Assembly: GCA_017882375.1 (NCBI GenBank)
Contig: JADGPP010000003.1
Coordinates: 9,961-73,960 of the forward strand
From: Solirubrobacteraceae bacterium
GTDB taxonomy: Bacteria; Actinomycetota; Thermoleophilia; Solirubrobacterales; Solirubrobacteraceae
Direction of reading: 5' to 3'
Length of the DNA stretch: 64,000 bases
A program made the translations under genes and the position numbers. Below are positions 1-64,000 of the stretch, piece by piece; the stretch's first letter is position 1, and the number at the start of each line of letters is the position of its first letter. Under the pieces are notes generated by a model. It was not told the origin of the DNA. It made no database searches and saw only the letters and a list, made by a program, of their open reading frames with translations.

Positions 1-438
1 CCTGCGCCGGTGCCGGCCGAAGCAGAGGACGAGGCGGAGAAGGTCGAGCAGACCTACGCCGTCGAGATCTCGGGCAAGCGCTTTGACGTGCGCGTCGTCG
101 GACCGCCGTTTGCCGGTGGCGGTGGCGGTGGCGGCGCGGCGAGCAACGGCGCCGCACCGGCGCCCAAACGCACCCAGCGCAAGTCCTCGGGCGGCGGTGG
201 TGGCGCCGACGTGCTGCCCTCGCCGCTGCAGGGCAACATGTGGAAGGTGCTCGTCAAGCAGGGGGACAAGGTGCAGGAAGGCCAGCTTCTGTGCATCATC
301 GAGGCGATGAAGATGGAGAACGAGATCACCGCGCACAAGGCCGGGACGATCGCCGAGCTGCCGATCGTCGAGGGCGAGCCGATTCAGGCGGGTGCGCCGA
401 TCGCGACGATCACCAGCGCCGCCGAGAGCGAGGGCTAG
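1..438 (+). CDS. C-terminal biotin carboxyl carrier domain of an acetyl/propionyl-CoA carboxylase subunit (5' end outside window)
   Basis: EAMKMENEI biotinylation motif, SPLQGNMWKVLVKQGDKV lipoyl/biotinyl fold, Gly/Ala/Pro linker; frame is open from base 1. Confidence 0.9.
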   Translation, partial: PAPVPAEAEDEAEKVEQTYAVEISGKRFDVRVVGPPFAGGGGGGGAASNGAAPAPKRTQRKSSGGGGGADVLPSPLQGNMWKVLVKQGDKVQEGQLLCIIEAMKMENEITAHKAGTIAELPIVEGEPIQAGAPIATITSAAESEG

Positions 439-1337
439 ACACGCGCTGCGTTCTGCGCGTGCAGCTCGCGCTGCACCTGCGAGCGTCGCTGCGCCGGCAG
501 CTCGGCCTGCGCGCCGTGCTCGCGCAGCGCGCGCAGGTAGGCCAGGTCCTCGTCGAGCACGCGCAGCGCGGTCGGACCGTCGATCACCGGTCCGTGACCG
601 GGCACGATGTGGGCGGCCACTTCGGCGAGCGGGCGCAGGCGCTCCAGCGTCGCCAGGTAGGCGTCAAGCGCTCCTCCCCCCTCGAGCGCTCCTCCCCCGC
701 CGGGCGCTTCTCCCCCCTCGAGCGCTCCTCCCCCGCCGGGCGCATCGTGCTCGCCGAGCACGGGTAGCTCGATCGGCGAGAGGTAGTCGCCGGCGACGAG
801 CACGCGTGCCCAGGGAATCCACACGGCCATGCCGTCTGGCGTGTGACCGGTGGCGGGATGCAGCTCGAGCTCGGCTTCGCCGATGCCGCAGCGCCCGGGA
901 ACGGCGAGCGCCTGGATCGATCCGAGCGACAGCGGGCGTCGGCGTTCGACGTGCAGTTCTTCGTCGAAGCGGCGCAGCGTGCGCTGCGCGGCGCCCGGCT
1001 CGGCCTGCAGGCGCGCCGCCGTGCTCTCGGCGCATCCGAGCGTCGCGTCGGCGAAGGCGAGTGGACCGAGCACGTGATCCCAGTCGCCGTGCGTGGCGAG
1101 CAGCCCGCGAGGGACGGGGAAGCCGGCCTGCTCGACGAGCGAGGGCAGCAGTTCGAGCTCTTCGGGCAGCACCGGCGAGTCGATCGCGAACGCCTCCGTC
1201 GGATCGCCTGGGGCGCCGGCGGCGGCCTCGCCGCCGTCATCCGGCCCGGCTGCTGGGCCGCGGACGATCGTGCAGTGCGCCTGAAACAGCTGGCTGGTCA
1301 CGACGATCACGTCGCGATGCAGCGAGACCGCTCGCAC
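435..1337 (-). CDS. MBL-fold metallo-hydrolase
   Basis: THGDWDH (HxHxDH-like), TGHTPDG, VAGDYL, VPGHG motifs; contains a 36-bp in-frame duplication (674-743). Confidence 0.85.
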   Translation of the reverse strand: MRAVSLHRDVIVVTSQLFQAHCTIVRGPAAGPDDGGEAAAGAPGDPTEAFAIDSPVLPEELELLPSLVEQAGFPVPRGLLATHGDWDHVLGPLAFADATLGCAESTAARLQAEPGAAQRTLRRFDEELHVERRRPLSLGSIQALAVPGRCGIGEAELELHPATGHTPDGMAVWIPWARVLVAGDYLSPIELPVLGEHDAPGGGGALEGGEAPGGGGALEGGGALDAYLATLERLRPLAEVAAHIVPGHGPVIDGPTALRVLDEDLAYLRALREHGAQAELPAQRRSQVQRELHAQNAARV

Positions 1338-1350
1338 GGGCGCGCTGGCC

Positions 1351-2031
1351 CTAGGAGACGCCGAGGAGCTTCGCGGCCTCTTTGAGGTTGGCGACCTCGG
1401 CCGTGGGCTTCTTCTGGGAGGAGTCGAGCGTCTCCTTGGTGCGGTTGACCCAGACGACGGGCACGCGCGCTTTGACGCACGGCGCCACGTCGTGGTAGTG
1501 GCTGGCGGCGACGTGCACCCAGCCGCGCTTGCCGCCGACGCGCCGGGCGCACTCGGTGAAGTGTGCCGGTTCGGGCTTGTAGGAGCGCACCTGCTGGGCG
1601 GTGACGACGAGGTCGAAGTCGGTGGGGATGTGCCGGCGCGTCTGCCCGAGCAGCTTGTCGTCGATGTTCGACAGCAGGCCGAGTTTGTATTTCTTGGCCA
1701 GCTTCTGCAGCTGCGTGTTGGTCTCCTTGAAGGGCTTCCAGCGCTGCACGGAGTCGGGCAGGAAGCCCGAGCGCGAGGGCTCCAGCTGCCACTCCAGGCG
1801 TTTGGCGATCTCGATCGCGGTGCGTCTGAGCACCTCGGCGTACAGCTCGTAGGAACCGCTCTCGATTTCCTGGGAGATCTCGTGAAACAGCGGGATCAGC
1901 ACGTTGCGGTCGATCTCGAACTCGTCGCGCTGGGCCTCTTTGGCGAACGCCTCGTAGATGCCGGTCTCCCAGTCGATCAGGGTTCCGTAGACATCGAATG
2001 TGACGAACGTGACGTTCTTTGGTATTGGCAT
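1351..2031 (-). CDS. HAD-family hydrolase (haloacid dehalogenase type II-like)
   Basis: FDVYGTLIDW motif I, LSNID motif II, YKPEP motif III; CATAAT 9 nt upstream of ATG. Confidence 0.88.
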   Translation of the reverse strand: MPIPKNVTFVTFDVYGTLIDWETGIYEAFAKEAQRDEFEIDRNVLIPLFHEISQEIESGSYELYAEVLRRTAIEIAKRLEWQLEPSRSGFLPDSVQRWKPFKETNTQLQKLAKKYKLGLLSNIDDKLLGQTRRHIPTDFDLVVTAQQVRSYKPEPAHFTECARRVGGKRGWVHVAASHYHDVAPCVKARVPVVWVNRTKETLDSSQKKPTAEVANLKEAAKLLGVS

Positions 2032-2103
2032 CGGGCGGGCATTATGCCGCGCCGGGGCTCCTGAGCGCGGTTACCCTGCTTTGCGTTAGAGTCCCGCGCC
2101 GCA

Positions 2104-3267
2104 ATGGATCTGTTGGAGTACCAAGGCAAGCAGCTGTTCGCCCGGCACGGATTGAAGGTCTCTCAGGGCTTGGCGGTGACCACGGTGGAGGACGCGCTGA
2201 TCGCCGCCGACGAGGTTGGCTACCCGGTCGTCGTCAAGGCCCAGGTGCTGATCGGCGGCCGCGGCAAGGCCGGTGGCGTGAAGCTTGCGGCGAACGAGAG
2301 CGAGGCGCGCGAGCACGCCGGCAACATCCTCGGGATGGACATCAAGGGACACACCGTGCGCACGGTGTGGATCGAGCACGCGTCGGACATCGCGTCGGAG
2401 TACTACGCATCGGTGCTGCTCGACCGCTCGGCCAAGCAGCCGCTGGTGATGTTCAGCGTCGAGGGCGGCGTGGACATCGAAGAGGTCGCCGAGCGCACGC
2501 CAGAGAAGCTGATCCGCCACCACGTCGACGCGTTGGCGGGCCTGTCGCACGACGAGGGCGTGCAGATCGCCCGTGACGGCGGCGCCGACGACGATGTGGT
2601 CGACGGTGTCGCCGACGCGCTCGTGGCGCTGTATGAGGTGTGGCTGGAGGAGGACGCGACGCTTGCGGAGATCAACCCGCTGATCGTCACGCCGGAGCGC
2701 GAAGTCAAGGCGCTTGACTCGAAGGTCTCGCTGGACGGCAACGCGCTGTACCGCCATCCGGAGAACCAGTCGCTCTCTGACAAGGAGAACGAAGACCCGC
2801 TGGAACGCCGCGCCAAGGAAGAGGGCCTGCAGTTCGTCAAGCTCGACGGCGACATCGGCATCCTCGGCAACGGCGCGGGCCTGGTGATGTCGACGCTCGA
2901 CGTCGTCTCGCACGCCGGCGGCGCGCCGGCGAACTTCCTCGACGCTGGCGGGGGCTCCAACGCGGAGACGATCAAGCAGGCCGTCGACCTGATCCTCGCC
3001 AACGAGGCGGTCAAAGCCGTCCTCGTGAACATCTTCGCGGGGATCACGCGCTGCGACGAGGTCGCACTGGGCCTGATCGCGGCGTTCGGCGAGATCAAGC
3101 CGTCGGTGCCGTTCGTGGTGCGCCTGGACGGGACCAACGACGTCGAGGGCCGCCGGCTGCTCGGCGAGGCGGCGCTGCCAAACGTGCATTCCGCGAAGAC
3201 GATGAACGAGGCCGCGGAGATGGTCGTCGCGCTGGCCGCGGGCCAGTCGGTCGGGGCGGTGGCCTGA
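2104..3267 (+). CDS. sucC: Succinyl-CoA ligase (ADP-forming) beta subunit
   Basis: [54 protein letters not shown]. Confidence 0.97.
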
Positions 3268-4181
3268 TGTCGGTCCTCATCGACGAGAGCACGCGCCTGT
3301 GCGTGGCCGGCATCACCGGGCGCGAGGGCACGTTTCACACGCTGAACAACCGCAACTACGGCACGAACGTCGTCGGCGGCGTCACGCCGGGCAAGGGCGG
3401 CCAGGACGTCGAGGGCATCCCGGTGTTCGACAGCTGGGCCGACGCGGTGTCGCAGGTGCAGCCGAACACGGCGATGATCTTCGTCCCGCCGCGCTTCGCC
3501 GCCGACGCGATCCTCGAGGCGGCGGCCGCGGGCGTGGAGCTCGTGGTCGCGATCACCGAGGGCATCCCCGCGCACGACGAGCTGCGCGTCTACAACACGC
3601 TCAAGCGCGACGGGCACACAGCCGGAACGGCTGGGTCGGGCACGCGGCTGATCGGGCCGAACTGTCCGGGCATCCTCTCGCCGGGCAAGGCCAACGTGGG
3701 GATCATCCCGGCGTCGTTCTTCAAGCAGGGCAACGTCGGCGTGGTGTCGCGCTCGGGCACGCTGACTTACCAGATCGGCAACGAGATCGCGCGCGCCGGC
3801 TTCGGCTGCAGCTCGATCGTCGGCATCGGCGGCGACCCCGTGCCGGGCTCATCGTTCGTCGACGTGCTCGAGTTGTTCGAGGCCGACGACGACACCGAGC
3901 TGGTCGTTCTGTCGGGCGAGATCGGCGGCTCGGCCGAGGAGGAGGCGGCCGAGTACATCGCCGAGAACATGAGCAAGCCGGTGGTTGCCTACATCGCCGG
4001 CTTCACCGCGCCGGCGGGCAAGCAGATGGGCCACGCAGGGGCGATCGTCTCGGGCTCGTCGGGCACGGCCGCGGCGAAGGCGCAGGCGCTTGAAGCGAAG
4101 GGCGTGCGCGTCGGACGCACCCCGACCGAAGCCGCGGCGATCGCCGTCGAGGTCCTCGGCGGCGCATCCGTCAGCGCCTGA
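3267..4181 (+). CDS. sucD: Succinyl-CoA ligase alpha subunit
   Basis: [36 protein letters not shown] phospho-His motif; TGATG coupling to sucC. Confidence 0.97.
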
Positions 4182-4307
4182 GAGCGCCCGTTGCGCCGCT
4201 CGGCGCCGCCCCGTGGTGTCGCATCGGCTGACCGATAGCGCGGCCACGCGCACGCGTCCGCTCGCCCCCGTGGCCGCGCGGCGCCCCGACCGCTACGCTT
4301 GGCGCTC

Positions 4308-5966
4308 GTGGATAAGGAGATCGCGAACACGCTTGGTGAGCTCGAGCGCAAGCTGCGTGAGCTCGAACGCGTCCTCAGCGGGATCAGCGACGGCGACGGA
4401 CGTCCGGGCGGCGAAGAGCGACACGCCGCCAGCGCGGTCTCGGCCGCGCTCGCCGAGCCGCCGGGCGCGAGCAGGGTGATCGACGAGGCGGTCGATCGCG
4501 CACCGCTCGCCACGGCGGCCGCCGGCGAGCCGTACGCGGGCTGGGAGAGAGACGCGCGCGTGCACCCCGGCGCCGGCACCGGCGCGGAGGCCGGGCCCGC
4601 CGGGTATGTCGGCTGGAGCGCGGGCGGACGCCGGGCGACCGACGTCACCCCCGCCGCCGACGCCGTCACCCACGCCGCCGACGCCGTCGCGGAGGACCGC
4701 GGCGCGGTCGTGCAGGAGCCGGCCAGGAGACCGGCGCGCAGGCCGCCGCCGGTGGCCGACCAGACGCCGAGCGCAGCGGAGCTGCTGCGCTTTCGCGACC
4801 ACCTGGAGCGCACGGCGCGCGAGCTGACCCACGACTACGACGAGCTGCTCGGACGCATAACCTACGCGGCCGTGCCCACTCCGACCGGACCGACGATCTC
4901 CTTCGCGCGCGGCGCGCCTTCGCTGGACATAGTGGACGTGCAGGGCCTGCGCGATGCGGCCGACCGTGCGTTTGAGAGCGACCCGGCCGGGACGACGGCG
5001 TACGGCACGTCGATCGGCTACCCGCGCCTGCGCGCGTGGATCGCCGACCGCCATGGCGTGGAGCCCGAGCGCGTGCTCGTGACGAACGGATCGATGCAGG
5101 CGGACGCGTTCCTGTTCGAGCACCTCGTGCGCCCGGGCGACGACGTCGTGGTCGAGCGTCCATCCTATGACCGCACGCTGCTGTCGCTGCGCGAGCGCGG
5201 GGCGAACCTGCACGCGGTCGAGCTGGAGCCGGATGGGATCGACACGCAGGCGCTGTCGCGGCTGCTCGCCTCGGGCCAGGCGCGCCCGAAGCTCGCGCAC
5301 ATCATCCCGAACTTCCAGAACCCGGCCGGCTACACGCTCTCGCTGGCCAAGCGCCAGGGGCTGCTGGCGCTGGCGGCGCAGTACGGCTTCCTCGTGTTCG
5401 AGGACGACCCGTACGTGGCGCTGCGCTTCAGCGGCGAGTCGATGCCGACGATGCTCTCGATGGACCCCGAGCGCGTGGTGTACGCGTCGTCGTTCTCAAA
5501 GACCGTCTGCCCGGGGATCCGCGTCGGCTATCTGGTCGGCCCGCCGGACTTGATCGAGGCGATCGCGCGGCTGGCGACGAACACGTACATCTCGCCGAAC
5601 ATGGTCGCGCAGTCGATCGTCTACGAGTTCTGCGCGTCGGGGGCGATCGAGCGCTCGATCGAGACCGTCCGCACGGCGCTGGCAAAGCGCGCGCTGACGC
5701 TCGCCGAAGCGCTGCGCCGCGAGCTGCCCGAGGCCGAGTTCGTCGCGCCCGAGGGCGGCTACTTCATGTGGGTCACGTTTCCCCCCGGCACCGACGTCGC
5801 CCGTCTGCACGACGTGGCGGCGGAACTCGGCGTGGCATTCGTCAAGGGCACCGACTTCTTGCTGGAGGGCGGCGAGAACACGCTGCGCCTGGCCTTCTCG
5901 GGCGTGACGACCGAGCAGATCGACGAGGGCGTCACGCGTCTCGCCACCGCCTACCGCTCGCTCTAG
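4308..5966 (+). CDS. PLP-dependent class I/II aminotransferase (LysN/ARO8-like) with a ~190-aa N-terminal extension
   Basis: SFARGAP, YGTSIGYPRLR, PNFQNPAG, EDDPY, SFSKTVCPGIRVG, LRLAFS; start set at GTG 4308 from TACGCT 8 nt upstream; alternative internal GTG at 4872. Confidence 0.85.
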   Translation: MDKEIANTLGELERKLRELERVLSGISDGDGRPGGEERHAASAVSAALAEPPGASRVIDEAVDRAPLATAAAGEPYAGWERDARVHPGAGTGAEAGPAGYVGWSAGGRRATDVTPAADAVTHAADAVAEDRGAVVQEPARRPARRPPPVADQTPSAAELLRFRDHLERTARELTHDYDELLGRITYAAVPTPTGPTISFARGAPSLDIVDVQGLRDAADRAFESDPAGTTAYGTSIGYPRLRAWIADRHGVEPERVLVTNGSMQADAFLFEHLVRPGDDVVVERPSYDRTLLSLRERGANLHAVELEPDGIDTQALSRLLASGQARPKLAHIIPNFQNPAGYTLSLAKRQGLLALAAQYGFLVFEDDPYVALRFSGESMPTMLSMDPERVVYASSFSKTVCPGIRVGYLVGPPDLIEAIARLATNTYISPNMVAQSIVYEFCASGAIERSIETVRTALAKRALTLAEALRRELPEAEFVAPEGGYFMWVTFPPGTDVARLHDVAAELGVAFVKGTDFLLEGGENTLRLAFSGVTTEQIDEGVTRLATAYRSL

Positions 5967-6140
5967 CGGCTGACGCCTTGTCGATCAGTGCGTGGGGGGA
6001 AGAGGTCACGCTGACGCATCCCTCGTGCAAGTGCTCCGGTTGCGGCTGATCTGCCAGACGAGCGACGGGGCGATCTACGCGCTGTCGCAGCCGGCCGCCT
6101 GATCGAGCGTTCCCTGCGTCCTCGTGTACTCGACGTCTCG

Positions 6141-6854
6141 TCAGCGACCGTAACGCTGGCCGAGCACCAGCTGATCCGGAAGCGCCGTTCGCTCCTTTTT
6201 TAATGATACGGCGACCACCGAGACGGTCTCGGCGACGCTTGCGGTGACGACGCAGCGGCTGCCGTCGGCGGTTTGGACGACGACCTGCTCGTCGTCGCGC
6301 TCGACCAGCTCGCCGTCGAGCCCGGGCTCAAGGCCCGAGCCCTTGAGGTAGTGCAGCAGGTCCTCGGCCTCGTTCTCGAAGCGCAGCACGCGCACGGCGG
6401 CGCCAACCTCGACGTCGGCGAGCGGCACGCCGCCCAGGCGCGCGCCGGCGACGATCGGGTGGCCGTGAGGGCAGGTCTTGGCGTCGCCGATCGCCGATCG
6501 CATGCGCTCCTCGAGCACCGGCGACATCGCGTGCTCCAGGCGCTCGGCCTCCTCGTGCACCTCGTCCCATGGCACGCCGAGCACGTCGGTGAGGAAGCGC
6601 TCGATCAGGCGGTGGCGGCGGACGATCTCCTCGGCGTGCGTGGCTCCCGATGAGGTGAAGGCGATCGTGCGGTCCTTGTCGCGCGTGATGTAGCCGTCGT
6701 GCTCGAGCCGCCCGACCATCTCGTGGACGGTCGGCGGCGACAGCTGCATCGCGCGCGCAACGTTGGCGCCGGTCATCGGCAAGCCCGCCTCCTGCAGCCA
6801 GAACAGGCTCTGCAGGTACTCCTCCTCGGCGACCGTCGCGGTGTCGCTGCTCAT
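6141..6854 (-). CDS. DtxR/MntR/IdeR-family metal-dependent repressor with C-terminal FeoA/SH3 domain
   Basis: EEYLQSL, SPPTVHEMVGRL HTH, RRHRLIERFL, HEEAERLEHA, CPHGHPI. Confidence 0.93.
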   Translation of the reverse strand: MSSDTATVAEEEYLQSLFWLQEAGLPMTGANVARAMQLSPPTVHEMVGRLEHDGYITRDKDRTIAFTSSGATHAEEIVRRHRLIERFLTDVLGVPWDEVHEEAERLEHAMSPVLEERMRSAIGDAKTCPHGHPIVAGARLGGVPLADVEVGAAVRVLRFENEAEDLLHYLKGSGLEPGLDGELVERDDEQVVVQTADGSRCVVTASVAETVSVVAVSLKKERTALPDQLVLGQRYGR

Positions 6855-6893
6855 GGCAGTGATCCTAGACCACGCCCGGCGCCGGCCTGCCTA

Positions 6894-7856
6894 TCAGGAG
6901 TAGAGCTGATCGAAGGTGCACTCGCGCGCGTTCTTGTCCTCGCGCCAGCGCCGCAGCTTTGCTCCGTGGCGGATGCGCCCGGCGGACACGTGGTCGAAAT
7001 CGATCTCGACGACGAGCTCGGGGCGCAGCCCGATCCACTGCAGGTCCTTGCCGGCGCTCCAGCGACTGGGGTCGGCCGAGCCGCGCTCGCCGGACTCGTA
7101 GTCGGCGAGAAAACCGGGCAGGCGCCGCTTCTCGGCGGCGGACAGCCCGGAGCAATGGCCGACCACGCGCAGCTCGCCGTCATCGGCGTACAACCCGAGG
7201 ATCAGCGCGCCGACGCTGCCCGGCTCCTTGCCCGGACGCCAGCCGACGAGGACGGCGTCGATCGTGCGCACGCGCTTGACCTTGGCCATTCCCTTGCGCT
7301 CCCCCGGCCGGTAGGGGGCGCAGCGATCCTTGGCGATCGCGCCCTCGGCGCTCTGCAGCCATCGCTGCGCGCCCTCGGCGGTCTGCGCCGTCTGCATCAG
7401 CTCGACCGGAGCGCCCTTGAACTGCTTGCCCGCGAGCAGCTTCTCCAGCGCGACGCGACGCTCGGCGAAGGGCAGCGCCAGCAGCGAGCTGTCGTCGCGG
7501 GCGAGCAGGTCGAACGCCACGTACACGGCCGGTGTCTCGGCGGCGAGGCGTTCGATGCGCGAGGCGGCCGGGTGAATGCGCTGACCGAGCGCGTCGAAGT
7601 CCTCGCGCCCGTCGCCATCGCGCACGACGATCTCACCGTCGAGCACGTAGCGCCCTGCGGGAAGGGCCAGCTCAGGGAAGTAGCGTCCGAGCGGCTTGCC
7701 GTTTCGCGACTGCAGGAAGATCTCCTCGCCGTCGACGAACGCCAGGCAGCGAAAGCCGTCGAGCTTGACCTCGTAGACGTACTCGTCACCGCTCGGCAGC
7801 TCCTTGCGCGACAGCGCCAGCTGCGGCTTGAGCGGCGGCTGAATCGGCAGCGTCAC
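6894..7856 (-). CDS. ligC: ATP-dependent DNA ligase (LigC type)
   Basis: YEVKLDGFR (KxDG), LDGEIV, FDLL, EGAIAK, KVKRVRTIDAV, C-terminal DHVSAGRIRHG OB domain. Confidence 0.85.
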   Translation of the reverse strand: MTLPIQPPLKPQLALSRKELPSGDEYVYEVKLDGFRCLAFVDGEEIFLQSRNGKPLGRYFPELALPAGRYVLDGEIVVRDGDGREDFDALGQRIHPAASRIERLAAETPAVYVAFDLLARDDSSLLALPFAERRVALEKLLAGKQFKGAPVELMQTAQTAEGAQRWLQSAEGAIAKDRCAPYRPGERKGMAKVKRVRTIDAVLVGWRPGKEPGSVGALILGLYADDGELRVVGHCSGLSAAEKRRLPGFLADYESGERGSADPSRWSAGKDLQWIGLRPELVVEIDFDHVSAGRIRHGAKLRRWREDKNARECTFDQLYS

Positions 7857-8881
7857 GACTGCTGCGCCTTGGGCTTGCGCGCGCGGCTGGGCTGCACGCG
7901 CTTGGCCTCACCTTTCTGCTTGGCAAAGTGCGGCGGCCACGGCGCGTCGCCGAGCCCCTCGCGCTCATCGCGCGCGGCGAGCTCGAGCAGCGAGTCCAGC
8001 CGCCCGGGGCTGTCGTCGATGCCCGCCGACGGGTCGCCGCGTTCGCGCAGGCGCGCCGGCACGGTCTGCATGGTCAGCTCGGCCGGCTCGACGTCGGCGA
8101 CCTCGTCCCACTCCAGCGGGCACGACACGCGCGCGTCGGGCACCGCGCGCACTGAATACGCCGACGCGACGGTGCGGTCGCGCGCGTTCTGGTTGTAGTC
8201 GATGAACACGCCCTCGCGTTCCTCCTTCCACCAGCGGCTGGTCGCGCGACCGGGCATGCGCCGCTCGACCTCGCGCGCCAGCGCGAGCGCGGCCGTGCGC
8301 ACCTGCAGGAAGTCGTGATCTGCCTCCAGACGTACGTACACGTGGATGCCGCGCGATCCAGACGTCTTGGGAAAGCCGAGCAGCCTGTGCTCGTCGAGCA
8401 CCTCGTGCACCCCGAGCGCGACCTCGCGCACCTCCGCGAAGGGCACGTCGGGCTGAGGATCGAGATCGACGCGCAGCTCGTCGGGATGGTCGAGGTCGGC
8501 GCGGCGCACCGGCCAGGGGTTCCAGTCGATCACGCCGAGGTTCACGCCCCACACCAGATGCGCGGCATCGTTGGGCACGAGCTCGCGCGCGTGGCGTCCG
8601 CTGGGGAAGGTGACGGTCGCCGTCTGCAGCCACTCGGGCGCGCTGTCGGGCACGCGCTTCTGAAAGAACGGCTCGCCCTGCACGCCGTCCACCCAGCGCT
8701 TCATCACCGTCGGGCGCTCGCGCAGGCCGCGCACGACAGCCTCCTGGCACTCGACGTAGTAGTCGACGAGATCGAGCTTCGTCAGCTTGCGCTCGGGGAA
8801 GAACAGCTTGCCGGGGTTGCTCACGCGCAGCTCGTGGCCGCAGACGTCGACGGTGGCGGGCTCAGCCTTCTTCGCAGCCAT
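7853..8881 (-). CDS. LigD-type primase-polymerase (AEP; Prim-PolC-like)
   Basis: RVSNPGKLFFP, FFQKRVP, DHPDELRVDLDP, KTSGSRGIHVYV, FIDYNQNARDRTVASAYSVR; 4-nt overlap with ligC. Confidence 0.9.
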   Translation of the reverse strand: MAAKKAEPATVDVCGHELRVSNPGKLFFPERKLTKLDLVDYYVECQEAVVRGLRERPTVMKRWVDGVQGEPFFQKRVPDSAPEWLQTATVTFPSGRHARELVPNDAAHLVWGVNLGVIDWNPWPVRRADLDHPDELRVDLDPQPDVPFAEVREVALGVHEVLDEHRLLGFPKTSGSRGIHVYVRLEADHDFLQVRTAALALAREVERRMPGRATSRWWKEEREGVFIDYNQNARDRTVASAYSVRAVPDARVSCPLEWDEVADVEPAELTMQTVPARLRERGDPSAGIDDSPGRLDSLLELAARDEREGLGDAPWPPHFAKQKGEAKRVQPSRARKPKAQQS

Positions 8882-8901
8882 TGCTGGAAGGATGCCCGAT
8901 C

Positions 8902-9345
8902 GTGCTCCCGCGAACACTGCTCATTGCCGCACGCGCGTTCAACGAGCGACTGAGCGCGCAAACGGTCGCAGCCGCGGTCGCGCGCGGGCTGGCCGACGGC
9001 GGGTGGCAGGTCGATCTGTGCCCGATCGACGGGCAGGAGCAGGGCGCAGGTCCGTCGAACGAAGTGCGCGAGCTGCTCGGCGCACTGGAGTTCGACGCGC
9101 GCATGCGCAGCGCACGCGCGCTGATCGTCTGCGAAGCGCGCTTGCACGAGGACACGCTCGCGGGCAGCGTCGCGTTCGAGATCGCCACGCGGGCACGTCA
9201 GGCGGGAGTGCCGTCGTACGCGGTCACGTCGGAAAACCGCCTGGACTCCTTCGACGCGCGCATCCTCGACCTGCAGGCGATCGTCGAGGCCAACAGCGTG
9301 CGATCTCTGCGCACAGCCGGGCGCAAGCTCGCCGGCCTGGTGTGA
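8902..9345 (+). CDS. Short glycerate-kinase-like protein (only N- and C-terminal segments, degenerate motifs)
   Basis: LLIAARAFNERLSAQTVAAAVARGL resembles the glycerate kinase N-terminus; ALIVCEARLHEDTLAGS...RARQAGVPSYAV resembles its C-terminal domain; start uncertain. Confidence 0.55.
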   Translation: MLPRTLLIAARAFNERLSAQTVAAAVARGLADGGWQVDLCPIDGQEQGAGPSNEVRELLGALEFDARMRSARALIVCEARLHEDTLAGSVAFEIATRARQAGVPSYAVTSENRLDSFDARILDLQAIVEANSVRSLRTAGRKLAGLV

Positions 9346-9353
9346 GGCCGGCC

Positions 9354-9452
9354 GGCCGGCGCAGGCGTCAGCGACGACAACCGGGCACCGCGGCCGGTCG
9401 GGTTGGTGTGACGCGGGCCGGCGCAGGCGTCAGCGCTGACAGCCCGGGCACC
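9354..9452. repeat. Two imperfect ~36-bp direct repeats between convergent genes
   Basis: GGCCGGCGCAGGCGTCAGCG...CCGGGCACC at 9354-9389 and 9416-9452. Confidence 0.7.
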
Positions 9453-9537
9453 AGTTCTGCTCGGGCACGCGGTCCTGCAGCACCGCACGGATGCGTCGCG
9501 CCGCATGATGGATCGTGTCGCCCTCGGGCATCGCCGC

Positions 9538-10791
9538 TCACGATCGCAGAGCCTCGGCCAGCGCTCCGGGAAGCGCTCGCGCCACCTCGAGCACCAGGCG
9601 GGTCGCGTCGGCGACCGTCGCGTACTCGAGGTTTGCCGGGACGTCGCTGGCGAGGTGGTAGTTGGCGGGGCTGCGCCAGTCGGTCATCGACACCAGCGTG
9701 GCAATCGGGTACCCGGCGCGACTGGGGATCACGCTGTCGGTCGAGGCTCGCGCGCGAAATCCGCGGTGCAGCGTCGTCCCGAGCCGCTCGGCGTGGGCGG
9801 CGAGAAGGTCGCGCATCCACGGCCCGGCGTAGCTCTCCATCCACACCGGTCCCTCGGCCTCGAGCATCACCAGGTGCGGCGAGCCGACCGTGTCCAGGTT
9901 CACGAACGCCGTGCGCTGCGGCTCGAGCTCTCCGCGGTGGCGCGCGACGAACGCGCGAATGCCGTCCTGCAGCGTCTCCTCCGCGCCGCACGAGACGAGC
10001 AACACGCGCAGCCCCGGGACGGGGTCCTGCTGGAACAGGTGCGCGAGAGCGACCAGCGCGGCGACGCCAGAGAGGTTGTCGTTGGCGCCTTGGACGGTCT
10101 CGTTGCGCCAGATGTCCGCCACGGCCGCCGTGCCGAGCAGCCCGACGGCGAGGCCCGCGCGCGCAAACCCGCGCCGCCCGGTGAGCGCCGCCGCGACCGT
10201 CGCCAGCCCCCCGCCCAGGCCTATCCACCACTGCGGCAGCGGCGTCTTGAACCGTTCGAGCACCTGTGGCGCACGCTCGTGCAGCCGTCGCTGCAGCTTC
10301 TGGTCGAACAGCATCCCCGACTGCGGAGCGTCGTGATGCGCGAGCACCACCAGCGTGCTCGCGTCGCGGTCGTCGCCTCCAAGCGCGCCGCGCTCACCGA
10401 TGCGCGCGATCAGATTGACGGTACGCCTGCGGCGGCGCACCAGGCGGCGCAGTATCCGCGGGCCGTTCTGCGCCTCGTCGACGATGCCCGCAAACGCCGT
10501 CAGCGCGACCAGGCCGCCGGCCGCGCGCCGGCCGCGCAGCACCAGCGTGGCGCCGGCGATCCCCAGCAGACCCAGGCCGGTGGCGGTCGGCGGGAACGTT
10601 CCCCACGAGTCCTCGTCCTCGAGCGCCACCTCCACCCCCGGCACGGCGCGCAGCCTTGCGGCAAGCCAGTCGGCGGCCTCGCGCTCACCGGGCGAGCACG
10701 GCGTGCGGTCGATCGGCGCGAGCGTCTCCACCACCTCGCGCAGAACGGCATCGAGCGCCGTGTCGCCGAGCGGCTGCTGTTGCTCGCTCAC
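9538..10791 (-). CDS. M28-family metallopeptidase with internal hydrophobic segments
   Basis: AHHDA, GANDNLSGVAAL, GAEET, NLDTVG, YHLASD zinc motifs; start moved to GTG 10791 (MSEQQQPLG), overlapping the upstream stop. Confidence 0.85.
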   Translation of the reverse strand: MSEQQQPLGDTALDAVLREVVETLAPIDRTPCSPGEREAADWLAARLRAVPGVEVALEDEDSWGTFPPTATGLGLLGIAGATLVLRGRRAAGGLVALTAFAGIVDEAQNGPRILRRLVRRRRRTVNLIARIGERGALGGDDRDASTLVVLAHHDAPQSGMLFDQKLQRRLHERAPQVLERFKTPLPQWWIGLGGGLATVAAALTGRRGFARAGLAVGLLGTAAVADIWRNETVQGANDNLSGVAALVALAHLFQQDPVPGLRVLLVSCGAEETLQDGIRAFVARHRGELEPQRTAFVNLDTVGSPHLVMLEAEGPVWMESYAGPWMRDLLAAHAERLGTTLHRGFRARASTDSVIPSRAGYPIATLVSMTDWRSPANYHLASDVPANLEYATVADATRLVLEVARALPGALAEALRS

Positions 10792-12005
10792 AAAAAGCAC
10801 CCGCCCTCGCCGCGGTAGGTCGGCACCTCGTCGACGATCTCCTCGCCTTCGAGCAAATGCAGGCTGGAGAAGCGCTCGCACAGCTCGCCCGCCTTGGCGT
10901 GGCGCAGGTACACGCGATCGCCGATCGCCAACTCGTCGGCCACCTGGCCGATCAGCGGCGTCTGCACCTCTCCGGCCCCCTCCTGACCGTCCAGCCGCAG
11001 CCCGGAGGGAAGGTATGGCTGAGGCAGGCGGGCGGCGTCGGCGGGTCCGGACGCCAGGTAGCCGCCGCCGAGTGCCGTCACGACTCCGCGGCCGGGGCGC
11101 CTGACCACGGGCAGAGCGAACAGCGCCGCCGGCCGTGGGCGAAACGCGCTGTAGGCGTCGAACTGCGCCGGGCCGTACAGCCCCGACCCGGCCGTCACCT
11201 CCGTCACCGCCGCCTCCGCCGACGTGCGCTCCAGGCTGCCCGTGCCGCCACCGTTGACCAGCTCGAGCGGCGGCCGACCGGCGCACTGCAGAACCTGCGC
11301 CACCGCCGGCACGACCGCGGCACGCCGACCCGCCAGCTCGCGCGCCGACAGCGCCTGCACGAGACCGATCGCGCGGGCGCGCAACGGCCGGCCGGGCGGC
11401 CTGTCGCCGAGGCCGGCGATCTGCGCCTCGTACATCATCACCCCCACCAGCGCCAGGCGCTCGCGCGCGACGATCGCCCGGGCCAGCTCGGCGGCCTGTT
11501 CGGGCGAGTGCGTCGGCGAGCGCTTGACGCCGACCCGCACCCGCCCGCCGAGCGTCCGCCAGCCGGAATCGACGTCGATGCAGACGCGCACCGCAGCCGC
11601 GCCCGAGGTCCCGATCGCCCCCTGCAGCGACTCGAGCTGCTCGGCGCTGTCGACCATCACCGTGATCCGCTCGGCCGCCGACTGCGATCGCTCGGCCAGC
11701 GTGCGCAGCGCCGGAGCGTCGGCCGTCGGGTAGGCGACGAGGATGTCGTCGGTCCCGTGCGAGGCCAGCCACAGCGCCTCGGGCAGCGTGAACGCAAGCG
11801 TGCCCTGAAAGCCGCCGCGCGTCAGGACTTGCTGCTGCAGCGCGCGACAGCGCAGCGACTTGCTGGCGAGCCGAATCGGCTTGCCGCCCGCCCGGCGTTC
11901 GAGGTCCTCGGCGTTCGCGCGCAGAGCGTCCAGGTCGACGAGCGCGAACGGCGCCTGCAGGGCGGCGGTCGCGCGCTCCAGGCGCGTGTAGGCCGCCTCA
12001 GCCAC
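10788..12005 (-). CDS. Alanine-racemase-fold PLP enzyme (amino acid deaminase/aldolase, DSD1-like)
   Basis: PFALVDLDALRANA, IRLASKSLRC (PLP Lys), GVMMYEAQIAG, NGGGTGS, EVTAGSG, GAGEVQTP, RHAKAGE; start GTG 12005. Confidence 0.85.
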   Translation of the reverse strand: MAEAAYTRLERATAALQAPFALVDLDALRANAEDLERRAGGKPIRLASKSLRCRALQQQVLTRGGFQGTLAFTLPEALWLASHGTDDILVAYPTADAPALRTLAERSQSAAERITVMVDSAEQLESLQGAIGTSGAAAVRVCIDVDSGWRTLGGRVRVGVKRSPTHSPEQAAELARAIVARERLALVGVMMYEAQIAGLGDRPPGRPLRARAIGLVQALSARELAGRRAAVVPAVAQVLQCAGRPPLELVNGGGTGSLERTSAEAAVTEVTAGSGLYGPAQFDAYSAFRPRPAALFALPVVRRPGRGVVTALGGGYLASGPADAARLPQPYLPSGLRLDGQEGAGEVQTPLIGQVADELAIGDRVYLRHAKAGELCERFSSLHLLEGEEIVDEVPTYRGEGGCFL

Positions 12006-13374
12006 CGGCGGAGCCCTCGACGACCGAACCCAGGGCGGAGCCTTCGGCGACCGGGCCCAGCACGCGGTCGGTCCACTCGTTGGCGAAGCGGCCGCGCGGG
12101 TCCAGGCGTGCGCGCACGGCCTGAAAGCGCTCCCAGTCCGGATAGCGCGCGCGCAGCGTGTCGGCCGTCTGAAAGTGGCGCTTGCCCCAGTGCGGCCGGC
12201 CGCCCAGCTCGTCCATGATCGCCTCGACCGCGCGAAAGTACGGCTGCCACTGCATCCCCTCGAACATGTGCACCGCGATGTAGCCGCTGTCGCGGCCGGC
12301 AGCCGTGCTGAGGAAGGCGTCGTCGGGCGCCACCGTGCGCACCTCGATCGGGAACGGCACGGCAAAGCCGCGCTGCTCGATCGCCTCCAGCACACGCCGC
12401 ACGGCCTGCGGCGTGTGCTCGCGCGGCAGCGCGTACTCCATCTCGGTGAAGCGCACCAGGCGCGGGCTGGCGAAGATCGCCGCCGAGCGGTCGACGCGCT
12501 CGCTGCGCCCGGCCAGGCGCGTTACCAGTCGGTTGATCTGCGGTATGCGTCCGGGCAGGCGGCGCCCGGCGCGGCAGAGCAGCCCGAACGCGTGGTTGGT
12601 GAGCAGCACGTCGTTCGTGTACGCCGCGAGCCGGCTGCGCGGCTTCGGCGGCTCGTCGGTGCGATTGTTCGTGCGCGTCAGCGCCACGTCGGCATGCGGG
12701 AAGACGAAGAACTCGAAGTGGTCGTTGCCGAGCGCGAGCTCCTCGAAGCGCTCCAGCGTCTGCGCGAGCGGCGCCGGCGCGTCGAGGCCGCGCAGCGTGA
12801 ACGCCGGCACGCAGTGCAGCGTCACCTCGGCGATCACACCCAGTGCGCCCAGGCCAACGCGTGCCGCGCCGAAGATCTCCTGATCGCGCTCGGGCGAGCA
12901 GACCAGCGTGGAGCCGTCGGCGAGCACCAGCGTCAGCTCGACCACCTGTGCGGAGATGTTGCGCAGGCGCGCGCCCGTCCCGTGCGTGGCCGTCGAGATC
13001 GCCCCGGCGATGCTCTGAACGTCGATGTCGCCGAGGTTCTCCATCGCCAGGCCATGCGCGTCCAGGCGCCGGCTCAGGTCGCCGATCGTGATGCCCGCCT
13101 GCGCGCGCACCAGGCCGCTGGAGGTGTCGACGTCGAGCACGCGCGACAGCCGATCGAGACGCACCTGCGCGCCCTCGCTGCAGGCGATCTCGCTGAACGA
13201 ATGCCCAGCGCCAACCGCGCGCACGCGTTGCCCGCTGTCCCCGGCGCGTGCGATCGCCGCCGACAGCTCCTCGATCGACCCCGGCCGCTGCACCGTGACG
13301 GGCGTGCAGAGCTGGTCGCCGGCCCAGTTCTGCCACCGCGGAGAGTGCTGGTGGGGATCGCTAGTCTCGCTCAT
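11998..13374 (-). CDS. D-arabinono-1,4-lactone oxidase-like FAD-linked oxidoreductase
   Basis: WQNWAG, GAGHSFS, NLGDIDVQSIAGAISTATHGTG, RFTEMEY, GGRPHWGK, DPRGRFAN. Confidence 0.9.
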   Translation of the reverse strand: MSETSDPHQHSPRWQNWAGDQLCTPVTVQRPGSIEELSAAIARAGDSGQRVRAVGAGHSFSEIACSEGAQVRLDRLSRVLDVDTSSGLVRAQAGITIGDLSRRLDAHGLAMENLGDIDVQSIAGAISTATHGTGARLRNISAQVVELTLVLADGSTLVCSPERDQEIFGAARVGLGALGVIAEVTLHCVPAFTLRGLDAPAPLAQTLERFEELALGNDHFEFFVFPHADVALTRTNNRTDEPPKPRSRLAAYTNDVLLTNHAFGLLCRAGRRLPGRIPQINRLVTRLAGRSERVDRSAAIFASPRLVRFTEMEYALPREHTPQAVRRVLEAIEQRGFAVPFPIEVRTVAPDDAFLSTAAGRDSGYIAVHMFEGMQWQPYFRAVEAIMDELGGRPHWGKRHFQTADTLRARYPDWERFQAVRARLDPRGRFANEWTDRVLGPVAEGSALGSVVEGSAGG

Positions 13375-13377
13375 CAG

Positions 13378-14502
13378 ATGACCGAGCCCGAGCCTACTGC
13401 GAGCCCGGCCGCTCGCGCCTCGCGCGCGCGCTCGCGGCCGACGCCGGGCGCCAGGCGGGCCACCGTGATCGGGGCCGGCTCCTTCGGGACGGCGCTCGCC
13501 GTCCTGCTCGCGCGCGGTGGGCTGCGCACGACGCTTCAGACACGCACGCCCGAGCAGGCGGCGACGCTCGATTCCGAGCGCCAGAACAGCGTGTACCTGC
13601 CGGGCGTCGAGCTGCCCGCGCAGCTGCGCATCGAACCCGCTTCGGCGGGCGTCGAGCGTGCGGACTACGTGTTTCTGGCTGTGCCCTCGCGCGGCCTTGC
13701 CGAGGTGATCGCGACGCTCGGATCCGGCGGCCTCGGCCGGCGCGCGGCCGTCGTGTCGGTCGCCAAGGGACTCGTCCCGCCCGAGGGCCTGCCGCCCACC
13801 ACCGTCCTCAGCGCCGCGTTCGGCGCCGGTCGCGTGGCCTGCGTCGGCGGCCCTGCGCACGCCCAGGAGATGGTGCACCACGGAGCCGGACTAGTCGCCG
13901 CGTCCAGCGACGAGGAGCTCACGCGCTCGCTCGCCCAGGTCTTTACCCGCGCAGGCGTCGTCTGCGAGCAGTCCAACGACCCGATCGGCGTCGAGCTCGC
14001 GGGCGCCGCCAAGAACGCCGCCGCGCTGGCAGCCGGCGCGACCGAGGCGCAGGGGCTCAACGCCGCCGGAGCCGCCGCCGGGCACATCTTCGCCGAGGTC
14101 TGGCGCTACGCCGAGGGTCTCGGCGCGCGTCCCGAGTCGATGATCGGGCTCGCCGGCGCCGGCGATCTCGTCGCGACCGCGCTCGCGCCCGAGAGCCGCA
14201 ACCGCCGCGCCGGAGAACTGCTCGCCGCCGGCGTACCCGCCGCCGAGATCCCCGCCCGCATCGGCCAGGCCGTCGAGGCGCTGGAGTCCGTCCCGCTGCT
14301 CGCCCGCGCGCTTGAGCGAGCAGGCGTGGGCACCCCCGTCACCGGCGCGCTCGCGCGCCTGATCGCCGGCGAGTTGCCACTTGACGACTGGGTCGCACTC
14401 GTCCGCGCGACCGTCCCGCCTCCCGCGCGCTGGCGCCGGCGCCCGCAGCCCGGCTTCTGGCGACGCTTCTGGCGACGCTTCTGGCGACGGCTCGCCGGTT
14501 GA
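13378..14502 (+). CDS. gpsA: NAD(P)H-dependent glycerol-3-phosphate dehydrogenase
   Basis: VIGAGSFGTALA, AVPS, SVAKG, GGPAHAQE, DPIGVELAGAAKN, GLAGAGDLVAT, SRNRRAG. Confidence 0.9.
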   Translation: MTEPEPTASPAARASRARSRPTPGARRATVIGAGSFGTALAVLLARGGLRTTLQTRTPEQAATLDSERQNSVYLPGVELPAQLRIEPASAGVERADYVFLAVPSRGLAEVIATLGSGGLGRRAAVVSVAKGLVPPEGLPPTTVLSAAFGAGRVACVGGPAHAQEMVHHGAGLVAASSDEELTRSLAQVFTRAGVVCEQSNDPIGVELAGAAKNAAALAAGATEAQGLNAAGAAAGHIFAEVWRYAEGLGARPESMIGLAGAGDLVATALAPESRNRRAGELLAAGVPAAEIPARIGQAVEALESVPLLARALERAGVGTPVTGALARLIAGELPLDDWVALVRATVPPPARWRRRPQPGFWRRFWRRFWRRLAG

Positions 14503-14587
14503 CGCTCGCGCGGCGAGCTACACGGCTTGGCTCCTGCGCGTCGAGCGGCGGTAGGGCGCGGGGGGTGTGATGTTGCTTTTGGAGCGC

Positions 14588-14683
14588 GCGATAGCAAAGG
14601 TATATACGTTGTAGATACCATGGTGCACCGACTCTGCAAGTGGACATACAAGTCCTCCGCGGTGTAAATACCATCGCTATCGC
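14588..14683. repeat. REP/REPIN-like element copy A
   Basis: GCGATAGCAAAGGTATATAC (14588-14607), GTT, GTAGATACCATGG (14611-14623), and a second right arm GTAAATACCATCGCTATCGC (14664-14683). Confidence 0.8.
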
Positions 14684-14685
14684 TA

Positions 14686-14810
14686 TCTCCCACGCCCATC
14701 TCCCATCTCCCATCTCCCATCTCCAACGCCCATCTTCCATCTCCCACGACCGTCTCCCACGACCGTCTCCCACGTCCAACGCCCACGTCAAACGCCCATC
14801 GTCCATCCCT
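14686..14810 (+). repeat. C-rich low-complexity tract of CCCATCT and CTCCCACGAC units
   Basis: Tandem CCCATCT heptamers around 14695-14745, then CGTCTCCCACGAC-like repeats. Confidence 0.8.
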
Positions 14811-14834
14811 ATACCGCCAGGAGGCTCACACCTG

Positions 14835-15116
14835 ATGCCCGCCGCAGACGACGAAGTCGATCCAACGAAAGGGCTGTCGCTCGATCCAGATCAGTTTCAC
14901 GAGCAGCAGGCCCGGCGCGAGAAGATCCTCTCCATGCAGGACGCCATTCGCCCCGGCCGCACGACCCCCATCGCCATCCGCTTCGACCAGTTCACGCTCG
15001 AGCGGCTGAAGGCGCTCGCCGCGCTGCACAACACCGGCTACCAGACGCTGCTCAAGGAGTTCGTCGTCGAGCGCCTCTACGAGGAGGAGAAGCGCGCCGG
15101 AATCATCGATCGATGA
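14835..15116 (+). CDS. CopG/BrnA-like ribbon-helix-helix antitoxin (orphan)
   Basis: PIAIRFDQFTLERLKALAALHNTGYQTLLKEFV matches the RHH ...GYQTL pattern; AGGAGG ribosome-binding site upstream of ATG 14835. Confidence 0.75.
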   Translation: MPAADDEVDPTKGLSLDPDQFHEQQARREKILSMQDAIRPGRTTPIAIRFDQFTLERLKALAALHNTGYQTLLKEFVVERLYEEEKRAGIIDR

Positions 15117-15930
15117 GCGTGCTCACGACCGCCTCGTAGACGCCCGCGCCGTGGCCGGCCTCGGCGACCCGCACGTTGTCGTGCGCAGCCGCCGCCTCGG
15201 CGATCGACGGGTCGCGCTCGACGGCATTTGCGACCAGCCAGAACGTCTGCACGTGCTCGGCGCACGCCAGGTCCTCGCGCGAGTCGCCCACCGCGAACGT
15301 CTCCCCGCGTGAATATCCACGCGCGCGGCTGTGGAAAGCGACCGCCGCCGCCTTCGACGCGCTGATCGGCAGCAGGTGGTAGCCGCGCACGTGCGGCAGC
15401 TCGGCCAGCGCCGGCGAGCGGCGGTTGACGACGCCGTTGTCGACCAGGCGCAGGTTGCCGTGACCGCGCTCGGCGAGCAACGCGTCGGCCTCGAACGCAT
15501 CCACCAGCCCGCGGAACAGGTGCGAGACCTCGCGCTGCACGTGCCACGGCTCGTGGTACTCCAGACGGCCGGCGTAATGCTCCAGCAGCAGATCCGGCGC
15601 ACCCGAGCGCTCGATCTGCTCGGCGATCGTCAGCTCGCCCGGCTGCAGGTCGCCCGTCAGCCAGTTCTCCTCGCCGTCGAGCACCACGCACGCCCCCGCC
15701 TCGTAGATGAACGACGCCTGACCGAGCAGGCGCGCGTCCTCGTACACCTGCGCACGCCGGCGGCCCGACATCAGCACGACCTCCACGTCCGCGCGCAGGC
15801 ACGCCTGCACCGCGCGCACGCCGTCGATCGAAACCGCCCCATCGCCGTCGTGCAGCAGCGACGCGCCGCGGCCGAGCAGCGTGCCGTCGAGGTCGACGTA
15901 CAGGCAGCGCACCCGAGCGCCGGCGCTCAC
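15103..15930 (-). CDS. HAD-IIB (Cof-like) phosphatase, candidate glucosyl/mannosyl-3-phosphoglycerate phosphatase
   Basis: YVDLDGTLL, MSGR, SKAAAV, VGDSREDL; GTG start overlaps the gpgS stop. Confidence 0.82.
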   Translation of the reverse strand: MSAGARVRCLYVDLDGTLLGRGASLLHDGDGAVSIDGVRAVQACLRADVEVVLMSGRRRAQVYEDARLLGQASFIYEAGACVVLDGEENWLTGDLQPGELTIAEQIERSGAPDLLLEHYAGRLEYHEPWHVQREVSHLFRGLVDAFEADALLAERGHGNLRLVDNGVVNRRSPALAELPHVRGYHLLPISASKAAAVAFHSRARGYSRGETFAVGDSREDLACAEHVQTFWLVANAVERDPSIAEAAAAHDNVRVAEAGHGAGVYEAVVSTLIDR

Positions 15931-16937
15931 GCGCGGCTCCCCCGCCGCTCGCCCAGGGTCGCGGCCGCGTGCCCCGGTCTGGCGCCGTCGCTCACGGCGC
16001 TCTCCGAGAGCCCCGCCAGGCTCGCCAGCGGCGGGCGCTCCGGCGGAGCGAGTGCCGCCGCCGCGCCGTCCGGCGTCAGGCGGCCCTCCTGCTCCAGGCG
16101 CCGCGCGATCGTCGCCAGCACCGTCAGCGCCATCGGCGACAGCGCCGACAGCGTCTGGTGGCGGTTGTGGTGCTGCTCGAGGTCGACCTGTGCGATCCCC
16201 TCGATGCCGACCGTTCGCCACGCGTCGATCAGCATCGCGATCTCCACGCCGTAGCCCGTCGCAAACGGCAGGCGCTCCAGCAGCTCCCTGCGCGCCGCCA
16301 CCTCGCCCGCCAGCGGCTGGCGGATCTGCGCGAGCTGCGGATAGAACAGCGCCAGCGCCGGTCGCGCCATCAGGTGGTTCACGCGGCCGCCTTCCTCGGC
16401 TGGGTCCGCGTCGTGGCCTTGCGCGCCGCCGGTCAACGGCCGCCGGTAGAAGGCCTTGACGAACGACACGTCCGGCTCGCACAGCAGCGGGCCCAGCAGG
16501 CCCGTCGCGAAGTGCGCCGAGAAGCGCTCGCTGTCGGCGTCCACGAAGCACACCACGTCGCTCTCCAGCCTCGACAGCGTGCGCCACATCGCATCGCCCT
16601 TGCCCAGCACCGGCCCGAACGACGGCAGCAGATCGTCCTCTTGCCAGACCTCCGCCCCCGCCTGCGCCGCCAACTCGGCCGTGCCGTCCGGCGAGGCTGC
16701 GTCGATGACCACGATCCGATCGAGCGCGCCCGCCTCGCGCAGGGCGCCCAGCGCGCCGACGATCTCCCCCACCGTGCCCGCGCATTCGCGCGCCGGCAGG
16801 CACACCGACACGCTCAGCCCGCGCTGCGCGCGCGCCGCCACGATCCGCTCGGGCGTGTACGCCGAGTGGCAAAACGTCCGCGCTTTCGCCCGGTCGTTGC
16901 TCGCATCGTCTCCTACGCTCGCGCCGGCTGCGGCCAT
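15927..16937 (-). CDS. gpgS: Glucosyl-3-phosphoglycerate synthase (GT81)
   Basis: SVCLPAREC, GKGDAMWR, FVDAD, VKAFYRRP, GGRVNHL, QPLAGEVA, GYGVEIAML. Confidence 0.85.
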   Translation of the reverse strand: MAAAGASVGDDASNDRAKARTFCHSAYTPERIVAARAQRGLSVSVCLPARECAGTVGEIVGALGALREAGALDRIVVIDAASPDGTAELAAQAGAEVWQEDDLLPSFGPVLGKGDAMWRTLSRLESDVVCFVDADSERFSAHFATGLLGPLLCEPDVSFVKAFYRRPLTGGAQGHDADPAEEGGRVNHLMARPALALFYPQLAQIRQPLAGEVAARRELLERLPFATGYGVEIAMLIDAWRTVGIEGIAQVDLEQHHNRHQTLSALSPMALTVLATIARRLEQEGRLTPDGAAAALAPPERPPLASLAGLSESAVSDGARPGHAAATLGERRGSRA

Positions 16938-16957
16938 CGCCTCTACTATCGCAACCC

Positions 16958-19420
16958 ATGGCCAAAGACCGCCAGACCGAGCCGTGGAGCGCGCTGCTCG
17001 ACGCCGGGCGCGCCGACGGACGGCTCGTCCGCGAGGCCCACGAAGGCCCCGGCAAGCCCAAGCTCGTCGATCCGCCGCCCGAGCTGCATCCCGACGTGCT
17101 CGGCGCGCTCGATCGCCTCGGCATCCAGCAGCTGTACTCGCACCAGGCCGACGCCGTCTACGCCGCCGCCGACGGCCCGACGATCGTCACCACCGGCACC
17201 GCCTCAGGCAAGTCCATGTGCTTCAACCTGCCCACCCTGCACGTCCTCTGCCAGCAGGCGCGCGCGCGGGCGCTGTACCTCTATCCGACCAAGGCACTCG
17301 CCCAGGACCAGGCGCGCGCGCTCGCCGACTTCGGCCTATCAAAGCGCGTGCGCCCGGCGATCTACGACGGCGACACCCCGCGCGAGGCGCGCGCCGAGAT
17401 CCGCAAGAACGCCAACGTCGTGCTCACCAACCCCGACATGCTGCACGTCGGCATCCTGCCCAACCACGGCGCCTGGCACGACCTGTTCGCCAACCTCGCC
17501 GTCGTCGTCATCGACGAGGCCCACGTCTACCGCGGCGTGTTCGGCTCCCACGTCGCCAACGTGCTGCGCCGCCTGCGCCGCATCGCCGCCGCCTACGGCA
17601 CCGAGCCACGCTTCCTGCTCACCTCCGCCACCATCGCCAACCCCGTCGAGCTCGCGCAGCGGCTCACCGGCCTGCACGACGTCGCCCTGATCGACGACGA
17701 CGGCTCCCCCGAGCCCGAGCGGCGCATCGCCGTGTGGAACCCGCCGCTCACCGACGAGACCGTCGGCGCGCGCCGCTCCGCGCTCGGCGAGGCCGCCGAG
17801 CTGCTCGCGCGCCTCGTCCGCGAGGACGCGCGCACGATCTGCTTCATCAAGTCGCGCAAGGCCGTCGAGCTGCTCAGTCGCCTGGTCAAAGACGACCTCT
17901 CCCAGACCCACCCCGAGCTCGCCGAGCTCGTCGTCCCCTACCGCGCCGGCTACACCCCCCAGCAGCGCCGCGAGCTCGAGGGCCGGCTGATGCGCGGCGA
18001 GTTGCGCGCCGTCATCACCACCGACGCGCTCGAGCTCGGCATCGACATCGGCGCGCTTGACGCCGCCGTCGTCGTCACCTTCCCCGGCACCGTCGCCTCG
18101 CTGCGCCAGATGTGGGGGCGCGCCGGGCGCTCCACCATCGAGCGACGCGGGCGCGGGCTGGCGCTGTACATCGCCGGCGAGGACGCCCTCGACCAGTTCT
18201 TCTGCCGCCATCCCGAAGACTTCCTGCAGCGCCCCGTCGAGGCCGCCATCCTCGACCACGAGAGCCCGCTCATCTTCCGCCAGCACCTGCTCTGCTCGGC
18301 GCACGAGGGCCCGCTGTCGCGCGCGGACGCCGAGTTCCTCGGACCGCGCTGGGAGGCCCACGCCGAGGTTCTGCTCAGCGCCGGCGAGCTGCGACGCAGA
18401 CCGCGTGACGCCAGCGCGCACGCCGACCCCATAGATCAAACCGGCCGAGCAGCCGAGCACGGCTCTGAATCGGGCACCTACGTTCCCCGCCGCCACGGCT
18501 CCTATCCCGCCGGCGACGTCTCGCTGCGCTCCGCCTCGCCCGAGCGCTACGACATCATCGATGTGTCCTCCGGCGAGCTGCTCGGCTCCACCGAGGCCGC
18601 GCGCGCGCACTCCACCGTGCACCAGGGCGCCATCTACCTGCATCTCGGCGAGACCTACGAGGTGCGCGAGCTCGACCTCGATCGCCACCGCGCGCTCGTC
18701 GCGCCCTTCTCCGGCGACTGGTACACCCAGCCCAAGCGCGCCACCGACACCGACATCGTGCGCCTGCTCGACCGCCGCCAGGCGCTCGGCGTGACGCTCT
18801 CCTTCGGCGAGGTCAGCGTCACCGACACCGTCCTCGCCTACCAGCGCAAGGGCGTCTCCGACCATGCCTTCCGCGAGCTCGTCCCGCTCGACCTGCCGCC
18901 CGCCAGCTTCCCCACCCAGGCGCTGTGGTTCGAGCTCGACTCCGGTCAGCTCGAAGACGAGATCCCGCTCGAGGTGCTGCTCGGCGCGCTGCACGCCACC
19001 GAGCATGCACAGATCGCCGTGCTGCCGCTCATCGCCATGTGCGACCGCTGGGACATCGGCGGCCTGTCCACCAACTATCACCCGCAGACCGGCGCCCCCA
19101 CCATCTTCATCTACGACGGGCACCCCGGCGGCATCGGCATCGCCCGCACCGCCTTCGCGCGCTTTGACGAGCTCTGCCGCGACGCCCACGCGCTCGTCTC
19201 CGAGTGCCCCTGCTCCAGCGGCTGTCCCTCCTGCGTGCAGTCGCCCAAGTGCGGCAACCTCAACGAGCCCCTCTCCAAGACCGGCGCGCGCGTGTTGCTC
19301 GCGCGCATGCTCGCCGCCGGCGAGCTGGCCGGCGAACAGGCCGGCGAACAGGGGCCTATCGCAGCCCAACGTGTGAGCGCGCGCCGCTCCGAACGCGGCG
19401 CCTCGTTGTTGAAGGCATAG
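16958..19420 (+). CDS. SF2 DEAH-box helicase with C-terminal DUF1998/MZB domain (SftH/YprA/Hrq1 family)
   Basis: TGTASGKS, YPTKALAQDQ, IDEAH, TSAT, YRAGY, ALELGIDIG, QMWGRAGR, YDGHPGGIG, CPCSSGCPSCVQSPKCG. Confidence 0.93.
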   Translation: MAKDRQTEPWSALLDAGRADGRLVREAHEGPGKPKLVDPPPELHPDVLGALDRLGIQQLYSHQADAVYAAADGPTIVTTGTASGKSMCFNLPTLHVLCQQARARALYLYPTKALAQDQARALADFGLSKRVRPAIYDGDTPREARAEIRKNANVVLTNPDMLHVGILPNHGAWHDLFANLAVVVIDEAHVYRGVFGSHVANVLRRLRRIAAAYGTEPRFLLTSATIANPVELAQRLTGLHDVALIDDDGSPEPERRIAVWNPPLTDETVGARRSALGEAAELLARLVREDARTICFIKSRKAVELLSRLVKDDLSQTHPELAELVVPYRAGYTPQQRRELEGRLMRGELRAVITTDALELGIDIGALDAAVVVTFPGTVASLRQMWGRAGRSTIERRGRGLALYIAGEDALDQFFCRHPEDFLQRPVEAAILDHESPLIFRQHLLCSAHEGPLSRADAEFLGPRWEAHAEVLLSAGELRRRPRDASAHADPIDQTGRAAEHGSESGTYVPRRHGSYPAGDVSLRSASPERYDIIDVSSGELLGSTEAARAHSTVHQGAIYLHLGETYEVRELDLDRHRALVAPFSGDWYTQPKRATDTDIVRLLDRRQALGVTLSFGEVSVTDTVLAYQRKGVSDHAFRELVPLDLPPASFPTQALWFELDSGQLEDEIPLEVLLGALHATEHAQIAVLPLIAMCDRWDIGGLSTNYHPQTGAPTIFIYDGHPGGIGIARTAFARFDELCRDAHALVSECPCSSGCPSCVQSPKCGNLNEPLSKTGARVLLARMLAAGELAGEQAGEQGPIAAQRVSARRSERGASLLKA

Positions 19421-19422
19421 TC

Positions 19423-21303
19423 ATGCCCCGCTTGCCCAAGCAGGCGGCCTTCGCCGCCCTCGTCGTCTGCGTCGCGCTCGCCGCCGTCGCGGCCTCCGCG
19501 CAGGCGCCCCCCAGCGCAGCTCCCGCCACCGAAGGCCCCTCCGGGCGCATCGCCCTCACCCGCTGGACGCTCGCGCTGGACCCCGCCGACCGCGGGCTCG
19601 CGCGCGGCTGGCCACGCGGCGGCTTTCCCGGGCGCGCAGTCAGCGTGCCCAACGTCGTCGACCCCATCGACATCAAAGGCCGCGCCGGTCAGCGCAACTA
19701 CGAAGGCTCCGTCGCCTGGTATCGCACCAGCATTCAAGCCCCCACCTCCGGGCAGTACGCGTTCAGCTTCAGCTCCGCCAACTTCAACGCCACCGCCTAC
19801 CTCGACGGCAAGGCGATCGTCTCCCACCACGGCTCCTACCTGCCCTTTGAAGGCCGCGCCACCCTCGCGCCCGGCCCCCACACGCTCGTCGTCCGCGTCG
19901 ACTGGCGCAACCCCGGCGCGCAGAGCAAACAAGGCTTTCACCGCACCTGGTTCAACTGGGGCGGGCTCCACGGCGCCGTCAGCATGCGCCCGATCGGCCA
20001 GAGCGAGCTGCTGGGACCGAGCATCCAGACGACGCTCGCACCCGAACCGGCCGCGGCCGTGCGGGCGGGAGTGCGGGCAACCGTGCGGCTCGCGGTCAAC
20101 GTGCGCAACAACGGCCCCGAACGACCGATCGCGCCGAGCGGGGCGCTAACCGGCGCCGGGCAGACGATCCCGCTGCAGTTGCCCGCGCAGACGCTCGCGC
20201 ACGGCCAAACCGCCGCGTTCACCACCAGCGTCACCGTCCCCGAACCCGCGCTGTGGTCGCCCAGCCATCCCAACCTCTACACGCTGAACCTGTCGATCGG
20301 CCAGGAGAGCGGCTACGCCGCGCGTGTCGGCCTGCGCCAGCTGACCTGGCACGAAGGTCGCATCCTGCTCAACGGCCGCCACCTGGAGCTCCACGGCGCC
20401 TCCATCCAGGAGGACGCTAGTGGCCACGGTGACGCCCTCACCCCCGGCGATCAGGACACGCTCGTCGCCGAGCTCCAGACGATCGGCGCCAACGCCGTGC
20501 GCTCGCAGCACCCGCTCGACCCCGCCCTGCTCGAACGCCTCGACGCCGCCGGCATCCTCGTCTGGCAGGGCGTCGGCCCCGTCGAAGGCGCCAGCAACTG
20601 GTACTCGACCACGCCCACCCTCCTGCGCGAAGCCGAGCAGCAGGCACGCACCGCCGCGCTCGCCGCTGCGCTGCACCCCTCGATCATCGCCTGGAACCTC
20701 GTCGACGAGGTCGCCAACAACGGCCGCAACGGCGCCGAGGTCAGCTACGTACAGACCCTCACCAAGTGGCTGCACCAGCACGACCCCACGCGCATGGTCG
20801 GCGTCGACGTCTGGGGCGATCACCCCCCCGTCCAAGCCGGTACGCTCTACCGCGGCGTCGACGCCGTCGCCGAGACCGACTACACCGGCTGGTACGACTC
20901 GCCGCAGCTCTCCGACGCCCAACAGCGCGCCGCCATGCGCGCCCGCCTGCTCGCCCAGGAGCGCACCTTCGCCGGCAAGGTCCTCCTGATCAGCGAGTTC
21001 GGGGCCGAATCCAACACGCTCAACCCCGCCGGCTCCCCCGGCAGCTATTCCTTCCAGGCCAGCCTGCTCGCCCGTCACATCGCCGTCTACACCGCCGACC
21101 CCAAGCTCAGCGGCATGCTCATCTGGGATCTGCGCGACTACCCGCTCGTTCCCTCCTTCCAAGGCGGCTCCATCCACTTCAAGCTCCCCACACTGCGCCT
21201 CATCGAAGGCATCAACCAGAAGGGCCTGTTCACCTACAGCGGCGCCGCCAAGCCCGCCGCCTCCGCCGTCGCGCAGCTGTTCAAGCCGCTGCCCCAGGAC
21301 TGA
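19423..21303 (+). CDS. Secreted glycoside hydrolase family 2 (beta-glucuronidase/galactosidase-like)
   Basis: Signal peptide; YEGSVAWYRT, HHGSYLPFE, WFNWGGLHG, GANAVRSQHP, WNLVDE acid/base region, LISEFG nucleophile. Confidence 0.85.
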   Translation: MPRLPKQAAFAALVVCVALAAVAASAQAPPSAAPATEGPSGRIALTRWTLALDPADRGLARGWPRGGFPGRAVSVPNVVDPIDIKGRAGQRNYEGSVAWYRTSIQAPTSGQYAFSFSSANFNATAYLDGKAIVSHHGSYLPFEGRATLAPGPHTLVVRVDWRNPGAQSKQGFHRTWFNWGGLHGAVSMRPIGQSELLGPSIQTTLAPEPAAAVRAGVRATVRLAVNVRNNGPERPIAPSGALTGAGQTIPLQLPAQTLAHGQTAAFTTSVTVPEPALWSPSHPNLYTLNLSIGQESGYAARVGLRQLTWHEGRILLNGRHLELHGASIQEDASGHGDALTPGDQDTLVAELQTIGANAVRSQHPLDPALLERLDAAGILVWQGVGPVEGASNWYSTTPTLLREAEQQARTAALAAALHPSIIAWNLVDEVANNGRNGAEVSYVQTLTKWLHQHDPTRMVGVDVWGDHPPVQAGTLYRGVDAVAETDYTGWYDSPQLSDAQQRAAMRARLLAQERTFAGKVLLISEFGAESNTLNPAGSPGSYSFQASLLARHIAVYTADPKLSGMLIWDLRDYPLVPSFQGGSIHFKLPTLRLIEGINQKGLFTYSGAAKPAASAVAQLFKPLPQD

Positions 21304-21359
21304 GGCAGGCCAGCTCAGGGTCCGGGCGCAGGGTGGGTTGCTCTTTTTGTGTGCAGCGA

Positions 21360-21394
21360 TAGCAATGGTATCTACGGCGTATATACCATCGCTA
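21360..21394. repeat. REP/REPIN-like element copy B (hairpin doublet between convergent genes)
   Basis: TAGCAATGGTATCTAC, GGC, GTATATACCATCGCTA; 14 of 16 arm positions complementary. Confidence 0.85.
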
Positions 21395-21411
21395 CCGGTG
21401 TGTGCAATCCG

Positions 21412-23757
21412 TCAACCGCCTCTCACCGCCGCAGCCGCGATCGCCGCCTGGCCGTAGGAGATCGCCCCGTCGTTCGGCGGCAGGCGCTCCGCGACGAGCG
21501 CGCGCAGTCCCGCTGACTCGACGCGCGCGGCCACGCCCTCGAGCAGCAGGCGGTTCTGAAACACGCCGCCGCCGAGCACGACCAGCGACACGCCGTGCGC
21601 TCGCGCGATCTGCAGGCAAGCGCGCGCCGTCGCCGTCGCCAGCGTGCTGTGAAAGCGCGCCGAGATCGTCTCGCGCGCCGCGCCCGCCGCGACGTCCGCC
21701 GCTACCGCCGCGATCGTCGGGCGCGCATCGAGCTGGTCGTCCTCGAAGGGCATCTCATAGCTCCCGCGCTCGTGTGGGTCGGCCAGCGCCTCGAGCTCGA
21801 CCGCCGCCTGGCCCTCGTAGGAGACGCGCTCGCCGGCGCCGCAGATCGCCGCCACCGCGTCGCACAGTCGCCCCACGCTCGTCGTGATCGGCGAGGCGAC
21901 GCCCTCGCCGGCGATCCTCGCCACGGCCGCCCAGCGCTCGGGGTCGACGATGCCCGCGAGCGACGGCGGGACCGGCGGCAGGGGGTCGCCGGTCGTCTCG
22001 GCGATCCACTCGCAGGCCATCCGCCACGGCTCGCGCGCCGCGCTGTCGCCGCCCGGCAGGCGCACCGGACGCAGGTGCCCGGCGCGCACGAAGCCCTGCA
22101 GGTCGCCCAGCAGCAGCTCGCCGCCCCACACCGTCTCGTCGCTGCCGTAGCCCGCGCCGTCGTAGATCGCGCCCACCGCCGGGCCGCGCTCGCCGTGCTC
22201 GGCCAGCACCGCCGCGAGGTGCGCATGATGGTGCTGCACCGCCAGCAGCGCCGGCTCCCCGTCCTGCAGCTCGCGCTCCAGCGCGTAGGACGTCGACAGG
22301 TAATCCGGATGCAGATCGTGCGCGACCAGCCGCGGGCTCACCGCGAACAGCCGCTGGAAGTGCGCGATCCCCTCGCGGAAGGAGCGCAGCGTCTCCCAGT
22401 TGCCCAGATCGCCGATGTGGTGACCGACCCACGCCCGCGCGCCACGCACCAGGCAGAACGTGCTCTTCAGCTCCGCGCCGCACGCCAACAGGTCTCGCTC
22501 CGCGACGACCGGCAGCGCGATGCTCGCCGGGACGTAGCCGCGTGAGCGCCGCAGCATCTGCGCGCGACGGCGCGCGCCCACGCTCACGACCCGCGCCAGC
22601 GAGTCGTCGGTGCGCATGTGCACCGGGCGGTCGTGCAGCAGGAAGGCGTCGGCGATCGACTTCAGGCGCATGATCGCGTCATCGTCCTCGTAGGCGATCG
22701 GCTCGTCGCAGACGTTGCCGCTGGTCATCACCAGCGCCTCGATCCCCAGCTCGTGCGCGTCCGCCAGCAGCAGGTGGTGAAGCGGCGTGTACGCGAGCAT
22801 CACGCCGAGCTCGCGCGCGCCCGGGGCGACGGCCTCAGCCGCCGCCGCATCCGCTCGCCGCGGCGCGAGCACGATCGGGCGCGCAGGCGAGCGCAGCAGC
22901 GCGATCTCCTCCTCGGCGAACATCGCCAGCCCCGTTGCCGCGTGCACGTCGGCGACCATCAGCGCGAACGGCCGGTCCTCGCGTCGCTTGCGCGTGCGCA
23001 GCGCAGCCACCGGCGCGTGCTCGTCGGCGCGGCACGCCAGGTGGTAGCCGCCCAGTCCCTTGATCGCGACGATCGCGCCCGCCGCGATCAGCTCCGCCGC
23101 GCCGGCCACAGCATCGGCGACGTGCGTCGCGTCGCGCATGATCAGGTGCGGCGCATCGCCCTCGGCGCCCAGCAGGCGCGCCTGCGGACCGCATTGCGGG
23201 CAGGCGTTCGGCTGGGCGTGAAAGCGCCGGTCGAGCGGGTTGTCGTACTCGGCGCGACACGCCGCGCACATCGCAAACCCGGCCATCGTCGTCAGCGGCC
23301 TGTCGTAGGGCACGCCGCGCACGATCGTAAAGCGCGGCCCGCAGTTGGTGCAGTTGATGAACGGGTAGCGAAAGCGACGGTCGCGCTGATCGGTCAGCTC
23401 GGCCAGGCAGTCGGCGCACGTCGCCGTGTCAGGCGCCACGAGCGCCTCGGCGTGGCGGCGCGGAGCCGCGCTCGGGGCGATCTGAAAGCTGCGCTCGCCG
23501 CGCACGTCCAGCGGCTGCCACGACACGTCCTCGACGCGCGCCAGCGGCGGCGCCTGCTCGCGCACGCGCAGCAGGAACGCGTCCACGGCGTCGCGCGCGC
23601 CCTCGATCTCCAGCTCGACGCCGCGCTCGTCGTTGCGCACCCACCCACCGAGCGCCAGCTCCTGGGCCAGCCGGAAGACGAACGGGCGAAAGCCCACGCC
23701 CTGCACCGTGCCGCCGACGCGCACGCGCATCCTGCAGATCCCCGCCGTCGCGGCCAT
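21412..23757 (-). CDS. hypF: Carbamoyltransferase HypF
   Basis: GTVQGVGFRPF acylphosphatase domain, CADC/CTNC/CAAC/CPQC zinc fingers, KGLGGYHL, HHHAH, PPNDGAISYGQA. Confidence 0.96.
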   Translation of the reverse strand: MAATAGICRMRVRVGGTVQGVGFRPFVFRLAQELALGGWVRNDERGVELEIEGARDAVDAFLLRVREQAPPLARVEDVSWQPLDVRGERSFQIAPSAAPRRHAEALVAPDTATCADCLAELTDQRDRRFRYPFINCTNCGPRFTIVRGVPYDRPLTTMAGFAMCAACRAEYDNPLDRRFHAQPNACPQCGPQARLLGAEGDAPHLIMRDATHVADAVAGAAELIAAGAIVAIKGLGGYHLACRADEHAPVAALRTRKRREDRPFALMVADVHAATGLAMFAEEEIALLRSPARPIVLAPRRADAAAAEAVAPGARELGVMLAYTPLHHLLLADAHELGIEALVMTSGNVCDEPIAYEDDDAIMRLKSIADAFLLHDRPVHMRTDDSLARVVSVGARRRAQMLRRSRGYVPASIALPVVAERDLLACGAELKSTFCLVRGARAWVGHHIGDLGNWETLRSFREGIAHFQRLFAVSPRLVAHDLHPDYLSTSYALERELQDGEPALLAVQHHHAHLAAVLAEHGERGPAVGAIYDGAGYGSDETVWGGELLLGDLQGFVRAGHLRPVRLPGGDSAAREPWRMACEWIAETTGDPLPPVPPSLAGIVDPERWAAVARIAGEGVASPITTSVGRLCDAVAAICGAGERVSYEGQAAVELEALADPHERGSYEMPFEDDQLDARPTIAAVAADVAAGAARETISARFHSTLATATARACLQIARAHGVSLVVLGGGVFQNRLLLEGVAARVESAGLRALVAERLPPNDGAISYGQAAIAAAAVRGG

Positions 23758-23784
23758 CGGCTCACTCCCGCCCGGGTCGCTCGA

Positions 23785-24498
23785 TCATGCCGGCGCCGAT
23801 CCCGCGGGTGTGAAGGTCCCGTCGCCTGCGCGCGCGGCGGCGACCTTGTCGATCAGCCAGTCGCGCAGGGCGTCGACGCCCTCGCCCGTGCGCGCGCTGC
23901 AGATCAGATGCTCGATCCCCGGATGGACCGTCTGCAGGTTCGCCAGCAGCCTGTCGAGATCGACGTCGGTGTGCTCGATCAGGTCGATCTTGTTGACGAC
24001 CGCAAGCTCGCAGGCACGGAACATCAGCGGGTACTTCAGCGGCTTGTCCTCCCCCTCGGCCACCGAGCAGACCATCGCACGGACGTCCTCGCCGACGCGG
24101 AACTCGGCCGGGCAGACGAGGTTGCCGACGTTCTCGATGATCAGCAGGTCGATGTCGGCCAGCGGCAGCGCGCTCAGCGCCGAGCGGACCATGTTCGCAT
24201 CGAGGTGGCACTCGCCGCCAAAGCCCGCGCTCGTGTTCAGCTGGACGACCGGTACGTGCAGCGAGGCCAGCCGCTCGGCGTCCAGCGAGCCCTCCACGTC
24301 GCCCTCCAGCACGGCCACGCGCACGTCGCCGAGATCGTCCAGCGCTCGCTCCAGCAGCGCCGTCTTGCCCGCGCCCGGCGCGCTCATCAGGTTGATGACC
24401 GTCACCCCCGCGCGGTCGAAATCCTCGCGGTTTGCGCGAGCGATCGTATTGTTGGCATCGAGCGCGTCCTCGACGACCCTGACCTTGATCCGGTGCAT
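23785..24498 (-). CDS. hypB: Hydrogenase nickel incorporation GTPase HypB
   Basis: SAPGAGKTALLE, GECHLDANMV, ENVGNLVCPA, GEDKPLKYP, NKIDL. Confidence 0.96.
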   Translation of the reverse strand: MHRIKVRVVEDALDANNTIARANREDFDRAGVTVINLMSAPGAGKTALLERALDDLGDVRVAVLEGDVEGSLDAERLASLHVPVVQLNTSAGFGGECHLDANMVRSALSALPLADIDLLIIENVGNLVCPAEFRVGEDVRAMVCSVAEGEDKPLKYPLMFRACELAVVNKIDLIEHTDVDLDRLLANLQTVHPGIEHLICSARTGEGVDALRDWLIDKVAAARAGDGTFTPAGSAPA

Positions 24499-24522
24499 CG
24501 CTACACCGCCGACCGATCGGCT

Positions 24523-24900
24523 TCAGACATGGCTGCCACGGTGAACCCGTTCGCCGGTCGTCGGTTCCTCCTCGAGCTCGAGCGCGTCGACGAGCAGCTC
24601 CTCGCCCGCGACCAGATCGATGTCGAGTCCCTCACAACGCCCACAGCGAAGCGGGAAGTCCTCCAGCACGCTGCGCGCGCCGCACGTGCGACAGCACCCG
24701 ACGGCGGGTACGTGTGTGATCTGCAGCTCGCAGCCGTCGAGCGCTGTGCCGGGTGTGAGCAGCGCGAAGGCGAAGCTCAGCGACTCTGGCACGACCTGGC
24801 GCAGGTGGCCCACGCGAACCTCGATCTTCACCACGCGGCGCCCTTTGGCGTGGCGCGCGGCGATGTCGGCGATCGCCTGGGCGATCGACAGCTCGTGCAT
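24523..24900 (-). CDS. hypA: Hydrogenase nickel metallochaperone HypA
   Basis: MHELSIA N-terminus, CRTC...CGRC zinc site, GEEL. Confidence 0.94.
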   Translation of the reverse strand: MHELSIAQAIADIAARHAKGRRVVKIEVRVGHLRQVVPESLSFAFALLTPGTALDGCELQITHVPAVGCCRTCGARSVLEDFPLRCGRCEGLDIDLVAGEELLVDALELEEEPTTGERVHRGSHV

Positions 24901-25988
24901 CAGCAGATCCTCGGCAGCGGGTCGCCGACGAGTTGATCCATCACGCGCCGCCCGCCGAACGCCGTCTCGACGAGCACCATCGCCGGCGGGTCCGTCTTGA
25001 CCTCGCCGATCTCCGCTGCCCGCTCGCCGCCGGGGACCTCGCGCAGCGCGGCCAGCGCGCGCTCGGCGTGCTCGGGCGCGACGAACGCGACGAACTTGCC
25101 CTCGTTGGCCACGTACATCGGGTCGATGCCGAGGATCTCCGCGGCTCCGGCGACGGCCGGCTGGACGGGCACGGCCGCCTCGCGCACGACCATCGCCACG
25201 CCGGAGGCGCGCGCGAGCTCGTTGAGGACCGAGGCCACGCCGCCGCGCGTGGCGTCGCGCAGGCAGCGCAGGCCGGGGCCGGCCGCGTCGAGCAGGCCGT
25301 CGACCGCGGGCCACAGCGAGTGCGTGTCGGACTCGATGTCGGCCTCCAGCCCGAGCTCACCGCGGGCGAGCATGATCGCCGTGCCGTGCTCGCCGATCGT
25401 GCCCGACAGCAGGATGCGGTCGCCCGGGCGCAGCAGGTCGGGGCCGAGGACGGCGCGCGGGTCGCGCCTGCCCAGCCCGGTCGTGCAGATGTACATCCCG
25501 TCGGCGTGGCCGCGTTCGACGACCTTGGTGTCGCCGGCGACGATCTGCACGCCGGCTTCGCGCGCGGCGGCGGCGATCGCCGCGACCTCCTCGCGCAGCG
25601 TGTCGGCTGCCAGCCCCTCCTCGAGCACGAGCGAGAGCGTCAGCGCAAGCGGGCGCGCGCCGGCCATCGCCAGGTCGTTGACCGTGCCGTTGACGGCCAG
25701 CTCGCCGATCGAGCCGCCGGGGAAGCGCAGCGGCTTGACGACGAACGAGTCCGTCGTCAGCGCGAGATCGACGCCGTCGACGCTCAGCGCGCCCGCGTCG
25801 GCCATCGCGTCGAGTGCCGGCGAGGCGAACGCGGGGACGAACAGCCCTTCGATCAGCGACGTCGTCGCCTTGCCGCCGGCGCCGTGGGACATCGTGATGT
25901 GCGCGTCGCGGAACTTCGGGCGCTTGGCGCGCGCCGTCTCGATGATCCGCAGGATCTTCGCCTCGCGCTCGGAGACGAGCTCGGCCAT
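24900..25988 (-). CDS. hypE: Hydrogenase maturation protein HypE
   Basis: SHGAGGK, TTDSFVVKPLRFPGGSIG, GDTKVV, RDATRGG, ANEGK, C-terminal LPRIC. Confidence 0.96.
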   Translation of the reverse strand: MAELVSEREAKILRIIETARAKRPKFRDAHITMSHGAGGKATTSLIEGLFVPAFASPALDAMADAGALSVDGVDLALTTDSFVVKPLRFPGGSIGELAVNGTVNDLAMAGARPLALTLSLVLEEGLAADTLREEVAAIAAAAREAGVQIVAGDTKVVERGHADGMYICTTGLGRRDPRAVLGPDLLRPGDRILLSGTIGEHGTAIMLARGELGLEADIESDTHSLWPAVDGLLDAAGPGLRCLRDATRGGVASVLNELARASGVAMVVREAAVPVQPAVAGAAEILGIDPMYVANEGKFVAFVAPEHAERALAALREVPGGERAAEIGEVKTDPPAMVLVETAFGGRRVMDQLVGDPLPRIC

Positions 25989-27103
25989 CACACGACCTCG
26001 CGCTCGCGGGCAAAGCGCCCGTAGTTGTAGTAGGCCGCGCACGCGCCCTCGGGGCTGACCATGCAGGCTCCGATCGGCCGCTCGGGCGTGCAGGCGGTGC
26101 CGAACACCTTGCACTCCCACGGCTTGATCGCGCCCTTGAGCACCTCGCCGCACTGGCACGCCTGCGGATCGGCGACGCGCACGCCGGGCACCGCGAAGCG
26201 CAGCTCGGCGTCCCACTCGGCGTAGTTGTCGGACAGCCGCAGCGCGCTCTTGGGAATGAAGCCGAGCCCGCGCCACTCGAACTCCGGGCGCACCGCGAAG
26301 ACCTCGTCCATGACCTCCAGCGCGCGCGGGTTGCCCTGCGCGGGGACGACACGCGCGTACTGGTTCTCGACCTCGGCGCGCCCGTCGGCGATCTGGCGCA
26401 GCACCATCAGCATCGACTGCAGCAGGTCCAGCGGCTCAAAGCCGGAGATCGCCACTGGCTTGCCGTACTCGTCCGGCATGAACTGGAAGGGCCGCAACCC
26501 GATCACCGTGGCGACGTGACCGGGCCCGATGAAGCCGTCGAGGCGCAGGTCGGGCGACTCCAGCAGCGCGCGCAGCGGCGGGACGATCGTCACGTGCGAG
26601 CAGATCACCGAGAAGTTCTGCACGTTCTCGGCCTTGGCGCGGCGCAGTGTCAACGCCGTCGATGGCGCAGTGGTCTCGAAGCCGATCGCAAAGAACACGA
26701 CCTGACGCTCGGGATGCTGCTTGGCGATGCGCAGCGCGTCCAGTGGCGAGTAGACGACGCGCACGTCGGCGCCCTGCGCCTTGGCGTCGAGCAGCGTCTG
26801 GCTGGAGCCGGGCACGCGCAGCATGTCGCCGAAGCAGGTGAAGATCACGCCCGGCTGATGCGCGAGCGAGATGCCGTCGTCGACGCGACCCATCGGAATC
26901 ACGCAGACCGGACAGCCGGGGCCGTGGACGAGCTCGACGTTCGGCGGCAGCAGGTCGTCCACGCCGTACTTGTAGATCGCGTGCGTGTGCCCGCCGCAGA
27001 CCTCCATGATCTTGTAGTGGCGGCCGGGCTCGACGGTCGCGAGGATCTCCACGGCGAGCGCCCGGCCGAGCTCGGCGTCGCGGAACTCGTCGATGAACTT
27101 CAT
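25988..27103 (-). CDS. hypD: Hydrogenase maturation protein HypD
   Basis: MEVCGGHTH, HGPGCPVC, GFETTAP, GPGHV, CQCGEVLKG, CMVSPEGACAA. Confidence 0.96.
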   Translation of the reverse strand: MKFIDEFRDAELGRALAVEILATVEPGRHYKIMEVCGGHTHAIYKYGVDDLLPPNVELVHGPGCPVCVIPMGRVDDGISLAHQPGVIFTCFGDMLRVPGSSQTLLDAKAQGADVRVVYSPLDALRIAKQHPERQVVFFAIGFETTAPSTALTLRRAKAENVQNFSVICSHVTIVPPLRALLESPDLRLDGFIGPGHVATVIGLRPFQFMPDEYGKPVAISGFEPLDLLQSMLMVLRQIADGRAEVENQYARVVPAQGNPRALEVMDEVFAVRPEFEWRGLGFIPKSALRLSDNYAEWDAELRFAVPGVRVADPQACQCGEVLKGAIKPWECKVFGTACTPERPIGACMVSPEGACAAYYNYGRFAREREVV

Positions 27104-27378
27104 GCGACGGTCTCCCGCGCTGCGCCGGTGCCCTTGCCGGCGGCGGTGCCGGCGGCGGCGTCCGGCTCGGCGGCGCGCGACAGCGCCGCGCCGGCGTGCA
27201 CGAGCAGCCACTCCCCGTCCTGCACCGGCTCCACCAGCGCGATCTCCACGCTCTCGCGCTCGCCGCGCGTGCTCTGGCAGAGCGCCAAGCGGCGTGCGCG
27301 GTCGATCTCGACGACCAGCATCGGGATCGCCACGTCGCCACACGTGATGCAGCCGCGGGCGGCGACGTGCTCGCTCAT
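27100..27378 (-). CDS. HypC/HybG/HupF-like chaperone paralog (atypical CITC N-terminus)
   Basis: GEWLLVHAGAAL HypC signature; N-terminal GCITCGD instead of MCLAIP. Confidence 0.7.
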   Translation of the reverse strand: MSEHVAARGCITCGDVAIPMLVVEIDRARRLALCQSTRGERESVEIALVEPVQDGEWLLVHAGAALSRAAEPDAAAGTAAGKGTGAARETVA

Positions 27379-27391
27379 GCCGATCGCCCGG

Positions 27392-27670
27392 TCATTCGAT
27401 TGCGCTCGCCTTGAGCTCCTCGAGCTCCTGCTCGTACTCCGCGCCCATTTCCGCCAGCAGCTTCAGCGTCGCGTGCGCCTCTGCCTCGTCGATCTTCGAC
27501 AGCGCGAAGCCAACGTGGATCAGCACCCAGTCGCCGGCGCCTGCCGACGTGCCGTCGACGTCGAGCAGGCCGATGTTCACGGTACGCCGCACACCCGCGA
27601 CCTCGACGGTGGCGAGCCGGTTCTGCTCGTCGACCACCTCGACAACCTGGCCTGGAATCGCTAGGCACAT
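27392..27670 (-). CDS. hypC: Hydrogenase chaperone HypC
   Basis: MCLAIPGQVV, GDWVLIHVGFAL; GGAGG ribosome-binding site and TAGAGT -10-like box upstream. Confidence 0.95.
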   Translation of the reverse strand: MCLAIPGQVVEVVDEQNRLATVEVAGVRRTVNIGLLDVDGTSAGAGDWVLIHVGFALSKIDEAEAHATLKLLAEMGAEYEQELEELKASAIE

Positions 27671-27808
27671 CTGGACTTCCTCCCTGAACGGGACCGTCCA
27701 TGCACTCTACTCGTCGCCGGGCAGCGGCTAACGGCAATCGCCAGGAGCGCCATCAGCGCGAGCGTGCGCCGCTGGCCGGGATCGAGCGCGCGCAGCGAGA
27801 TGCCGCTC

Positions 27809-28864
27809 CTAATGGGCCACGAGCACGTACACGCGCGCCTGCCCGGCCGAGGTCGGCGCGCTGAACGACGAGACCTCGTAGTCGACGCCGTGAAAGCGCA
27901 GCGCGCCGAAGGACGGCAGTTTGGCGGGAGCCGTGTGCGTGCTGCCGGCGAGCGTGCGCGAGCCCGCGCGCACGTACACGAGCGCGTGCGTGAGCGTGTG
28001 CGCCAGCCTGACGTACGGCACGAAGGCCGACGGGGAGAGGGTGAAGCGCCGCGAGATGCGCTGCGCGACGAGTCCGAGCTCGGCCGCCTTGATCTGGTCG
28101 CAGCTCTTCGTCGCGAGCGAGCGGGTGATCGCCAGCAGCAGCGAGACGCGCAGGCGCCCACTCGGGTAGGCGTCGGCCTTGAACGAGTACGCCTGGTAGC
28201 TGGCGCCGCGGTATTCGACGGGCCCGCGGTCGGGAATGCTCGCCGGGCCGGGGCTGAGCAGCCCTTCCACGGGCACCTGGCCGGAGTCGGTACGCAGGAT
28301 CAGCGGCGCGCCGATGAGGCGCGTGACGAGCTTGACGTAGCCGAGGTCGTCCTGCACGGAGAAGACGAAATGCCCGATCGTCTTGCCGTGCGCGCGCAGC
28401 GTTCCGCTGATCGGCGCGAGGATGTACGGGCCGCCTTCGTCTGCCAGCAGTTCGCTGCCGCGGCTGACGCGCAGGCGCACGATGTGCGTGTGCGCGTAGA
28501 CGAGGCTGTGCACGGCCGTGTGGATCGCCGCGTGGTCGCCGCTGGCAACGGCGCTCAGCAGCGGGGCATAGCTTTCGATCTGGTGTTTGTCAGAGTCGGT
28601 GGCCGAGCTGTGCACCTCGGCCGCGTAGATCCGCTCGGCGACCGATCCGGCGGTGCTTGCGAGCACCTCCGCGCCGGCCGGGCAGACGGCGGATGCGCCC
28701 GTCGCGGGCGTGGTCGTCGTCGCGGGCGTGGTCGTCGTCATCGCCCCGGCCCCGGCCGGCGCGATGACGCCCGGCGCAGCGGCCGGTGCAGCGATTGGGG
28801 CTGCGGCGAGCACGAGCGCGGCGAGCGCGCCTGCGAGCACGGTCTTGACCGCGCCGGCGCCCAT
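27809..28864 (-). CDS. Secreted hypothetical protein with ~1.5 copies of an unnamed repeat domain; paralog of 52999-54327
   Basis: Signal peptide and Thr-rich linker; GGPYILAP...QDDLGYVKL...GPASIPDRG...YQAYSF...YPSGRLRVSLL shared with 52999-54327. Confidence 0.75.
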   Translation of the reverse strand: MGAGAVKTVLAGALAALVLAAAPIAAPAAAPGVIAPAGAGAMTTTTPATTTTPATGASAVCPAGAEVLASTAGSVAERIYAAEVHSSATDSDKHQIESYAPLLSAVASGDHAAIHTAVHSLVYAHTHIVRLRVSRGSELLADEGGPYILAPISGTLRAHGKTIGHFVFSVQDDLGYVKLVTRLIGAPLILRTDSGQVPVEGLLSPGPASIPDRGPVEYRGASYQAYSFKADAYPSGRLRVSLLLAITRSLATKSCDQIKAAELGLVAQRISRRFTLSPSAFVPYVRLAHTLTHALVYVRAGSRTLAGSTHTAPAKLPSFGALRFHGVDYEVSSFSAPTSAGQARVYVLVAH

Positions 28865-28871
28865 CGCCCGC

Positions 28872-30191
28872 CTAGCCGTTCCCGCGCGCGATCTTGCGCA
28901 GGTCGATGGTCTTGTCATAGAGCTCGGCGTCGACGCCGAGCTCGAGCGCGACCTCGCGCAGCGGGCGCCCGGAGGCCGTGGCCTGCTGCACGATCTCGGT
29001 GGCCTTGTCGTAGCCGATGGCGCCGTTGAGCGCGGTGGCGACGGCGAGCGTCGCTCCGGCGGATGCCTCGGCGCCGGCCTTGTTGACGTTGATGCCGTCG
29101 ACGCACTTCTCGGCGAACACGCGCGAGCCGGAGGTCAGCAGCTGCAGCGATTCGAGCAGGTTGCGGGCGATCAGCGGGATGCGCACGTTGAGCTCGAACT
29201 GGCCCTGCAGGCCGCCGATCGTGATCGCGGTGTCGTTGCCGATGACCTGCGCGGAGATCTGCAGGATCACCTCGGGGATCACCGGGTTGACCTTGCCGGG
29301 CATGATCGAGGAGCCCTTCTGCAGCTCGGGCAGCAGGATCTCGCCAATGCCGGCGCGCGGGCCGGAGCCCATCAGCGCGAGGTCGCCGGCGATCTTCGTG
29401 AGCGAGACGGCGATCACCTTCAGCGCGCCGGACAGCTCGACGAGCGCATCGCGGTTGGCCTGCGCCTCGAAGGGGTCGAGCGGCGCGGCGATCTGTTTGA
29501 GGCCGGACTCCCTCTTCAGGCGCGCGCGGACCTTCTCGGCGAACCTCGCGTGCGTGTTCAGCCCGGTCCCGGTGGCGGTGCCGCCGAGCGGGATCTGGCC
29601 GACGTGCACGAGCGCGGACTGCACGCGCTCTGCGCCGAGCGCGATCTGCGCGGCGTAGCCGGCGAACTCTTGGCCGAGCGTCACGGGCACGGCGTCCATC
29701 AGGTGCGTGCGCCCGGACTTGACGACGTTCTGAAAGCTCTTGGCCTTGCGCGCGAATGAGCGTTCGAGCTGCTTGAGCGCGGGCAGCAGCTCGTTCTGGG
29801 CGACGTCGAGCGCGGCCAGGTGGACGGCGGAGGGGAACACGTCGTTTGAGGACTGGCCCATGTTCACGTGGTCGTTGGCGTGCGTGCCCTCGCCGGCGAG
29901 CTTGGCGATGACCTCGTTGGCGTTCATGTTCGTCGACGTGCCCGAGCCGGTCTGGAAGACGTCGATCGGGAACTGCGAGTCGTGCTTGCCCGCGGCGATC
30001 TCCTCGGCGGCCTTCTCGATCCGCGCGGCGCTGCGCTTGGAGAGCAGCCCGAGCTCGCCGTTGACGGCGGCGGCGGCGCCCTTCAGGCGCGCCAGCCAGT
30101 ACACGACCGGCAGCGGCACGGTCTCGCCCGATATGGGGAAGTTCTCGACGGCCTTGGCGGTCTCCCCGCCCCACAACTGCTTATCCGGCAT
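28872..30191 (-). CDS. fumC: Class II fumarate hydratase
   Basis: FQTGSGTSTNMNANE, HVNMGQSSND, KSGRTHLMDA, GSSIMPGKVNP signature. Confidence 0.95.
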   Translation of the reverse strand: MPDKQLWGGETAKAVENFPISGETVPLPVVYWLARLKGAAAAVNGELGLLSKRSAARIEKAAEEIAAGKHDSQFPIDVFQTGSGTSTNMNANEVIAKLAGEGTHANDHVNMGQSSNDVFPSAVHLAALDVAQNELLPALKQLERSFARKAKSFQNVVKSGRTHLMDAVPVTLGQEFAGYAAQIALGAERVQSALVHVGQIPLGGTATGTGLNTHARFAEKVRARLKRESGLKQIAAPLDPFEAQANRDALVELSGALKVIAVSLTKIAGDLALMGSGPRAGIGEILLPELQKGSSIMPGKVNPVIPEVILQISAQVIGNDTAITIGGLQGQFELNVRIPLIARNLLESLQLLTSGSRVFAEKCVDGINVNKAGAEASAGATLAVATALNGAIGYDKATEIVQQATASGRPLREVALELGVDAELYDKTIDLRKIARGNG

Positions 30192-30246
30192 CCGTTCTCC
30201 TTTGACTCAATGCTCGTGCGGAGGGGGTGTTCCTCTCTATGCGCAC

Positions 30247-30270
30247 TGCGTATAACCATGGTTATACGCA
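30247..30270. repeat. Perfect 24-bp palindrome (compact REP-like copy C)
   Basis: TGCGTATAACCATGGTTATACGCA is its own reverse complement and shares the GTA..ACCATGG core. Confidence 0.85.
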
Positions 30271-30285
30271 CTCTCTGGAGAGAGA

Positions 30286-30378
30286 GAGACCCTACCCGCC
30301 GAGGCGCCAAGGCCCGACCGTCACGAGACCCTACCCGCCGAGGCGCCAGAGCCCGACCGGCACGGAGACCCTACCCGC
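30286..30378 (+). repeat. Tandem repeat, 39-40 bp period, ~2.3 copies, overlapping the stop of the hydrolase gene
   Basis: GAGACCCTACCCGC units start at 30286, 30325 and 30365. Confidence 0.85.
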
Positions 30379-31210
30379 AGAATGCGGAGAGCTCGCGGGC
30401 CAAGCCGACGGGATCGTCGTAGGCGAGCAGGAAGCCGGCGCTCTCGAGCACGCGCAGCTGCCCGTTGGGCAGCAGCGCTAGCGCCTCTTCGGCGATGGCG
30501 AGCGGGTACATGGGGTCGCGGTCGGCCCAGAGCAGCAGCACGGGCATCTGCAGGCGCGGGTAGAGGTCGAGCAGGTGCGTCTGCGCACCGCGCGGCCAGG
30601 CGCCGGCGCACCTGGCCCACGAGCGCGCGAGGTTGGAGTTGCCGGGGACGTCGGCGAAGGCATGGCGCAGCAGATCGGCGGCGGCGGGATTTGCGCGCGC
30701 GGACATGCGCAGCCCGCGCTGGGGGGTGAACACGGCACGCGCGCCGTGGGAGAGCAGGCGGTCGAGCCCGGGAACGGCGGCAGCGCGCGTGGTCATGCGC
30801 CAGGCGGCGCGCATTCCCGAGCGCTCGGGGCGGGCGTGCATGCGGTTGCTCATGAGCACGAGCCGCGAGGGGCGCACGCTGCCGGTGCGGACGGCGTGCA
30901 GCAGGACCTCGGCGCCGGCGTCGTGGCCGGCGATGAGCGGCCGCGGACCGAGCACCTCGCGCGAGAACCCGCCGAGCACCTCGGCGAACCAGTCGAGCGT
31001 GTAGGGATGGCGAGGATGATCCTCGGAGTCGCCGTGCAGCGGCAGGTCGGGCAGCACGACGCGGAAGCGGTCGGCGAGCGAGTCGACGGCGGGCTCCCAC
31101 TCCTTGTGCGAGAGCAGCCCGGAGTGCAGCAGCGCGAGCGGCGGCCCGGTCCCGCGCTCGCGGTAGGCGACGCGCGTGCCGTCGGGGTGGTGGTAGAGGC
31201 GCAGGCGCAT
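30371..31210 (-). CDS. Alpha/beta-fold hydrolase (epoxide-hydrolase-like; catalytic His position appears to be Phe)
   Basis: LLHSG, PDLPLHGDS, AGHDAG elbow, LLWADRD, ESAGFLL; start ATG 31210 lies 7 nt after TACGAT. Confidence 0.85.
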   Translation of the reverse strand: MRLRLYHHPDGTRVAYRERGTGPPLALLHSGLLSHKEWEPAVDSLADRFRVVLPDLPLHGDSEDHPRHPYTLDWFAEVLGGFSREVLGPRPLIAGHDAGAEVLLHAVRTGSVRPSRLVLMSNRMHARPERSGMRAAWRMTTRAAAVPGLDRLLSHGARAVFTPQRGLRMSARANPAAADLLRHAFADVPGNSNLARSWARCAGAWPRGAQTHLLDLYPRLQMPVLLLWADRDPMYPLAIAEEALALLPNGQLRVLESAGFLLAYDDPVGLARELSAFCG

Positions 31211-31243
31211 GTCCTGCATCGTAGGATCGAAGCGATCGTCACG

Positions 31244-32260
31244 ATGACCGCGCACGCCCGTCGCCCGTCTGCTGCCGCCCGGCCACGCGCGGCGCTGTGC
31301 CCGTCCGCACGCGCGGCGCTGCTGTGCGCGTGGGCGCGCGGGACGCTGATGTGCGCGCTGGCGATGGCGGCGCTGGCGGTGTGCGCGGGTTGCGGACAGG
31401 CGAGGCCGGGCACGGTGTCGCTGGGCGCGGTGTCGGCGCTGGCGCAGTCGCGCAGCTCGCGGATCGTGGTGGTGGTGCTGGAGAACGCGGAGTACGGCGA
31501 AGTGATCGGGAGCTCGTCGGCGCCGTACGTCAACTCGCTGGCGCGCCGCTACGGGCTGATGACGCAGAGCTATGCGATGACGCACCCGTCGCTGCCGAAC
31601 TACCTGGCGCTGACGAGCGGCTCGACGCAGGGCGTCGCCTCCGACTGCACGGACTGCGTCGTGTCGGCGCGCAACATCGTCGACCAGCTGGAGGGCGCGG
31701 GCATCTCGTGGAAGGCGTATCTGGAGGACGTGCCGCGGCCGTGCTTTCTGGGCGCGGCGTCGGGCGGCTATGCGAAGAAGCACAACCCGTTTGCGTACTA
31801 CGCGGACATCGTGCGATCGCCGGCACGCTGCGGGCAGCTGACGGGCTTTGCGCAACTGGCCGGCGATGTGCGTGCGGGGCGGCTGCCGACGTATGTGTGG
31901 ATCTCGCCGAACCTGTGCGACGACGGTCACGACTGCGGGGTTGCGGCGGCGGATCGGTTCCTGGCGCGGAACGTGCCGGCGCTGCTGCGCGAGCTGGGAC
32001 CGCACGGCTTTGTGGTGCTGCAGTGGGACGAGGGGACGAGCGACGGCGGCTGCTGCGGGGTGGCCAAAGGGGGACACATCGCGACGATCGTCGCGGGGCC
32101 GCAGGTCCGCCGGGGCGCGCGCTCGGCGGCGGCGATCGATCAGTACGGCGTGCTGGGGAGCATCGAGGAAGCGCTGGGGCTGGCACCGCTGGGCGGCGCG
32201 GCGGACGCGCGCAGCGGCCGGCTGACGCCGCTGTTCGCGCAGGCGCCGCGCGTGCGCTGA
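31244..32260 (+). CDS. Exported phosphoesterase (acid phosphatase/alkaline-phosphatase-superfamily)
   Basis: VVVVLENAEY, APYVNSLA, THPSLPNYLAL, KHNPF, PNLCDDGHDC, WDEG; start uncertain. Confidence 0.85.
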   Translation: MTAHARRPSAAARPRAALCPSARAALLCAWARGTLMCALAMAALAVCAGCGQARPGTVSLGAVSALAQSRSSRIVVVVLENAEYGEVIGSSSAPYVNSLARRYGLMTQSYAMTHPSLPNYLALTSGSTQGVASDCTDCVVSARNIVDQLEGAGISWKAYLEDVPRPCFLGAASGGYAKKHNPFAYYADIVRSPARCGQLTGFAQLAGDVRAGRLPTYVWISPNLCDDGHDCGVAAADRFLARNVPALLRELGPHGFVVLQWDEGTSDGGCCGVAKGGHIATIVAGPQVRRGARSAAAIDQYGVLGSIEEALGLAPLGGAADARSGRLTPLFAQAPRVR

Positions 32261-32330
32261 GCAGCTCGCCGGCGCGCCAGGGCCCGACGGCGCGGCGGGC
32301 GCAATTTGCGGGGGCGTGCGCGCACCTAGA

Positions 32331-35300
32331 ATGAGCCGCCCCGTGACGCCGCCCTCCGAACAACCGCGCAGCACGCTGGTGCCCGCCCGCGAGGTCGATC
32401 CGCGCCAGGAGCTGCCTGTGCTGGAGCAGCAGGTGCTGGAGCGCTGGCGCGAGCGCGACGTGTTCGCGCAGTCGCTGCGCATGCGGGCGGACGCGCAGCG
32501 GTGGAACTTCTACGAGGGCCCGCCGACGGCGAACGGGCCACCGGGATCGCATCACGTGCTGTCGCGCGTGTTCAAGGACATCTACCCGCGCTTTCAGACG
32601 ATGCGCGGCTACCGCGTGGAGCGCAAGGGCGGCTGGGACTGTCACGGCCTGCCGGTGGAGATCGCGGTGGAACAGCAGCTGGGGATCAAGTCGAAGGCGG
32701 AGGTGGAGGAGTACGGGATCGGCGCGTTCAACGAACGCTGCCGCGAGTCGGTGTTCACGTACCTGGAGGAGTGGAATCGCCTGACGGAGCGGATCGGCTT
32801 CTGGCTGGACCTCGACGACGCGTATCGCACGCTGGACGAGAGCTACATCGAGTCGGTGTGGTGGGCGCTGGCGCAGATCGACCGGCGCGAGCTGCTGTAC
32901 GAGGGACACAAGGTCGGCCCGTACTGCCCGCGCTGTGAGACGACGCTGTCGTCACACGAGGTGGCGCTGGGCTACCGCGACGTGGTCGAGGAGAGCGTGT
33001 ACCTGAAGCTGGCGGTGCGCGACGGCGCGGACATGTTGCTGGTGTGGACGACGACGCCGTGGACGCTGCCGGGAAACGTGGCGGTGGCGGTGTCGCCGCG
33101 CGCGACCTACGCGAGGGTCCGATCTGGTGATGATTTTTATGTTCTGGTGTCGGATCGTGTCGAGCCGGTGCTGGGCGAGCAGGCCGAGATCGTGGAGCAG
33201 TTCACGGGCGATGAGCTGGTGGCGCGATACGGCTGCTATGAGGGACCGATCTTCGCGGCGAGGGACCGCGAGCCGGGCGCGCTGGCGATCCTGGCGGACG
33301 ACTTCGTGACGACGGAGGAAGGCACGGGCATCGTGCACTTGGCGCCGGCGTTCGGCGAGGACGACTATCGCGTGGCGGCGGCGGCGGGGATCTTCTGCGG
33401 CGACGAGCCGCGCACGCTGTACAACCCGGTCAAGCCGGACGGCACGTATGACGAGCGCGTGCTCAGCCGCGCGGGAGAGCCGTACGCGGGGCGCTTCGTC
33501 AAGGACGCGCAGCTGACGAAGGAGCTGATCGAGGATCTGGACGCGCGCGGCGTGTTGCTGCGCGCGCAGGAGTACGAGCACTCCTACCCGCACTGCTGGC
33601 GCTGCGGCACGCCGCTGCTGTACTACGCGAAACCGTCGTGGTACATCGCGACGACGAAGCTGCGCAGGGAGCTGCTGGATGCCAACGAGACGGTCTCGTG
33701 GCACCCGCCGCACGTCAAGCACGGGCGCTTCGGCGACTGGCTTTCGAACAACGTCGATTGGGCGCTGTCGCGCGAGCGCTACTGGGGCACGCCGCTGCCG
33801 GTGTGGCGCTGCGAGCGGGGCCACGTGCACGTGATCGGCTCCTTCGAGGAGCTGGCTGAGCGCTCGGGTGTGCAGCTGGCCGACCACCACCGTCCGTTCG
33901 TCGACGACGTGGAGTTCGCGTGCCCGCACGAGGACGCCGACGGCCAGTCTGACTGCCGGCGACCGATGCGCCGCGTGCCGGAGGTGATCGACGTGTGGTT
34001 TGACTCGGGCGCGATGCCGTTCGCGCAGCACCATTTCCCATTCGAGCACGCGGAGGGCTTCGAGCAGGGCTACCCGGCGGACTTCATCTGCGAGGCGCAG
34101 GACCAGACGCGCGGTTGGTTCTACTCGCTGCTGGCGGTGGCGACGTTGACCGCCGATCCCGGCGGTGCCCGCGAGCCGCCGCCGTACCGCAACGTCGTAT
34201 GCCTCGGGCTGATCCTCGACGAGGACGGTCAGAAGATGTCGAAGTCGAAAGGCAACACGGTCGAGCCGTGGCAGGTGCTGAACACCTATGGCGCGGACGC
34301 GTTTCGCTGGTACTTCTTCACGTCCAAGCAGCCGTGGGACGGCTATCGCTTCTCGGCGGAGACGATCGGCGAGGGCGTGCGCCTGTTCCTCAAGCAGCTG
34401 TGGAGCACGTACTTCTTCTACTCGCTGTACGCGCGCGTGAGCGCGCAGGAGCTGAGCGCGGCCGGGGAGCCGCCGGCGCCAAGCGACGACCTGGACCGTT
34501 GGGCTCTGTCACGTACGGCGGGGACGGCGGAGCTGGTTGCCGAGCACCTGGACTCCTACGACGCGACGTCGGCCGGGCGCGCGATCGCAGAGCTGGTCGA
34601 GGACCTGTCCAACTGGTACGTGCGCCGCTCGCGGCGGCGCTTCTGGGACGGCGACGCGGTCGCGTTTCAGACGCTGCGCACATGCCTGCTGACGGTCGCC
34701 AAGCTGCTGGCGCCGTTCTGCCCGTTCATCGCGGATGAGATCTACGACAACCTCGACGGCACGGAGGCGAGCGTGCACCTGTGCGACTTCCCGACGGCGG
34801 AGTCGCTCGCCGAGGCGATCGGCGGAGCGGGCCACAGCGAGGCGATCGGCGGAGCGGGCCACAGCGAGGCCGGCGGCGGCGCAGTTCGCGACGAGGAGCT
34901 CGAGCGCGCGATGGCGCTGGCGCGCGAGACGGTGCGCCTCGGCCTGGGCGCGCGCGGCAAGTCGAAGATCAAGGTGCGCCAGCCGCTCGGCGAGGCGGTC
35001 GTCGTGGCAGCCGGTCGCGAGCGCGAGGCGATCGAACGCCTGTCAGACGTGGTGCGCGACGAGCTGAACGTCAAGCGCGTGCGCTTTGTGGCGGCGGCCG
35101 ACGAGCTGGGCAGCTACGAGGTGAAGGCGAACTACCGCAAGCTCGGCCCGATCTTCGGCAAAGCGATGCCGCTGGCGGCGGACGCGATCGCGGCGCTTGA
35201 CCCCGCGCGCGTGGCGGCCGCGGCGCGAGCGACAGGCGAGAGCGCAAGCGCCGGCGCCGCGGGCGCAACCGCCGGTGACGGCGGCGATGACGACACGAGC

Positions 35301-35723
35301 ATCGGCATCTCGGTCGACGGTCGCGAGCACATGCTGGCGACCGATGACGTGATCCTGACGATGCGCGCGCCGGAGGGCTACAGCGTCGAGCGCGAGGGTG
35401 CGCACGCGGTTGCGCTGGACTTGGCGATCGACGACGAGCTGCGCGAGGAGGGTCACGCGCGGGAGATCGTGCACGCGGTGCAGGCGGCGCGCAAGGCAGC
35501 GGGGCTGGAGGTCGAGGACCGCATCGAGCTGGCGCTCGAAGGCGACGAGGCGCTGGCGCGCGCCGCGCAGACGCACCGCGACTACGTCGCGGGCGAGACG
35601 CTGGCGATCAAGCTGGAGGTCGGAGACGGCGCCAGCATCGCCGCCTCCGAGCGCGACTATTCAGAGCAGGTCGTGGTCGACGGGCTGACGCTGATCATCA
35701 GCCTTCGCCGCGTCGCCGACTAG
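32331..35723 (+). CDS. ileS: Isoleucyl-tRNA synthetase, type 2
   Basis: FYEGPPTANG..HH, GWDCHGLPVE, WTTTPWTLPGN, GTGIVHLAPAFGEDD, DWALSRERYWGTP, KMSKS, SNWYVRRSR. Confidence 0.96.
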   Translation: MSRPVTPPSEQPRSTLVPAREVDPRQELPVLEQQVLERWRERDVFAQSLRMRADAQRWNFYEGPPTANGPPGSHHVLSRVFKDIYPRFQTMRGYRVERKGGWDCHGLPVEIAVEQQLGIKSKAEVEEYGIGAFNERCRESVFTYLEEWNRLTERIGFWLDLDDAYRTLDESYIESVWWALAQIDRRELLYEGHKVGPYCPRCETTLSSHEVALGYRDVVEESVYLKLAVRDGADMLLVWTTTPWTLPGNVAVAVSPRATYARVRSGDDFYVLVSDRVEPVLGEQAEIVEQFTGDELVARYGCYEGPIFAARDREPGALAILADDFVTTEEGTGIVHLAPAFGEDDYRVAAAAGIFCGDEPRTLYNPVKPDGTYDERVLSRAGEPYAGRFVKDAQLTKELIEDLDARGVLLRAQEYEHSYPHCWRCGTPLLYYAKPSWYIATTKLRRELLDANETVSWHPPHVKHGRFGDWLSNNVDWALSRERYWGTPLPVWRCERGHVHVIGSFEELAERSGVQLADHHRPFVDDVEFACPHEDADGQSDCRRPMRRVPEVIDVWFDSGAMPFAQHHFPFEHAEGFEQGYPADFICEAQDQTRGWFYSLLAVATLTADPGGAREPPPYRNVVCLGLILDEDGQKMSKSKGNTVEPWQVLNTYGADAFRWYFFTSKQPWDGYRFSAETIGEGVRLFLKQLWSTYFFYSLYARVSAQELSAAGEPPAPSDDLDRWALSRTAGTAELVAEHLDSYDATSAGRAIAELVEDLSNWYVRRSRRRFWDGDAVAFQTLRTCLLTVAKLLAPFCPFIADEIYDNLDGTEASVHLCDFPTAESLAEAIGGAGHSEAIGGAGHSEAGGGAVRDEELERAMALARETVRLGLGARGKSKIKVRQPLGEAVVVAAGREREAIERLSDVVRDELNVKRVRFVAAADELGSYEVKANYRKLGPIFGKAMPLAADAIAALDPARVAAAARATGESASAGAAGATAGDGGDDDTSIGISVDGREHMLATDDVILTMRAPEGYSVEREGAHAVALDLAIDDELREEGHAREIVHAVQAARKAAGLEVEDRIELALEGDEALARAAQTHRDYVAGETLAIKLEVGDGASIAASERDYSEQVVVDGLTLIISLRRVAD

Positions 35724-36052
35724 GCGACTGAGAGGGCGGGCTCCAGCTCCTGCTCGAGCTTCTTCTTGGGGTAGGCACCGATCACGGTCTTGACCGGCTG
35801 GCCGCCTTTGAAGAGGATCATCGTGGGGATCGAGAGCACCTGGAAGGCGGCGGCCGTCTGCTGGTTCTCGTCGGTGTTGAGCTTGACGATGCGCAGGTCG
35901 GGACGCTCGGCGGCGATCTCCTCGAGCACTGGAGCGACGACACGGCAAGGGCCGCACCACGGCGCCCAGAAGTCGACGAGCACGGGCTTGTCGGACTCGA
36001 TGACCTCAGCCTGGAAGTTGCTGTCGGTGACTTCGCTCAAAGTGCCTGCCAT
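35720..36052 (-). CDS. trxA: Thioredoxin
   Basis: DFWAPWCGPC, SIPTMILFKGG. Confidence 0.96.
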   Translation of the reverse strand: MAGTLSEVTDSNFQAEVIESDKPVLVDFWAPWCGPCRVVAPVLEEIAAERPDLRIVKLNTDENQQTAAAFQVLSIPTMILFKGGQPVKTVIGAYPKKKLEQELEPALSVA

Positions 36053-36151
36053 GGGTTCTCCCTTTGGATCGCTTTCCCACCACTATACAAAGTGAAGGAA
36101 GGGGGTCCGGAGGAGGGTGCGGAGGAGGGTGTGTACTCGCGCACGGACTGC

Positions 36152-36400
36152 GCGGTAGCCATCGTATATACGGCGTATAGACCATCGCGCACGCTCGATG
36201 TAAGAGCAGTCAGCGTCCCCAGCCGCCGTAGATACCATGGCTATCCGGCGACGCACGTGCGATCACCGCCTCCGCCCCGCGTAAATACCATGGCTATCGG
36301 GCGGTGCAACGCACTCACCCCCTGGCCCCTCGTAAATACCATGGCTATCGGGCGGCGCAAACGCGCTCACAGCCTGCCCCGTGAATCCCGATGGCTATCG
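36152..36400. repeat. REP/REPIN-like element copy D: hairpin doublet plus four tandem ~50-bp units
   Basis: GCGGTAGCCATCGTATATAC, GGC, GTATAGACCATCG (36152-36187); GTA[G/A]ATACCATGGCTATC units at 36228, 36281, 36332 and a degenerate unit at 36381. Confidence 0.85.
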
Positions 36401-36439
36401 AAGCGACGCAACCGAGACGCCCCACCGCCAGGCGAGCCG

Positions 36440-37201
36440 CTAGTGGACGGTGACGGTCCAGCCGTCGACGTGGCGCACGATCGGCGGGTGGATGTGCGTC
36501 AGCGCGGTGAACAGGTGCGGAGAGACGTAGACCTCGATGAAGGCCGCGATCACGAGCACGGGCACGGCGACGGCGACGGTGACGACGGTCGCCGCGAGCA
36601 ACTGCTCCCACTCGCCGCGGCGGCTGGCGATGATCCAGGCGGCGAGGGGCAGGAACAGTGCGATCAGCTCCGGGATGGCGTGCGGCAGCACACCGAGCAG
36701 GAGCAGGCCGGGCGAGACGCGCAGGAAGGCCGCGAGGCCGCCGAGCGTATGACCGAGCAGGTAGGCCTGGGCGCTCAGCGAGAACGCGGTCGCGGCGGCG
36801 ACGAAGGCGATCGCGAAGCGCCCGCCTCGTTCGTGCACCCAGCGCGAGAGGCCGGTGCGACCCTCGACCTGCATGGGCAGCGAGCTGCCGGCGATGAAGC
36901 CGGCGACGCAGGCCATCGCGTGCAGCGCGAGCACGAGCATGTTGCGCCCGAGCACCTGGGCGACCTCGCCCAGGTCTCCGACGGCGAACGGCGGTTGCAG
37001 CTTGATGATCTGTTGAAAGCCGTTGTCCAGCGAGGCAACGATCCACACGGCCGCGAGCAGCCCGACCGCGGCGAGCGCCGAGCCGGCGACCCAGCGCGCG
37101 AGCACGGCGGTCGGCGTCGTTTGCCACGTCCGAAGCGTCTCACGCGTGTGACGCACGCCGTGAGCGAACGCGTATGCCGAGGCATCCATCGTGCTCTGCA
37201 T
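36440..37201 (-). CDS. Stage II sporulation protein M / DUF95-family membrane protein
   Basis: Multiple TM segments; LPHAIPELIALFLP and VIAAFIEVYVSP family-like motifs. Confidence 0.75.
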   Translation of the reverse strand: MQSTMDASAYAFAHGVRHTRETLRTWQTTPTAVLARWVAGSALAAVGLLAAVWIVASLDNGFQQIIKLQPPFAVGDLGEVAQVLGRNMLVLALHAMACVAGFIAGSSLPMQVEGRTGLSRWVHERGGRFAIAFVAAATAFSLSAQAYLLGHTLGGLAAFLRVSPGLLLLGVLPHAIPELIALFLPLAAWIIASRRGEWEQLLAATVVTVAVAVPVLVIAAFIEVYVSPHLFTALTHIHPPIVRHVDGWTVTVH

Positions 37202-37264
37202 CGGCCGGCATGGGCGGGAGCTAAAGCGTAGGCGCCGCGAGCGCCGTGCGACCGCTCGGCGGCG

Positions 37265-38011
37265 CTACCTGAAGCGCAGTAGCGGCACCAGCCACATCGC
37301 CTCCGCGGCGATCCTCCAGGACATCTTGCTCTGGCCCTGCTGGCGGTCGCGGAAGACGATCGGCACCTCGATGACGCGAAAGCCGCCACGCACGGCGCGA
37401 TAGGTCAGCTCCACCTGGAAGGCGTAGCCCTGCGAGCGAACGCCGTCGAAGTGGATCGCTTCGAGCACCTCGCGGCGAAAGCACTTGAAGCCGCCCGTCA
37501 GGTCGCGCACCTGCAACCCGAGCACCCAGCGCGAGTACGTCGAGCCGCCCTCGCTGATGAAGCGCCGCAGGCGGCCCCAGTCGCTGACCCCGCCGCCGGG
37601 GACATAGCGCGAGCCGAGCGCCAGGTCGGCGGTCCCGGGCAAGTCGCGATCGACGGCGGCGAGCAGCCGCGCGAGGTCGGCGGGGTCGTGGGAGAAGTCC
37701 GAGTCCATCTCCATCACGTAGCCGGCGCCGTGATCGAGCGCGTGGCGAAAGCCGGCGAGATAGGCCGGGCCGATGCCGTTCTTCTCGGCGCGGTGGAGCA
37801 CGTGCATCCAGTCGTGCTCGGCGGCCAGGCGGTCGGCGATCTGCCCCGTCCCGTCGGGCGATCCGTCGTCGACGACGAGCACGCGGTAGCCATCACGGTC
37901 AGAAGTCGAGCCGGTCGCGCTCGCCAGCACCTCGCTGGCGGCGGCGACGATCGCCTCGACGTTCTCGGCCTCGTCGTATGTCGGCAGTATCAGCCAGGGC
38001 TCGCCGGACAT
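37265..38011 (-). CDS. Polyprenol monophosphomannose synthase (GT2, Ppm1-like)
   Basis: LPTYDEAEN, VDDGSPDGT, EMDSDFSHDP, DLTGGFKCFRR, GYAFQVE, SKMS. Confidence 0.9.
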   Translation of the reverse strand: MSGEPWLILPTYDEAENVEAIVAAASEVLASATGSTSDRDGYRVLVVDDGSPDGTGQIADRLAAEHDWMHVLHRAEKNGIGPAYLAGFRHALDHGAGYVMEMDSDFSHDPADLARLLAAVDRDLPGTADLALGSRYVPGGGVSDWGRLRRFISEGGSTYSRWVLGLQVRDLTGGFKCFRREVLEAIHFDGVRSQGYAFQVELTYRAVRGGFRVIEVPIVFRDRQQGQSKMSWRIAAEAMWLVPLLRFR

Positions 38012-38200
38012 GAGGCGGCGTAGCCTAGAGCGTCACGGACAGTCAACGCCGAGCCGTGCCCGCGCGGCGCGCGGCGCCAACGCCTTCGTCCGGCGGCAGC
38101 GCGGGCGTCCGGCACGGGGCACGGGCGTCGGTCACGGGGCACGGGTGTCCGGCGTGCGGGGGTACGGCGCGGGGGCGTCGCTGCGCCTACGCTGACGGAC

Positions 38201-39958
38201 GTGCCCGCAGCCGACCCGTCAAACGCGGTGATCGCCGACGCCCTGGAGGAGCTCGGCGACCTGTACGAGCTCGACGGCGCGATCATTCACCGCGTGCTGG
38301 CCTACCGCACGGCCGCGAGGAGCGTGCGCGACGCCTCGCTGTCGGTCGCGGCGCTGGCGCGCGATGGCCGCGCGCGCGAGCTGCCGGGTATCGGCTCGAC
38401 ATTGGAAGAGAAGATCCTCGCGCTGCTCGACAGTGGCGCGATCCCGGCGGCGGAGCGGCTGCGCGCGAAGTTCCCGGCGGGTTTGATTGCGGTCACGCGC
38501 CTGCCCGGTCTCGGCGCAAAGCGGGCGCGCCTGCTGCACTCCGAGCTCGGCGTGGACTCGCTGGAGAAGCTGCGCGAGGCCGCGCTGGCGCAGCGCATCC
38601 GCACCGTGCGCGGCCTCGGTCCGAGGCTCGAGGAACGCGTGCTCGCGGCGCTGGCCGAAGGCGCAGGCGAGCGCGCGACGCCGCGCGTGCTGCTGCCCAG
38701 GGCGATCGAGATCGGCGAGGGCCTCGCCGCCGGACTGGCCGAGCTGGGCGGTCCTGAAACGCACGTGCAGGTCGCCGGCTCGGCGCGTCGCTGCGCCGAC
38801 AGCGTCAAGGACATCGACCTGATCGCCGTGACGACACGCCCGACGGCGCTGGCCAAGAGCCTGGTCAAGCTCGAGGAGATCGAGACCGTCGGCTCGGCCG
38901 GCAAGTCGGGCGCGCGGGCGCGCACGCATTCGGGGATCGGCGTCGACCTGCGCATCGCCAAGCCGTCGCAGCTGGGCAACCTGCTGCAGCACTTCACCGG
39001 GTCCGGGCGCCACAACGCGGCGTTGCGCGAGGCGGCGGTCAGGCGCGGTCTGCACGTCTCCGAGTACGGCCTGCTCGATGACGCGATCGGGCGCACGCGC
39101 ACGTGCACGAGCGAGGCCGAGCTGTACGAGCTGCTGGGCCTTGCCTACATCGAGCCCGAGCTGCGCGAGAACCGCGGCGAGCTCGACGCGGCGCGGCTGG
39201 ACGGCGGCGCTGGGCTGCCGATCCTGATCGAGCTCGAGGACATCCGCGGCGACCTGCACAGTCACACGATCGCCTCCGACGGGCGCAACACGATCGAGGA
39301 GATGGCCACGGCGGCGCGTGAGCGCGGCTATGAGTACCTGGCGATCACCGACCACTCGGCGACGCACGGCTTCGGCAACGACGTCTCGCCAGGGCAGCTG
39401 CGCCGGCAGATCGAGCTCGTGCGCGAGGCCAACGCGCGCGTGCAGGGCATCGAGCTGCTGGCGGGCAGCGAGGTGAACATCCTGCCCGACGGCTCGCTGG
39501 ACTACGAGGACGAGCTGCTCGGTCAGCTCGACTGGGTGATCGCCAGCGCTCACACCTCCTTCGGCACGTCCGAGCAGGCGATGACCGAGCGGATGATCGC
39601 GACGATCGAGCACCCGCTCGTCGACGCGATCGGCCATCCGACAGGCCGCCTGATCGAGCGTCGCGAGCCGTATGCGATCGACCTCGACGCCGTGTTCGCG
39701 GCGGCGGCGCGAACGGGCACGATGCTCGAGATCAACGCCAACCCCGACCGCCGCGACCTGTCAGACGTGCACGCGCGCGCCGCGGTGCGCGCGGGCGTGA
39801 CCGTCCTGATCGACTCCGACGCGCACCGCACGAGCACGCTGGCGAACATGCGCTGGGGCGTCGCGACGGCGCGGCGCGCGTGGCTGACTCGCGAGAACGT
39901 CGCCAACACGCGCAGCTGGCACGGGCTTCAGCGGCTACGCAAGCAGACACGGACCTAG
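38201..39958 (+). CDS. polX: DNA polymerase/3'-5' exonuclease PolX (with PHP domain)
   Basis: HhH motifs, GSARR..DIDL, HFTGSG, SEYG, EPELRE; PHP motifs DLHSHT, TDHS, HPTGR, DSDAH; TACGCT 7 nt before GTG. Confidence 0.93.
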   Translation: MPAADPSNAVIADALEELGDLYELDGAIIHRVLAYRTAARSVRDASLSVAALARDGRARELPGIGSTLEEKILALLDSGAIPAAERLRAKFPAGLIAVTRLPGLGAKRARLLHSELGVDSLEKLREAALAQRIRTVRGLGPRLEERVLAALAEGAGERATPRVLLPRAIEIGEGLAAGLAELGGPETHVQVAGSARRCADSVKDIDLIAVTTRPTALAKSLVKLEEIETVGSAGKSGARARTHSGIGVDLRIAKPSQLGNLLQHFTGSGRHNAALREAAVRRGLHVSEYGLLDDAIGRTRTCTSEAELYELLGLAYIEPELRENRGELDAARLDGGAGLPILIELEDIRGDLHSHTIASDGRNTIEEMATAARERGYEYLAITDHSATHGFGNDVSPGQLRRQIELVREANARVQGIELLAGSEVNILPDGSLDYEDELLGQLDWVIASAHTSFGTSEQAMTERMIATIEHPLVDAIGHPTGRLIERREPYAIDLDAVFAAAARTGTMLEINANPDRRDLSDVHARAAVRAGVTVLIDSDAHRTSTLANMRWGVATARRAWLTRENVANTRSWHGLQRLRKQTRT

Positions 39959-40079
39959 ACGTACTAAGACCTTGCGGGCTGACGCCATGCTGAGCTGGAG
40001 TTCTGATAGAAGGGGACCAGCGTGCGCGCCGGGGGTCTGTGACGGGCGTGCTACCACCCCCTCGACGAAGGAGTAGCTG

Positions 40080-40343
40080 ATGCCTAAAGTCGTCTTCACT
40101 CACGCGGTCTCGGACGTTCCGGCGTGGGCCTCACACAAGGCCGAGCGCGCCGGGTTCTTCGCGGACTACGCGACGGACGTCGTCGACTACCTGCCGACCG
40201 ACGGCGGTAGCACCGTCGCCGTGTCGGCGAACGTCCACGACATGGACGGGATGCTGGCAGCGCTGCAGACGCCCGACGCGGTCGCTCTCGAGGAGTCCCA
40301 CGGCGTCATCCAGCCGATCTCGAGCTTCGTCGAAGGCCAATAG
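40080..40343 (+). CDS. Small hypothetical protein (possible dimeric alpha-beta barrel)
   Basis: GAAGGAG ribosome-binding site, normal codon usage, followed by a hairpin. Confidence 0.7.
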   Translation: MPKVVFTHAVSDVPAWASHKAERAGFFADYATDVVDYLPTDGGSTVAVSANVHDMDGMLAALQTPDAVALEESHGVIQPISSFVEGQ

Positions 40344-40350
40344 CCAGCGC

Positions 40351-40372
40351 CCCGCGCCCCGAGGGGCGCGGG
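40351..40372. terminator. GC-rich hairpin between convergent genes
   Basis: CCCGCGCCC, CGAG, GGGCGCGGG. Confidence 0.6.
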
Positions 40373-40383
40373 CTTCCTGCTCG

Positions 40384-41430
40384 CTACGCAAGCAGTCGGG
40401 GCAGTAGCTGCTCGGCGACGAGCCGGTCGACCGACTCGCGCTTAAACGGCGCGAGCGCCTCGCGCGCGCGCTCGGAATAGTCGGCCAGCGGGTTCTGCAG
40501 CGCCGCGCGCAGCCCCCCCACGAGATCATCGCCGACCAGACGCGGGTCCAGCTGACGGGCGATCGGCAGCGCGGCGTAGGGCCCGGGCGCGCGCGTCGTG
40601 ACCAGCTGACAGCCATCGGCGAGCGCCTCCAGCTGGGCGATCCCGTAGTCCTCGCGGCGCGGCGCGCACACGAACACGCGGGCGCGTCGCAGCAGCGCGC
40701 GAAAGTCGGCCGCGACGAGCGAGCCGACAACGCGGACGCCGGGCTCCCCGGGCGAGACCATCCCCGCGCGCTGCAGCTGGGCGGCGGACGCTCCGGCGAT
40801 GACCAGCTCCGGCGCTGGCCCGTCCGCGCCGGCGCGCTCGGCGAGCAGCCGCCGCCAGGCGGCAAGCACGCGATCAAGGCCCTTCTTCTGCGGGTTGGAC
40901 GCATAGGTGACCGCGGCGACGTCGCGCTCTGCGTCAAGCGGTCCGGAGGGCTCGACGGGCACCGGGAGCACGAGCGCGCGGTCGCCGCGCGACGCCACGT
41001 CGGGAGCCTCGCGCAGGCCGCCCTCGCTCCACGGCAGCAGCAGCGGCGCCTGGCGCAGGCGCCTGCGCTCCAGCGGTCGCTGCCACAGCCCGTGGCGCCC
41101 GCGGCGGTTGCCGGCGGCGGTGGCGTCGAAGCGGATCGCACCCGGGCGCGGCCACAGCAGCGCGGCGGTCGTGCTCGAGTAGATCACCGCCCGGGCGGGG
41201 GCATGGCGCTGCTGCTCGAGGATCTTCGTGGCGGTCTCGCGCGCGGCGCGCGCCCACAGCAGGTCGGTGAGCATCAGCGTCGGCAGCGGCTCGGGGGGAT
41301 ACGGGCGCGCGACCGCCACGCGCGCGCCGGCGCGACGCATCGAGTCCTGCAGCTCGTCGTCGGCCCGGCGCAAGCCCTCGGTCGAGCCGAGCGAGACGAG
41401 CAGCACGTCGGCGGCGTGGGTCCGCTCCAT
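40384..41430 (-). CDS. GT-B fold glycosyltransferase (GT4-like)
   Basis: KKGLDRVLAAW, APRREDYGIAQLEALADG (E-x7-E motif); start MERTHAAD at 41430. Confidence 0.8.
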   Translation of the reverse strand: MERTHAADVLLVSLGSTEGLRRADDELQDSMRRAGARVAVARPYPPEPLPTLMLTDLLWARAARETATKILEQQRHAPARAVIYSSTTAALLWPRPGAIRFDATAAGNRRGRHGLWQRPLERRRLRQAPLLLPWSEGGLREAPDVASRGDRALVLPVPVEPSGPLDAERDVAAVTYASNPQKKGLDRVLAAWRRLLAERAGADGPAPELVIAGASAAQLQRAGMVSPGEPGVRVVGSLVAADFRALLRRARVFVCAPRREDYGIAQLEALADGCQLVTTRAPGPYAALPIARQLDPRLVGDDLVGGLRAALQNPLADYSERAREALAPFKRESVDRLVAEQLLPRLLA

Positions 41431-41432
41431 CT

Positions 41433-41963
41433 TCAGGTGACGGCGCCGTTGACGCGTTCGGGCCGCAGCGCCTTGAAGCCGGGCGTGCGCTCGAGTTCCA
41501 TCGGCCGGACGGGAGACGTGCGCATCACGTAGAAGAACGCGCCGTCGCGCTCCTCGATCGCCGCGACCGCCGCATCCTGACGCCGCCAGGCGAGCGCCCA
41601 GATGATCGCGAAGCCGGCGGCGATGCCGGGCACCTGCGGGGCGAGGAAGGCCAGCCCGCCTGCGATCAGCGTGAACAGCAGCAGCGGCCACAGGCGGTTG
41701 ACGAGGATCGCGCTCGGATGGTTCTCCGGTAGCGCCGTGCTCGCTTTCGCGTCAGCGAGCAGGCGCGCGATCGGCGGGTTGGTCTCGGCGCGCCTGCCCA
41801 GGCGCAGGCCGATCGGCGCAGCGATCACCCACCAGCCGACGACGATCGGCAACAGGTGTTCTTCAGAGCTCGTGCCGACGGCCAGCACGGTGACGAGCGC
41901 CAGCGCCGTCGCTGCGCCGGCGCTGAGCATCACGGTGGATCTGAGGAAGTCGACGAACCGCAC
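41433..41963 (-). CDS. Hypothetical membrane protein (~4 TM segments)
   Basis: Hydrophobic segments; packed between otsB and the glycosyltransferase. Confidence 0.7.
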   Translation of the reverse strand: MRFVDFLRSTVMLSAGAATALALVTVLAVGTSSEEHLLPIVVGWWVIAAPIGLRLGRRAETNPPIARLLADAKASTALPENHPSAILVNRLWPLLLFTLIAGGLAFLAPQVPGIAAGFAIIWALAWRRQDAAVAAIEERDGAFFYVMRTSPVRPMELERTPGFKALRPERVNGAVT

Positions 41964-41970
41964 GCGCCTA

Positions 41971-42771
41971 CTACAGCAGCGCCTCGAGCAGTTCGCGCAC
42001 GCCCGCCGTGCCGTCGACGGTCAGGTCGGCCTCGCGCGCCAGCTCGGGTGGCGCTTCGTCGGAATTGACGGCGACGCAGAGAACCGAGTCCAGCGGTCCC
42101 GACTGCACAAGCTCGCGCAATCCGCGAAAGGCGTCGAGGTCGGTGGTGTCGTCGCCGACGTAAAGGGCCGCGGTCGCCTCAGAGCCGCGCAGCAGCATCG
42201 CGATGCCGAGGCCCTTGTCGAGCTTGACCGGAGGGCGCACCTCGAGCACCTTGCGCCCCCAGTGCACCACCAGGCCTTCCTCCTGCGCGAGCCTTGCGAT
42301 TTCTCGCACGGCCACCTCGGCGGCCTCCTCGTCGGGTGCGCCGCGCCAGTGAAACGCGGCGATCGCTTCCTTGTCCTCGCCGCGGATGCGCAGTCGCTGG
42401 TGCTCGGCCGTCAGCGCCCGCGCCGCGAAGGCGCGCACGCGAGCGGACCAGGCGGCGAGCTCGGGGTCGACCTCGGGACGCGTCGAGCGCGGGCGCAGCA
42501 GCTCGCCGCCGTGGTTGCCGACGTACGCGAGCGTGCCGATCGCGACGATCTGGCGCGCGGTCGCGGCGCGGCGGCCGCTGACGCAGCCGACGACGCCGTA
42601 GCGCTTGCCGATCTCGATCAGCAGCGTGCGCGTGGCCTCGGGGACATGGGCGTCGGCAGCGTGGCGAACGATCGGCGCGAGCGTGCCGTCGATGTCGAGT
42701 AGAACCGCGCCGCGATCCGGGTCCGAGCGGATCGGCTCGAGCGCCTCCACGAGCGTTGCAGCGGGGGACAC
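41971..42771 (-). CDS. otsB: Trehalose-6-phosphate phosphatase
   Basis: LLDIDGTLAPIV, VSGR, GNHGGE, KVLEVRP, DKG, VGDDTTDLDAF; GTG 42771 lies 7 nt after CATACT. Confidence 0.88.
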   Translation of the reverse strand: MSPAATLVEALEPIRSDPDRGAVLLDIDGTLAPIVRHAADAHVPEATRTLLIEIGKRYGVVGCVSGRRAATARQIVAIGTLAYVGNHGGELLRPRSTRPEVDPELAAWSARVRAFAARALTAEHQRLRIRGEDKEAIAAFHWRGAPDEEAAEVAVREIARLAQEEGLVVHWGRKVLEVRPPVKLDKGLGIAMLLRGSEATAALYVGDDTTDLDAFRGLRELVQSGPLDSVLCVAVNSDEAPPELAREADLTVDGTAGVRELLEALL

Positions 42772-42818
42772 GACGTCTAGTATGGCGCGCATGGTGACTG
42801 ACCAGTTGGCTCGCAAGC

Positions 42819-43205
42819 GTGCTTGCTGAAGGGCGGTCCGAGAGGTCCTCCAACCGGTCGCTGAAGCTGATGGCGATCGGCACCGCAGCCGGCCTGTTCA
42901 GCGGTCTGTTCGGCGTCGGTGGGGGCAGCGTGATCGTGCCGCTGCTCGTCCTCTGGCTCGGCTACGAGGAGCGCTCGGCGACCGCGACGTCGCTCGCGGC
43001 GATCGTCTTCATCGCGGCCTTCGCGGCCGGCACGCAGGGCCTGTACGGCAACGTGCACGTGCTCGACGCGCTGCTCGTCGGCGTGCCGGCGGTCGGCGGC
43101 GTGCTGTTCGGCACGTGGTTGCAGCAGCGCGTGGACAACCGCTCGATCTCACTGCTGTTCGCCGCCGTGCTCGTCGCCAGCGCCGTCGAGCTGGTGCTGC
43201 GGTGA
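42819..43205 (+). CDS. Half-size TauE/SafE (TSUP) family membrane protein
   Basis: GLFSGLFGVGGGSVIVP, ATATSL. Confidence 0.8.
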   Translation: MLAEGRSERSSNRSLKLMAIGTAAGLFSGLFGVGGGSVIVPLLVLWLGYEERSATATSLAAIVFIAAFAAGTQGLYGNVHVLDALLVGVPAVGGVLFGTWLQQRVDNRSISLLFAAVLVASAVELVLR

Positions 43206-43567
43206 TCGGCGCGATCGCGATCGGCGTGGCCGGCGGAATCGTCGCCGGGATGCTCGGCGTCGGCGGCGGCGTGCTGTTCGTGCCCGGTCTGGTGATCTTC
43301 CTGAACCTCAGCCAGCACCAGGCCGAGGCGACGTCGCTGCTGGCGATCATCCCGGTGGCGATCGTCGGCACCTACAACCAGGATCGCTACGGCAACGTGC
43401 GCCGCAACGACGCCCTGCTGCTCGGCCTGCTGTCACTGGCCGGCGCGGCCGGCGGCGTGGCGCTGGCGAACGCACTGTCGGGCCGGGTCCTGCGCGACGC
43501 GTTCGCCGCGCTGATCGTGATCGTCGCCGGACAGTTCGTGCGCCGGGCCCTCGCACGGCCCGCCTAG
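43202..43567 (+). CDS. Second half-size TauE/SafE (TSUP) family membrane protein
   Basis: GIVAGMLGVGGGVLFVP, AEATSL; GTGA overlap with the preceding gene. Confidence 0.8.
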   Translation: MIGAIAIGVAGGIVAGMLGVGGGVLFVPGLVIFLNLSQHQAEATSLLAIIPVAIVGTYNQDRYGNVRRNDALLLGLLSLAGAAGGVALANALSGRVLRDAFAALIVIVAGQFVRRALARPA

Positions 43568-43593
43568 CGAATGGTCTAGACTCAGACGAGCAC

Positions 43594-43875
43594 ATGGGAC
43601 TCGACAATCCCCTGCACATCGCATTCCTCGTAGTGATCCTGCTACTGATCTTCGGCGCCAAGCGCCTGCCGGAGATCGGGCGCTCGCTCGGCAGCGGCAT
43701 GCGCGAGTTCAAGAGCTCGGTCACCGGCGAGTCGAACTCACAGCACACGGCGCTCCCGGCCGCCCAGCAGCCCCCCGCGCAAGCGCCCGTGGCGCCGCCC
43801 GCGCCGGTCGCCCAGCCCGCCGCACCGCCGGCCGCCGCGCCTCCAGCGCCCGCACCGCCGGTCGAGCACCAGTAG
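43594..43875 (+). CDS. tatA: Twin-arginine translocase TatA/TatE subunit
   Basis: ILLLIFGAKRLPEIGRSLGSGMREFK followed by a Pro/Ala tail. Confidence 0.93.
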   Translation: MGLDNPLHIAFLVVILLLIFGAKRLPEIGRSLGSGMREFKSSVTGESNSQHTALPAAQQPPAQAPVAPPAPVAQPAAPPAAAPPAPAPPVEHQ

Positions 43876-43924
43876 CAACACTCCTGGCGCCGTCGCAATC
43901 GGCCGCTCAGCCCCAATCGGCCGC

Positions 43925-44899
43925 TCAGCCCTTGTGCAGGATCGGTCCTGAGGCGATCGCCTCGAAGGCCGCGCCGGGGACGCTCTTGAGCTGGTCGAGG
44001 TCTTCGTCGTGCCAATGCGCGTCCGACGCGCCGCTGATGTACCACGAGGAGCCGTTGTCGGCGACGATCAGACCGTAGCGCTTGAGCGCGCGCAGGATTA
44101 CCAGCGCCTGGCCGCGGTAGGGAGTGAGGGCGAAGCTCGCCTTCAGGCGCAGGCGCAGGCCCATCGGCGGCAGGCTGGGGTCGGGGCTGCTGGATGCGAG
44201 ATGCGTCGCCGGGTGGATGTAACCCCGCTGCGTGCGCGCGACGGTCACGCGCAAGGCGTGATCGATCCGCCCGGCGTGCACCTCCGGGTAGCGAGCGAGC
44301 AGCGGCAGGATCGGCAGCCCGGCGGCGTCCGCCGAGGTCCAGCCTTCGGGGCGCAGCGCGTTGCTGCGCAGGTTGAACACCGCTCCCGAGCCCGCTTCCC
44401 AGCCGGCCCCGACGCGGCGCGCCGAGTACAGCTCATACAGCTTGCACGCGTGCGTCTGCAGGACGAGCACGTGCCGGTCGCCTTCTTCGCCCGCTCCCTC
44501 GACAGGCGCGGTGAGCGGGACGGGATACGGTCCCGGCTCGGATTCGCTGCCGTATTCGCTGAACTTGATCGGCACGCGCGCCTGGTGGGGGCCGACGACG
44601 ACGTACGGGATGCCGTAGCTGGGGTTGGTGCCGAAGTCGGCGTGGAGGTGCAGGGTCGCGCCGATCGAGGCGATGTAGCTGGCCGAGCGCGGGTCGAGCG
44701 GCGCCCGCGAGATGTCGCGGTTGAGCGCGTTGTTCGCCGGAAGCATCGGGCAGCCGTACTCCTGGGGGCCCGCGACCTTGGCGTGCGGGGGCGACGCGGC
44801 GGCCGCGAGCGATGCCAGGCCCGACGCAGCCGAAACGAGCGCGATTGTCGCCGCAAGCGTCGCGCGCCGGCGCGACCGGGTCCTCGGGCGACCGGTCAT
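43925..44899 (-). CDS. Secreted conserved hypothetical protein
   Basis: Arg-rich signal peptide; YGIPY, GDRHVLV, LYELY, WTSADAAGLPILP, IDHALR, YGLIVADNGS motifs; TACTGT 7 nt before ATG. Confidence 0.8.
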   Translation of the reverse strand: MTGRPRTRSRRRATLAATIALVSAASGLASLAAAASPPHAKVAGPQEYGCPMLPANNALNRDISRAPLDPRSASYIASIGATLHLHADFGTNPSYGIPYVVVGPHQARVPIKFSEYGSESEPGPYPVPLTAPVEGAGEEGDRHVLVLQTHACKLYELYSARRVGAGWEAGSGAVFNLRSNALRPEGWTSADAAGLPILPLLARYPEVHAGRIDHALRVTVARTQRGYIHPATHLASSSPDPSLPPMGLRLRLKASFALTPYRGQALVILRALKRYGLIVADNGSSWYISGASDAHWHDEDLDQLKSVPGAAFEAIASGPILHKG

Positions 44900-44968
44900 C
44901 GCAGCAACAGTAGGCGCTTGCCGGGACGTTTGCGGGCGGTGTGGACGAGCAGACGATGGGCGCGAAGA

Positions 44969-45100
44969 TCAGCGCTGGAGCGTGACGCGCGTGCTCTTCG
45001 GCCTGCCGCCGCCGGCGGTAAAGCGAACGTTCGCCCACACCTTGCTCTTCTTGCGCGCTTTCACCAGCTTGCGTCCAATTGCGTAGCCGGCGCGCGTCAG
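44969..45100 (-). pseudogene. Possible 3' remnant of a secreted-protein gene
   Basis: KLTRAGYAIGRKLVKARKKSKVWANVRFTAGGGRPKSTRVTLQR-stop with no plausible start of its own. Confidence 0.35.
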
Positions 45101-45549
45101 CTTGGCTCGCCGTAAGGCTCGAGCACGCTTGGGCGCGCCTCCTCGAGCAGGCCGGCGCCGCAGTGCCAGCAGAAGGAGGCGCCGCGACTGTGCACGGCGC
45201 CGCACGAGCGGCACTGGCCGTGCACGCCCGCCTCGGCCGTGGCCAGCAGGCGCTGGACCTCTCCGAGCTGCGCGTCGGCCTGCTGCAGCTCCGACGCGCG
45301 GCGGGCGAGCACGTCAAGCCGGTAGTGGTCGCGGATCGCCATCTCGTACGTCAGGCCGCCGAGGTCCCACGTCAGCTCGGCGACGCGCTCGGCGAGCTCG
45401 TAGCGGCGGCGGCGCAGCTCGGCCATCGAGCCGTTGAGCGCCGGCTGGACGTTGGCCAGGCCGCCGACCGGGACGACCACGGCGGTCGGCTGCCCGCCGC
45501 CGCTCACGGGCGGCTGGCTCGACGAGGAGTTGCCGTTGAGCGAGTCCAT
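45097..45549 (-). CDS. Hypothetical protein with C-terminal zinc ribbon
   Basis: Helical region WDLGGLTYEMA, then CRSCG...CWHCG. Confidence 0.75.
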   Translation of the reverse strand: MDSLNGNSSSSQPPVSGGGQPTAVVVPVGGLANVQPALNGSMAELRRRRYELAERVAELTWDLGGLTYEMAIRDHYRLDVLARRASELQQADAQLGEVQRLLATAEAGVHGQCRSCGAVHSRGASFCWHCGAGLLEEARPSVLEPYGEPS

Positions 45550-45556
45550 CGTGCCG

Positions 45557-46198
45557 TCAGCCGGTTTCGATCGGCTGGGCCCCGAGCGAGTTGATTTCTT
45601 CCTGATGCTGTTTGCCGCTCGAGTTGGTCAGTTTTTTGATCTTCGCCGGAGCGACTTTGACCGGTTTCGGCGGCGGCGCTTTTTCGACCTTCGTTTCTTT
45701 TGCTTCGGCCTTTGCTTCTTCGGCTTGCGCCTTCGCGTTGGATTTCGCTGCGGTCGGCGTCGTGCTCGTCGTGCTTGTCGGGGCCGGCGTCGTCGCTGCG
45801 GCCGGCGCGGCCGCCAGGCTGGACAGGCCCTTGACTTCCACTACCTGCTTGGCCGGGGTCTTGTTGCCCTGGCTGACCCAATGCCCGACGAGCAGGCCGA
45901 CGATCAGGCACAGCACGAGCACGGCGAGCAGGCCGAGCAGCCCCGAGTTGCGCCGCAGCCAGCCGTTGGCCCCGCGGGCCTCGCCGACGGGAACGTACCC
46001 GGCGGGGCTCATCTCGATCGTCGGCGCGGCGGCGCCCGGCGCCCCTGGCTGGCCCTGCAGCACGTCCAGGAAGGCCAGGCGCACCGGTGAGGCCGGCTCG
46101 CCGCAGGACAGGCAGTAGCGCTGGTCGGCGACGAGCGCCGCGCCGCAGTTCGCGCACGTGGCGCCGCCCCGCTCGGATGCAACCGGCACCAGGCTCAT
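45557..46198 (-). CDS. Zinc-ribbon single-pass membrane protein with Lys/Ala/Thr-rich tail
   Basis: CANCG...CLSCG, one TM segment LLAVLVLCLIVGLLV. Confidence 0.75.
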   Translation of the reverse strand: MSLVPVASERGGATCANCGAALVADQRYCLSCGEPASPVRLAFLDVLQGQPGAPGAAAPTIEMSPAGYVPVGEARGANGWLRRNSGLLGLLAVLVLCLIVGLLVGHWVSQGNKTPAKQVVEVKGLSSLAAAPAAATTPAPTSTTSTTPTAAKSNAKAQAEEAKAEAKETKVEKAPPPKPVKVAPAKIKKLTNSSGKQHQEEINSLGAQPIETG

Positions 46199-46956
46199 TT
46201 CAGCCCCCCGCTCGCAGCGGCGGCGCCCGGAAGCGCGGTCAGCTCGATCTTCGCGCCCGTCGCATCACCGACGAGTGGGACGTCGAAGGGGGCCCGAGCG
46301 CTTGCGTGGACGGAAACCGATGCGACCACCGCGCGGCCCGCCGCCACGACCTTTCCGCCGCGCACGGCGACGGCGAACACGGGCACGCTGCTCTGCGCCT
46401 TGCCGGTGTGATTTGCGACCACGCCGCTGACCGTCGTGGTGCCGGCCTGCGCGGCTACGTGCGTCGCCGTCGCCGACAGCGCCGCCGATCGCCCGTTGGG
46501 CTGTGCGCGCTTGCCGGTGCCCACGCTCACCTTCGCGGCGGACGCGGCCACGGTCGTGAGCACCTCGTCGTCGACCCACCACACGCTGGAGTGCGGGCGC
46601 AGCAGCGTGATGTGCGACAGCAGCACTTCGGCGCCGGTCGCGTTGGAGTACACGACCTTCCCGCCGACACCCGTCACCTTCACCAGCAACGGCACTTCCT
46701 GCTGTGCGCGCGAGGAGGTGGAGGTCAGCTTGACGGCGACGGCCTTGCGTCCACCGCCGCTCACCAGCGTGACATCCGATACGCGCACGTCGTGGTTGGC
46801 TCCGCCGAGCTTCAGCGTGCTCGTGACTTCCGCCGCACCGCCTTCACGAGCGATCTTCGCGCTTTCGGACTCGGTGCTCTCGCACGCCGACGCAGTCACA
46901 GCCAGGGCTCCACAGCCGACCACGACGAGCGCCCGCTTCAGGACTCCGGGCCGCAT
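46195..46956 (-). CDS. Putative lipoprotein with two beta-rich (FxLYD-like) domains
   Basis: MRPGVLKRALVVVGCGALAVTASA-C lipobox; VSGVVANHTGKAQSSVPV. Confidence 0.65.
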   Translation of the reverse strand: MRPGVLKRALVVVGCGALAVTASACESTESESAKIAREGGAAEVTSTLKLGGANHDVRVSDVTLVSGGGRKAVAVKLTSTSSRAQQEVPLLVKVTGVGGKVVYSNATGAEVLLSHITLLRPHSSVWWVDDEVLTTVAASAAKVSVGTGKRAQPNGRSAALSATATHVAAQAGTTTVSGVVANHTGKAQSSVPVFAVAVRGGKVVAAGRAVVASVSVHASARAPFDVPLVGDATGAKIELTALPGAAAASGGLK

Positions 46957-46981
46957 GACGGCACCGGGTGGTGACGCGCGA

Positions 46982-48043
46982 TCATCCGAACGCACCTCGG
47001 ACATAGTCGCGCGTGCGCGTTGCGCGCGGCTGGGCGAAGACGTCCGCCGTGGTCCCGTACTCGACGAGGTCGCCGAGGTACATGAACGCGACCTTGTCGG
47101 CCACGCGATGGGCCTGCGCAAGGTTGTGCGTGACGACGACGACTGCCAGATCGCGACGCAGCTCGCCGATCAGCTTCTCGATCGTCGCCGTGGAGATCGG
47201 GTCAAGCGCGCTGCACGGCTCGTCCATCAGCAGCACCTCCGGGCGCGGCGCGATCGCGCGCGCGATGCAAAGCCGCTGCTGCTGTCCGCCGGACAGACGC
47301 AGCGCCGGGCGGTCGAGGTCGTCGCCGACCTCCTCGTACAGACCGGCGCGCTTGAGCGCGTCGATCACCAGCGGTTCGAGCTCGCGCCTGCGCGGGCGCT
47401 TGCGCGACTGTTCGCGCAGCGCGAAGGCGACGTTGTCGAAGATCGACATCGGAAACGGGTTGGGCTGCTGGAAGACCATCGCCACCCGCGCGCGCAGCGT
47501 CGTGTCGGCCATCTCGTGGATGTCCTCGCCGTCGAGCAGAACGCTGCCCGCGCGCGAGGCGCTCGGGGTCAGCTCGGTGAGGCGGTTGAGCGTGCGCAGC
47601 AGCGTCGTCTTGCCACAGCCCGACGGTCCGATCAGCGCCAGCACCTCGCCCTGGTGGATCGACAGCGAAACCGACTTGACGGCTTTCTTGGCGCCGTAGT
47701 CGATGCTCAAGTCCTCCAGGCGCAACCGCTCGGGCCCCGTCGAGGAGGCGGCGCGCAAGGCCTCGCGCTGCTGTGGCGGCAGCACCGGCTCGGGCGCGCG
47801 GTCGACGACGATCGTGCGCACCGGCGGCACGGCCGGCGAGGCAGGCGCAACGGTCGGCGAGGGCGCCGAGGCAGGCGGCACGGCCGGCGGGGGCGCCGCG
47901 ACGGGCGCCACCGGCGGAGGCGCGGGCGCGGCTCTCACCGAGGGTGCGGGCACCGGTGCGATGCGCGGCTTGTCAGGGCGTGGCTCGTCGCTCTGGCTCA
48001 TCGGCTTGTCCACGCGGTCGAGCAGCATCTCGTCCGGGCTCAT
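46982..48043 (-). CDS. pstB: Phosphate ABC transporter ATP-binding protein with long Pro-rich N-terminus
   Basis: GPSGCGKTT, MVFQQPNPFPMSIFDNV, LSGGQQQRLCIARA, LMDEPCSALDPIS, YVRGAFG. Confidence 0.93.
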   Translation of the reverse strand: MSPDEMLLDRVDKPMSQSDEPRPDKPRIAPVPAPSVRAAPAPPPVAPVAAPPPAVPPASAPSPTVAPASPAVPPVRTIVVDRAPEPVLPPQQREALRAASSTGPERLRLEDLSIDYGAKKAVKSVSLSIHQGEVLALIGPSGCGKTTLLRTLNRLTELTPSASRAGSVLLDGEDIHEMADTTLRARVAMVFQQPNPFPMSIFDNVAFALREQSRKRPRRRELEPLVIDALKRAGLYEEVGDDLDRPALRLSGGQQQRLCIARAIAPRPEVLLMDEPCSALDPISTATIEKLIGELRRDLAVVVVTHNLAQAHRVADKVAFMYLGDLVEYGTTADVFAQPRATRTRDYVRGAFG

Positions 48044-48185
48044 CGAGCACCTTCTCCACCGAAGTTGTCGAACACCTTACGCATAGAACCGATCAGGTTA
48101 GCGGTGTTTTCGCCGGTTGTAAAGGAGTGCATCGGCGTCGCGTCGACGCGAATCGCCGGTTGGCGTGGGTGGGTGCGCTCGCCGG

Positions 48186-49205
48186 TCATACGACGGCCCC
48201 GGCGACCGTCATGCCGGTGGCGTCCGCGCTGGAGCGCCCGATGCGATCGACGATCAGGTTCAGGCCGAGCACGAACAGCAGCAGCACGAACGCCGCCGCA
48301 TAGGCCTTCTGCGGGGCCGCGCCTTCGCCCGCCGGCGAGTTTCCGTAGACGTAGCTCGTCAGCGTCGACCCGGTCCCCCGCAGCAGGCCGATGCCGGGGA
48401 CCGAGCCCTGCGGGTCAAGGCGCAGCGTTTCGCCGAGCAGCAGCACGATGATCGCCGTGTCGCCGATGATCCGGCTGATGCCGAGCGTCACGCCGGTGGC
48501 GATGTTCGAGCGCACGCTCGGCAGCAGCACGCGGCGGATCGTCGCGATGCGCGTCTTGCCGAGCGCGAACGCCGCCTCGCGCATGTGCGCCGGCACCGCC
48601 TGCAGGCCGTCGCGCGTCGCCGTGAACATCGGCGGCAGCGCGATCAGCGACATCATCGCGCCGGCGGCGATGAACGATTTGCCGAACACCCCGCCGCCGG
48701 ACGCCTTGAACGAGAAGGGCGCGAAGAGGCCGAGCTGGAAGATCGACAGGCCGAACAGCGCGATCACGATGTCCGGCGTCCCGGCGACCATCTCGATGCT
48801 CGACTCGACCACGCGCGCCAGCCACGTCGGGCGTCCGTACTCGGCGATCCAGATCGCGCCGCCGACGGCCAGTGGCACCGCGAGCACGATCCCGATGACC
48901 GTCAGCAGGGCTGTTCCGATCAACGGGTCCAAGAAGCCGCCCGTTCCACTCTGCGACGTGCTCAGCGCCGGCCGCTGCACGAGCAGGCTCGGGCGCAGGT
49001 ACTGGATCCCGCGATAGCCCATGTACACGACGATCGCTCCGGCGATCAGGCACAGGCCGATGCCGGCGCCCCACGCAGCCGCGAGCGCCAGGCGATCGCG
49101 CCAGCGCCACGTCATCGGCGACGAGCGCCTGCCGCGTCCCGTCTTCATCGGCGGCCCCGACGACGGTGGCGGCGACGGCGCCCACTGCTGCAGCCCCGTG
49201 CTCAT
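48186..49205 (-). CDS. pstA: Phosphate ABC transporter permease PstA
   Basis: AIWIAEYG, AGTPDIVIALFG, REAAFALG, RIIGDTA. Confidence 0.88.
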   Translation of the reverse strand: MSTGLQQWAPSPPPSSGPPMKTGRGRRSSPMTWRWRDRLALAAAWGAGIGLCLIAGAIVVYMGYRGIQYLRPSLLVQRPALSTSQSGTGGFLDPLIGTALLTVIGIVLAVPLAVGGAIWIAEYGRPTWLARVVESSIEMVAGTPDIVIALFGLSIFQLGLFAPFSFKASGGGVFGKSFIAAGAMMSLIALPPMFTATRDGLQAVPAHMREAAFALGKTRIATIRRVLLPSVRSNIATGVTLGISRIIGDTAIIVLLLGETLRLDPQGSVPGIGLLRGTGSTLTSYVYGNSPAGEGAAPQKAYAAAFVLLLFVLGLNLIVDRIGRSSADATGMTVAGAVV

Positions 49206-49246
49206 CCGCGCACCTGCGACTCGCACAGCGGGAACCCCGTGCTCAT
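49202..49246 (-). CDS. 14-codon mini-ORF (MSTGFPLCESQVRG) produced by junction duplication
   Basis: ATG overlaps the pstC TGA and its TGA overlaps the pstA ATG; flanked by the 23-bp direct repeat CCCCGTGCTCATCCGCGCACCTG (49194-49216, 49235-49257). Confidence 0.55.
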   Translation of the reverse strand: MSTGFPLCESQVRG

Positions 49247-50226
49247 CCGCGCACCTGGAACTTGCGCAGCGGCAGCTTGATCAGGTAGCCGGCGATCGAC
49301 AGCACGAACGCCGAGAACAGCAGCAGCAGCGCCCACGCGTACAGCGCCGAGCCGAGCGCCGGCGCGCCGATCCCTTCGTGGTAGTCGACGATGCCCGACG
49401 CGAGCGTGCGCAGCGGCTCGAAGAAGAACACCAGCCCGTCGATCGGCTTCGGCGAGAAGGCGCGCGAGCCGGAGACCATCGAGATCATGATCGCCTCGCC
49501 CAGCGCACGCGCCGTCGCGAGCACCGCCGCGGCGACGATCGCCGGGCGCGCGGCGCGCAGCGTGACCGCGAGCATCGCGCGCAGCGGGTTTACGCCGAGC
49601 GCGACCGCTCCCTCACGCCACGAGCTCGGCACCGACACGAGCGCCTCGCAGATCAGCGCGACCATGATCGGCGTGATCATCACCGTGAGGATCACCACCG
49701 TGACCGACAGCCCCGCGCCCGTCAGCAGCACCACGTTCTGCACCGACTGCTTCTCGGCGCCGGAGATCACGTGGTTGCCGACGAACGGCACGAGCACGAG
49801 GATCCCGATCAGCCCGTAGATCACCGACGGCACCGACGCGAGCAGGCGGATCACCGGGATCGCCAGGCGCCGCAGCCGCGCCGGCGCGAGCTCGACGATG
49901 AAGATCGAGGAGAAGATCGCGATCGCCAGCGCCAGCACGACCGCCACCACCGTCGTCAGCAGCGTGCCGTAGACGAGCGGCCACGCGCGCAGGTGATACG
50001 CCGACGGCGGCGGGTGCTGCGTCGTGTTCTGCATGTTCGCCAGCTGCCTGCCCAGATCGCCGCCCGACCCCAGCCAGCTCAGTCCGTTGTGCTCGAAGAT
50101 CGGCCACGCGTGGATGCCCACGAACACGACCATCGCCACGACGAGCGCGCACACCAGCAACGACACCGCGCCGAGCGTACGCTCGGCGCGGTGGTCGGGC
50201 CATGGACGGGACAGGCGCTCCAGCAC
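49243..50226 (-). CDS. pstC: Phosphate ABC transporter permease PstC
   Basis: LVYGTL, LLASVPSVIYGLIG, MITPIM, RALGEAIMISMV. Confidence 0.9.
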   Translation of the reverse strand: MLERLSRPWPDHRAERTLGAVSLLVCALVVAMVVFVGIHAWPIFEHNGLSWLGSGGDLGRQLANMQNTTQHPPPSAYHLRAWPLVYGTLLTTVVAVVLALAIAIFSSIFIVELAPARLRRLAIPVIRLLASVPSVIYGLIGILVLVPFVGNHVISGAEKQSVQNVVLLTGAGLSVTVVILTVMITPIMVALICEALVSVPSSWREGAVALGVNPLRAMLAVTLRAARPAIVAAAVLATARALGEAIMISMVSGSRAFSPKPIDGLVFFFEPLRTLASGIVDYHEGIGAPALGSALYAWALLLLFSAFVLSIAGYLIKLPLRKFQVRG

Positions 50227-50237
50227 CGCTGCTCAGC

Positions 50238-51056
50238 TCAGCTGATCGGCAGCCACTGCGTGGAGATGATCTTCTTCGCAGCGGCCGCTTTCTCGATCCA
50301 GCCGATGAACGCCGAGGAGGCGCCCGTCGCCTTGCCTTTGGTCACCTCGTAGAAGCGCGCCGTGCCCGAGTACGAACCGCCCTGCACAGTCGACTTGTTG
50401 CAGGCGACGCCGTTGAGGCCGACCGCGTTCACGGTGCCCTTGTCCGACTGGTAGTTGGACACGAAGCCGATCGAGTTCGGGTCGCTTTCGACCTTCTGGC
50501 GCATCAGCCCCTCAGACGGTTCTTCGGCGGCGATCGTCGAGACTTTTTTGCCTGCCAGCAGCAGCGTCTGGAAGTTCGTCAGCACTCCGGCCACCGACGT
50601 GCGGCTGATCAGGTCGACCGTCCCGCTCGCCGTCGCGCCCGGGACAGCGCTCCAGCTGCGGGATTTACCGGTGAACAGGGCGATCACCTGCGACTGCGTC
50701 AGGTTCGGGACCGGATTTGACTTGTTCGTGATCACGCAGATGCCGTACTTGGCGATCGGGTAGAAGACCAGCCCGGCGGGGTCCGCGGCGAGCGGGTCGC
50801 GCGAGACGTCGCCGATCGACACGCGTCCGGCGGCAACGTCGTTGACACCGATCTGCGCACCACCCTGGGTGATTTTGAACTTCACTTTTTTCGGGTGCGT
50901 CTTGACGTACTTCTGCGCGAGCAGCGAGACCAGCGGGTAGGAGGCCGTGGCGCCACTGATCGTGATCGTCGTGATCGCGGAGGCGGCCGCGGGCGCCGCG
51001 ACCCCCAGCACGCCAGCCACCGCGAAGGCCAGGGATAGACGGCGGATTCGGCTCAT
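50238..51056 (-). CDS. pstS: Phosphate ABC transporter substrate-binding protein
   Basis: ITISGATASYP, QGGAQIGVND, IGDVSR, DPNSIGFVS; first gene of the pst operon; signal peptide ending ASA. Confidence 0.82.
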   Translation of the reverse strand: MSRIRRLSLAFAVAGVLGVAAPAAASAITTITISGATASYPLVSLLAQKYVKTHPKKVKFKITQGGAQIGVNDVAAGRVSIGDVSRDPLAADPAGLVFYPIAKYGICVITNKSNPVPNLTQSQVIALFTGKSRSWSAVPGATASGTVDLISRTSVAGVLTNFQTLLLAGKKVSTIAAEEPSEGLMRQKVESDPNSIGFVSNYQSDKGTVNAVGLNGVACNKSTVQGGSYSGTARFYEVTKGKATGASSAFIGWIEKAAAAKKIISTQWLPIS

Positions 51057-51081
51057 TGAAGAAGGGCTCCGTTTCTGAGGA

Positions 51082-51099
51082 TTGACAAATAGTTGACAA
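51082..51099 (-). promoter_or_regulatory. Pho-box-like direct repeat upstream of pstS
   Basis: TTGACAA at 51082 and 51093 (11-bp period; TTGTCAA repeats on the minus strand). Confidence 0.55.
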
Positions 51100-51141
51100 C
51101 GTAAGGCGGCGAACATATCATAATCCCCATTGTTCCGATCA

Positions 51142-51159
51142 GGATAAGCTACTTTATCC
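51142..51159. promoter_or_regulatory. Inverted-repeat operator candidate
   Basis: GGATAA-N6-TTATCC in the AT-rich divergent intergenic region. Confidence 0.4.
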
Positions 51160-51226
51160 GCAACTAGACGGGGATGGCGCGGTTAACCCGCTCGAGCTCT
51201 CGGAAGTTGCGGCGCCTTTACAACTC

Positions 51227-52246
51227 ATGGAGAACTCCCCCCAAAGCCCCACGGCCTCCGCCGGCACCGCCGCGCCAGCCCCTCCTGCGGCGAGCACGGC
51301 TCGCCGCGAGGGCAGGCCGCGCCTGCCCTCGGCGCGCGCCGGCGCGGTGCTCGCCACCGTCATGCTCGGCACCGGCATCGCCGTCGGCGCGGCGATCGGG
51401 CCCGCGCCGGAAACGTCGCTCGCCGGCAGCGCCGGCATCGTGCAGAAGCTGCCCGCGCTGATCGCCGCCGTGACCGCGCATGGCCAGTCGCAGGCTGCGT
51501 CGGCCGCGGCCACGACGCCGGCGCCGCCGCCCGCGATCACGCCGCAGGCCACCCCCGCCGCCGGCGCTGCGCCCACGACCGCCGCCGCGAGCGCGCCCGC
51601 GCAGACGACGACGCCCGCGGCGACCGCTCCGGCCGAATCGGAAACGTCACCGTCGAAGACGACGAAGCCGGCGAGCACGTCCAACGTCCCTCCGATCACC
51701 AGCGTCTGGCTGATCCAGCTGTCCGGCGTCTCCTTCGGCGAAGCGCTCGCCAACCCCGCCGCGGCCCCGTACATCTCCGGCCAGCTGCTGCCCAAGGGCA
51801 CATACCTGCCCGCCTGGTCCGCGCTCAGCGCCAGCGGCTTCGCCAGCGACGCCGCGCTCGTCGAACACCGTGCCGCCCTCGGCACGATGCCGCCCCTGCT
51901 GCACTCGATCGTCCAGCCCCCCTGCCCCGAAGGCGCCGCCGGTGCGGCCTGCGCGGCCGGGACGCCCGGCAGCCTGACCGCCGCCGATCAGTTTCTGCAG
52001 GCGACGCTCGCGACGATCACCGCCACGACCACGTACTCCGAACACGGCCTCGTCGTCGTCACCTTCGCGACCGTAACCGACCCCACGGCCGCCGAACTGC
52101 CCGCCGGCGCCTCGACGGCGACGCTCGCCTCCCAGCCGCCCGCCGGCGCCGTCCTGCTGTCGACCTTCGCCAAGGCCGGATCGCGGTCGACCGCGACGTT
52201 CAACCCGACTTCACCAAAGCAGAGCCTCGAAAAGCTTCTGCACTGA
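51227..52246 (+). CDS. Membrane-anchored Pro/Ala/Thr-rich protein with degenerate phosphoesterase-like domain
   Basis: TM segment; SVWLIQLSG..APYI..AADQFL..GLVVVTF aligns by eye with the phosphoesterase at 31244 but lacks its LEN, PSLPNY and KHNPF motifs. Confidence 0.65.
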   Translation: MENSPQSPTASAGTAAPAPPAASTARREGRPRLPSARAGAVLATVMLGTGIAVGAAIGPAPETSLAGSAGIVQKLPALIAAVTAHGQSQAASAAATTPAPPPAITPQATPAAGAAPTTAAASAPAQTTTPAATAPAESETSPSKTTKPASTSNVPPITSVWLIQLSGVSFGEALANPAAAPYISGQLLPKGTYLPAWSALSASGFASDAALVEHRAALGTMPPLLHSIVQPPCPEGAAGAACAAGTPGSLTAADQFLQATLATITATTTYSEHGLVVVTFATVTDPTAAELPAGASTATLASQPPAGAVLLSTFAKAGSRSTATFNPTSPKQSLEKLLH

Positions 52247-52289
52247 CACACCGATCCACGTCCCCATCAACAACGAACGGAGACCACCG

Positions 52290-52934
52290 TTGCACGCATC
52301 ACATTTCGCCCACCGAATGGCCACATGGTGGCTGGCCGCGATAGTGGGCGTTGCCCTGCTGCTCGCGAGTCCGGCTCTCAGCCAGGCCGAAGAATCCAAC
52401 CCCAACAACTACAACTGTCTCGGCAGCACGGCCGCCGGTCAGCCGGAAGCGGGGAGTGATGAACAGCAGGTTCAGTACACCTTCTACTGCAACGGACCGA
52501 TCACCGGCTACCAGGTGCAGTCGCAGATTCCCGTGACAGGGGTGTCCAGCCCGCCGGAGGTCACCGACCTGAACAAGACCGCCCTGCGCGACACGTTCTC
52601 CTGCTCGGGTGAATTGCCGGGCTGGGCGGCGAACTGCGTCGGCTCTGCGAAAGCCGGCTACGAGATCATCACAGGGCAGTTCGCCATCGGCAGGAAGCTG
52701 TGCACCGAGCCGCGCGTCGACCCGCTGCTCACAGTCACCTACGCATATCTCGAAAAAGGCGTGATCACGCAGGCGATCTCCGGCCCCTACGACCTCGGGC
52801 GCCCGAAAGACTGCAAGCCCGACGCCTACTCGGGCTTCAACCGCTTCAACCCCAAACCGCTGACGACGAAAAAGCCGGCGAAGAAGGGCAAGAAGCACTC
52901 CAGCAAGAAGCAGGCCGCCACCAAGAAGAAATAG
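52290..52934 (+). CDS. Secreted Cys-containing hypothetical protein with Lys-rich tail
   Basis: GGAG ribosome-binding site before TTG; signal peptide; six Cys; KKPAKKGKKHSSKK tail. Confidence 0.75.
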   Translation: MHASHFAHRMATWWLAAIVGVALLLASPALSQAEESNPNNYNCLGSTAAGQPEAGSDEQQVQYTFYCNGPITGYQVQSQIPVTGVSSPPEVTDLNKTALRDTFSCSGELPGWAANCVGSAKAGYEIITGQFAIGRKLCTEPRVDPLLTVTYAYLEKGVITQAISGPYDLGRPKDCKPDAYSGFNRFNPKPLTTKKPAKKGKKHSSKKQAATKKK

Positions 52935-52998
52935 CGCGCCGAGCGCTGGACGTGAGGCGGTGCCGCGCCGTGCGCGGCGCCGCCTCTACGCTTCGCCG

Positions 52999-54327
52999 GT
53001 GCGCCACCGCCCCAGCATCCTCGCCCGCGCCCACTTCACGTGGCCCGCGCGCGGCGCCGGTCTCCCCGCCGTCCTCGCCGCCTTGTCGCTCGCCGCATGC
53101 GGCTCCTCCGGCAGCGGCTCCAGCGCCTCGAGCAAGACCGCGAAGTCGACCGCCACGGGCTCGGCCTCGGCCGAGACGCCGGCGCTGTGCACCGCCGTCG
53201 GGGCGGCGACGCTCGGCGAAGTCGGCCAACGCATCTACCGCCAGGCCGCCGCCGGCCGCGGCGTCGCAGAGGCCGTCGGCCGCGTCACGCGCTCACCCGC
53301 ACTCGCCTCGGCGATCTCCTCCGGCGACGCCGCCGCGACTCGCACGGCGCTGAACGGCCTGCTGGCAAACCAGATCGCCCGTATCGACATCGTCAAACGC
53401 GGCCGCGTCTTCGCCAGCGCCGGAACGGGTCCGGCGATCGCTCCCGTGCGCGGCGCCATCGCCGGCACCGACGCGAGCTTCGTGCTCTCCGTGCAGGCCG
53501 ACGACAGCTACCTCAAAGTCGCGCGGCAGGTGACCGGCGCGGAGATCCTGCTGCTCTCCGGTCCCACATCCGGCTCCCCCGGCGCCCGCCGGCTCGCCGG
53601 AACGATCGCCGGACCGCAACCCGCACGAATACCCACGCGCGGCACGCTCGAATATAAAAAGAGGAAGTACGCGACGTTCTCCCTCGCAGGCTCGGTCTAT
53701 CCCTCGGGATCGCTGCGCATCGTCCTGCTCGTCCCGCACAGCGCCATCCGCTGCGCCGGCTCTGCCGCGCAGACGCACGTCGCGACCCTCGGCCACGTCG
53801 GCGAACTGATCTACCAGGAGGAGGCCGGCAGCCCCTACGTGCAAGCAACGCTGCGCCACATCGAAGCCGATCCAGGCTTTCAGCGCGCTGTCGCCACGCG
53901 CGACCTCGCCGCCACGCGCGCCGCAATCGTCGGCTTCTTCGCCGCGCACATCCACGTCGTGCGCGTGCGCGTGTACGTCTCGCAGCCCAGCGGCGCCCAG
54001 CGCTTCTTCTACGACCTCGGCGGCCCCTACGTGCTCGCCCCCGTGCACGGCACGCTGCGCAGCGCCGGCAAGGTAGTCGCGCACTTCTCCTTCGCCATCC
54101 AGGACGACGCCGGCTACATGAAGCTCGCGCACCGCTTCACCGGTGCCGACGTGCTCATGCGCACCGGCGCAAAGCAGGTCATCGGCACGCTCGACCCCGG
54201 CCCCGCGAGCGTCCCCGACCGCGGGACCGTGTCCTACCGCGCCAGCGACTACCAGGCCTACTCCTTCATCGGCGAAGCCTTCCCCTCCGGCCCGCTGCGC
54301 ATCTCACTGCTCGTCGCCCAGCGCTGA
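52999..54327 (+). CDS. Putative lipoprotein with two copies of an unnamed repeat domain; paralog of 27809-28864
   Basis: LSLAA-C-GSS lipobox; internal duplication (GQRIY...YPSGSLRIVLL and GELIY...FPSGPLRISLL); GTG 6 nt after TACGCT. Confidence 0.75.
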   Translation: MRHRPSILARAHFTWPARGAGLPAVLAALSLAACGSSGSGSSASSKTAKSTATGSASAETPALCTAVGAATLGEVGQRIYRQAAAGRGVAEAVGRVTRSPALASAISSGDAAATRTALNGLLANQIARIDIVKRGRVFASAGTGPAIAPVRGAIAGTDASFVLSVQADDSYLKVARQVTGAEILLLSGPTSGSPGARRLAGTIAGPQPARIPTRGTLEYKKRKYATFSLAGSVYPSGSLRIVLLVPHSAIRCAGSAAQTHVATLGHVGELIYQEEAGSPYVQATLRHIEADPGFQRAVATRDLAATRAAIVGFFAAHIHVVRVRVYVSQPSGAQRFFYDLGGPYVLAPVHGTLRSAGKVVAHFSFAIQDDAGYMKLAHRFTGADVLMRTGAKQVIGTLDPGPASVPDRGTVSYRASDYQAYSFIGEAFPSGPLRISLLVAQR

Positions 54328-54333
54328 GGCCGG

Positions 54334-56109
54334 CTACAGCAGGCTGTTGGTCATGCGTTCGACCTCGGCGATCGACGTCACGCCTTCGCGCACCTTGTCC
54401 AGGCCGTCCTCGCGCAGGCGGCGCATGCCTTCGCGCACCGCCACCGTGACCATCACGTCGACAGACGCACGCTCGAGGATCAGCGCGCGAATGTGCTCTG
54501 AGACCGTCATCACCTCGTACACGCCCACGCGGCCGCGGTAGCCCGAGCCGCCGCAGCGCGAGCAGCCGACGGCCTCGAACGGTTCGGCGCCCCTCAGTCC
54601 GTGCTCGGCAAGCACCGTCTCGGAGACCTTCAAAGGCCTCTTGCAGTGTTTGCACAGCACGCGCACGAGGCGCTGGGCGACGATGCAGTCGACCGCCGAG
54701 GAGACCAGAAACGGCTCGATGCCCATGTCGATCAGGCGCCCCAGCGCGCTCGGCGCGTCGCGCGTGTGCAGCGTCGTCAGCACCAGGTGGCCGGTCAGCG
54801 CAGCCTCGATCGAGATGTGCGCAGTCTCCGCGTCGCGGATCTCGCCGACCATGATCACGTCTGGGTCCGCGCGCAGCATCGAGCGCAGGCCGACGTCGAA
54901 CGTCACGCCCGCCTTCGGCGCGATCTGCATCTGCTTGATCCCCGCGATCCGCTGCTCGACCGGGTCCTCGATCGTCAGGATGCTGCGCTCGCCGTCGTTG
55001 AGGTCGTTCAGCGCCGCGTACAGAGTCGTCGACTTGCCCGAGCCCGTCGGGCCGGTCACCAGCACCGCGCCGTTTGGCTTGTTGATCGCCGCGCTGAACG
55101 GCTTGAGCGTGTGCGCCGGCATCCCCAAGGACTCCAGCCCGGCGATCACCGTGCCCTTGTCCAGCACGCGCAGCACCACGCCCTCTCCGTAGACCAGCGG
55201 CAGCGTGACCACGCGGATGTCCACGCGGCGCCCGTCGACCGTCAGCGCGAAGCGGCCGTCCTGCGGCACGCGCTTCTCTGAGATGTCCAGGTCGGCCATG
55301 ATCTTGATGCGCGAGACCACGCCCATCGCCATCTTGCGCTTGACCGTCGCCGCCGGCGACAGCACGCCGTCGACGCGGAACAGCACCTGCGTGTCGCCCT
55401 CTTCCGGGTTGATGTGAATGTCCGAGGCGCCCTGCTGGATCGCCTGCGCGACGATCGAGTGCACGAGCTTGATGATCGGCGCGTCGCTGTCGGCCTCGTC
55501 GACGCGCAGGTCCTCCTCTTCGTCGGCTTCCGCGTCGCCGTCGATGATGTCTTCGATCGAGTCGTCCATCCGCGCCATGCGCGCCACCAGCAGGTTCAGG
55601 TCCTCGACCGACGCCGCCACCGGCCTGACGCGGCGGCCGGTCATCATCGCCACGTCGTCGATCGTCAGCACGTTCGTCGGGTCCGCCATCGCCAGCAGCA
55701 GCGTGTCGTCCTCGGCGAAGCCGATCGGCACCGCCTGATAACGCTTGGACGCTTCCGCGTTCAGCAGCGCCACCGCGCCCATGTCCAGGTCGTAGATCGC
55801 CAGGTCGACGTAGTCCAGGCCGAAGCGCTCGGCCACCACGCGCGCGAGCTGGTCGTGGCGCAGCACGCCCTGCTCGACCAGCACCAGCCCCGTCGGGCGG
55901 CCCTGCATCCGCGCCTGCTCCACCGCGTCGTCGACCGTCTCGCGGTCGGCGAAGCCGAGATCGACGACCACTTCGCCGATCATCCGCGTCGAGCGCCCCG
56001 TGCGATGGGGCGGGTACAGACCGGTGCCGTTGCCGACCGGCTCGCTGCTGGTCTGCTCTGTCGCGTCGGCCGTAGCCGACTCGGCCGTCGGCGCGCCGAT
56101 GTCGCTCAT
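54334..56109 (-). CDS. GspE/PulE/PilB-family secretion/pilus ATPase
   Basis: N-terminal MshEN/T2SSE_N-like region, ASDIHINP, PQDGR, GPTGSGKSTT, EDPVE, MVGEIRD, CKHC/CSRC zinc site; AGGAG ribosome-binding site. Confidence 0.92.
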   Translation of the reverse strand: MSDIGAPTAESATADATEQTSSEPVGNGTGLYPPHRTGRSTRMIGEVVVDLGFADRETVDDAVEQARMQGRPTGLVLVEQGVLRHDQLARVVAERFGLDYVDLAIYDLDMGAVALLNAEASKRYQAVPIGFAEDDTLLLAMADPTNVLTIDDVAMMTGRRVRPVAASVEDLNLLVARMARMDDSIEDIIDGDAEADEEEDLRVDEADSDAPIIKLVHSIVAQAIQQGASDIHINPEEGDTQVLFRVDGVLSPAATVKRKMAMGVVSRIKIMADLDISEKRVPQDGRFALTVDGRRVDIRVVTLPLVYGEGVVLRVLDKGTVIAGLESLGMPAHTLKPFSAAINKPNGAVLVTGPTGSGKSTTLYAALNDLNDGERSILTIEDPVEQRIAGIKQMQIAPKAGVTFDVGLRSMLRADPDVIMVGEIRDAETAHISIEAALTGHLVLTTLHTRDAPSALGRLIDMGIEPFLVSSAVDCIVAQRLVRVLCKHCKRPLKVSETVLAEHGLRGAEPFEAVGCSRCGGSGYRGRVGVYEVMTVSEHIRALILERASVDVMVTVAVREGMRRLREDGLDKVREGVTSIAEVERMTNSLL

Positions 56110-56203
56110 ATCTCCTACATCGGCAGCGATGCGGCGCCGCTTGACTGCGTGTTCTCGGGGGTGCCCAGGGGGGCTCACGCCAGCCAAGCAAATCGCGACT
56201 TCG

Positions 56204-56905
56204 CTAGGGAGTGTCGCCTGTCGGCCTGTCGACCAGACATAGTCCGTTGAGCTGCAGCCAGTGGCGCTCGCGGTCATCGTCGCGACCTTGGTAGGCGCGA
56301 GCGAGCCCAAGCATGAGGAACGCCCCCACGCCGCGTCTGAGCCGCAACCTGACGCTCTGCACGACCCGATCCCTGATCGTCTTCTGGTCCTCTGCGTAGA
56401 AACGTATGTCCGTCACCGAGACATACGCCTGAGGATCGACGTCATCGATCTTGAGCCGCAGCTTTCCGTAGCGGTCGACTTCGAGCTCGGGGCGTTTGCG
56501 CGCTCGGACGACCGCCAGCGAGCGGTCTCCGCACCCTCGTTCGACGGCGTAGTTCCAGCGCAAGCGTTCGAGCGCGGGGCCGAAAGCGCTCGAGATATCC
56601 GGTGAGCTGACCATTTCGAGCAGCGCCAAGAACTCGTCACCATCCATGTCCTCGACGAGGCGAGCACATGCGGTCCTGAACCTGTGGTCCTCGGTCTCCG
56701 GCGGCGTGGGGGCCGGCTGAGTCGCTCCGAGCTCGACCACCGCTCCCATCCTGAACGGCCCACCCTCCTCGCGCAGTAGATCCCGCGTGATCGGATCGCT
56801 GGCAGGCGTCGTCGGCCGCACATGCTCGAACGACTCGATGTCCACGCCCGCGACGCAAATACGCGGCGCACCCATCCTCGTGACGTGGTTGGCGACGATC
56901 CGCAT
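56204..56905 (-). CDS. Dual-OB-domain-like hypothetical protein
   Basis: N-terminal VTRM...ICVAGVD motif, SVTDIRF, LGLARAY...WLQLNGL; third gene of the DUF488 cassette; family assignment from recall. Confidence 0.6.
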   Translation of the reverse strand: MRIVANHVTRMGAPRICVAGVDIESFEHVRPTTPASDPITRDLLREEGGPFRMGAVVELGATQPAPTPPETEDHRFRTACARLVEDMDGDEFLALLEMVSSPDISSAFGPALERLRWNYAVERGCGDRSLAVVRARKRPELEVDRYGKLRLKIDDVDPQAYVSVTDIRFYAEDQKTIRDRVVQSVRLRLRRGVGAFLMLGLARAYQGRDDDRERHWLQLNGLCLVDRPTGDTP

Positions 56906-56908
56906 CGC

Positions 56909-57346
56909 TCACAAATGCACGGGATGTACATCGGGCCATCGGCCAGCCAGGTACTCGCAGACCAAGCGCCGATGGCAGTGCTCAGCCGTGGCCTCACTGC
57001 ACAGGAGAGCGGTGGGCGTACGAAAGTCAGAGATCGAGAGTCTGCTCTCGATCTCGCGACTCGCCATCAACTCGAGGAACTGCGCTTCGTAGGCCGACCA
57101 GTCCCCTTTGCGCTTCTTGTACTCGTCGAGCAGCCCTTGCGTTGGAGCGAGCAGTGGCTCGTGTTCGTAGGTGGCCCCGATCAGCTCCTGCAGGAAGTAC
57201 GGGAGGTCCTTGGCCTTGGCGAAGCCGGCCAATTGCGACGTGTTATTCAGGCGCACATCGAGCAGCCGCGTGACACCTGCATCAGCTAGGCGCTTGAAGA
57301 AACGCTCAGCCGTCGTCTGTGTGAAACCGATTGAGTAGATCTCCAC
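56909..57346 (-). CDS. DUF488 family protein
   Basis: IYSIGFT, LLDVRL..SQLAGFAK, LLCSE..AEHCHRRLV. Confidence 0.88.
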   Translation of the reverse strand: MEIYSIGFTQTTAERFFKRLADAGVTRLLDVRLNNTSQLAGFAKAKDLPYFLQELIGATYEHEPLLAPTQGLLDEYKKRKGDWSAYEAQFLELMASREIESRLSISDFRTPTALLCSEATAEHCHRRLVCEYLAGRWPDVHPVHL

Positions 57347-57879
57347 GGTGTCTGCTCATCCTCCAAGAGTGTGCATTGTGCATCGTCGGACAGCGCCACG
57401 GAACGCTCCGTGCGAATAGTCCCATCTGGAAGAATATGCCGAAGTTCGACTCCTCGGTCGGTTAGGACCTTTCCAACCAGCAGCCGCCGGTGGCAGTGCT
57501 GCGGGTCTCCCTCGCTGCAGAGCAGTGCGATCCGGTGGCGCCGTGCACCGGCAATGAGGCGCTCTATCGCAGCCTCGAAAGCCTTCTCTTCGGACATCGG
57601 GCCGTAGAGGGCGTGGCCGTCCGCGTCGTAGTGCTCGTCTCGCGTCGGACGGCCTCCGAGCTCCTCTCCGAGGAACAGATAGCCCACGCCCCGCCGAGCC
57701 ATCGCGGCCTCGAGCTCATCCCGATTGAAATGTGGCGCGAAGCGCGAGTAGGGGAACGACCGCACATCTACGAGGAACTCGATCTGCCCACTTGAAACGA
57801 GCTGCGCAAAGTCATCGAACTCGTGGTTGGAGTGGCCGACCGTCCAGATAGCAAGACGCGAAGACATCGTTCTCGTCAT
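57286..57879 (-). CDS. DUF488 family protein
   Basis: WTVGHSNH, LVDVRSFPYSRFAPHFN, LGEELGGRP, LLCSEGDPQHCHRRLL; 3' end overlaps the next gene by 61 nt. Confidence 0.88.
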   Translation of the reverse strand: MTRTMSSRLAIWTVGHSNHEFDDFAQLVSSGQIEFLVDVRSFPYSRFAPHFNRDELEAAMARRGVGYLFLGEELGGRPTRDEHYDADGHALYGPMSEEKAFEAAIERLIAGARRHRIALLCSEGDPQHCHRRLLVGKVLTDRGVELRHILPDGTIRTERSVALSDDAQCTLLEDEQTPWRSTQSVSHRRRLSVSSSA

Positions 57880-57888
57880 GGTAAGGCC

Positions 57889-58809
57889 CTAGAGCCCACC
57901 CTCAAAGGCCCCCTTGACCTGCGCGTCGAGTGCGTTCAGGCGATACAGCGCCAGCGCCTCGGCCGAGGCCAAGCGCTGGCCGGAGGCCGCCTCCGCGCCG
58001 TGGTGCAGCAGCACGCAGTGCTCGAGCGCCAGGCGGCGCTCGCCCTCCAAGATCGTCGGCATGTGGCCTGCGAGCACGCGCATTCCCAGCTCGATGTGCC
58101 CCAGCAGGCGTCCTTCTGGGCTGCGCGCGATCTCCGCGCCGTAGGTGAACTCGCGCGTCTTGCCGATGTCGTGCACGATCGCCGCGCTCAGCAGCATGTC
58201 GCGATCCAGGCGCGGGTGCAGCGTGCACAGCTCCAGCGCCAGCGTCGCCACGGCCACCGTGTGCTCCAGCAAGCCGCCGAGGTACGCGTGGTGGACCCCC
58301 GGGCGCGGGCGCGGGCGACTAGACGGCGCCGAGCACGGTGCGACGCGCAGCTGCGCGCGAAGCTCGCCGTCGCCCAGCATGTTCGCCAGCAACAGCTTCA
58401 GCGGCGCGTCGAACACCTCGCGCGCGAGGTGTTCGAGGAAGCCCTCCAGCTCGTCCAGGTCGCGGTAGGCCGTCGGCAGAAACCGCGCCGGGTCGGCCTG
58501 CTCGCCCTCGGCGCGCGCGATCGACTGAACGGCGATCTGCAGCGCGTCGCGGAAGCGCTCGGCACGCCCCTGCACGCGCACGAGCTCGCCGCGCTCGAAG
58601 CGCCCCGCGAGCACGTCGGCGTCGCGAAAGGCCCGCCCGAGGATCGTGCCCGTGCTGTCCGACAGCTCGATGTTCAGATACGGCGTCCCCGCGCGCGAGA
58701 TCTGGCGCTCCTTGCGCGTGCACGCGAACACGCCGTCGACCTCCTGCTGGTCGCGCAGAGTCGCGATGCTCTGGGCGATCTCGCTCGGCGGAGTCGTGGC
58801 GGAAGCCAT
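57889..58809 (-). CDS. OB-fold plus HD-domain protein (YhaM/Cbf1-like 3'-5' exoribonuclease)
   Basis: YLNIELSDSTGTI OB domain, HHAYLGGLLEHT, HDIGK, GRLLGHI, HHG. Confidence 0.85.
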   Translation of the reverse strand: MASATTPPSEIAQSIATLRDQQEVDGVFACTRKERQISRAGTPYLNIELSDSTGTILGRAFRDADVLAGRFERGELVRVQGRAERFRDALQIAVQSIARAEGEQADPARFLPTAYRDLDELEGFLEHLAREVFDAPLKLLLANMLGDGELRAQLRVAPCSAPSSRPRPRPGVHHAYLGGLLEHTVAVATLALELCTLHPRLDRDMLLSAAIVHDIGKTREFTYGAEIARSPEGRLLGHIELGMRVLAGHMPTILEGERRLALEHCVLLHHGAEAASGQRLASAEALALYRLNALDAQVKGAFEGGL

Positions 58810-58834
58810 CGGCCCATGATGTACGGTGGTTCGG

Positions 58835-59707
58835 ATGCAGCCGCTCATCTGGGATCGCCGTCCGGACGGCCTGAGGGCCCCCGCGATGGTCTGCGCGTTT
58901 CAAGGCTGGAACGACGCCGGAGACGCCGCCTCCAGCGCCGTCTCCTTCCTCGCCTCCTCGCTCGACGCGCGCCGCTTCGCGCGCATCGACTCCGAGGAGT
59001 TCTACGACTTCCAGGCCAACCGGCCCAGCGTGCAGTTCAACGACGACAACGAGCGCGAGATCGTCTGGCCGACCGTCGAGGTCTTCGAGGCCTCCGCGCC
59101 GCGCGCGCCGCGCGACCTCGTGCTCGTGCAGGGCGTCGAGCCCTCGCTGCGCTGGCGCGCATTCAGCGCGCACATCGTCGACCTCGCCGAAGCGCTCGGC
59201 GTGCAGGTCGTCGTCTCACTCGGCGCGCTGCTCGGCGACGTGCCCCACACGCGGCCCGTCGCCATGTCCGGGCACGCCTCAGACCCCTCGCTGATGGAGC
59301 GCCTGGGCATGCAGGGCTCGACCTATGAGGGGCCGACCGGCATCGTCGGCGTGTTGCACAACGCCTGCGTGCAGGCCGGCCTGCCGTCGGCGAGCCTGTG
59401 GGCGGGCGTACCGCACTACGTCGCCGCCGCCGCCAACCCCAAGGCCGCGCTCGCGCTCGTGCGCCGCGTCGAAGGCCTGATCGGCGTGTCCGTCGACGTC
59501 TCCGAGCTGGAGTCCGCCGCCGCCGACTACGAGCGTCAGGTCGGACTGGCCGTGCAGAGCGACCCCGAGATCCAGGCGTTCGTCGAACGCCTCGAGCAGG
59601 CCGCCGAAAGCGACGAGGAGGTCTCCACCGACGACGTTCCCTCCGGCGACATGCTCGCGCGCGAATTCCAGCGCTTCCTGCGCCAGCGCGGACACGAGAG
59701 CAAGTAG
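58835..59707 (+). CDS. PAC2-family (proteasome assembly chaperone-like) protein
   Basis: AFQGWNDAGDAAS, EEFYDFQANRP, EPSLRW, GDVPHTRP, YEGPTGIVG, VPHYV, FQRFLRQ. Confidence 0.9.
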   Translation: MQPLIWDRRPDGLRAPAMVCAFQGWNDAGDAASSAVSFLASSLDARRFARIDSEEFYDFQANRPSVQFNDDNEREIVWPTVEVFEASAPRAPRDLVLVQGVEPSLRWRAFSAHIVDLAEALGVQVVVSLGALLGDVPHTRPVAMSGHASDPSLMERLGMQGSTYEGPTGIVGVLHNACVQAGLPSASLWAGVPHYVAAAANPKAALALVRRVEGLIGVSVDVSELESAAADYERQVGLAVQSDPEIQAFVERLEQAAESDEEVSTDDVPSGDMLAREFQRFLRQRGHESK

Positions 59708-59771
59708 CGCCGGCGCGCTACGCCTTCGCCGTGGCCCGGGCACGCGACGAATCGCGGCCGAAGCCGAGCGG

Positions 59772-61511
59772 CTACTTCTCGGCGACCGGGCAGACGATCC
59801 GGTAGTCGCAGATCGAGCACGCCGCGTGCGAGGGCGTCGGCTCGAACTCCTGCGCGAGGATGCCCTCGCCGACCTCCATCACGATGTCCGTCACCGACGC
59901 CGCGTCCTGCTCGCCGCGCGGCACCGGAACCTTCACGTCGTCGAGCACGTAGTAGTAGGCCTGGTGTGAGGACTCCAGGCCCCACGCCTCACGCGCCGCC
60001 AGCGCGTACAGCGAGAGCTGCACGTCGTCCTTCAGCTGCTCGGCCGTCTTCGCGCGCGAGGTCTTGTAGTCGATCAGCTCGTATTCCTCGCCCCCGTCCG
60101 CGCCGATCACGCGGTCGACGCGGTCGACGCGCCCGCGCAGGTGGTGCGGTCCGAGGCGGAAGGAGAAGGAGCGCTCGAACCACACGGGCTCTGAGTCCTG
60201 TCCGTGCAGGCGCCCGTGGTAGCGCGTCAGCGCCGTCGTGGCCAGCCCGCGCAGTTCGTTCTCGCGCTGGGAGTCGCCGAAGCCCGCTTTGCGCCAGCCC
60301 GAGTCCAGCAGCTCCAGCAGCTGCGAGAGCGTCTCGCCGCCGTCTGAGTGGAAGCGCTCGAGCACCGTGTGCACGGCGATGCCGAAGCGCTGGTGCAGCG
60401 TCTGCTCGGTCGGGATGCGCAGGACGCGCGCGAACTTGTAGCGCAGCGGACAGCTGCGATAGGTCTCGATGTCCGACGCCGACAGCGCCAGGCCGACGCC
60501 CTTGCGCGGCAGGAATGGCCCCAGCGAGTGCTCGTCGCGCTTGCCGATCGGCTCGCCGATCTTCGATCGCTCCTCGCCGTCGCCCGCGAGCGTCTCGTCG
60601 AGCGTCGAGGTCTGCAGGATCTCGCGCTGCGTCGGCGTCGTCGCCGACAGCAGACGCGCGTTTATGTCCGCCAGCGCCTCGGCGATGTCCTGGCCCGCCG
60701 GGCGCTGCAGCAGCGCGGCCAGCTTGAGCAGCTCCAGGTAGCGCACCACGCCGTGGGAGATGTCCAGTTCGGTGTCCAGGCGCAGCTCGCCCAGGCGCCC
60801 GCCGATGCGCCCGACGCTCTCCAGCACCTCTTCGCGCATCAGCTGGAAGGTCGCCTCCAGCCGGTCGTCCGGCGACGGCCGATCCTCCGGCGTGTCTCCG
60901 ACCAACGGCGCGGCCGGCGCGGGCGCCGGGTCTTCGGCGGCGCCACCCGCGGCGCGCATCACCGGCGCGGCGGTCGCCAGGTGGCGGGCCAGCTCGCGCG
61001 GGGTCGCCCCCGGCTGCGCACGCACGAACTCGGCGGCGAGATCGCGCAGCCCCTGCAGGCTCGCCTGCTGCTCAGCGGCGTCCTCGGGCGCCAGCAGCGC
61101 ACGGCCGGGCGCGCCGAGCAACTCGATCAGCTCGACCACGAACGCGTCCGGCGCCCGCCCCTCCAACGCACCGGCGGCGCTGCGATGCAGCGCCGCGAAG
61201 CGCGCGATTCGTTCGCGCGCCTCCGGCGGGACCTGCGGGGACTCCGTCGCCGCCGTCAACCCCGCGACCAGATCGAGCTTGCGCCGGCGTGCGACCTGGA
61301 TCACGCGCGCGAGGTGAGCCTGGCGCAACTCGATCGGCGGGCGCGCGAGCGCCCGCACGACCGCCGCCGCATCCTGCGGATCGACCAGCAGGCGCACCCA
61401 CGCCAGCACGTCGCGCACCTCCGCCCGGCGCAGGAACGCCACGTCGCGCGGCGCGCCGCCACCGATCGTCTCGGCGGCAGGCTCGGTCGCGGTGCGAAAG
61501 GCGGGCACCAT
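59772..61511 (-). CDS. UvrD/PcrA 2B-like domain fused to an Fe-S PD-(D/E)XK (AddB/AdnA/RecB-type) nuclease, no helicase motor
   Basis: FLRRAEVRDVLAWVRLL..D..A..RAL (2B-like); LSASDIETYRSCPLRY, GRVDRVD, IDYKT, QLSLYALA, CSICDYRIVC; no Walker A/B. Confidence 0.8.
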   Translation of the reverse strand: MVPAFRTATEPAAETIGGGAPRDVAFLRRAEVRDVLAWVRLLVDPQDAAAVVRALARPPIELRQAHLARVIQVARRRKLDLVAGLTAATESPQVPPEARERIARFAALHRSAAGALEGRAPDAFVVELIELLGAPGRALLAPEDAAEQQASLQGLRDLAAEFVRAQPGATPRELARHLATAAPVMRAAGGAAEDPAPAPAAPLVGDTPEDRPSPDDRLEATFQLMREEVLESVGRIGGRLGELRLDTELDISHGVVRYLELLKLAALLQRPAGQDIAEALADINARLLSATTPTQREILQTSTLDETLAGDGEERSKIGEPIGKRDEHSLGPFLPRKGVGLALSASDIETYRSCPLRYKFARVLRIPTEQTLHQRFGIAVHTVLERFHSDGGETLSQLLELLDSGWRKAGFGDSQRENELRGLATTALTRYHGRLHGQDSEPVWFERSFSFRLGPHHLRGRVDRVDRVIGADGGEEYELIDYKTSRAKTAEQLKDDVQLSLYALAAREAWGLESSHQAYYYVLDDVKVPVPRGEQDAASVTDIVMEVGEGILAQEFEPTPSHAACSICDYRIVCPVAEK

Positions 61512-61636
61512 CCAAGGATACGAGCGTGCGGGGAGACGCGACAGTGCGCGGCGCGGGACGCAGCTCGGGGCCGACTGTGGGTCGGCTCTGGGTCGGCTCG
61601 GGGCCGGCCTCGGGTCCGCTCGGGGCCGGAGGCGGC

Positions 61637-61823
61637 GGGGGTGTGGAGGTCCTTTTGCACGCAGCGTGCGCGGTGGTATCTACAACAAGCGCGGCTAACG
61701 AGGCTTTGTGTGTGCTTTTGCGTGGAGCGTTCGCGTTCGTATATACAGGCTGGCCGATCCTGCGACGTCCGTAAATACCATGGCGCACGCTGCGTGCAAA
61801 TGGAGGAAGGACCTCCCCGCCCC
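61637..61823. mobile_element. MITE-like element with ~47-53-bp imperfect terminal inverted repeats ending in the REP-like core (copy E)
   Basis: TTTGCACGCAGCGTGCGC (61654-61671) perfectly complements 61783-61800; GGAGGTCCTT (61645-61654) complements 61807-61816; inner ends TGGTATCTAC and GTAAATACCA. Confidence 0.6.
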
Positions 61824-61957
61824 CCCTCGTGAACAAAGAGCAAGAGGAGCAAGGCCCTCCCCGCAGCCCTCTTCCCCGCAGCTCCCTTCTCCTTTTCCTT
61901 CTCTGCCCCAGCGGATCCTTATGGAGAGCTGAGCCGCCGTGGCTACGCTCTGTGTCA

Positions 61958-63115
61958 GTGGACACGATCGATTGGCGCGCAGCGCAGCGCATCGGCGAGC
62001 GGGTGGCGGGATCGCCGCCGTCGGGAGGCGTGCGAGCCGCGTCGGTGGAGCCGCGCGCATACGAGTTCGCGCGGCGCGTCAGCGACTACAGCGGCCTCGG
62101 CGTGCCCAGCGCGCTGCCGCCGCTTGAGGCCGTCGACCGGGCGACGTGGATCGCCGCGAACCTGCGGACGATGCGCCCGCTGCTGGGCGGGCTGAGCGAG
62201 CGCATCGGCGAGGGCACGGGCCCGCTGGCGGGACCGCTGCGGATGGCCTCGGGCTTTCTGCTCGGCGCGCAGGTGGGCGCGCTCACGGGCGTGCTCTCCC
62301 AGCGCGTGCTCGGCCAGTACGACCTGGCGCTGCTGGACGACGAGGTGACGCCGCGCCTGCTGCTGCTCGCGCCGAACCTGGCGATCGCCGCGCGCAACCT
62401 GTCGGTGAATCGCGACGAGCTGGTGCTGTGGGTGACGATCCACGAGATCACCCACGCCGTGCAGTTCACGGGCGCGCCGTGGCTGCGCGCGCACCTCGGC
62501 GGGATGCTCAAAGAGCTGATCGACGGTCTGCAGGTATCGATCGCCGGAGTCGGGGACAAGGACGCCGACGGAGGCAAGGACGGCGACGCGAACGGGCACG
62601 CGAAGGACGATGGAACGCCGGCGTGGCGGCGGATGCCCAAGCTGCCGGACCCGAGCGAGTTGCGCGAGATGGCCGAGCGCGCGCGCCGCGGCGAGCTCTT
62701 GCGCCTGACGCTCGGCGAGGACCGCTGGGCGCTGGTCGAGCGGATGCAGGCGGTGATGTCGCTGATCGAGGGCCACGCCGAGCATACGATGGACGCGGTC
62801 GGCGCCGAGGTGCTGCCGTCGCTGCCGGCGCTGCGCCGGGCGATGAACCGCCGGCGCGAGTCGCGCGGGCTGCCGTGGCGCGTGCTGGAGAAGCTTCTCG
62901 GCCTGGAGATGAAGCTGCGCCAGTACGAGGTCGGGCGGCGCTTCTGCGACGCCGTCGTCGCGCAGGGCGGCCCGCAGGCGCTCGCGCGCGTGTGGAGCGG
63001 ACCGGAGCAGCTGCCGAGCTCGCAGGAGCTGAACGAGCCGGCGCTGTGGCTGGCACGAACGGACGTGCGTACGTTCCCGCAGGGCCGAACGCATGTTCCT
63101 CCTGTTACAAGCTAG
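61958..63115 (+). CDS. Zinc-dependent metalloprotease-like protein (DUF2342 family)
   Basis: VLGQYD, HEITHAVQF (HExxH), MSLIEGHAE, KLRQYEVG; GTG 8 nt after TACGCT. Confidence 0.85.
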   Translation: MDTIDWRAAQRIGERVAGSPPSGGVRAASVEPRAYEFARRVSDYSGLGVPSALPPLEAVDRATWIAANLRTMRPLLGGLSERIGEGTGPLAGPLRMASGFLLGAQVGALTGVLSQRVLGQYDLALLDDEVTPRLLLLAPNLAIAARNLSVNRDELVLWVTIHEITHAVQFTGAPWLRAHLGGMLKELIDGLQVSIAGVGDKDADGGKDGDANGHAKDDGTPAWRRMPKLPDPSELREMAERARRGELLRLTLGEDRWALVERMQAVMSLIEGHAEHTMDAVGAEVLPSLPALRRAMNRRRESRGLPWRVLEKLLGLEMKLRQYEVGRRFCDAVVAQGGPQALARVWSGPEQLPSSQELNEPALWLARTDVRTFPQGRTHVPPVTS

Positions 63116-63197
63116 CGGTTGTAAACATCCGTTACACACGGCGTGTTTGCGGCGTGGTAGCATCCGGTTGTAACAAACTTCGAGGACCGGGTTACAA
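63104..63197. promoter_or_regulatory. Cluster of five GTTACA/TGTAAC-like sites upstream of 63293
   Basis: GTTACA at 63104, 63131 and 63191; TGTAAA at 63120; TGTAAC at 63169. Confidence 0.45.
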
Positions 63198-63292
63198 ACA
63201 GGTGTTCGATCCCGGGGAAACGGGTATCGAGGACCGACCGCAAACCCGCAGCCTCCTCGCACAGGCGAGGAAGAAGAGGAGAACCACTCCAG

Positions 63293-63841
63293 ATGGCCAC
63301 CGCGAAAACAACCTCCCCCCGCAGCACGAAATCGGCGAAAGCCGAAAAACCGGCTCGTAAAGCCGCCAGCGCCGGCCGCACGCCCAGCGCCACGCAGGCC
63401 AAAGCGTCGCACGCCAAGGGCGCGCGCACGCGTACACTGCACCAGACCGAGTCGGCCGTCCGTCAGGCCGAAACCGCCACGCGCGAGACCGCCGGCGTGT
63501 TCGGCAACTACGCTGAGCGCGCTGTGCTGATCCCGGTCGGCGCGGCACTCACGGCCCGCGACAAAGTGGTCTCCGGCGTCAGCGACACGATCTCCACGTA
63601 CTCGACCTCGACCAAGGCCCAGGCCCAGATGCGTCGCTTCGAGCGCCGTGGCGCGACCGCGCGCAACCGCCTCGAGCGTGAGGTGCGCAAAGCGCGCGTC
63701 CGCGTCGAGCGCGATCTGCGCCAGCGCCGCCGCGAGATCGAGAAAACGGTCTCAGAGCTCGAAGAGAACGGCAACGACCTGGCCAACAAGGTGCCGGAGC
63801 TTGCCAACCGCGTGCAGGAGCGCGTTCTCAGCCTGGTCTAG
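63293..63841 (+). CDS. Hypothetical protein with Lys/Ala-rich N-terminus and C-terminal coiled coil
   Basis: GAGGAG ribosome-binding site; ERAVLIPVGAAL core; R/E-rich heptads. Confidence 0.8.
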   Translation: MATAKTTSPRSTKSAKAEKPARKAASAGRTPSATQAKASHAKGARTRTLHQTESAVRQAETATRETAGVFGNYAERAVLIPVGAALTARDKVVSGVSDTISTYSTSTKAQAQMRRFERRGATARNRLEREVRKARVRVERDLRQRRREIEKTVSELEENGNDLANKVPELANRVQERVLSLV

Positions 63842-63938
63842 GCAAACCAGCTTCCCCCGCCCGGCTCGGAGAGACCGGTAGCGGGAAAGTCTGTCGGCCT
63901 CATATCCCGCCGGCAGTAGTAGCACCCTCTCCTCCCTC

Positions 63939-63972
63939 GACTCGCGGGGCGGTCCCCATCGCCCCGCGAGTC
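63939..63972. terminator. Strong hairpin, likely terminator
   Basis: GACTCGCGGGGCG, 8-nt loop, CGCCCCGCGAGTC, then ATTT. Confidence 0.7.
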
Positions 63973-64000
63973 ATTTAAACGCCCGGCCTCCGGGCCTGTT

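Follow-up and report, generated by a model that had tools for sequence, protein, structure and literature searches.

Short related sequences recur between the genes of a Solirubrobacteraceae bacterium at five places in the window (the 64,000-nucleotide stretch of DNA analysed here), which raises the question of what kind of element they are and what has dispersed them. An earlier note, made from the sequence alone, took them for REP/REPIN-like repeats mobilised by an enzyme encoded elsewhere, with an HUH/RAYT-type nuclease as one candidate. We instead put the probability at roughly two in three that they represent a family of modular, non-autonomous interspersed repeats restricted to one lineage, a related Solirubrobacteraceae species group (Actinomycetota, class Thermoleophilia) made up of uncultured soil actinobacteria.

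Searching the window with the pattern GTADATACCATSGCTATCG at up to three mismatches returned nine core matches (starting at 14589, 14664, 21357, 21379, 36153, 36228, 36281, 36332 and 61771) against 0.01 expected from shuffled sequence, and every one is intergenic, so the repeats are real and confined to the DNA between genes, as first described. The 19-bp core reads GTA[AGT]ATAC-N-AT-N-GCTATCG, with an alternative 3′ part, GC(TATCG or GCACG). Across the 3.57-Mb genome, 117 matches were found at the same threshold, and looser models recovered 147–157 half-sites at ~69 loci (41–380 bp, all without an open reading frame), compared with 0–4 in reversed-sequence controls; the whole-genome scan, with ~150 half-sites, thus bears out the expectation of many copies genome-wide. 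Many further Solirubrobacteraceae metagenome-assembled genomes carry the identical module architecture. A scan of the window against Rfam 15 gave no match, and for seven module loci the same database returned RT-15 alone (E = 0.14), whose 19 bits fall short of the gathering score of 82.

The repeating unit is ~53 bp long and consists of the strongly conserved core and a loosely conserved, decaying tail of ~7 nt, an A-rich patch and then a CACAC/C-rich stretch. Two units placed head to head around a 3-bp spacer form the module (41 bp of core), to which zero to four extra units are added in tandem on one side, giving one to five units per locus at fixed spacings of 22 bp and ~53 bp across the 69 loci. 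The arms of the doublet are systematically unlike: one nearly always reads GTATATAC, an 8-bp palindrome (T-type), and the other GTA[AG]ATAC (R-type). The inverted left arm, 3-nt spacer and right arm described for loci A, B and D are correct, as is the G-rich GGG-TG stretch to the left of all five loci (Table 1). Leader and C-rich right flank are one feature, the tail of the ~53-bp unit read in opposite directions. The same core does recur at loci A, B, D and E but not at locus C, which has no 19-bp core match and is a member of a related, similarly flanked subfamily built on the 18-bp palindrome GTATAACCATGGTTATAC (12 copies genome-wide, none in the control). At locus E the doublet is split, with its arms 87 bp apart instead of 3 and a leader on both sides. 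A CRISPR array was considered and rejected: the 34-bp ‘spacers’ are mutually related, both inside a locus and from one locus to the next, and are unit tails.

Table 1. Repeat loci of the window, their parts and adjoining tandem repeats
Feature	Position	Sense	Context or remark
Locus A	14560..14682		between convergent genes: gpsA-like (+), HAD hydrolase (−)
A, G/T-rich tail	14560-14588
A, T-type arm CGATAGCAAAGGTATATAC	14589-14607	−	followed by spacer GTT
A, R-type arm GTAGATACCATGGTGCACC	14611-14629		followed by 34-bp unit tail
A, additional direct unit core	14664-14682
ATCTCCC short tandem repeat	14685..14807		period 7/13, ~9 copies; directly adjoins module A
Locus B	21330..21397		between convergent genes: GH2 (+), hypF (−)
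B, tail AGGGTGGGTTGCTCTTTTTGTGTGCAG	21330-21356
B, arm of GTAGATAC type	21357-21375	−	followed by spacer GGC
B, arm of GTATATAC type	21379-21397
Locus C	30220..30275		upstream of fumarase/aspartase-type lyase gene (−), downstream of hydrolase gene (−)
C, G-rich tail	30220-30249
C, 18-bp palindrome GTATAACCATGGTTATAC	30250-30267
39-bp × 2.3 tandem repeat	30286-30378		after locus C
Locus D	36107..36439		between trxA (−) and SpoIIM-like gene (−); ~330 bp, units only
D, tail with 12-bp × 2.4 repeat	36103-36131
D, T-type arm	36153-36171	−	followed by spacer GGC
D, arm GTATAGACCATCGCGCACG	36175-36193
D, tandem array (TRF)	36222-36412		period ~51-53 bp
D, direct unit cores	36228-36246, 36281-36299, 36332-36350
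D, degenerate core	36381-36400
11-bp × 6 tandem repeat	61563-61629		adjoins locus E
Locus E	61637..61823		between divergent genes: PD-(D/E)XK nuclease (−), Zincin_2 peptidase (+)
E, tail	61637-61664
E, arm CGTGCGCGGTGGTATCTAC	61665-61683
E, third core-like copy	61728-61746	−	within 87-bp insert
E, arm GTAAATACCATGGCGCACG	61771-61789
E, tail	61790-61823

Were these REPs, every unit would form a REP hairpin headed by a GTAG-like sequence, the inverted doublet would be the mobile REPIN, and a RAYT (a Y1 HUH transposase) would mobilise it. The GTA[AGT] head and the inverted doublets agree with this, as do the intergenic position biased to gene 3′ ends and a long persistence at orthologous sites with lineage-own variants, as in REPIN populations. 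However, a six-frame search for PF01797 (Y1_Tnp), positive in six control genomes, found no such gene in the source genome (G000, 96% complete) or in the eight other carrier genomes (0/8), three of which are complete chromosomes. The mobilising enzyme is indeed not encoded in the window, but the HUH/RAYT candidate is not borne out, and the RAYT gene flanked by the repeat that the earlier note had proposed to look for is missing from all nine carriers. Nor is a unit hairpin conserved: the core is a pseudo-palindrome around CCATGG, which is broken by the freely varying positions 9 (C/G/T) and 12 (G/T/C). The arms do not covary either; among 43 non-redundant doublets, identity at the variable positions is not above that of shuffled pairings (position 4, 0.12 vs 0.38 and so anti-correlated; position 9, 0.33 vs 0.37; position 12, 0.33 vs 0.41), and the folds of loci A and D are no better than those of shuffles (z-scores of −0.5 and +0.9). 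The REP/REPIN–RAYT reading already fails on the tests run, and we consider it very improbable.

The modules prefer gene 3′ ends and lie close to stop codons. The 46 classified loci comprise 20 between convergent, 23 between tandem and 3 between divergent genes, against a background of 19%, 60% and 21% (in the source genome alone, convergent enrichment p = 0.004 and divergent depletion p = 0.036), statistics that rest on a crude GC3-based gene caller covering 70% of the genome and making at least one known error. This placement would suit a main role as a bidirectional terminator or mRNA 3′-end stabiliser (like SPRITE/REP), selected at convergent gene ends and made of an imperfect 19-bp hairpin followed, on either strand, by a C-rich, G-poor tail. 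C-rich tails do leave the module on both strands, the RNA fold of locus B is strong (z-scores of −3.0 and −4.7 for the two strands), and the scarcity of U-tract terminators in high-GC actinobacteria counts in the same direction. Against such a role, no hairpin-plus-T-run terminator was called at loci A, B or D or in one MITE copy, the arms are systematically mismatched without compensatory change, and the hairpins at A and D do not exceed shuffled sequence; we judge it decidedly unlikely.

Nine related Solirubrobacteraceae genomes contain 107, 80, 70, 43, 42, 28, 28, 9 and 8 copies (a ~13-fold range) and 24 other species of the same genus contain none, in keeping with the lineage-specific, non-autonomous, dispersed family that had been proposed. 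The empty orthologous sites predicted by the earlier note were found at loci B, C and D and at a further locus, C3:31698. Locus D is wholly missing from relatives G045, G047, G042, G049 and G048 (82–87% DNA identity). There the two genes are 15–55 bp apart, and trxA has a conserved 5′ region with its TATAGT box and RBS; the insertion in the source genome shows no trace of terminal inverted repeats (TIRs) and no clear target-site duplication. Locus B recurs at the 3′ end of the orthologous GH2 gene in G047, G042, G049 and G048, with 31–36 of 38 arm bases identical and unalignable flanks, and is missing from G045 and G015. Locus C occurs in G045 and G047, and its site is empty in G042 and G048 (intergenic only ~18–19 bp). 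At the site orthologous to locus A, G045 (L056) has the same module, oriented alike, but not the adjoining ATCTCCC tandem repeat. Locus C3:31698 is filled in four genomes, with four, three or two units depending on the genome, and empty in G048 (intergenic 25 bp). G049 and G048 have genome-specific core variants (GTATATGC and GTACATAC, respectively), each found also at the anciently shared locus B, and ~17 loci of the source genome have an occupied orthologous site in another species with cores well kept. Together, these genome comparisons show that modules have been inserted into and lost from intergenic DNA, that unit number differs between orthologous loci and that each genome carries its own core variant. 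The well-kept cores at shared sites would also fit a host function.

One such function would be that of operator arrays for a host transcription factor, with the palindrome and the phased direct sites as binding sites of a regulon that MITEs merely spread. The core resembles a dimer site, both in its CCATGG pseudo-palindrome and in the 8-bp palindrome of the T-type arm; the 22- and 53-bp spacings place sites on one helix face; cores at orthologous A, B and C3:31698 are conserved while flanks decay; and loci C, D and E lie upstream of genes. A regulon is nevertheless hard to reconcile with 3 of 46 loci between divergent genes and 20 between convergent 3′ ends, with a locus D inserted recently in front of a trxA gene whose conserved promoter and RBS were already complete, and with 8–107 copies among close relatives set against none in the rest of the genus. 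Close relatives have the same genes without locus C or D in front of them, so copies are not fixed there as the operator alternative in the earlier note would have it. No gene family and no regulator gene recurs beside the modules, and the flanking genes are functionally unrelated (gpsA, GH2, hypF, lyase, trxA, nuclease, purL/purQ, rlmN, malic enzyme). We regard the operator explanation as quite improbable.

Outside the window, the genome has at least 15 alignable copies of the repeat that sit inside a MITE of 215–380 bp without an open reading frame (median pairwise identity 92%). A 17-bp TIR, GAGGCTTGATGCGGGTT, is found at ~24 element ends, mostly with CTA before and TAG after, which fits a TA or CTAG duplication (exceptions include C116). 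The same TIR bounds a 975-bp insertion sequence (IS) coding for a 292-aa IS982-family transposase (NF033520, 139 bits vs a cut-off of 130), which is intact only in relatives G048 and G049. This autonomous IS contains no core motif, the interior of the MITE is the repeat module and is not IS-derived, and the three genomes with the most MITE copies (G000, G043 and G044) lack the cognate transposase. In the source genome and two relatives, this arrangement shows that the module was captured between IS982-family ends and multiplied as a MITE.

Whether all copies arose in this way is a separate matter. A single mechanism, an IS982-family DDE transposase acting in trans, would suffice if every copy were an IS982-derived MITE and the TIR-less modules, including the five window loci, were old copies with decayed or deleted ends. 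A graded series does run from complete MITEs through degraded TIRs (C3:11103, C132:15602, C51) to core-only matches, the TIR-bearing genomes have the highest copy numbers, and orthologous sites that hold MITE-type modules in one species hold TIR-less ones in another. Yet IS982-type TIRs are absent at all five window loci, where nhmmer matches the core only, and most other genomic loci likewise lack them. Locus D is lineage-specific (absent at 86% DNA identity) and consists of whole units only, with no TIR remnant; G045, G046 and G047 carry modules (8–42 cores) with no TIR match; locus B is common to five species, several of them without TIRs; and the autonomous IS lacks the core. In TIR-less copies, conservation is highest centrally and fades outward, the opposite of a classical cut-and-paste element, with no sharp termini, clear target-site duplication or terminal inverted repeats. 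We therefore hold a wholly IS982-derived origin to be unlikely and retain the modular interspersed family, of which the MITE is one form.

How this modular family works can be outlined tentatively from its sequence. The core is a putative recognition site for a DNA-binding protein: its pseudo-palindrome around CCATGG would suit a dimer, the site spacings of 22 and 53 bp would correspond to two and five helical turns, and the core itself probably does not act as a hairpin. Arrays probably expand and contract via slippage or unequal recombination. Termination between convergent genes might be favoured where a transcript leaving the module runs into an imperfect hairpin and then a C-rich, G-poor tail, and effects on the host are probably small. 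Neither a mobilising protein nor a core-binding protein was found for the family.

Several known systems share parts of this picture. Like the Correia MITEs of Neisseria, the modules are small, palindromic and intergenic, and same-site copies can be oppositely oriented between genomes; a Correia element is bounded by defined 26-bp TIRs, duplicates a TA target and carries an IHF site and promoters, whereas the present modules are most conserved in the middle, not at their ends, and no promoter was detected in them. In-situ inversion has been reported for Correia elements in a paper that also mentions BOX elements (PMC10969869). BrickBuilt of Porphyromonas gingivalis is a minisatellite-containing MITE that ends in small inverted repeats, comprises ‘leader’ and ‘tail’ subunits and has a variable internal tandem repeat of 23 nt without spacers, always intergenic, present at ~19 copies per genome and with demonstrated promoter activity (PMC4596501). 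The present family differs in its 53-bp repeat and conserved 19-bp core, in having no sigma-70-type promoter called in the repeat and in that most copies lack MITE ends. With IS982-family MITEs it shares the TIR of the 975-bp IS (at least 15 copies, ~24 ends) and the common CTA...TAG flanks, and differs in that the interior is the repeat module, the window loci have no TIRs and the cognate transposase is absent from the assembly. The REP/REPIN–RAYT systems of Pseudomonas and E. coli are alike in their inverted doublets, intergenic location, vertical persistence at orthologous sites, lineage-specific variants and copy number that varies between relatives; they differ in the RAYT gene, conserved unit hairpin and arm covariation that are missing here.

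The BOX elements of Streptococcus pneumoniae and the BIME mosaics (REP clusters) of E. coli are modular, non-coding elements found between genes; they encode no transposase, join an end module to an internal tandem unit whose number varies, and are dispersed as tens to hundreds of copies; BIME units alternate in orientation and bind host proteins, and BIME/REP are linked to RAYT. The family described here matches them in being intergenic, non-coding, modular, dispersed and multi-copy, with a variable number of tandem units and no encoded transposase. It differs in having no sequence similarity to them, a 53-bp unit with a 19-bp non-hairpin core, a head-to-head doublet with a fixed 3-bp spacer and T-type/R-type arm asymmetry, no RAYT, and a high-GC actinobacterial host. 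As a mosaic of modules whose internal-unit number varies by locus it falls into the BOX/BIME type of descriptive class, and as a small, non-coding, multi-copy element with filled and empty orthologous sites it also qualifies as a generic MITE. Our verdict is neither a REPIN nor an operator regulon, but a new interspersed repeat, BOX/BIME/MITE-like in kind, whose core resembles a protein site.

We scanned the window with the core GTA[A/G/T]ATACCAT[G/C]GCTATCG and obtained nine matches at up to three mismatches, against 0.01 expected from 100 dinucleotide-preserving shuffles. Every copy in the window is intergenic, as the earlier note had stated, and the inverted arm, 3-nt spacer (GTT, GGC and GGC) and direct arm that it described at loci A, B and D, together with a G-rich, T-containing stretch to the left of the arms, can be read directly in the raw sequence. 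Its placing of the core at five loci stands for A, B, D and E but not for locus C, which holds an 18-bp palindrome (GTATAACCATGGTTATAC) rather than the 19-bp core; at locus E the two arms are separated by 87 bp. The tandem array at 36222-36412 was detected independently by TRF (period 51, 3.7 copies). Across the source assembly (G000; 3.57 Mb, 69% GC, 172 contigs, the window being C53:9961-73960), the pattern has 14, 56, 105 and 117 matches at 0, 1, 2 and 3 mismatches. A position weight matrix finds 147 matches genome-wide and 0 in the reversed genome, and a loose core regular expression finds 132 against 4 in the control. Merging the searches gives 157 half-sites at 69 loci, which are lower bounds for a fragmented metagenome-assembled genome (MAG) and bear out the expectation of many copies genome-wide.

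The half-sites follow a stereotyped order: a minus-strand copy is followed 22 bp on by a plus-strand copy, the two heads facing each other across 3 bp, and extra copies lie on one side only, at steps of 52-55 bp. When copies are printed with their outward flanks, conservation extends past the 19 bp through ~7 nt, an A-rich patch (AAAG/AAAC) and a CACAC/C-rich stretch. Because this tail is conserved, the real unit is ~53 bp, and a module comprises one inverted unit and one to five direct units. The "G-rich leader" of the earlier description is present, but it is the unit tail read on the opposite strand and not a separate part. The outer half of the core takes two forms, GCTATCG (the commonest) and GCGCACG. 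Across 43 non-redundant doublets (head-to-head core pairs) from G000 and other genomes, positions G1, T2, A3, T6, A7, C8, T11, G13, C14 and C18 are invariant, and positions 4, 9 and 12 vary freely. Complementarity between arms is not maintained, inter-arm identity at these three free positions being 0.12, 0.33 and 0.33 versus 0.38, 0.37 and 0.41 in shuffled pairings. The arms are also asymmetric, with GTATATAC in one and GTA[AG]ATAC in the other in 37 of the 43 doublets (T-type and R-type arms).

A related subfamily, with 12 copies against 0 in the control, is built on a near-perfect palindrome of 18 bp, GTATAACCATGG[C/T]TATAC. Inverted CAGACTGC/GCAGTCTG lie on either side of it, along with G-rich and C-rich tails like those of the 19-bp family; this subfamily resembles a single symmetrised core. 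Furthermore, short tandem repeats with a locus-specific sequence (period 7-39 bp, 2-9 copies) border almost every module; the one by locus A is missing from the orthologous module of the relative G045. These border repeats suggest local slippage or instability due to the module or to its mode of insertion.

Positions of core matches, border tandem repeats and 18-bp subfamily copies (C, contigs of G000; L, fetched loci)
Feature	Place	Positions	Strand
Core match	Window, locus A	14589	-
Core match	Window, locus A	14664	+
Core match	Window, locus B	21357	-
Core match	Window, locus B	21379	+
Core match	Window, locus D	36153	-
Core match	Window, locus D	36228, 36281, 36332	+
Core match	Window, locus E	61771	+
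Border tandem repeat	Window	14685-14807
Border tandem repeat	Window	30286-30378
Border tandem repeat	Window	36103-36131
Border tandem repeat	Window	61563-61629
Border tandem repeat	C161, C129, C50, C4, C166
Border tandem repeat	C3	25269
Border tandem repeat	L078, L043, L105, L106
18-bp subfamily	Window, locus C	30250-30267
18-bp subfamily	C1	34984
18-bp subfamily	C48	2117, 2482
18-bp subfamily	C64	17095
18-bp subfamily	C84	3809
18-bp subfamily	C86	15203
18-bp subfamily	C110	7834
18-bp subfamily	C132	21020
18-bp subfamily	C136	33919
18-bp subfamily	C158	1437
18-bp subfamily	C161	11931

The modules form a non-coding repeat family confined to one species group. At up to one mismatch the core has 107 matches in G000, none in 24 further species of its GTDB genus and a single chance match among 16 genomes from other families of the same order. 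Scanning one genome per prokaryote species for exact matches yielded more than 100 stretches; the multi-copy, high-GC matches all belong to Solirubrobacteraceae/Solirubrobacterales MAGs, and the rest are singles in low-GC genomes. Foreign loci that we fetched have the same 22/53-bp architecture and tail type. Eight relatives (G042-G049, three of them complete chromosomes), with 80-89% DNA identity to the window over syntenic genes, carry 80, 70, 43, 42, 28, 28, 9 and 8 cores, against 0 in controls, and G049 and G048 have recurrent core variants of their own (GTATATGC and GTACATAC). A phage source was rejected, as viral contigs gave only single chance matches, in low-GC contigs. An archaeal origin or TATA-box promoter was likewise set aside: archaeal features were not seen, the genes (polA, rlmN) are of bacterial type and the relatives belong to Solirubrobacteraceae. 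The five window modules are co-directed, yet orientations on the complete G042 chromosome, judged by eye, are mixed, and we discarded a replication-linked polarity.

Many G000 copies have long flanks in common, and many sit at contig ends. Alignment of 15 copies defines a miniature transposon (MITE) of 215-380 bp with inverted 17-bp ends (TIRs; GAGGCTTGATGCGGGTT ... AACCCGCATCAAGCCTC), usually flanked by CTA ... TAG; median pairwise identity among copies is 92%. An nhmmer search with one MITE copy revealed a gradation from complete elements through degraded ends (C51, C3:11103, C132:15602) to core-only loci, the window loci being all core-only. A TIR search of the eight relatives uncovered in G048 and G049 an inverted pair spaced ~975 bp apart, with CTAG on both sides and a 292-aa product that scores 139 bits against the NCBIfam model for IS982 family transposases (NF033520, cut-off 130). 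This IS contains no 19-bp core, and its cognate transposase occurs in G048 and G049 only. G045, G046 and G047 carry modules and lack the TIR; therefore, the module is a separate entity, which was captured between IS982 ends and rides in a MITE in the lineages leading to G000, G043 and G044, also the highest-copy genomes. The rival account, which takes every copy for a decayed IS982 MITE, fits these TIR-free carriers poorly and is further weakened by locus D (below).

An autonomous IS was sought in G000, from whose fragmented assembly an IS could be absent, and the only two DDE_Tnp_1 hits are not the cognate. One, at 3859-4746 of the 5-kb contig C6, is a lone IS982-like gene that has 33-37% identity to the cognate transposase, shares no TIR with it and lacks recognisable inverted ends; the other (C75:5165-5536) is a transposase fragment within a 724-aa open frame. 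The possibility that the arms are themselves TIRs of a full-length IS was rejected, as the sole candidate (L108, arms 1 kb apart) is a spurious match within a gene and G000 has no such pair. The MITE had no match among PLSDB plasmids. One MITE copy behind a malic-enzyme gene (C156:19215-19510, L002) has on each side a diverged copy of the final ~38 bp of the gene, stop codon included, and its array-side TIR is replaced by the duplicate of the gene end.

Intergenic DNA gains and loses modules, whose unit number also changes. Locus D offers a clean filled versus empty comparison: in G045, G047, G042, G049 and G048 15-55 bp separate the trxA 5′ region, with its TATAGT box and RBS, from the stop of the upstream gene. 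G000 has ~330 extra bp there, made of units only, and neither a TIR nor a clear target duplication is visible. This 5′ region (window 36052-36100, minus strand; CTTCACTTTGTATAGTGG ... AAAGGGAGAACCC ATG) is conserved in six species, the module lying just upstream; it probably holds the native -10 box (TATAGT) and RBS of the lineage. Locus C is present in G045 and G047, and the intergenic region measures 18-19 bp in G042 and G048. The site C3:31698 is filled in G000 (four units), G047 (three), G042 (two) and G049 (two), empty in G048 (25 bp) and taken by unrelated sequence in G045. Such changes in array size would arise by slippage or unequal exchange.

The locus B doublet stands behind a GH2 gene in G000, G047, G042, G049 and G048, even without the neighbouring hypF; its arms are identical between species at 31-36 of 38 bases, the flanks are unalignable, and the site is empty in G045 and the more distant G015. 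Empty orthologous sites, a check named in advance, were found at loci B, C and D and at C3:31698. The hypF stretch itself (window 21412-23757 plus neighbours) lies by GH2 in G047 and is absent at this position from G045, G042, G049 and G048; G000 contig C33 holds another hypF-like copy with 51% identity. At locus A, G045 has the same module in the same orientation. A tblastx search with module flanks, sampling ~55 foreign loci, found the orthologous site occupied for ~17 G000 loci; modules can therefore outlast speciation events. The locus B copies of G049 and G048 bear the core variant of their own genome, and such genome-specific variants at anciently shared loci point to concerted evolution, which could proceed via gene conversion, hot-spot turnover or co-evolution with a binding protein. 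In three MITE-type cases (C116:49475-49747/L125, C55:11206/L100 and C41:3810/L037) modules at a site shared by G000 and a relative have opposite orientations and differ in TIR content, reflecting either hot-spot re-insertion or inversion in place. Separately, a doublet at C3:25269-25309 (L162 12770-12810) sits exactly where G000 lacks 3-11 kb that five relatives hold between the same flanking genes, and this module may mark the junction of a deletion or rearrangement.

By a crude GC3-based gene caller, whose calls are approximate, the classifiable G000 loci comprise 12 convergent, 15 tandem and 2 divergent, against an intergenic background of 19%, 60% and 21% (binomial p = 0.004 for the convergent excess and 0.036 for the divergent deficit); foreign loci comprise 8, 8 and 1. 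Within the window, A and B are convergent, C and D tandem and E divergent. Genes flanking modules are functionally unrelated, and no gene family recurs beside them except large paralogous metabolic families. Three findings weaken the case for an operator regulon of a host regulator: this 3′-end bias, a copy number that ranges from 0 to 107, and the module recently inserted at trxA, which has an intact promoter downstream of it.

RNA folding is good at locus B (z -3.0 and -4.7) and not at A and D (z -0.5 and +0.9), and neither a sigma-70-type promoter nor a hairpin-plus-T-run terminator was called at A, B, D or one MITE copy. A predicted terminator-like side effect between convergent genes is possible. 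A promoter spotted by eye, reading into the doublet (TTTACR, 17 bp, TATATAC), was dismissed since its -10 lacks the final T, the scanner was silent, and its apparent co-orientation with transcription in G000 (10 of 11 tandem loci) did not recur elsewhere (3 of 8 in other genomes). Rfam returned nothing at gathering level in the window; among seven module loci searched, an RT-15 match overlapping a module (L006 18-237, C51:10017-10236) reached 19 bits versus a gathering score of 82 (E = 0.14) and is most likely chance. A small RNA gene behind the MITE palindrome was also rejected, its 121-nt fold equalling shuffles (z = 0.07) without an Rfam match.

The earlier note had read the repeats as REP/REPIN-like and mobilised by an enzyme encoded outside the window, with an HUH/RAYT-type nuclease as one candidate. 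A six-frame search found no Y1_Tnp (PF01797) in G000 (95.9% complete) or the eight other carriers, and six control genomes were positive. With no Y1_Tnp, no conserved unit hairpin and no covariation between arms, the defining tests of the REP/REPIN-RAYT reading failed, and the family is independent of RAYT. The core is instead a putative protein recognition site, because it is a pseudo-palindrome around CCATGG that becomes perfectly symmetric in the 18-bp subfamily, because sites are spaced 2 and 5 helical turns apart, and because conservation peaks in the core and falls outward. We give a probability of roughly one in five to the reading that a vertically inherited candidate protein, not of the Y1/RAYT kind, uses this site both to maintain and occasionally to copy TIR-less modules. 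Such a protein would explain the central conservation, the T-type/R-type asymmetry, the genome-specific variants at anciently shared loci and the border tandem repeats; if true, it would constitute a second, mechanistically different REPIN-like partnership between host and repeat population.

Interspersed repeats such as REP/BIME, BOX, Correia and ERIC are well studied in proteobacteria and firmicutes, and to our knowledge hardly studied in Thermoleophilia, an abundant, mostly uncultured soil lineage. Our literature searches found no account of this repeat family, nor of Solirubrobacter linked to repetitive elements. The family breaks assemblies, many G000 contigs ending within MITE copies, and is usable as a strain-level and species-level marker. 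It also shows clearly how a repeat module can be captured between IS982 ends and multiplied there. Moreover, it raises the question of what binds a 19-bp core conserved amid decaying surroundings in RAYT-free genomes; a dedicated protein, if it exists, would widen the known ways in which bacteria keep repeat populations. Among published repeats, the closest analogues are BrickBuilt (PMC4596501) and, as reviewed in PMC10969869, the BOX and Correia elements.

Follow-up and report, generated by a model that had tools for sequence, protein, structure and literature searches.

What does a small, low-GC gene cassette built from two DUF488 proteins and a dual-OB protein do for the bacterium that carries it? 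Such a cassette occupies 56204-57879, on the reverse strand, of the stretch of DNA analysed here (the window, 64,000 nucleotides). An earlier note on this DNA proposed either anti-phage defence or the processing of damaged DNA, and knew of no experimentally defined function. None is on record in the literature searched, nor was an experimental paper on the triad found there. The two proposed roles both remain live readings, with the damaged-DNA branch favoured by the PafBC-type promoter of most actinobacterial copies. The components are already catalogued, as PDC-M45 in PADLOC and as DuOB and DUF488-N3a in Pfam.

Layout and composition of the cassette

The three co-oriented genes are tightly packed: the first two share a 61-nt overlap, and a 3-nt gap separates the second from the DuOB gene (Table 1). 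They are flanked upstream by an OB-HD (YhaM-like) gene and downstream by pilB. The GC content of the cassette is 0.60-0.65; the GC3 values of its genes are 0.68, 0.75 and 0.80, versus 0.90-0.94 in five neighbouring genes. Both DUF488 proteins carry the DVR and C-x-E-x5-C-H-R motifs, as read directly from the translations. The packing, the position between pilB and the YhaM-like gene, the low GC with atypical codons and the paired motifs had all been described in the earlier note, and each description holds.

Table 1. Features of the cassette and its immediate surroundings
Feature	Position in window	Strand	Description
DuOB protein	56204-56905	-	233 aa; tandem OB fold; divergent relative of PDC-M45A
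D488_2	56909-57346	-	145 aa; PDC-M45C type, DUF488-N3a 'active' subclade; GTG start
D488_1	57286-57879	-	197 aa as annotated; PDC-M45B type DUF488
OB-HD (YhaM-like) gene	57889-58848	-	ends 9 nt upstream of cassette
Dual-coding overlap	57286-57346	-	last 20 codons of D488_1 over first 20 codons of D488_2; 61 nt
Q-x-x-L-[FL] short linear motif	57364-57378	-	QCTLL here; in disordered tail of D488_1
TACCAT remnant -10 box	57878-57883	-	cassette's own promoter; -26 GTC element missing
pilB promoter-like element	56107-56145	-	GTCAAG ... GCCGAT ... ATG 56109; retained downstream of insertion

The two DUF488 proteins

D488_1 and D488_2 match Pfam DUF488 (PF04343; gathering cut-off 22.2) at 1e-24 (87.9 bits) and 5.6e-22 (79.1 bits), respectively. 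Only D488_2 is a member of DUF488-N3a (PF22751), scoring 41.9 bits against a gathering cut-off of 27, whereas D488_1 stays below it at 24.2 bits. Neither paralogue matches the 'inactive' N3i model (E<=0.01), and both keep the Cys, His and Arg residues. With the PDC-M45 models of PADLOC-DB v2, D488_1 is identified as PDC-M45B (7.8e-54, 180 bits) and D488_2 as PDC-M45C (3.3e-63, 210 bits). The cassette is a variant copy of the PDC-M45 triad: DUF488 (PDC-M45B), DUF488-N3a (PDC-M45C) and DuOB.

The invariant residues of D488_1 in a 31-sequence alignment include T13, G15, H16, S17, D38, R40, G75-P78, C121, C129, H130, R131 and R132; those of D488_2 in six Solirubrobacterales copies are D30, R32, C116, E118, C124, H125, R126 and R127. 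The AlphaFold2 model of D488_1, with a core pLDDT above 86 and low values in C-terminal residues 160-197, predicts a PTP/rhodanese-like core followed by a disordered tail. A modelled strand (117-121) ends in C121, and a helix starts at 130, within C129-H-R-R. PTP and dual-specificity phosphatases recur among the DUF488 fold matches, weakly (E ~0.02, TM 0.35-0.45); fold matches are weak overall (E ~1e-3 to 1e-2). A PDB sequence search gave no relative of D488_2, and phage records gave no homologue of it. The first ATG of D488_1 (57879) falls within the conserved -10-like TACCAT box, and the true start is probably the ATG at 57867 (193 aa), as in most homologues.

D488_2 is read in the -1 frame relative to D488_1. 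The overlap between them is exactly 61 nt in 74/76 related loci from three phyla. The D488_1 stop codon is made from the Leu20 codon of D488_2 plus the following base, with three kinds of paired solution: i) CTA followed by G (TAG); ii) CTG or TTG followed by A (TGA); and iii) CTA followed by A (TAA). A stop stands at this position in all 77 copies counted. A near-invariant overlap that is maintained by compensating codon pairs across three phyla is a new finding, and makes a tidy natural example of how selection acts on the architecture of overlapping genes. A programmed -1 frameshift fusing D488_1 to D488_2 was also considered, and dropped as a general feature: most Thermoleophilia copies have a stop 6-9 nt ahead of the D488_2 start and no slippery site in common, and A-runs occur only in some Acidobacteria.

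The tail of D488_1 carries a Q-x-x-L-[FL] motif in 67/76 homologues, 29-31 residues (35 in two) before the C-terminus, versus 1% of control windows. Its Q, L and F are nearly invariant in the D488_1 alignment; distant plasmid homologues have DFF or DLF in its place, and the Q is absent. The motif may be a beta-clamp-binding or partner-docking peptide; clamp binders carry a QL[SD]LF-like pentapeptide in a flexible stretch that contacts DnaN. The C-terminus of the host DinB is QMALPV, which is compatible with a clamp-motif reading and not decisive.

The DuOB protein

The third protein had been taken for an OB-fold nucleic-acid binder. It matches Pfam DuOB (PF22557) at 7.9e-10 (39.6 bits, cut-off 27), and its AlphaFold2 model (pLDDT 96.3) consists of two OB barrels. 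The best PDB folds, all weak, are those of DNA-binding proteins: HIN-200 (AIM2, IFI16, p202), Thermus/Deinococcus SSB, POT1 and RPA (RPA70), which likewise have two OB barrels per chain. TM-scores to these are only 0.3-0.45, with E-values of 1e-3 or worse. A PDB sequence search found no relative of DuOB and no sequence similarity to the tandem-OB DNA binders, from which it also differs in its own set of invariant residues (C17, A19, R30, E72, S129, L130 and D166 across three phyla). One relative of DuOB carries a fused HRDC domain.

The PADLOC check proposed in the earlier note thus succeeded for the two DUF488 proteins but not for DuOB: the window protein and two other Solirubrobacterales DuOBs match none of the four PDC-M45A models at E<=0.1. 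Acidobacterial and plasmid DuOBs match PDC-M45A at 1e-39 to 2e-88. Through the Pfam DuOB family and an alignment across three phyla, the window DuOB is assigned as a homologue of PDC-M45A. Being divergent, it belongs to a whole soil-bacterial clade of the system that present PADLOC models overlook.

Mobility and distribution

The cassette is carried by 14% of the genomes in the genus. In about 28 same-genus relatives the site is empty, OB-HD adjoining pilB directly, and one same-genus genome has a decayed cassette there. Eighty related loci fall into ~40 or more distinct flanking contexts, and large clades inherit the cassette vertically at a single site. At the window insertion there are no terminal direct or inverted repeats, no other flanking repeat of note and no integrase; the lack of an integrase had been noticed before. 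The dN/dS of the cassette genes is 0.10-0.23 and similar across all three; since the values lie at 0.1-0.2, the intact copies, the window cassette included, are under purifying selection. The pattern is that of a small, self-contained, mobile accessory operon.

The GC content of the cassette is below that of its flanks in 70/75 related loci. Together with the empty sites, this differs from a vertically conserved cassette of host-like composition. Horizontal acquisition, as proposed earlier, stands to the extent that the cassette is accessory and mobile. Its low GC is a long-standing trait of the cassette lineage and does not signal a recent arrival from a different phylum.

The OB-HD gene lies outside the module. 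Its orthologues (E below 1e-75) occur in ~50/60 same-genus genomes searched, and it is a core gene of the genus. Two relatives carry cassettes at two different points beside an OB-HD paralogue/PafBC-like gene pair. In all, there are four separate insertion points close to the two OB-HD paralogues. They hint that the cassette and the OB-HD genes might be functionally linked, but the events are few and regionally clustered and give no more than a hint.

A PafBC-type promoter

The published PafBC promoter pairs a -10 box with a -26 element in which a GTC triplet is conserved, and has no -35 element (Mueller et al. 2021, PMC8635444). The corresponding pattern, GTC-N12-TANNNT, is present at a fixed place in 52/60 actinobacterial cassettes, against a background of 0.2% of 80-nt windows. 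Its conserved parts are yGTCnG and TAsCAT, the spacer is variable, and the start codon lies 6-9 nt past the -10 box. That most actinobacterial cassettes carry a leaderless promoter of this PafBC type ('-26 element plus -10') is a new finding.

The same motif is found upstream of radA in 27/29 relatives and of recJ in 26/30, and among the controls upstream of PAC2 in 1/30. The window-type OB-HD gene was rejected as a regulon member (0/30). In this genome the motif precedes UvrA, RadA, RecJ, XseA, a DEDD exonuclease, a HolA-like protein and the OB-HD paralogue; about one third of the matches precede unrelated genes, probably by chance. In Thermoleophilia the promoter would place the cassette in a DNA-damage regulon with radA, recJ, uvrA and xseA. 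The genome encodes a PafBC-like WYL protein, which looks like one fused PafB-PafC-like protein. The likeness to the mycobacterial PafBC regulon comprises a GTC 12 nt upstream of TANNNT, no -35, a leaderless start and the presence of repair genes. It is a match of geometry only, the host order lying outside those where PafBC control has been studied: the strict mycobacterial motif TGTCRGTG-N8-TANNNT has zero matches in the genome, and just the GTC core and the spacing are common. From this geometry we infer PafBC control of the cassette.

Unlike the PafBC regulon promoters, the window copy lacks the GTC element, because the stop codon of OB-HD occupies that stretch. The full motif is absent at the window cassette, and its one exact match in the whole window is at 44907-44927; a relative with the cassette at the same site (L047) retains it. 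This loss of the -26 element counts against the DNA-damage reading, and damage control of the window locus itself is conjectural. The window copy is probably transcribed by read-through from OB-HD, in line with the shared transcript that had been suggested. The GTCAAG...GCCGAT element before pilB also precedes pilB in empty-site relatives.

Function of the cassette

The reading that we prefer, and to which we give about an even chance, is that the cassette encodes a complex that processes DNA ends or DNA lesions and is tied to the DNA-damage response. It draws on the promoter motif shared with repair genes, the tandem-OB and PTP-like folds, the HRDC fusion, the cassettes beside the OB-HD paralogue/PafBC-like gene pair, the solo DUF488 genes beside UvrA or UvrB paralogues, and the functional constraint seen in dN/dS. 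Families, folds, mobility, the overlap and the distribution of the promoter motif are observed; DNA as substrate, the chemistry, PafBC control and a part in repair are inferred. The tandem-OB protein would bind DNA, either single-stranded or at an end or junction, and hand it to two paralogous cysteine-dependent enzymes of PTP/rhodanese fold. At a DNA terminus or adduct, the DUF488 pair would then either remove or transfer a group linked through phosphate or sugar. The Thermoleophilia operon brings its own PafBC-type leaderless promoter (-26 GTC plus -10 TANNNT). The window copy, inserted between the core OB-HD gene and the pilB promoter, has lost its -26 element and probably relies on OB-HD read-through. 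The cassette may thus be a repair module instead of, or besides, an anti-phage one. More speculatively, the triad could be an unrecognised mobile DNA-repair pathway of the actinobacterial PafBC regulon rather than an anti-phage system, clearing one specific kind of blocked DNA end or adduct, for instance what remains of a crosslink, or a sugar-phosphate adduct. It would perhaps be tethered to the clamp via Q-x-x-L-F, with a subunit ratio perhaps set by the 61-nt overlap. We hold this extended version only tentatively.

Anti-phage or anti-plasmid defence is a strong rival, though less probable. DuOB would sense invading DNA or replication intermediates, and the DUF488 enzymes would modify DNA ends or block them, or else act on a nucleotide-derived signal, to stop replication of the invader. 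The PADLOC listing of B and C as PDC-M45, and the equivalence of A with DuOB, speak for it. PDC-M45 is one of 145 'guilt-by-embedding' phage-defence candidates, defined by their location inside BREX, DISARM or type I RM systems, but all 145 are untested (Payne et al., bioRxiv 10.1101/2024.01.29.577857). Some individual neighbourhoods fit defence: on plasmids, the canonical A-B-C triad adjoins CBASS (Agrobacterium) and lies within a type III CRISPR-Cas locus (Allochromatium); one Thermoleophilaceae copy has DUF4238, an ABC-type ATPase and an IS fragment next to it; and in Capsulimonadaceae a HEPN gene is directly upstream. The context evidence covers 12 annotated neighbourhoods. Of ten annotated chromosomal contexts of the B-C-A clade, however, eight are ordinary housekeeping surroundings in which no defence system can be recognised over 10 kb. 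Patchy occurrence, persistently low GC and frequent decay are usual for defence genes; the many insertion sites also speak for this role, and WYL-domain regulators control defence systems too. Against this, core repair genes share the promoter class, and the nearest solo homologues occur together with UvrA or UvrB paralogues.

A role in RNA-end or tRNA repair, in which the DUF488 enzymes would heal RNA termini (2',3'-cyclic or 3'-phosphate, 2'-phosphate) on RNA bound by the OB protein, is improbable. The superfamily is reported by Burroughs and Aravind to include enzymes that act on RNA termini. Immediate or near neighbours across independent contexts (Dus, KsgA, MiaA, aminoacyl-tRNA synthetases, the YhaM-like OB-HD exoribonuclease homologue) would fit such a role, but housekeeping genes of this kind are common. 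The proteins nearest to DuOB in structure bind DNA, and DNA is also indicated by the promoter class and the UvrA/UvrB association. A selfish addiction-type (toxin-antitoxin-like) module, persisting by post-segregational effects without host benefit, would suit a small, mobile, low-GC cassette that inserts at many places and in some loci has TA modules close by, but it is highly improbable given that there is no toxin or antitoxin family match, that all three genes are under similar purifying selection, that decayed copies lose DuOB or D488_2 with no ordered loss seen, and that in large clades the cassette is passed on vertically at a single site.

DUF488 is a large family without known chemistry, and PDC-M45 is one among many catalogued defence candidates. 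If the promoter link of the preferred DNA-processing reading to radA, recJ, uvrA and xseA is true, it has three consequences: i) damage induction and PafBC dependence would separate repair from immunity; ii) embedding in defence loci could also catch DNA-repair modules, which is a warning; and iii) a new enzyme pair for DNA ends or adducts would be indicated.

Comparison with known systems

The cassette shares with PDC-M45 the same three families (B, a ~200-aa DUF488; C, a 145-aa DUF488-N3a; and A, DuOB) in one compact co-oriented operon. The gene order is A-B-C on the Agrobacterium and Allochromatium plasmids and B-C-A here, and the B/C overlap is 61 nt here versus 4-11 nt in canonical A-B-C triads. 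The cassette clade further differs from PDC-M45 in its mostly housekeeping neighbourhoods and its PafBC-type promoter.

A 2023 study by Burroughs and Aravind in NAR Genom Bioinform is said to have described a DUF488-N3/DuOB nucleic-acid-modifying system, of the RapZ-C-DUF488-DUF4326 clade, with a predicted role in DNA-end processing in biological conflicts; Pfam DuOB (PF22557) and DUF488-N3a (PF22751) were reportedly named from it. The window proteins resemble that system in matching both families, and public annotation of homologues reads 'putative nucleic acid modification protein with dual OB domain'.

Conjugative plasmids (E. coli IncX5 p1585m1_D and a Comamonas plasmid are examples) carry solo DUF488-N3a genes beside UvrA/UvrB paralogues in their formaldehyde-resistance islands. 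Their neighbours are a UvrA paralogue, or an AAA_13 ATPase with UvrB, plus frmR, fghA and alcohol-dehydrogenase genes. The solo proteins are 54-56% identical to D488_2, have the same length and motifs and match PDC-M45C at 1.1e-67, but unlike the cassette they come with neither a B paralogue nor a DuOB.

Identity of the triad

Three minus-strand ORFs follow the OB-HD (YhaM-like) gene, whose end lies 9 nt upstream, and are in turn followed by pilB. The ORFs, the 61-nt overlap of D488_1 with D488_2, the 3-nt gap before DuOB, the DUF488 and dual-OB identities and the lower GC were all seen as the earlier note had described them. GC3 is 0.68, 0.75 and 0.80 in D488_1, D488_2 and DuOB versus 0.90-0.94 in five neighbour genes. 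Pfam assigns D488_1 and D488_2 to DUF488 and the third protein to DuOB (dual OB), with D488_2 in addition above threshold for DUF488-N3a; NCBIfam yielded no model for any of the three. In the PADLOC model search, D488_1 matched PDC-M45B (8e-54) and D488_2 PDC-M45C (3e-63), and the window DuOB gave no match. Same-operon DuOB proteins of Acidobacteriota and two plasmids matched PDC-M45A (1e-39 to 2e-88). The cassette is thus securely a divergent, re-ordered PDC-M45 (DUF488-DuOB) triad, its DuOB being too divergent for the models. The PDC set comprises 145 candidate systems, identified through genes lying inside BREX, DISARM or type I RM loci. The family names DuOB and DUF488-N3a in Pfam presumably stem from Burroughs and Aravind in 2023, who reportedly predicted DNA-end processing in biological conflicts.

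Alongside the divergent window type there is a second, canonical form of DuOB, with Pfam E-values of 1e-29 to 1e-43, in nine other same-genus genomes (G232, G099, G198 and G009 are examples). The divergent OB-HD and PAC2 ORFs have annotated starts that overlap by 23 nt, and OB-HD may truly begin at an ATG further into the ORF.

Features of the cassette, its surroundings and related loci (window numbering unless a locus, L, or genome and contig, G and C, is named; G000, window's own genome)
Feature	Position	Strand	Remarks
D488_1	57286-57879	minus	ORF, 197 aa
D488_2	56909-57346	minus	ORF, 145 aa
DuOB	56204-56905	minus	ORF, 233 aa
pilB promoter-like element	56107-56145	minus	
TACCAT remnant	57878-57883		
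OB-HD/PAC2 start overlap	58826-58848		
Possible later OB-HD ATG	~58809		
uvrA	G000:C156:34701-37694		motif-bearing
radA	G000:C9:1710-3140		motif-bearing
recJ	G000:C93:31876-33633		motif-bearing
xseA	G000:C42:22740-24194		motif-bearing
OB-HD paralogue	G000:C153:14139-15188		motif-bearing
OB-HD paralogue and WYL gene	G000:C153:14139-17400		L228
OB-HD paralogue and WYL gene	L041:10712-13930		
OB-HD paralogue and WYL gene	L070:12215-15445		
Solo DUF488-N3a island	L133:4158-7432		E. coli IncX5 plasmid NZ_CP086392
Solo DUF488-N3a island	L136:2074-7734		Comamonas plasmid NZ_CP043574
Solo DUF488-N3a, ParB, BFN	L121:8488-10438		Solirubrobacterales
Canonical DuOB	G232:C10:702758-703387		
dinB	G000:C166:112-1326		L137

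Mobility and evolution

The window genome, a 3.57-Mb Solirubrobacteraceae MAG, has no DUF488 genes other than the cassette's two. OB-HD is a core gene, with clear orthologues in ~50 of the 60 same-genus genomes searched, and in ~28 relatives it directly abuts pilB without the cassette. In one close relative the copy at this site has decayed, a deletion having fused D488_2 to DuOB; in another the cassette lies beyond PAC2, on the far side. Within the genus, 36 of 251 genomes encode DuOB. Neither terminal repeats nor an integrase were found at the window insertion. Downstream of the cassette pilB retains its own promoter-like element (GTCAAG, ~17 nt, GCCGATA, then ATG), which is common across the genus, being seen in the window and at the empty-site loci L012-L039.

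When 185,579 species genomes were scanned, 297 loci came to light. The best 80 of these are mostly from Solirubrobacterales, with others from Gaiellaceae, Thermoleophilaceae, Acidobacteriota and Armatimonadota. The B-C-A triad (D488_1-D488_2-DuOB) is retained in nearly all of the 80, ~10 are truncated or lack a gene, and ~40 or more kinds of flanking context are represented. In the B+C tree, Actinomycetota stand apart from Acidobacteriota and Armatimonadota, the Armatimonadota copies clustering with one Bryobacterales (Acidobacteriota) copy, and the window cassette is one of 11 in a well-supported group spanning at least four distinct chromosomal sites. The tree and the varied sites indicate that the cassette moves, yet inside its own long-standing lineage. 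Low GC is a lasting trait of that lineage, cassette GC being below flank GC in 70 of 75 loci from the best 80. dN/dS is 0.10-0.23 for the three genes. When the window cassette was compared with L044, L047, L048, L051, L055 and L062, cassette dS was 0.74-1.7 versus 0.24-0.54 in the adjacent OB-HD and PAC2 of the same genome pairs (2-3x higher), a difference that allele exchange or weaker codon bias could explain.

The B/C overlap

Among 76 loci, which span three phyla, 74 share an overlap of exactly 61 nt; in plasmid A-B-C triads it is 4-11 nt. The D488_1 stop consists of positions 2-3 of the D488_2 Leu20 codon plus the following base. Where residue 21 is Ala or Gly, a rare CTA (or TTA) Leu20 codon creates TAG; where its codon starts with A, CTG/TTG (TGA) or CTA/TTA (TAA) is used. 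A stop is present there in 77/77 copies counted, and this codon usage shows that the stop position itself is under selection. The overlap may set the subunit ratio. A general frameshift fusion of D488_1 with D488_2 was rejected.

Predicted structures

The DuOB AlphaFold2 model (pLDDT 96.3, 41-sequence alignment) has as top PDB folds the tandem-OB DNA binders HIN-200, two-OB SSBs, POT1 and RPA, all weak matches. C17, A19, R30, E72, S129, L130 and D166 are unchanged across three phyla in the alignment. The family is large, with 4,581 representatives at E<=1e-3, and includes one relative with a fused HRDC domain. Neither DuOB nor D488_2 has a solved structure related by sequence. The D488_1 model has a confident core and a tail disordered from ~residue 160; PTP and dual-specificity phosphatases recur among its weak fold matches. 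C121 is at a strand end and the next helix begins C129-H-R-R, residues kept in both paralogues.

The disordered tail carries Q-x-x-L-[FL] in 67 of 76 D488_1 proteins, 29-31 (in two, 35) residues from the C-terminus, versus 1% of control windows; distant plasmid homologues have just DFF or DLF. This motif is similar to the bacterial clamp-binding pentapeptide, but could equally well serve to dock a partner subunit. The host DinB C-terminus (QMALPV) is a plausible clamp-binding hexapeptide.

Promoter class

An element that moves with the cassette, yGTCnG, 10 variable bases and TAsCAT, lies just 5' of D488_1. ATG or GTG follows 6-9 nt past the -10 box, a distance so short that a leaderless mRNA is implied. 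The pattern GTC-N12-TANNNT is found at 52/60 actinobacterial copies, 1/13 Acidobacteriota and Armatimonadota copies and 0.2% of random 80-nt windows. Among relatives it precedes radA (27/29) and recJ (26/30), and in the controls window-type OB-HD (0/30) and PAC2 (1/30). In the window genome GTC stands at the exact offset from leaderless -10 boxes in 27 cases versus ~10 at other offsets. The 30 annotated motif-bearing genes there include those for UvrA, RadA, RecJ, XseA, a DEDD exonuclease and a HolA-like protein; ThyX, ScpA, an OB-HD paralogue, a DUF4238 protein and a protein of DUF2397, the family of JetA in type III Wadjet, are further examples.

A PafBC-like WYL protein (~710 aa, a PafB-PafC-like fusion) is encoded after the OB-HD paralogue in the window genome, L041 and L070. 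The pair carries the -26/-10 motif and so may be self-regulating. In two relatives the cassette lies beside this pair, at two different points. The GTC half is lost in the window copy and 5/6 same-site relatives, leaving in the window only TACCAT, which touches the OB-HD stop. The window cassette is probably transcribed by read-through from OB-HD, in keeping with the earlier suggestion of a shared transcript.

Proposed roles in DNA processing or defence

With middling confidence, the cassette is read as a DNA-end or DNA-lesion processing complex linked to the damage response, because its promoter class is common to core repair genes, solo homologues accompany UvrA/UvrB and the OB protein resembles DNA binders. 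The usual enterobacterial/Comamonas form is a solo C-type gene by a UvrA paralogue, or by an AAA_13 ATPase and UvrB, in formaldehyde-resistance (detoxification) islands; in L133 and L136 it sits between a UvrA-like or AAA_13 gene and UvrB within such islands. One Solirubrobacterales genome has a solo DUF488-N3a gene of host-like GC3 (0.93) right after ParB and bifunctional-nuclease (BFN) genes, which may be a domesticated form.

More tentatively, the cassette may be a defence system, a reading drawn from its accessory behaviour and the plasmid contexts of triads. Homologues of D488_2 are carried by 124 plasmids (81 typed conjugative) and appear in no phage record; canonical A-B-C triads adjoin CBASS in Agrobacterium and lie within a type III CRISPR-Cas locus in Allochromatium. 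Of ten annotated chromosomal B-C-A contexts, eight consist of housekeeping genes, with TA modules no more than 10 kb away in some. In another a HEPN gene lies immediately upstream of the cassette, and in the tenth the surroundings are an IS fragment, DUF4238 and an ABC-type ATPase. The two readings are compatible; the new evidence leans toward DNA-end or lesion processing, with defence still a strong rival.

Mycobacterial PafBC promoters lack a -35 and combine a canonical -10 box with a -26 element in which a GTC triplet is conserved (PMC8635444). The motif of the cassette and repair genes shares this geometry, and the leaderless GTC-N12-TANNNT class on DNA-repair genes of this order probably represents the PafBC regulon as it exists in Thermoleophilia.
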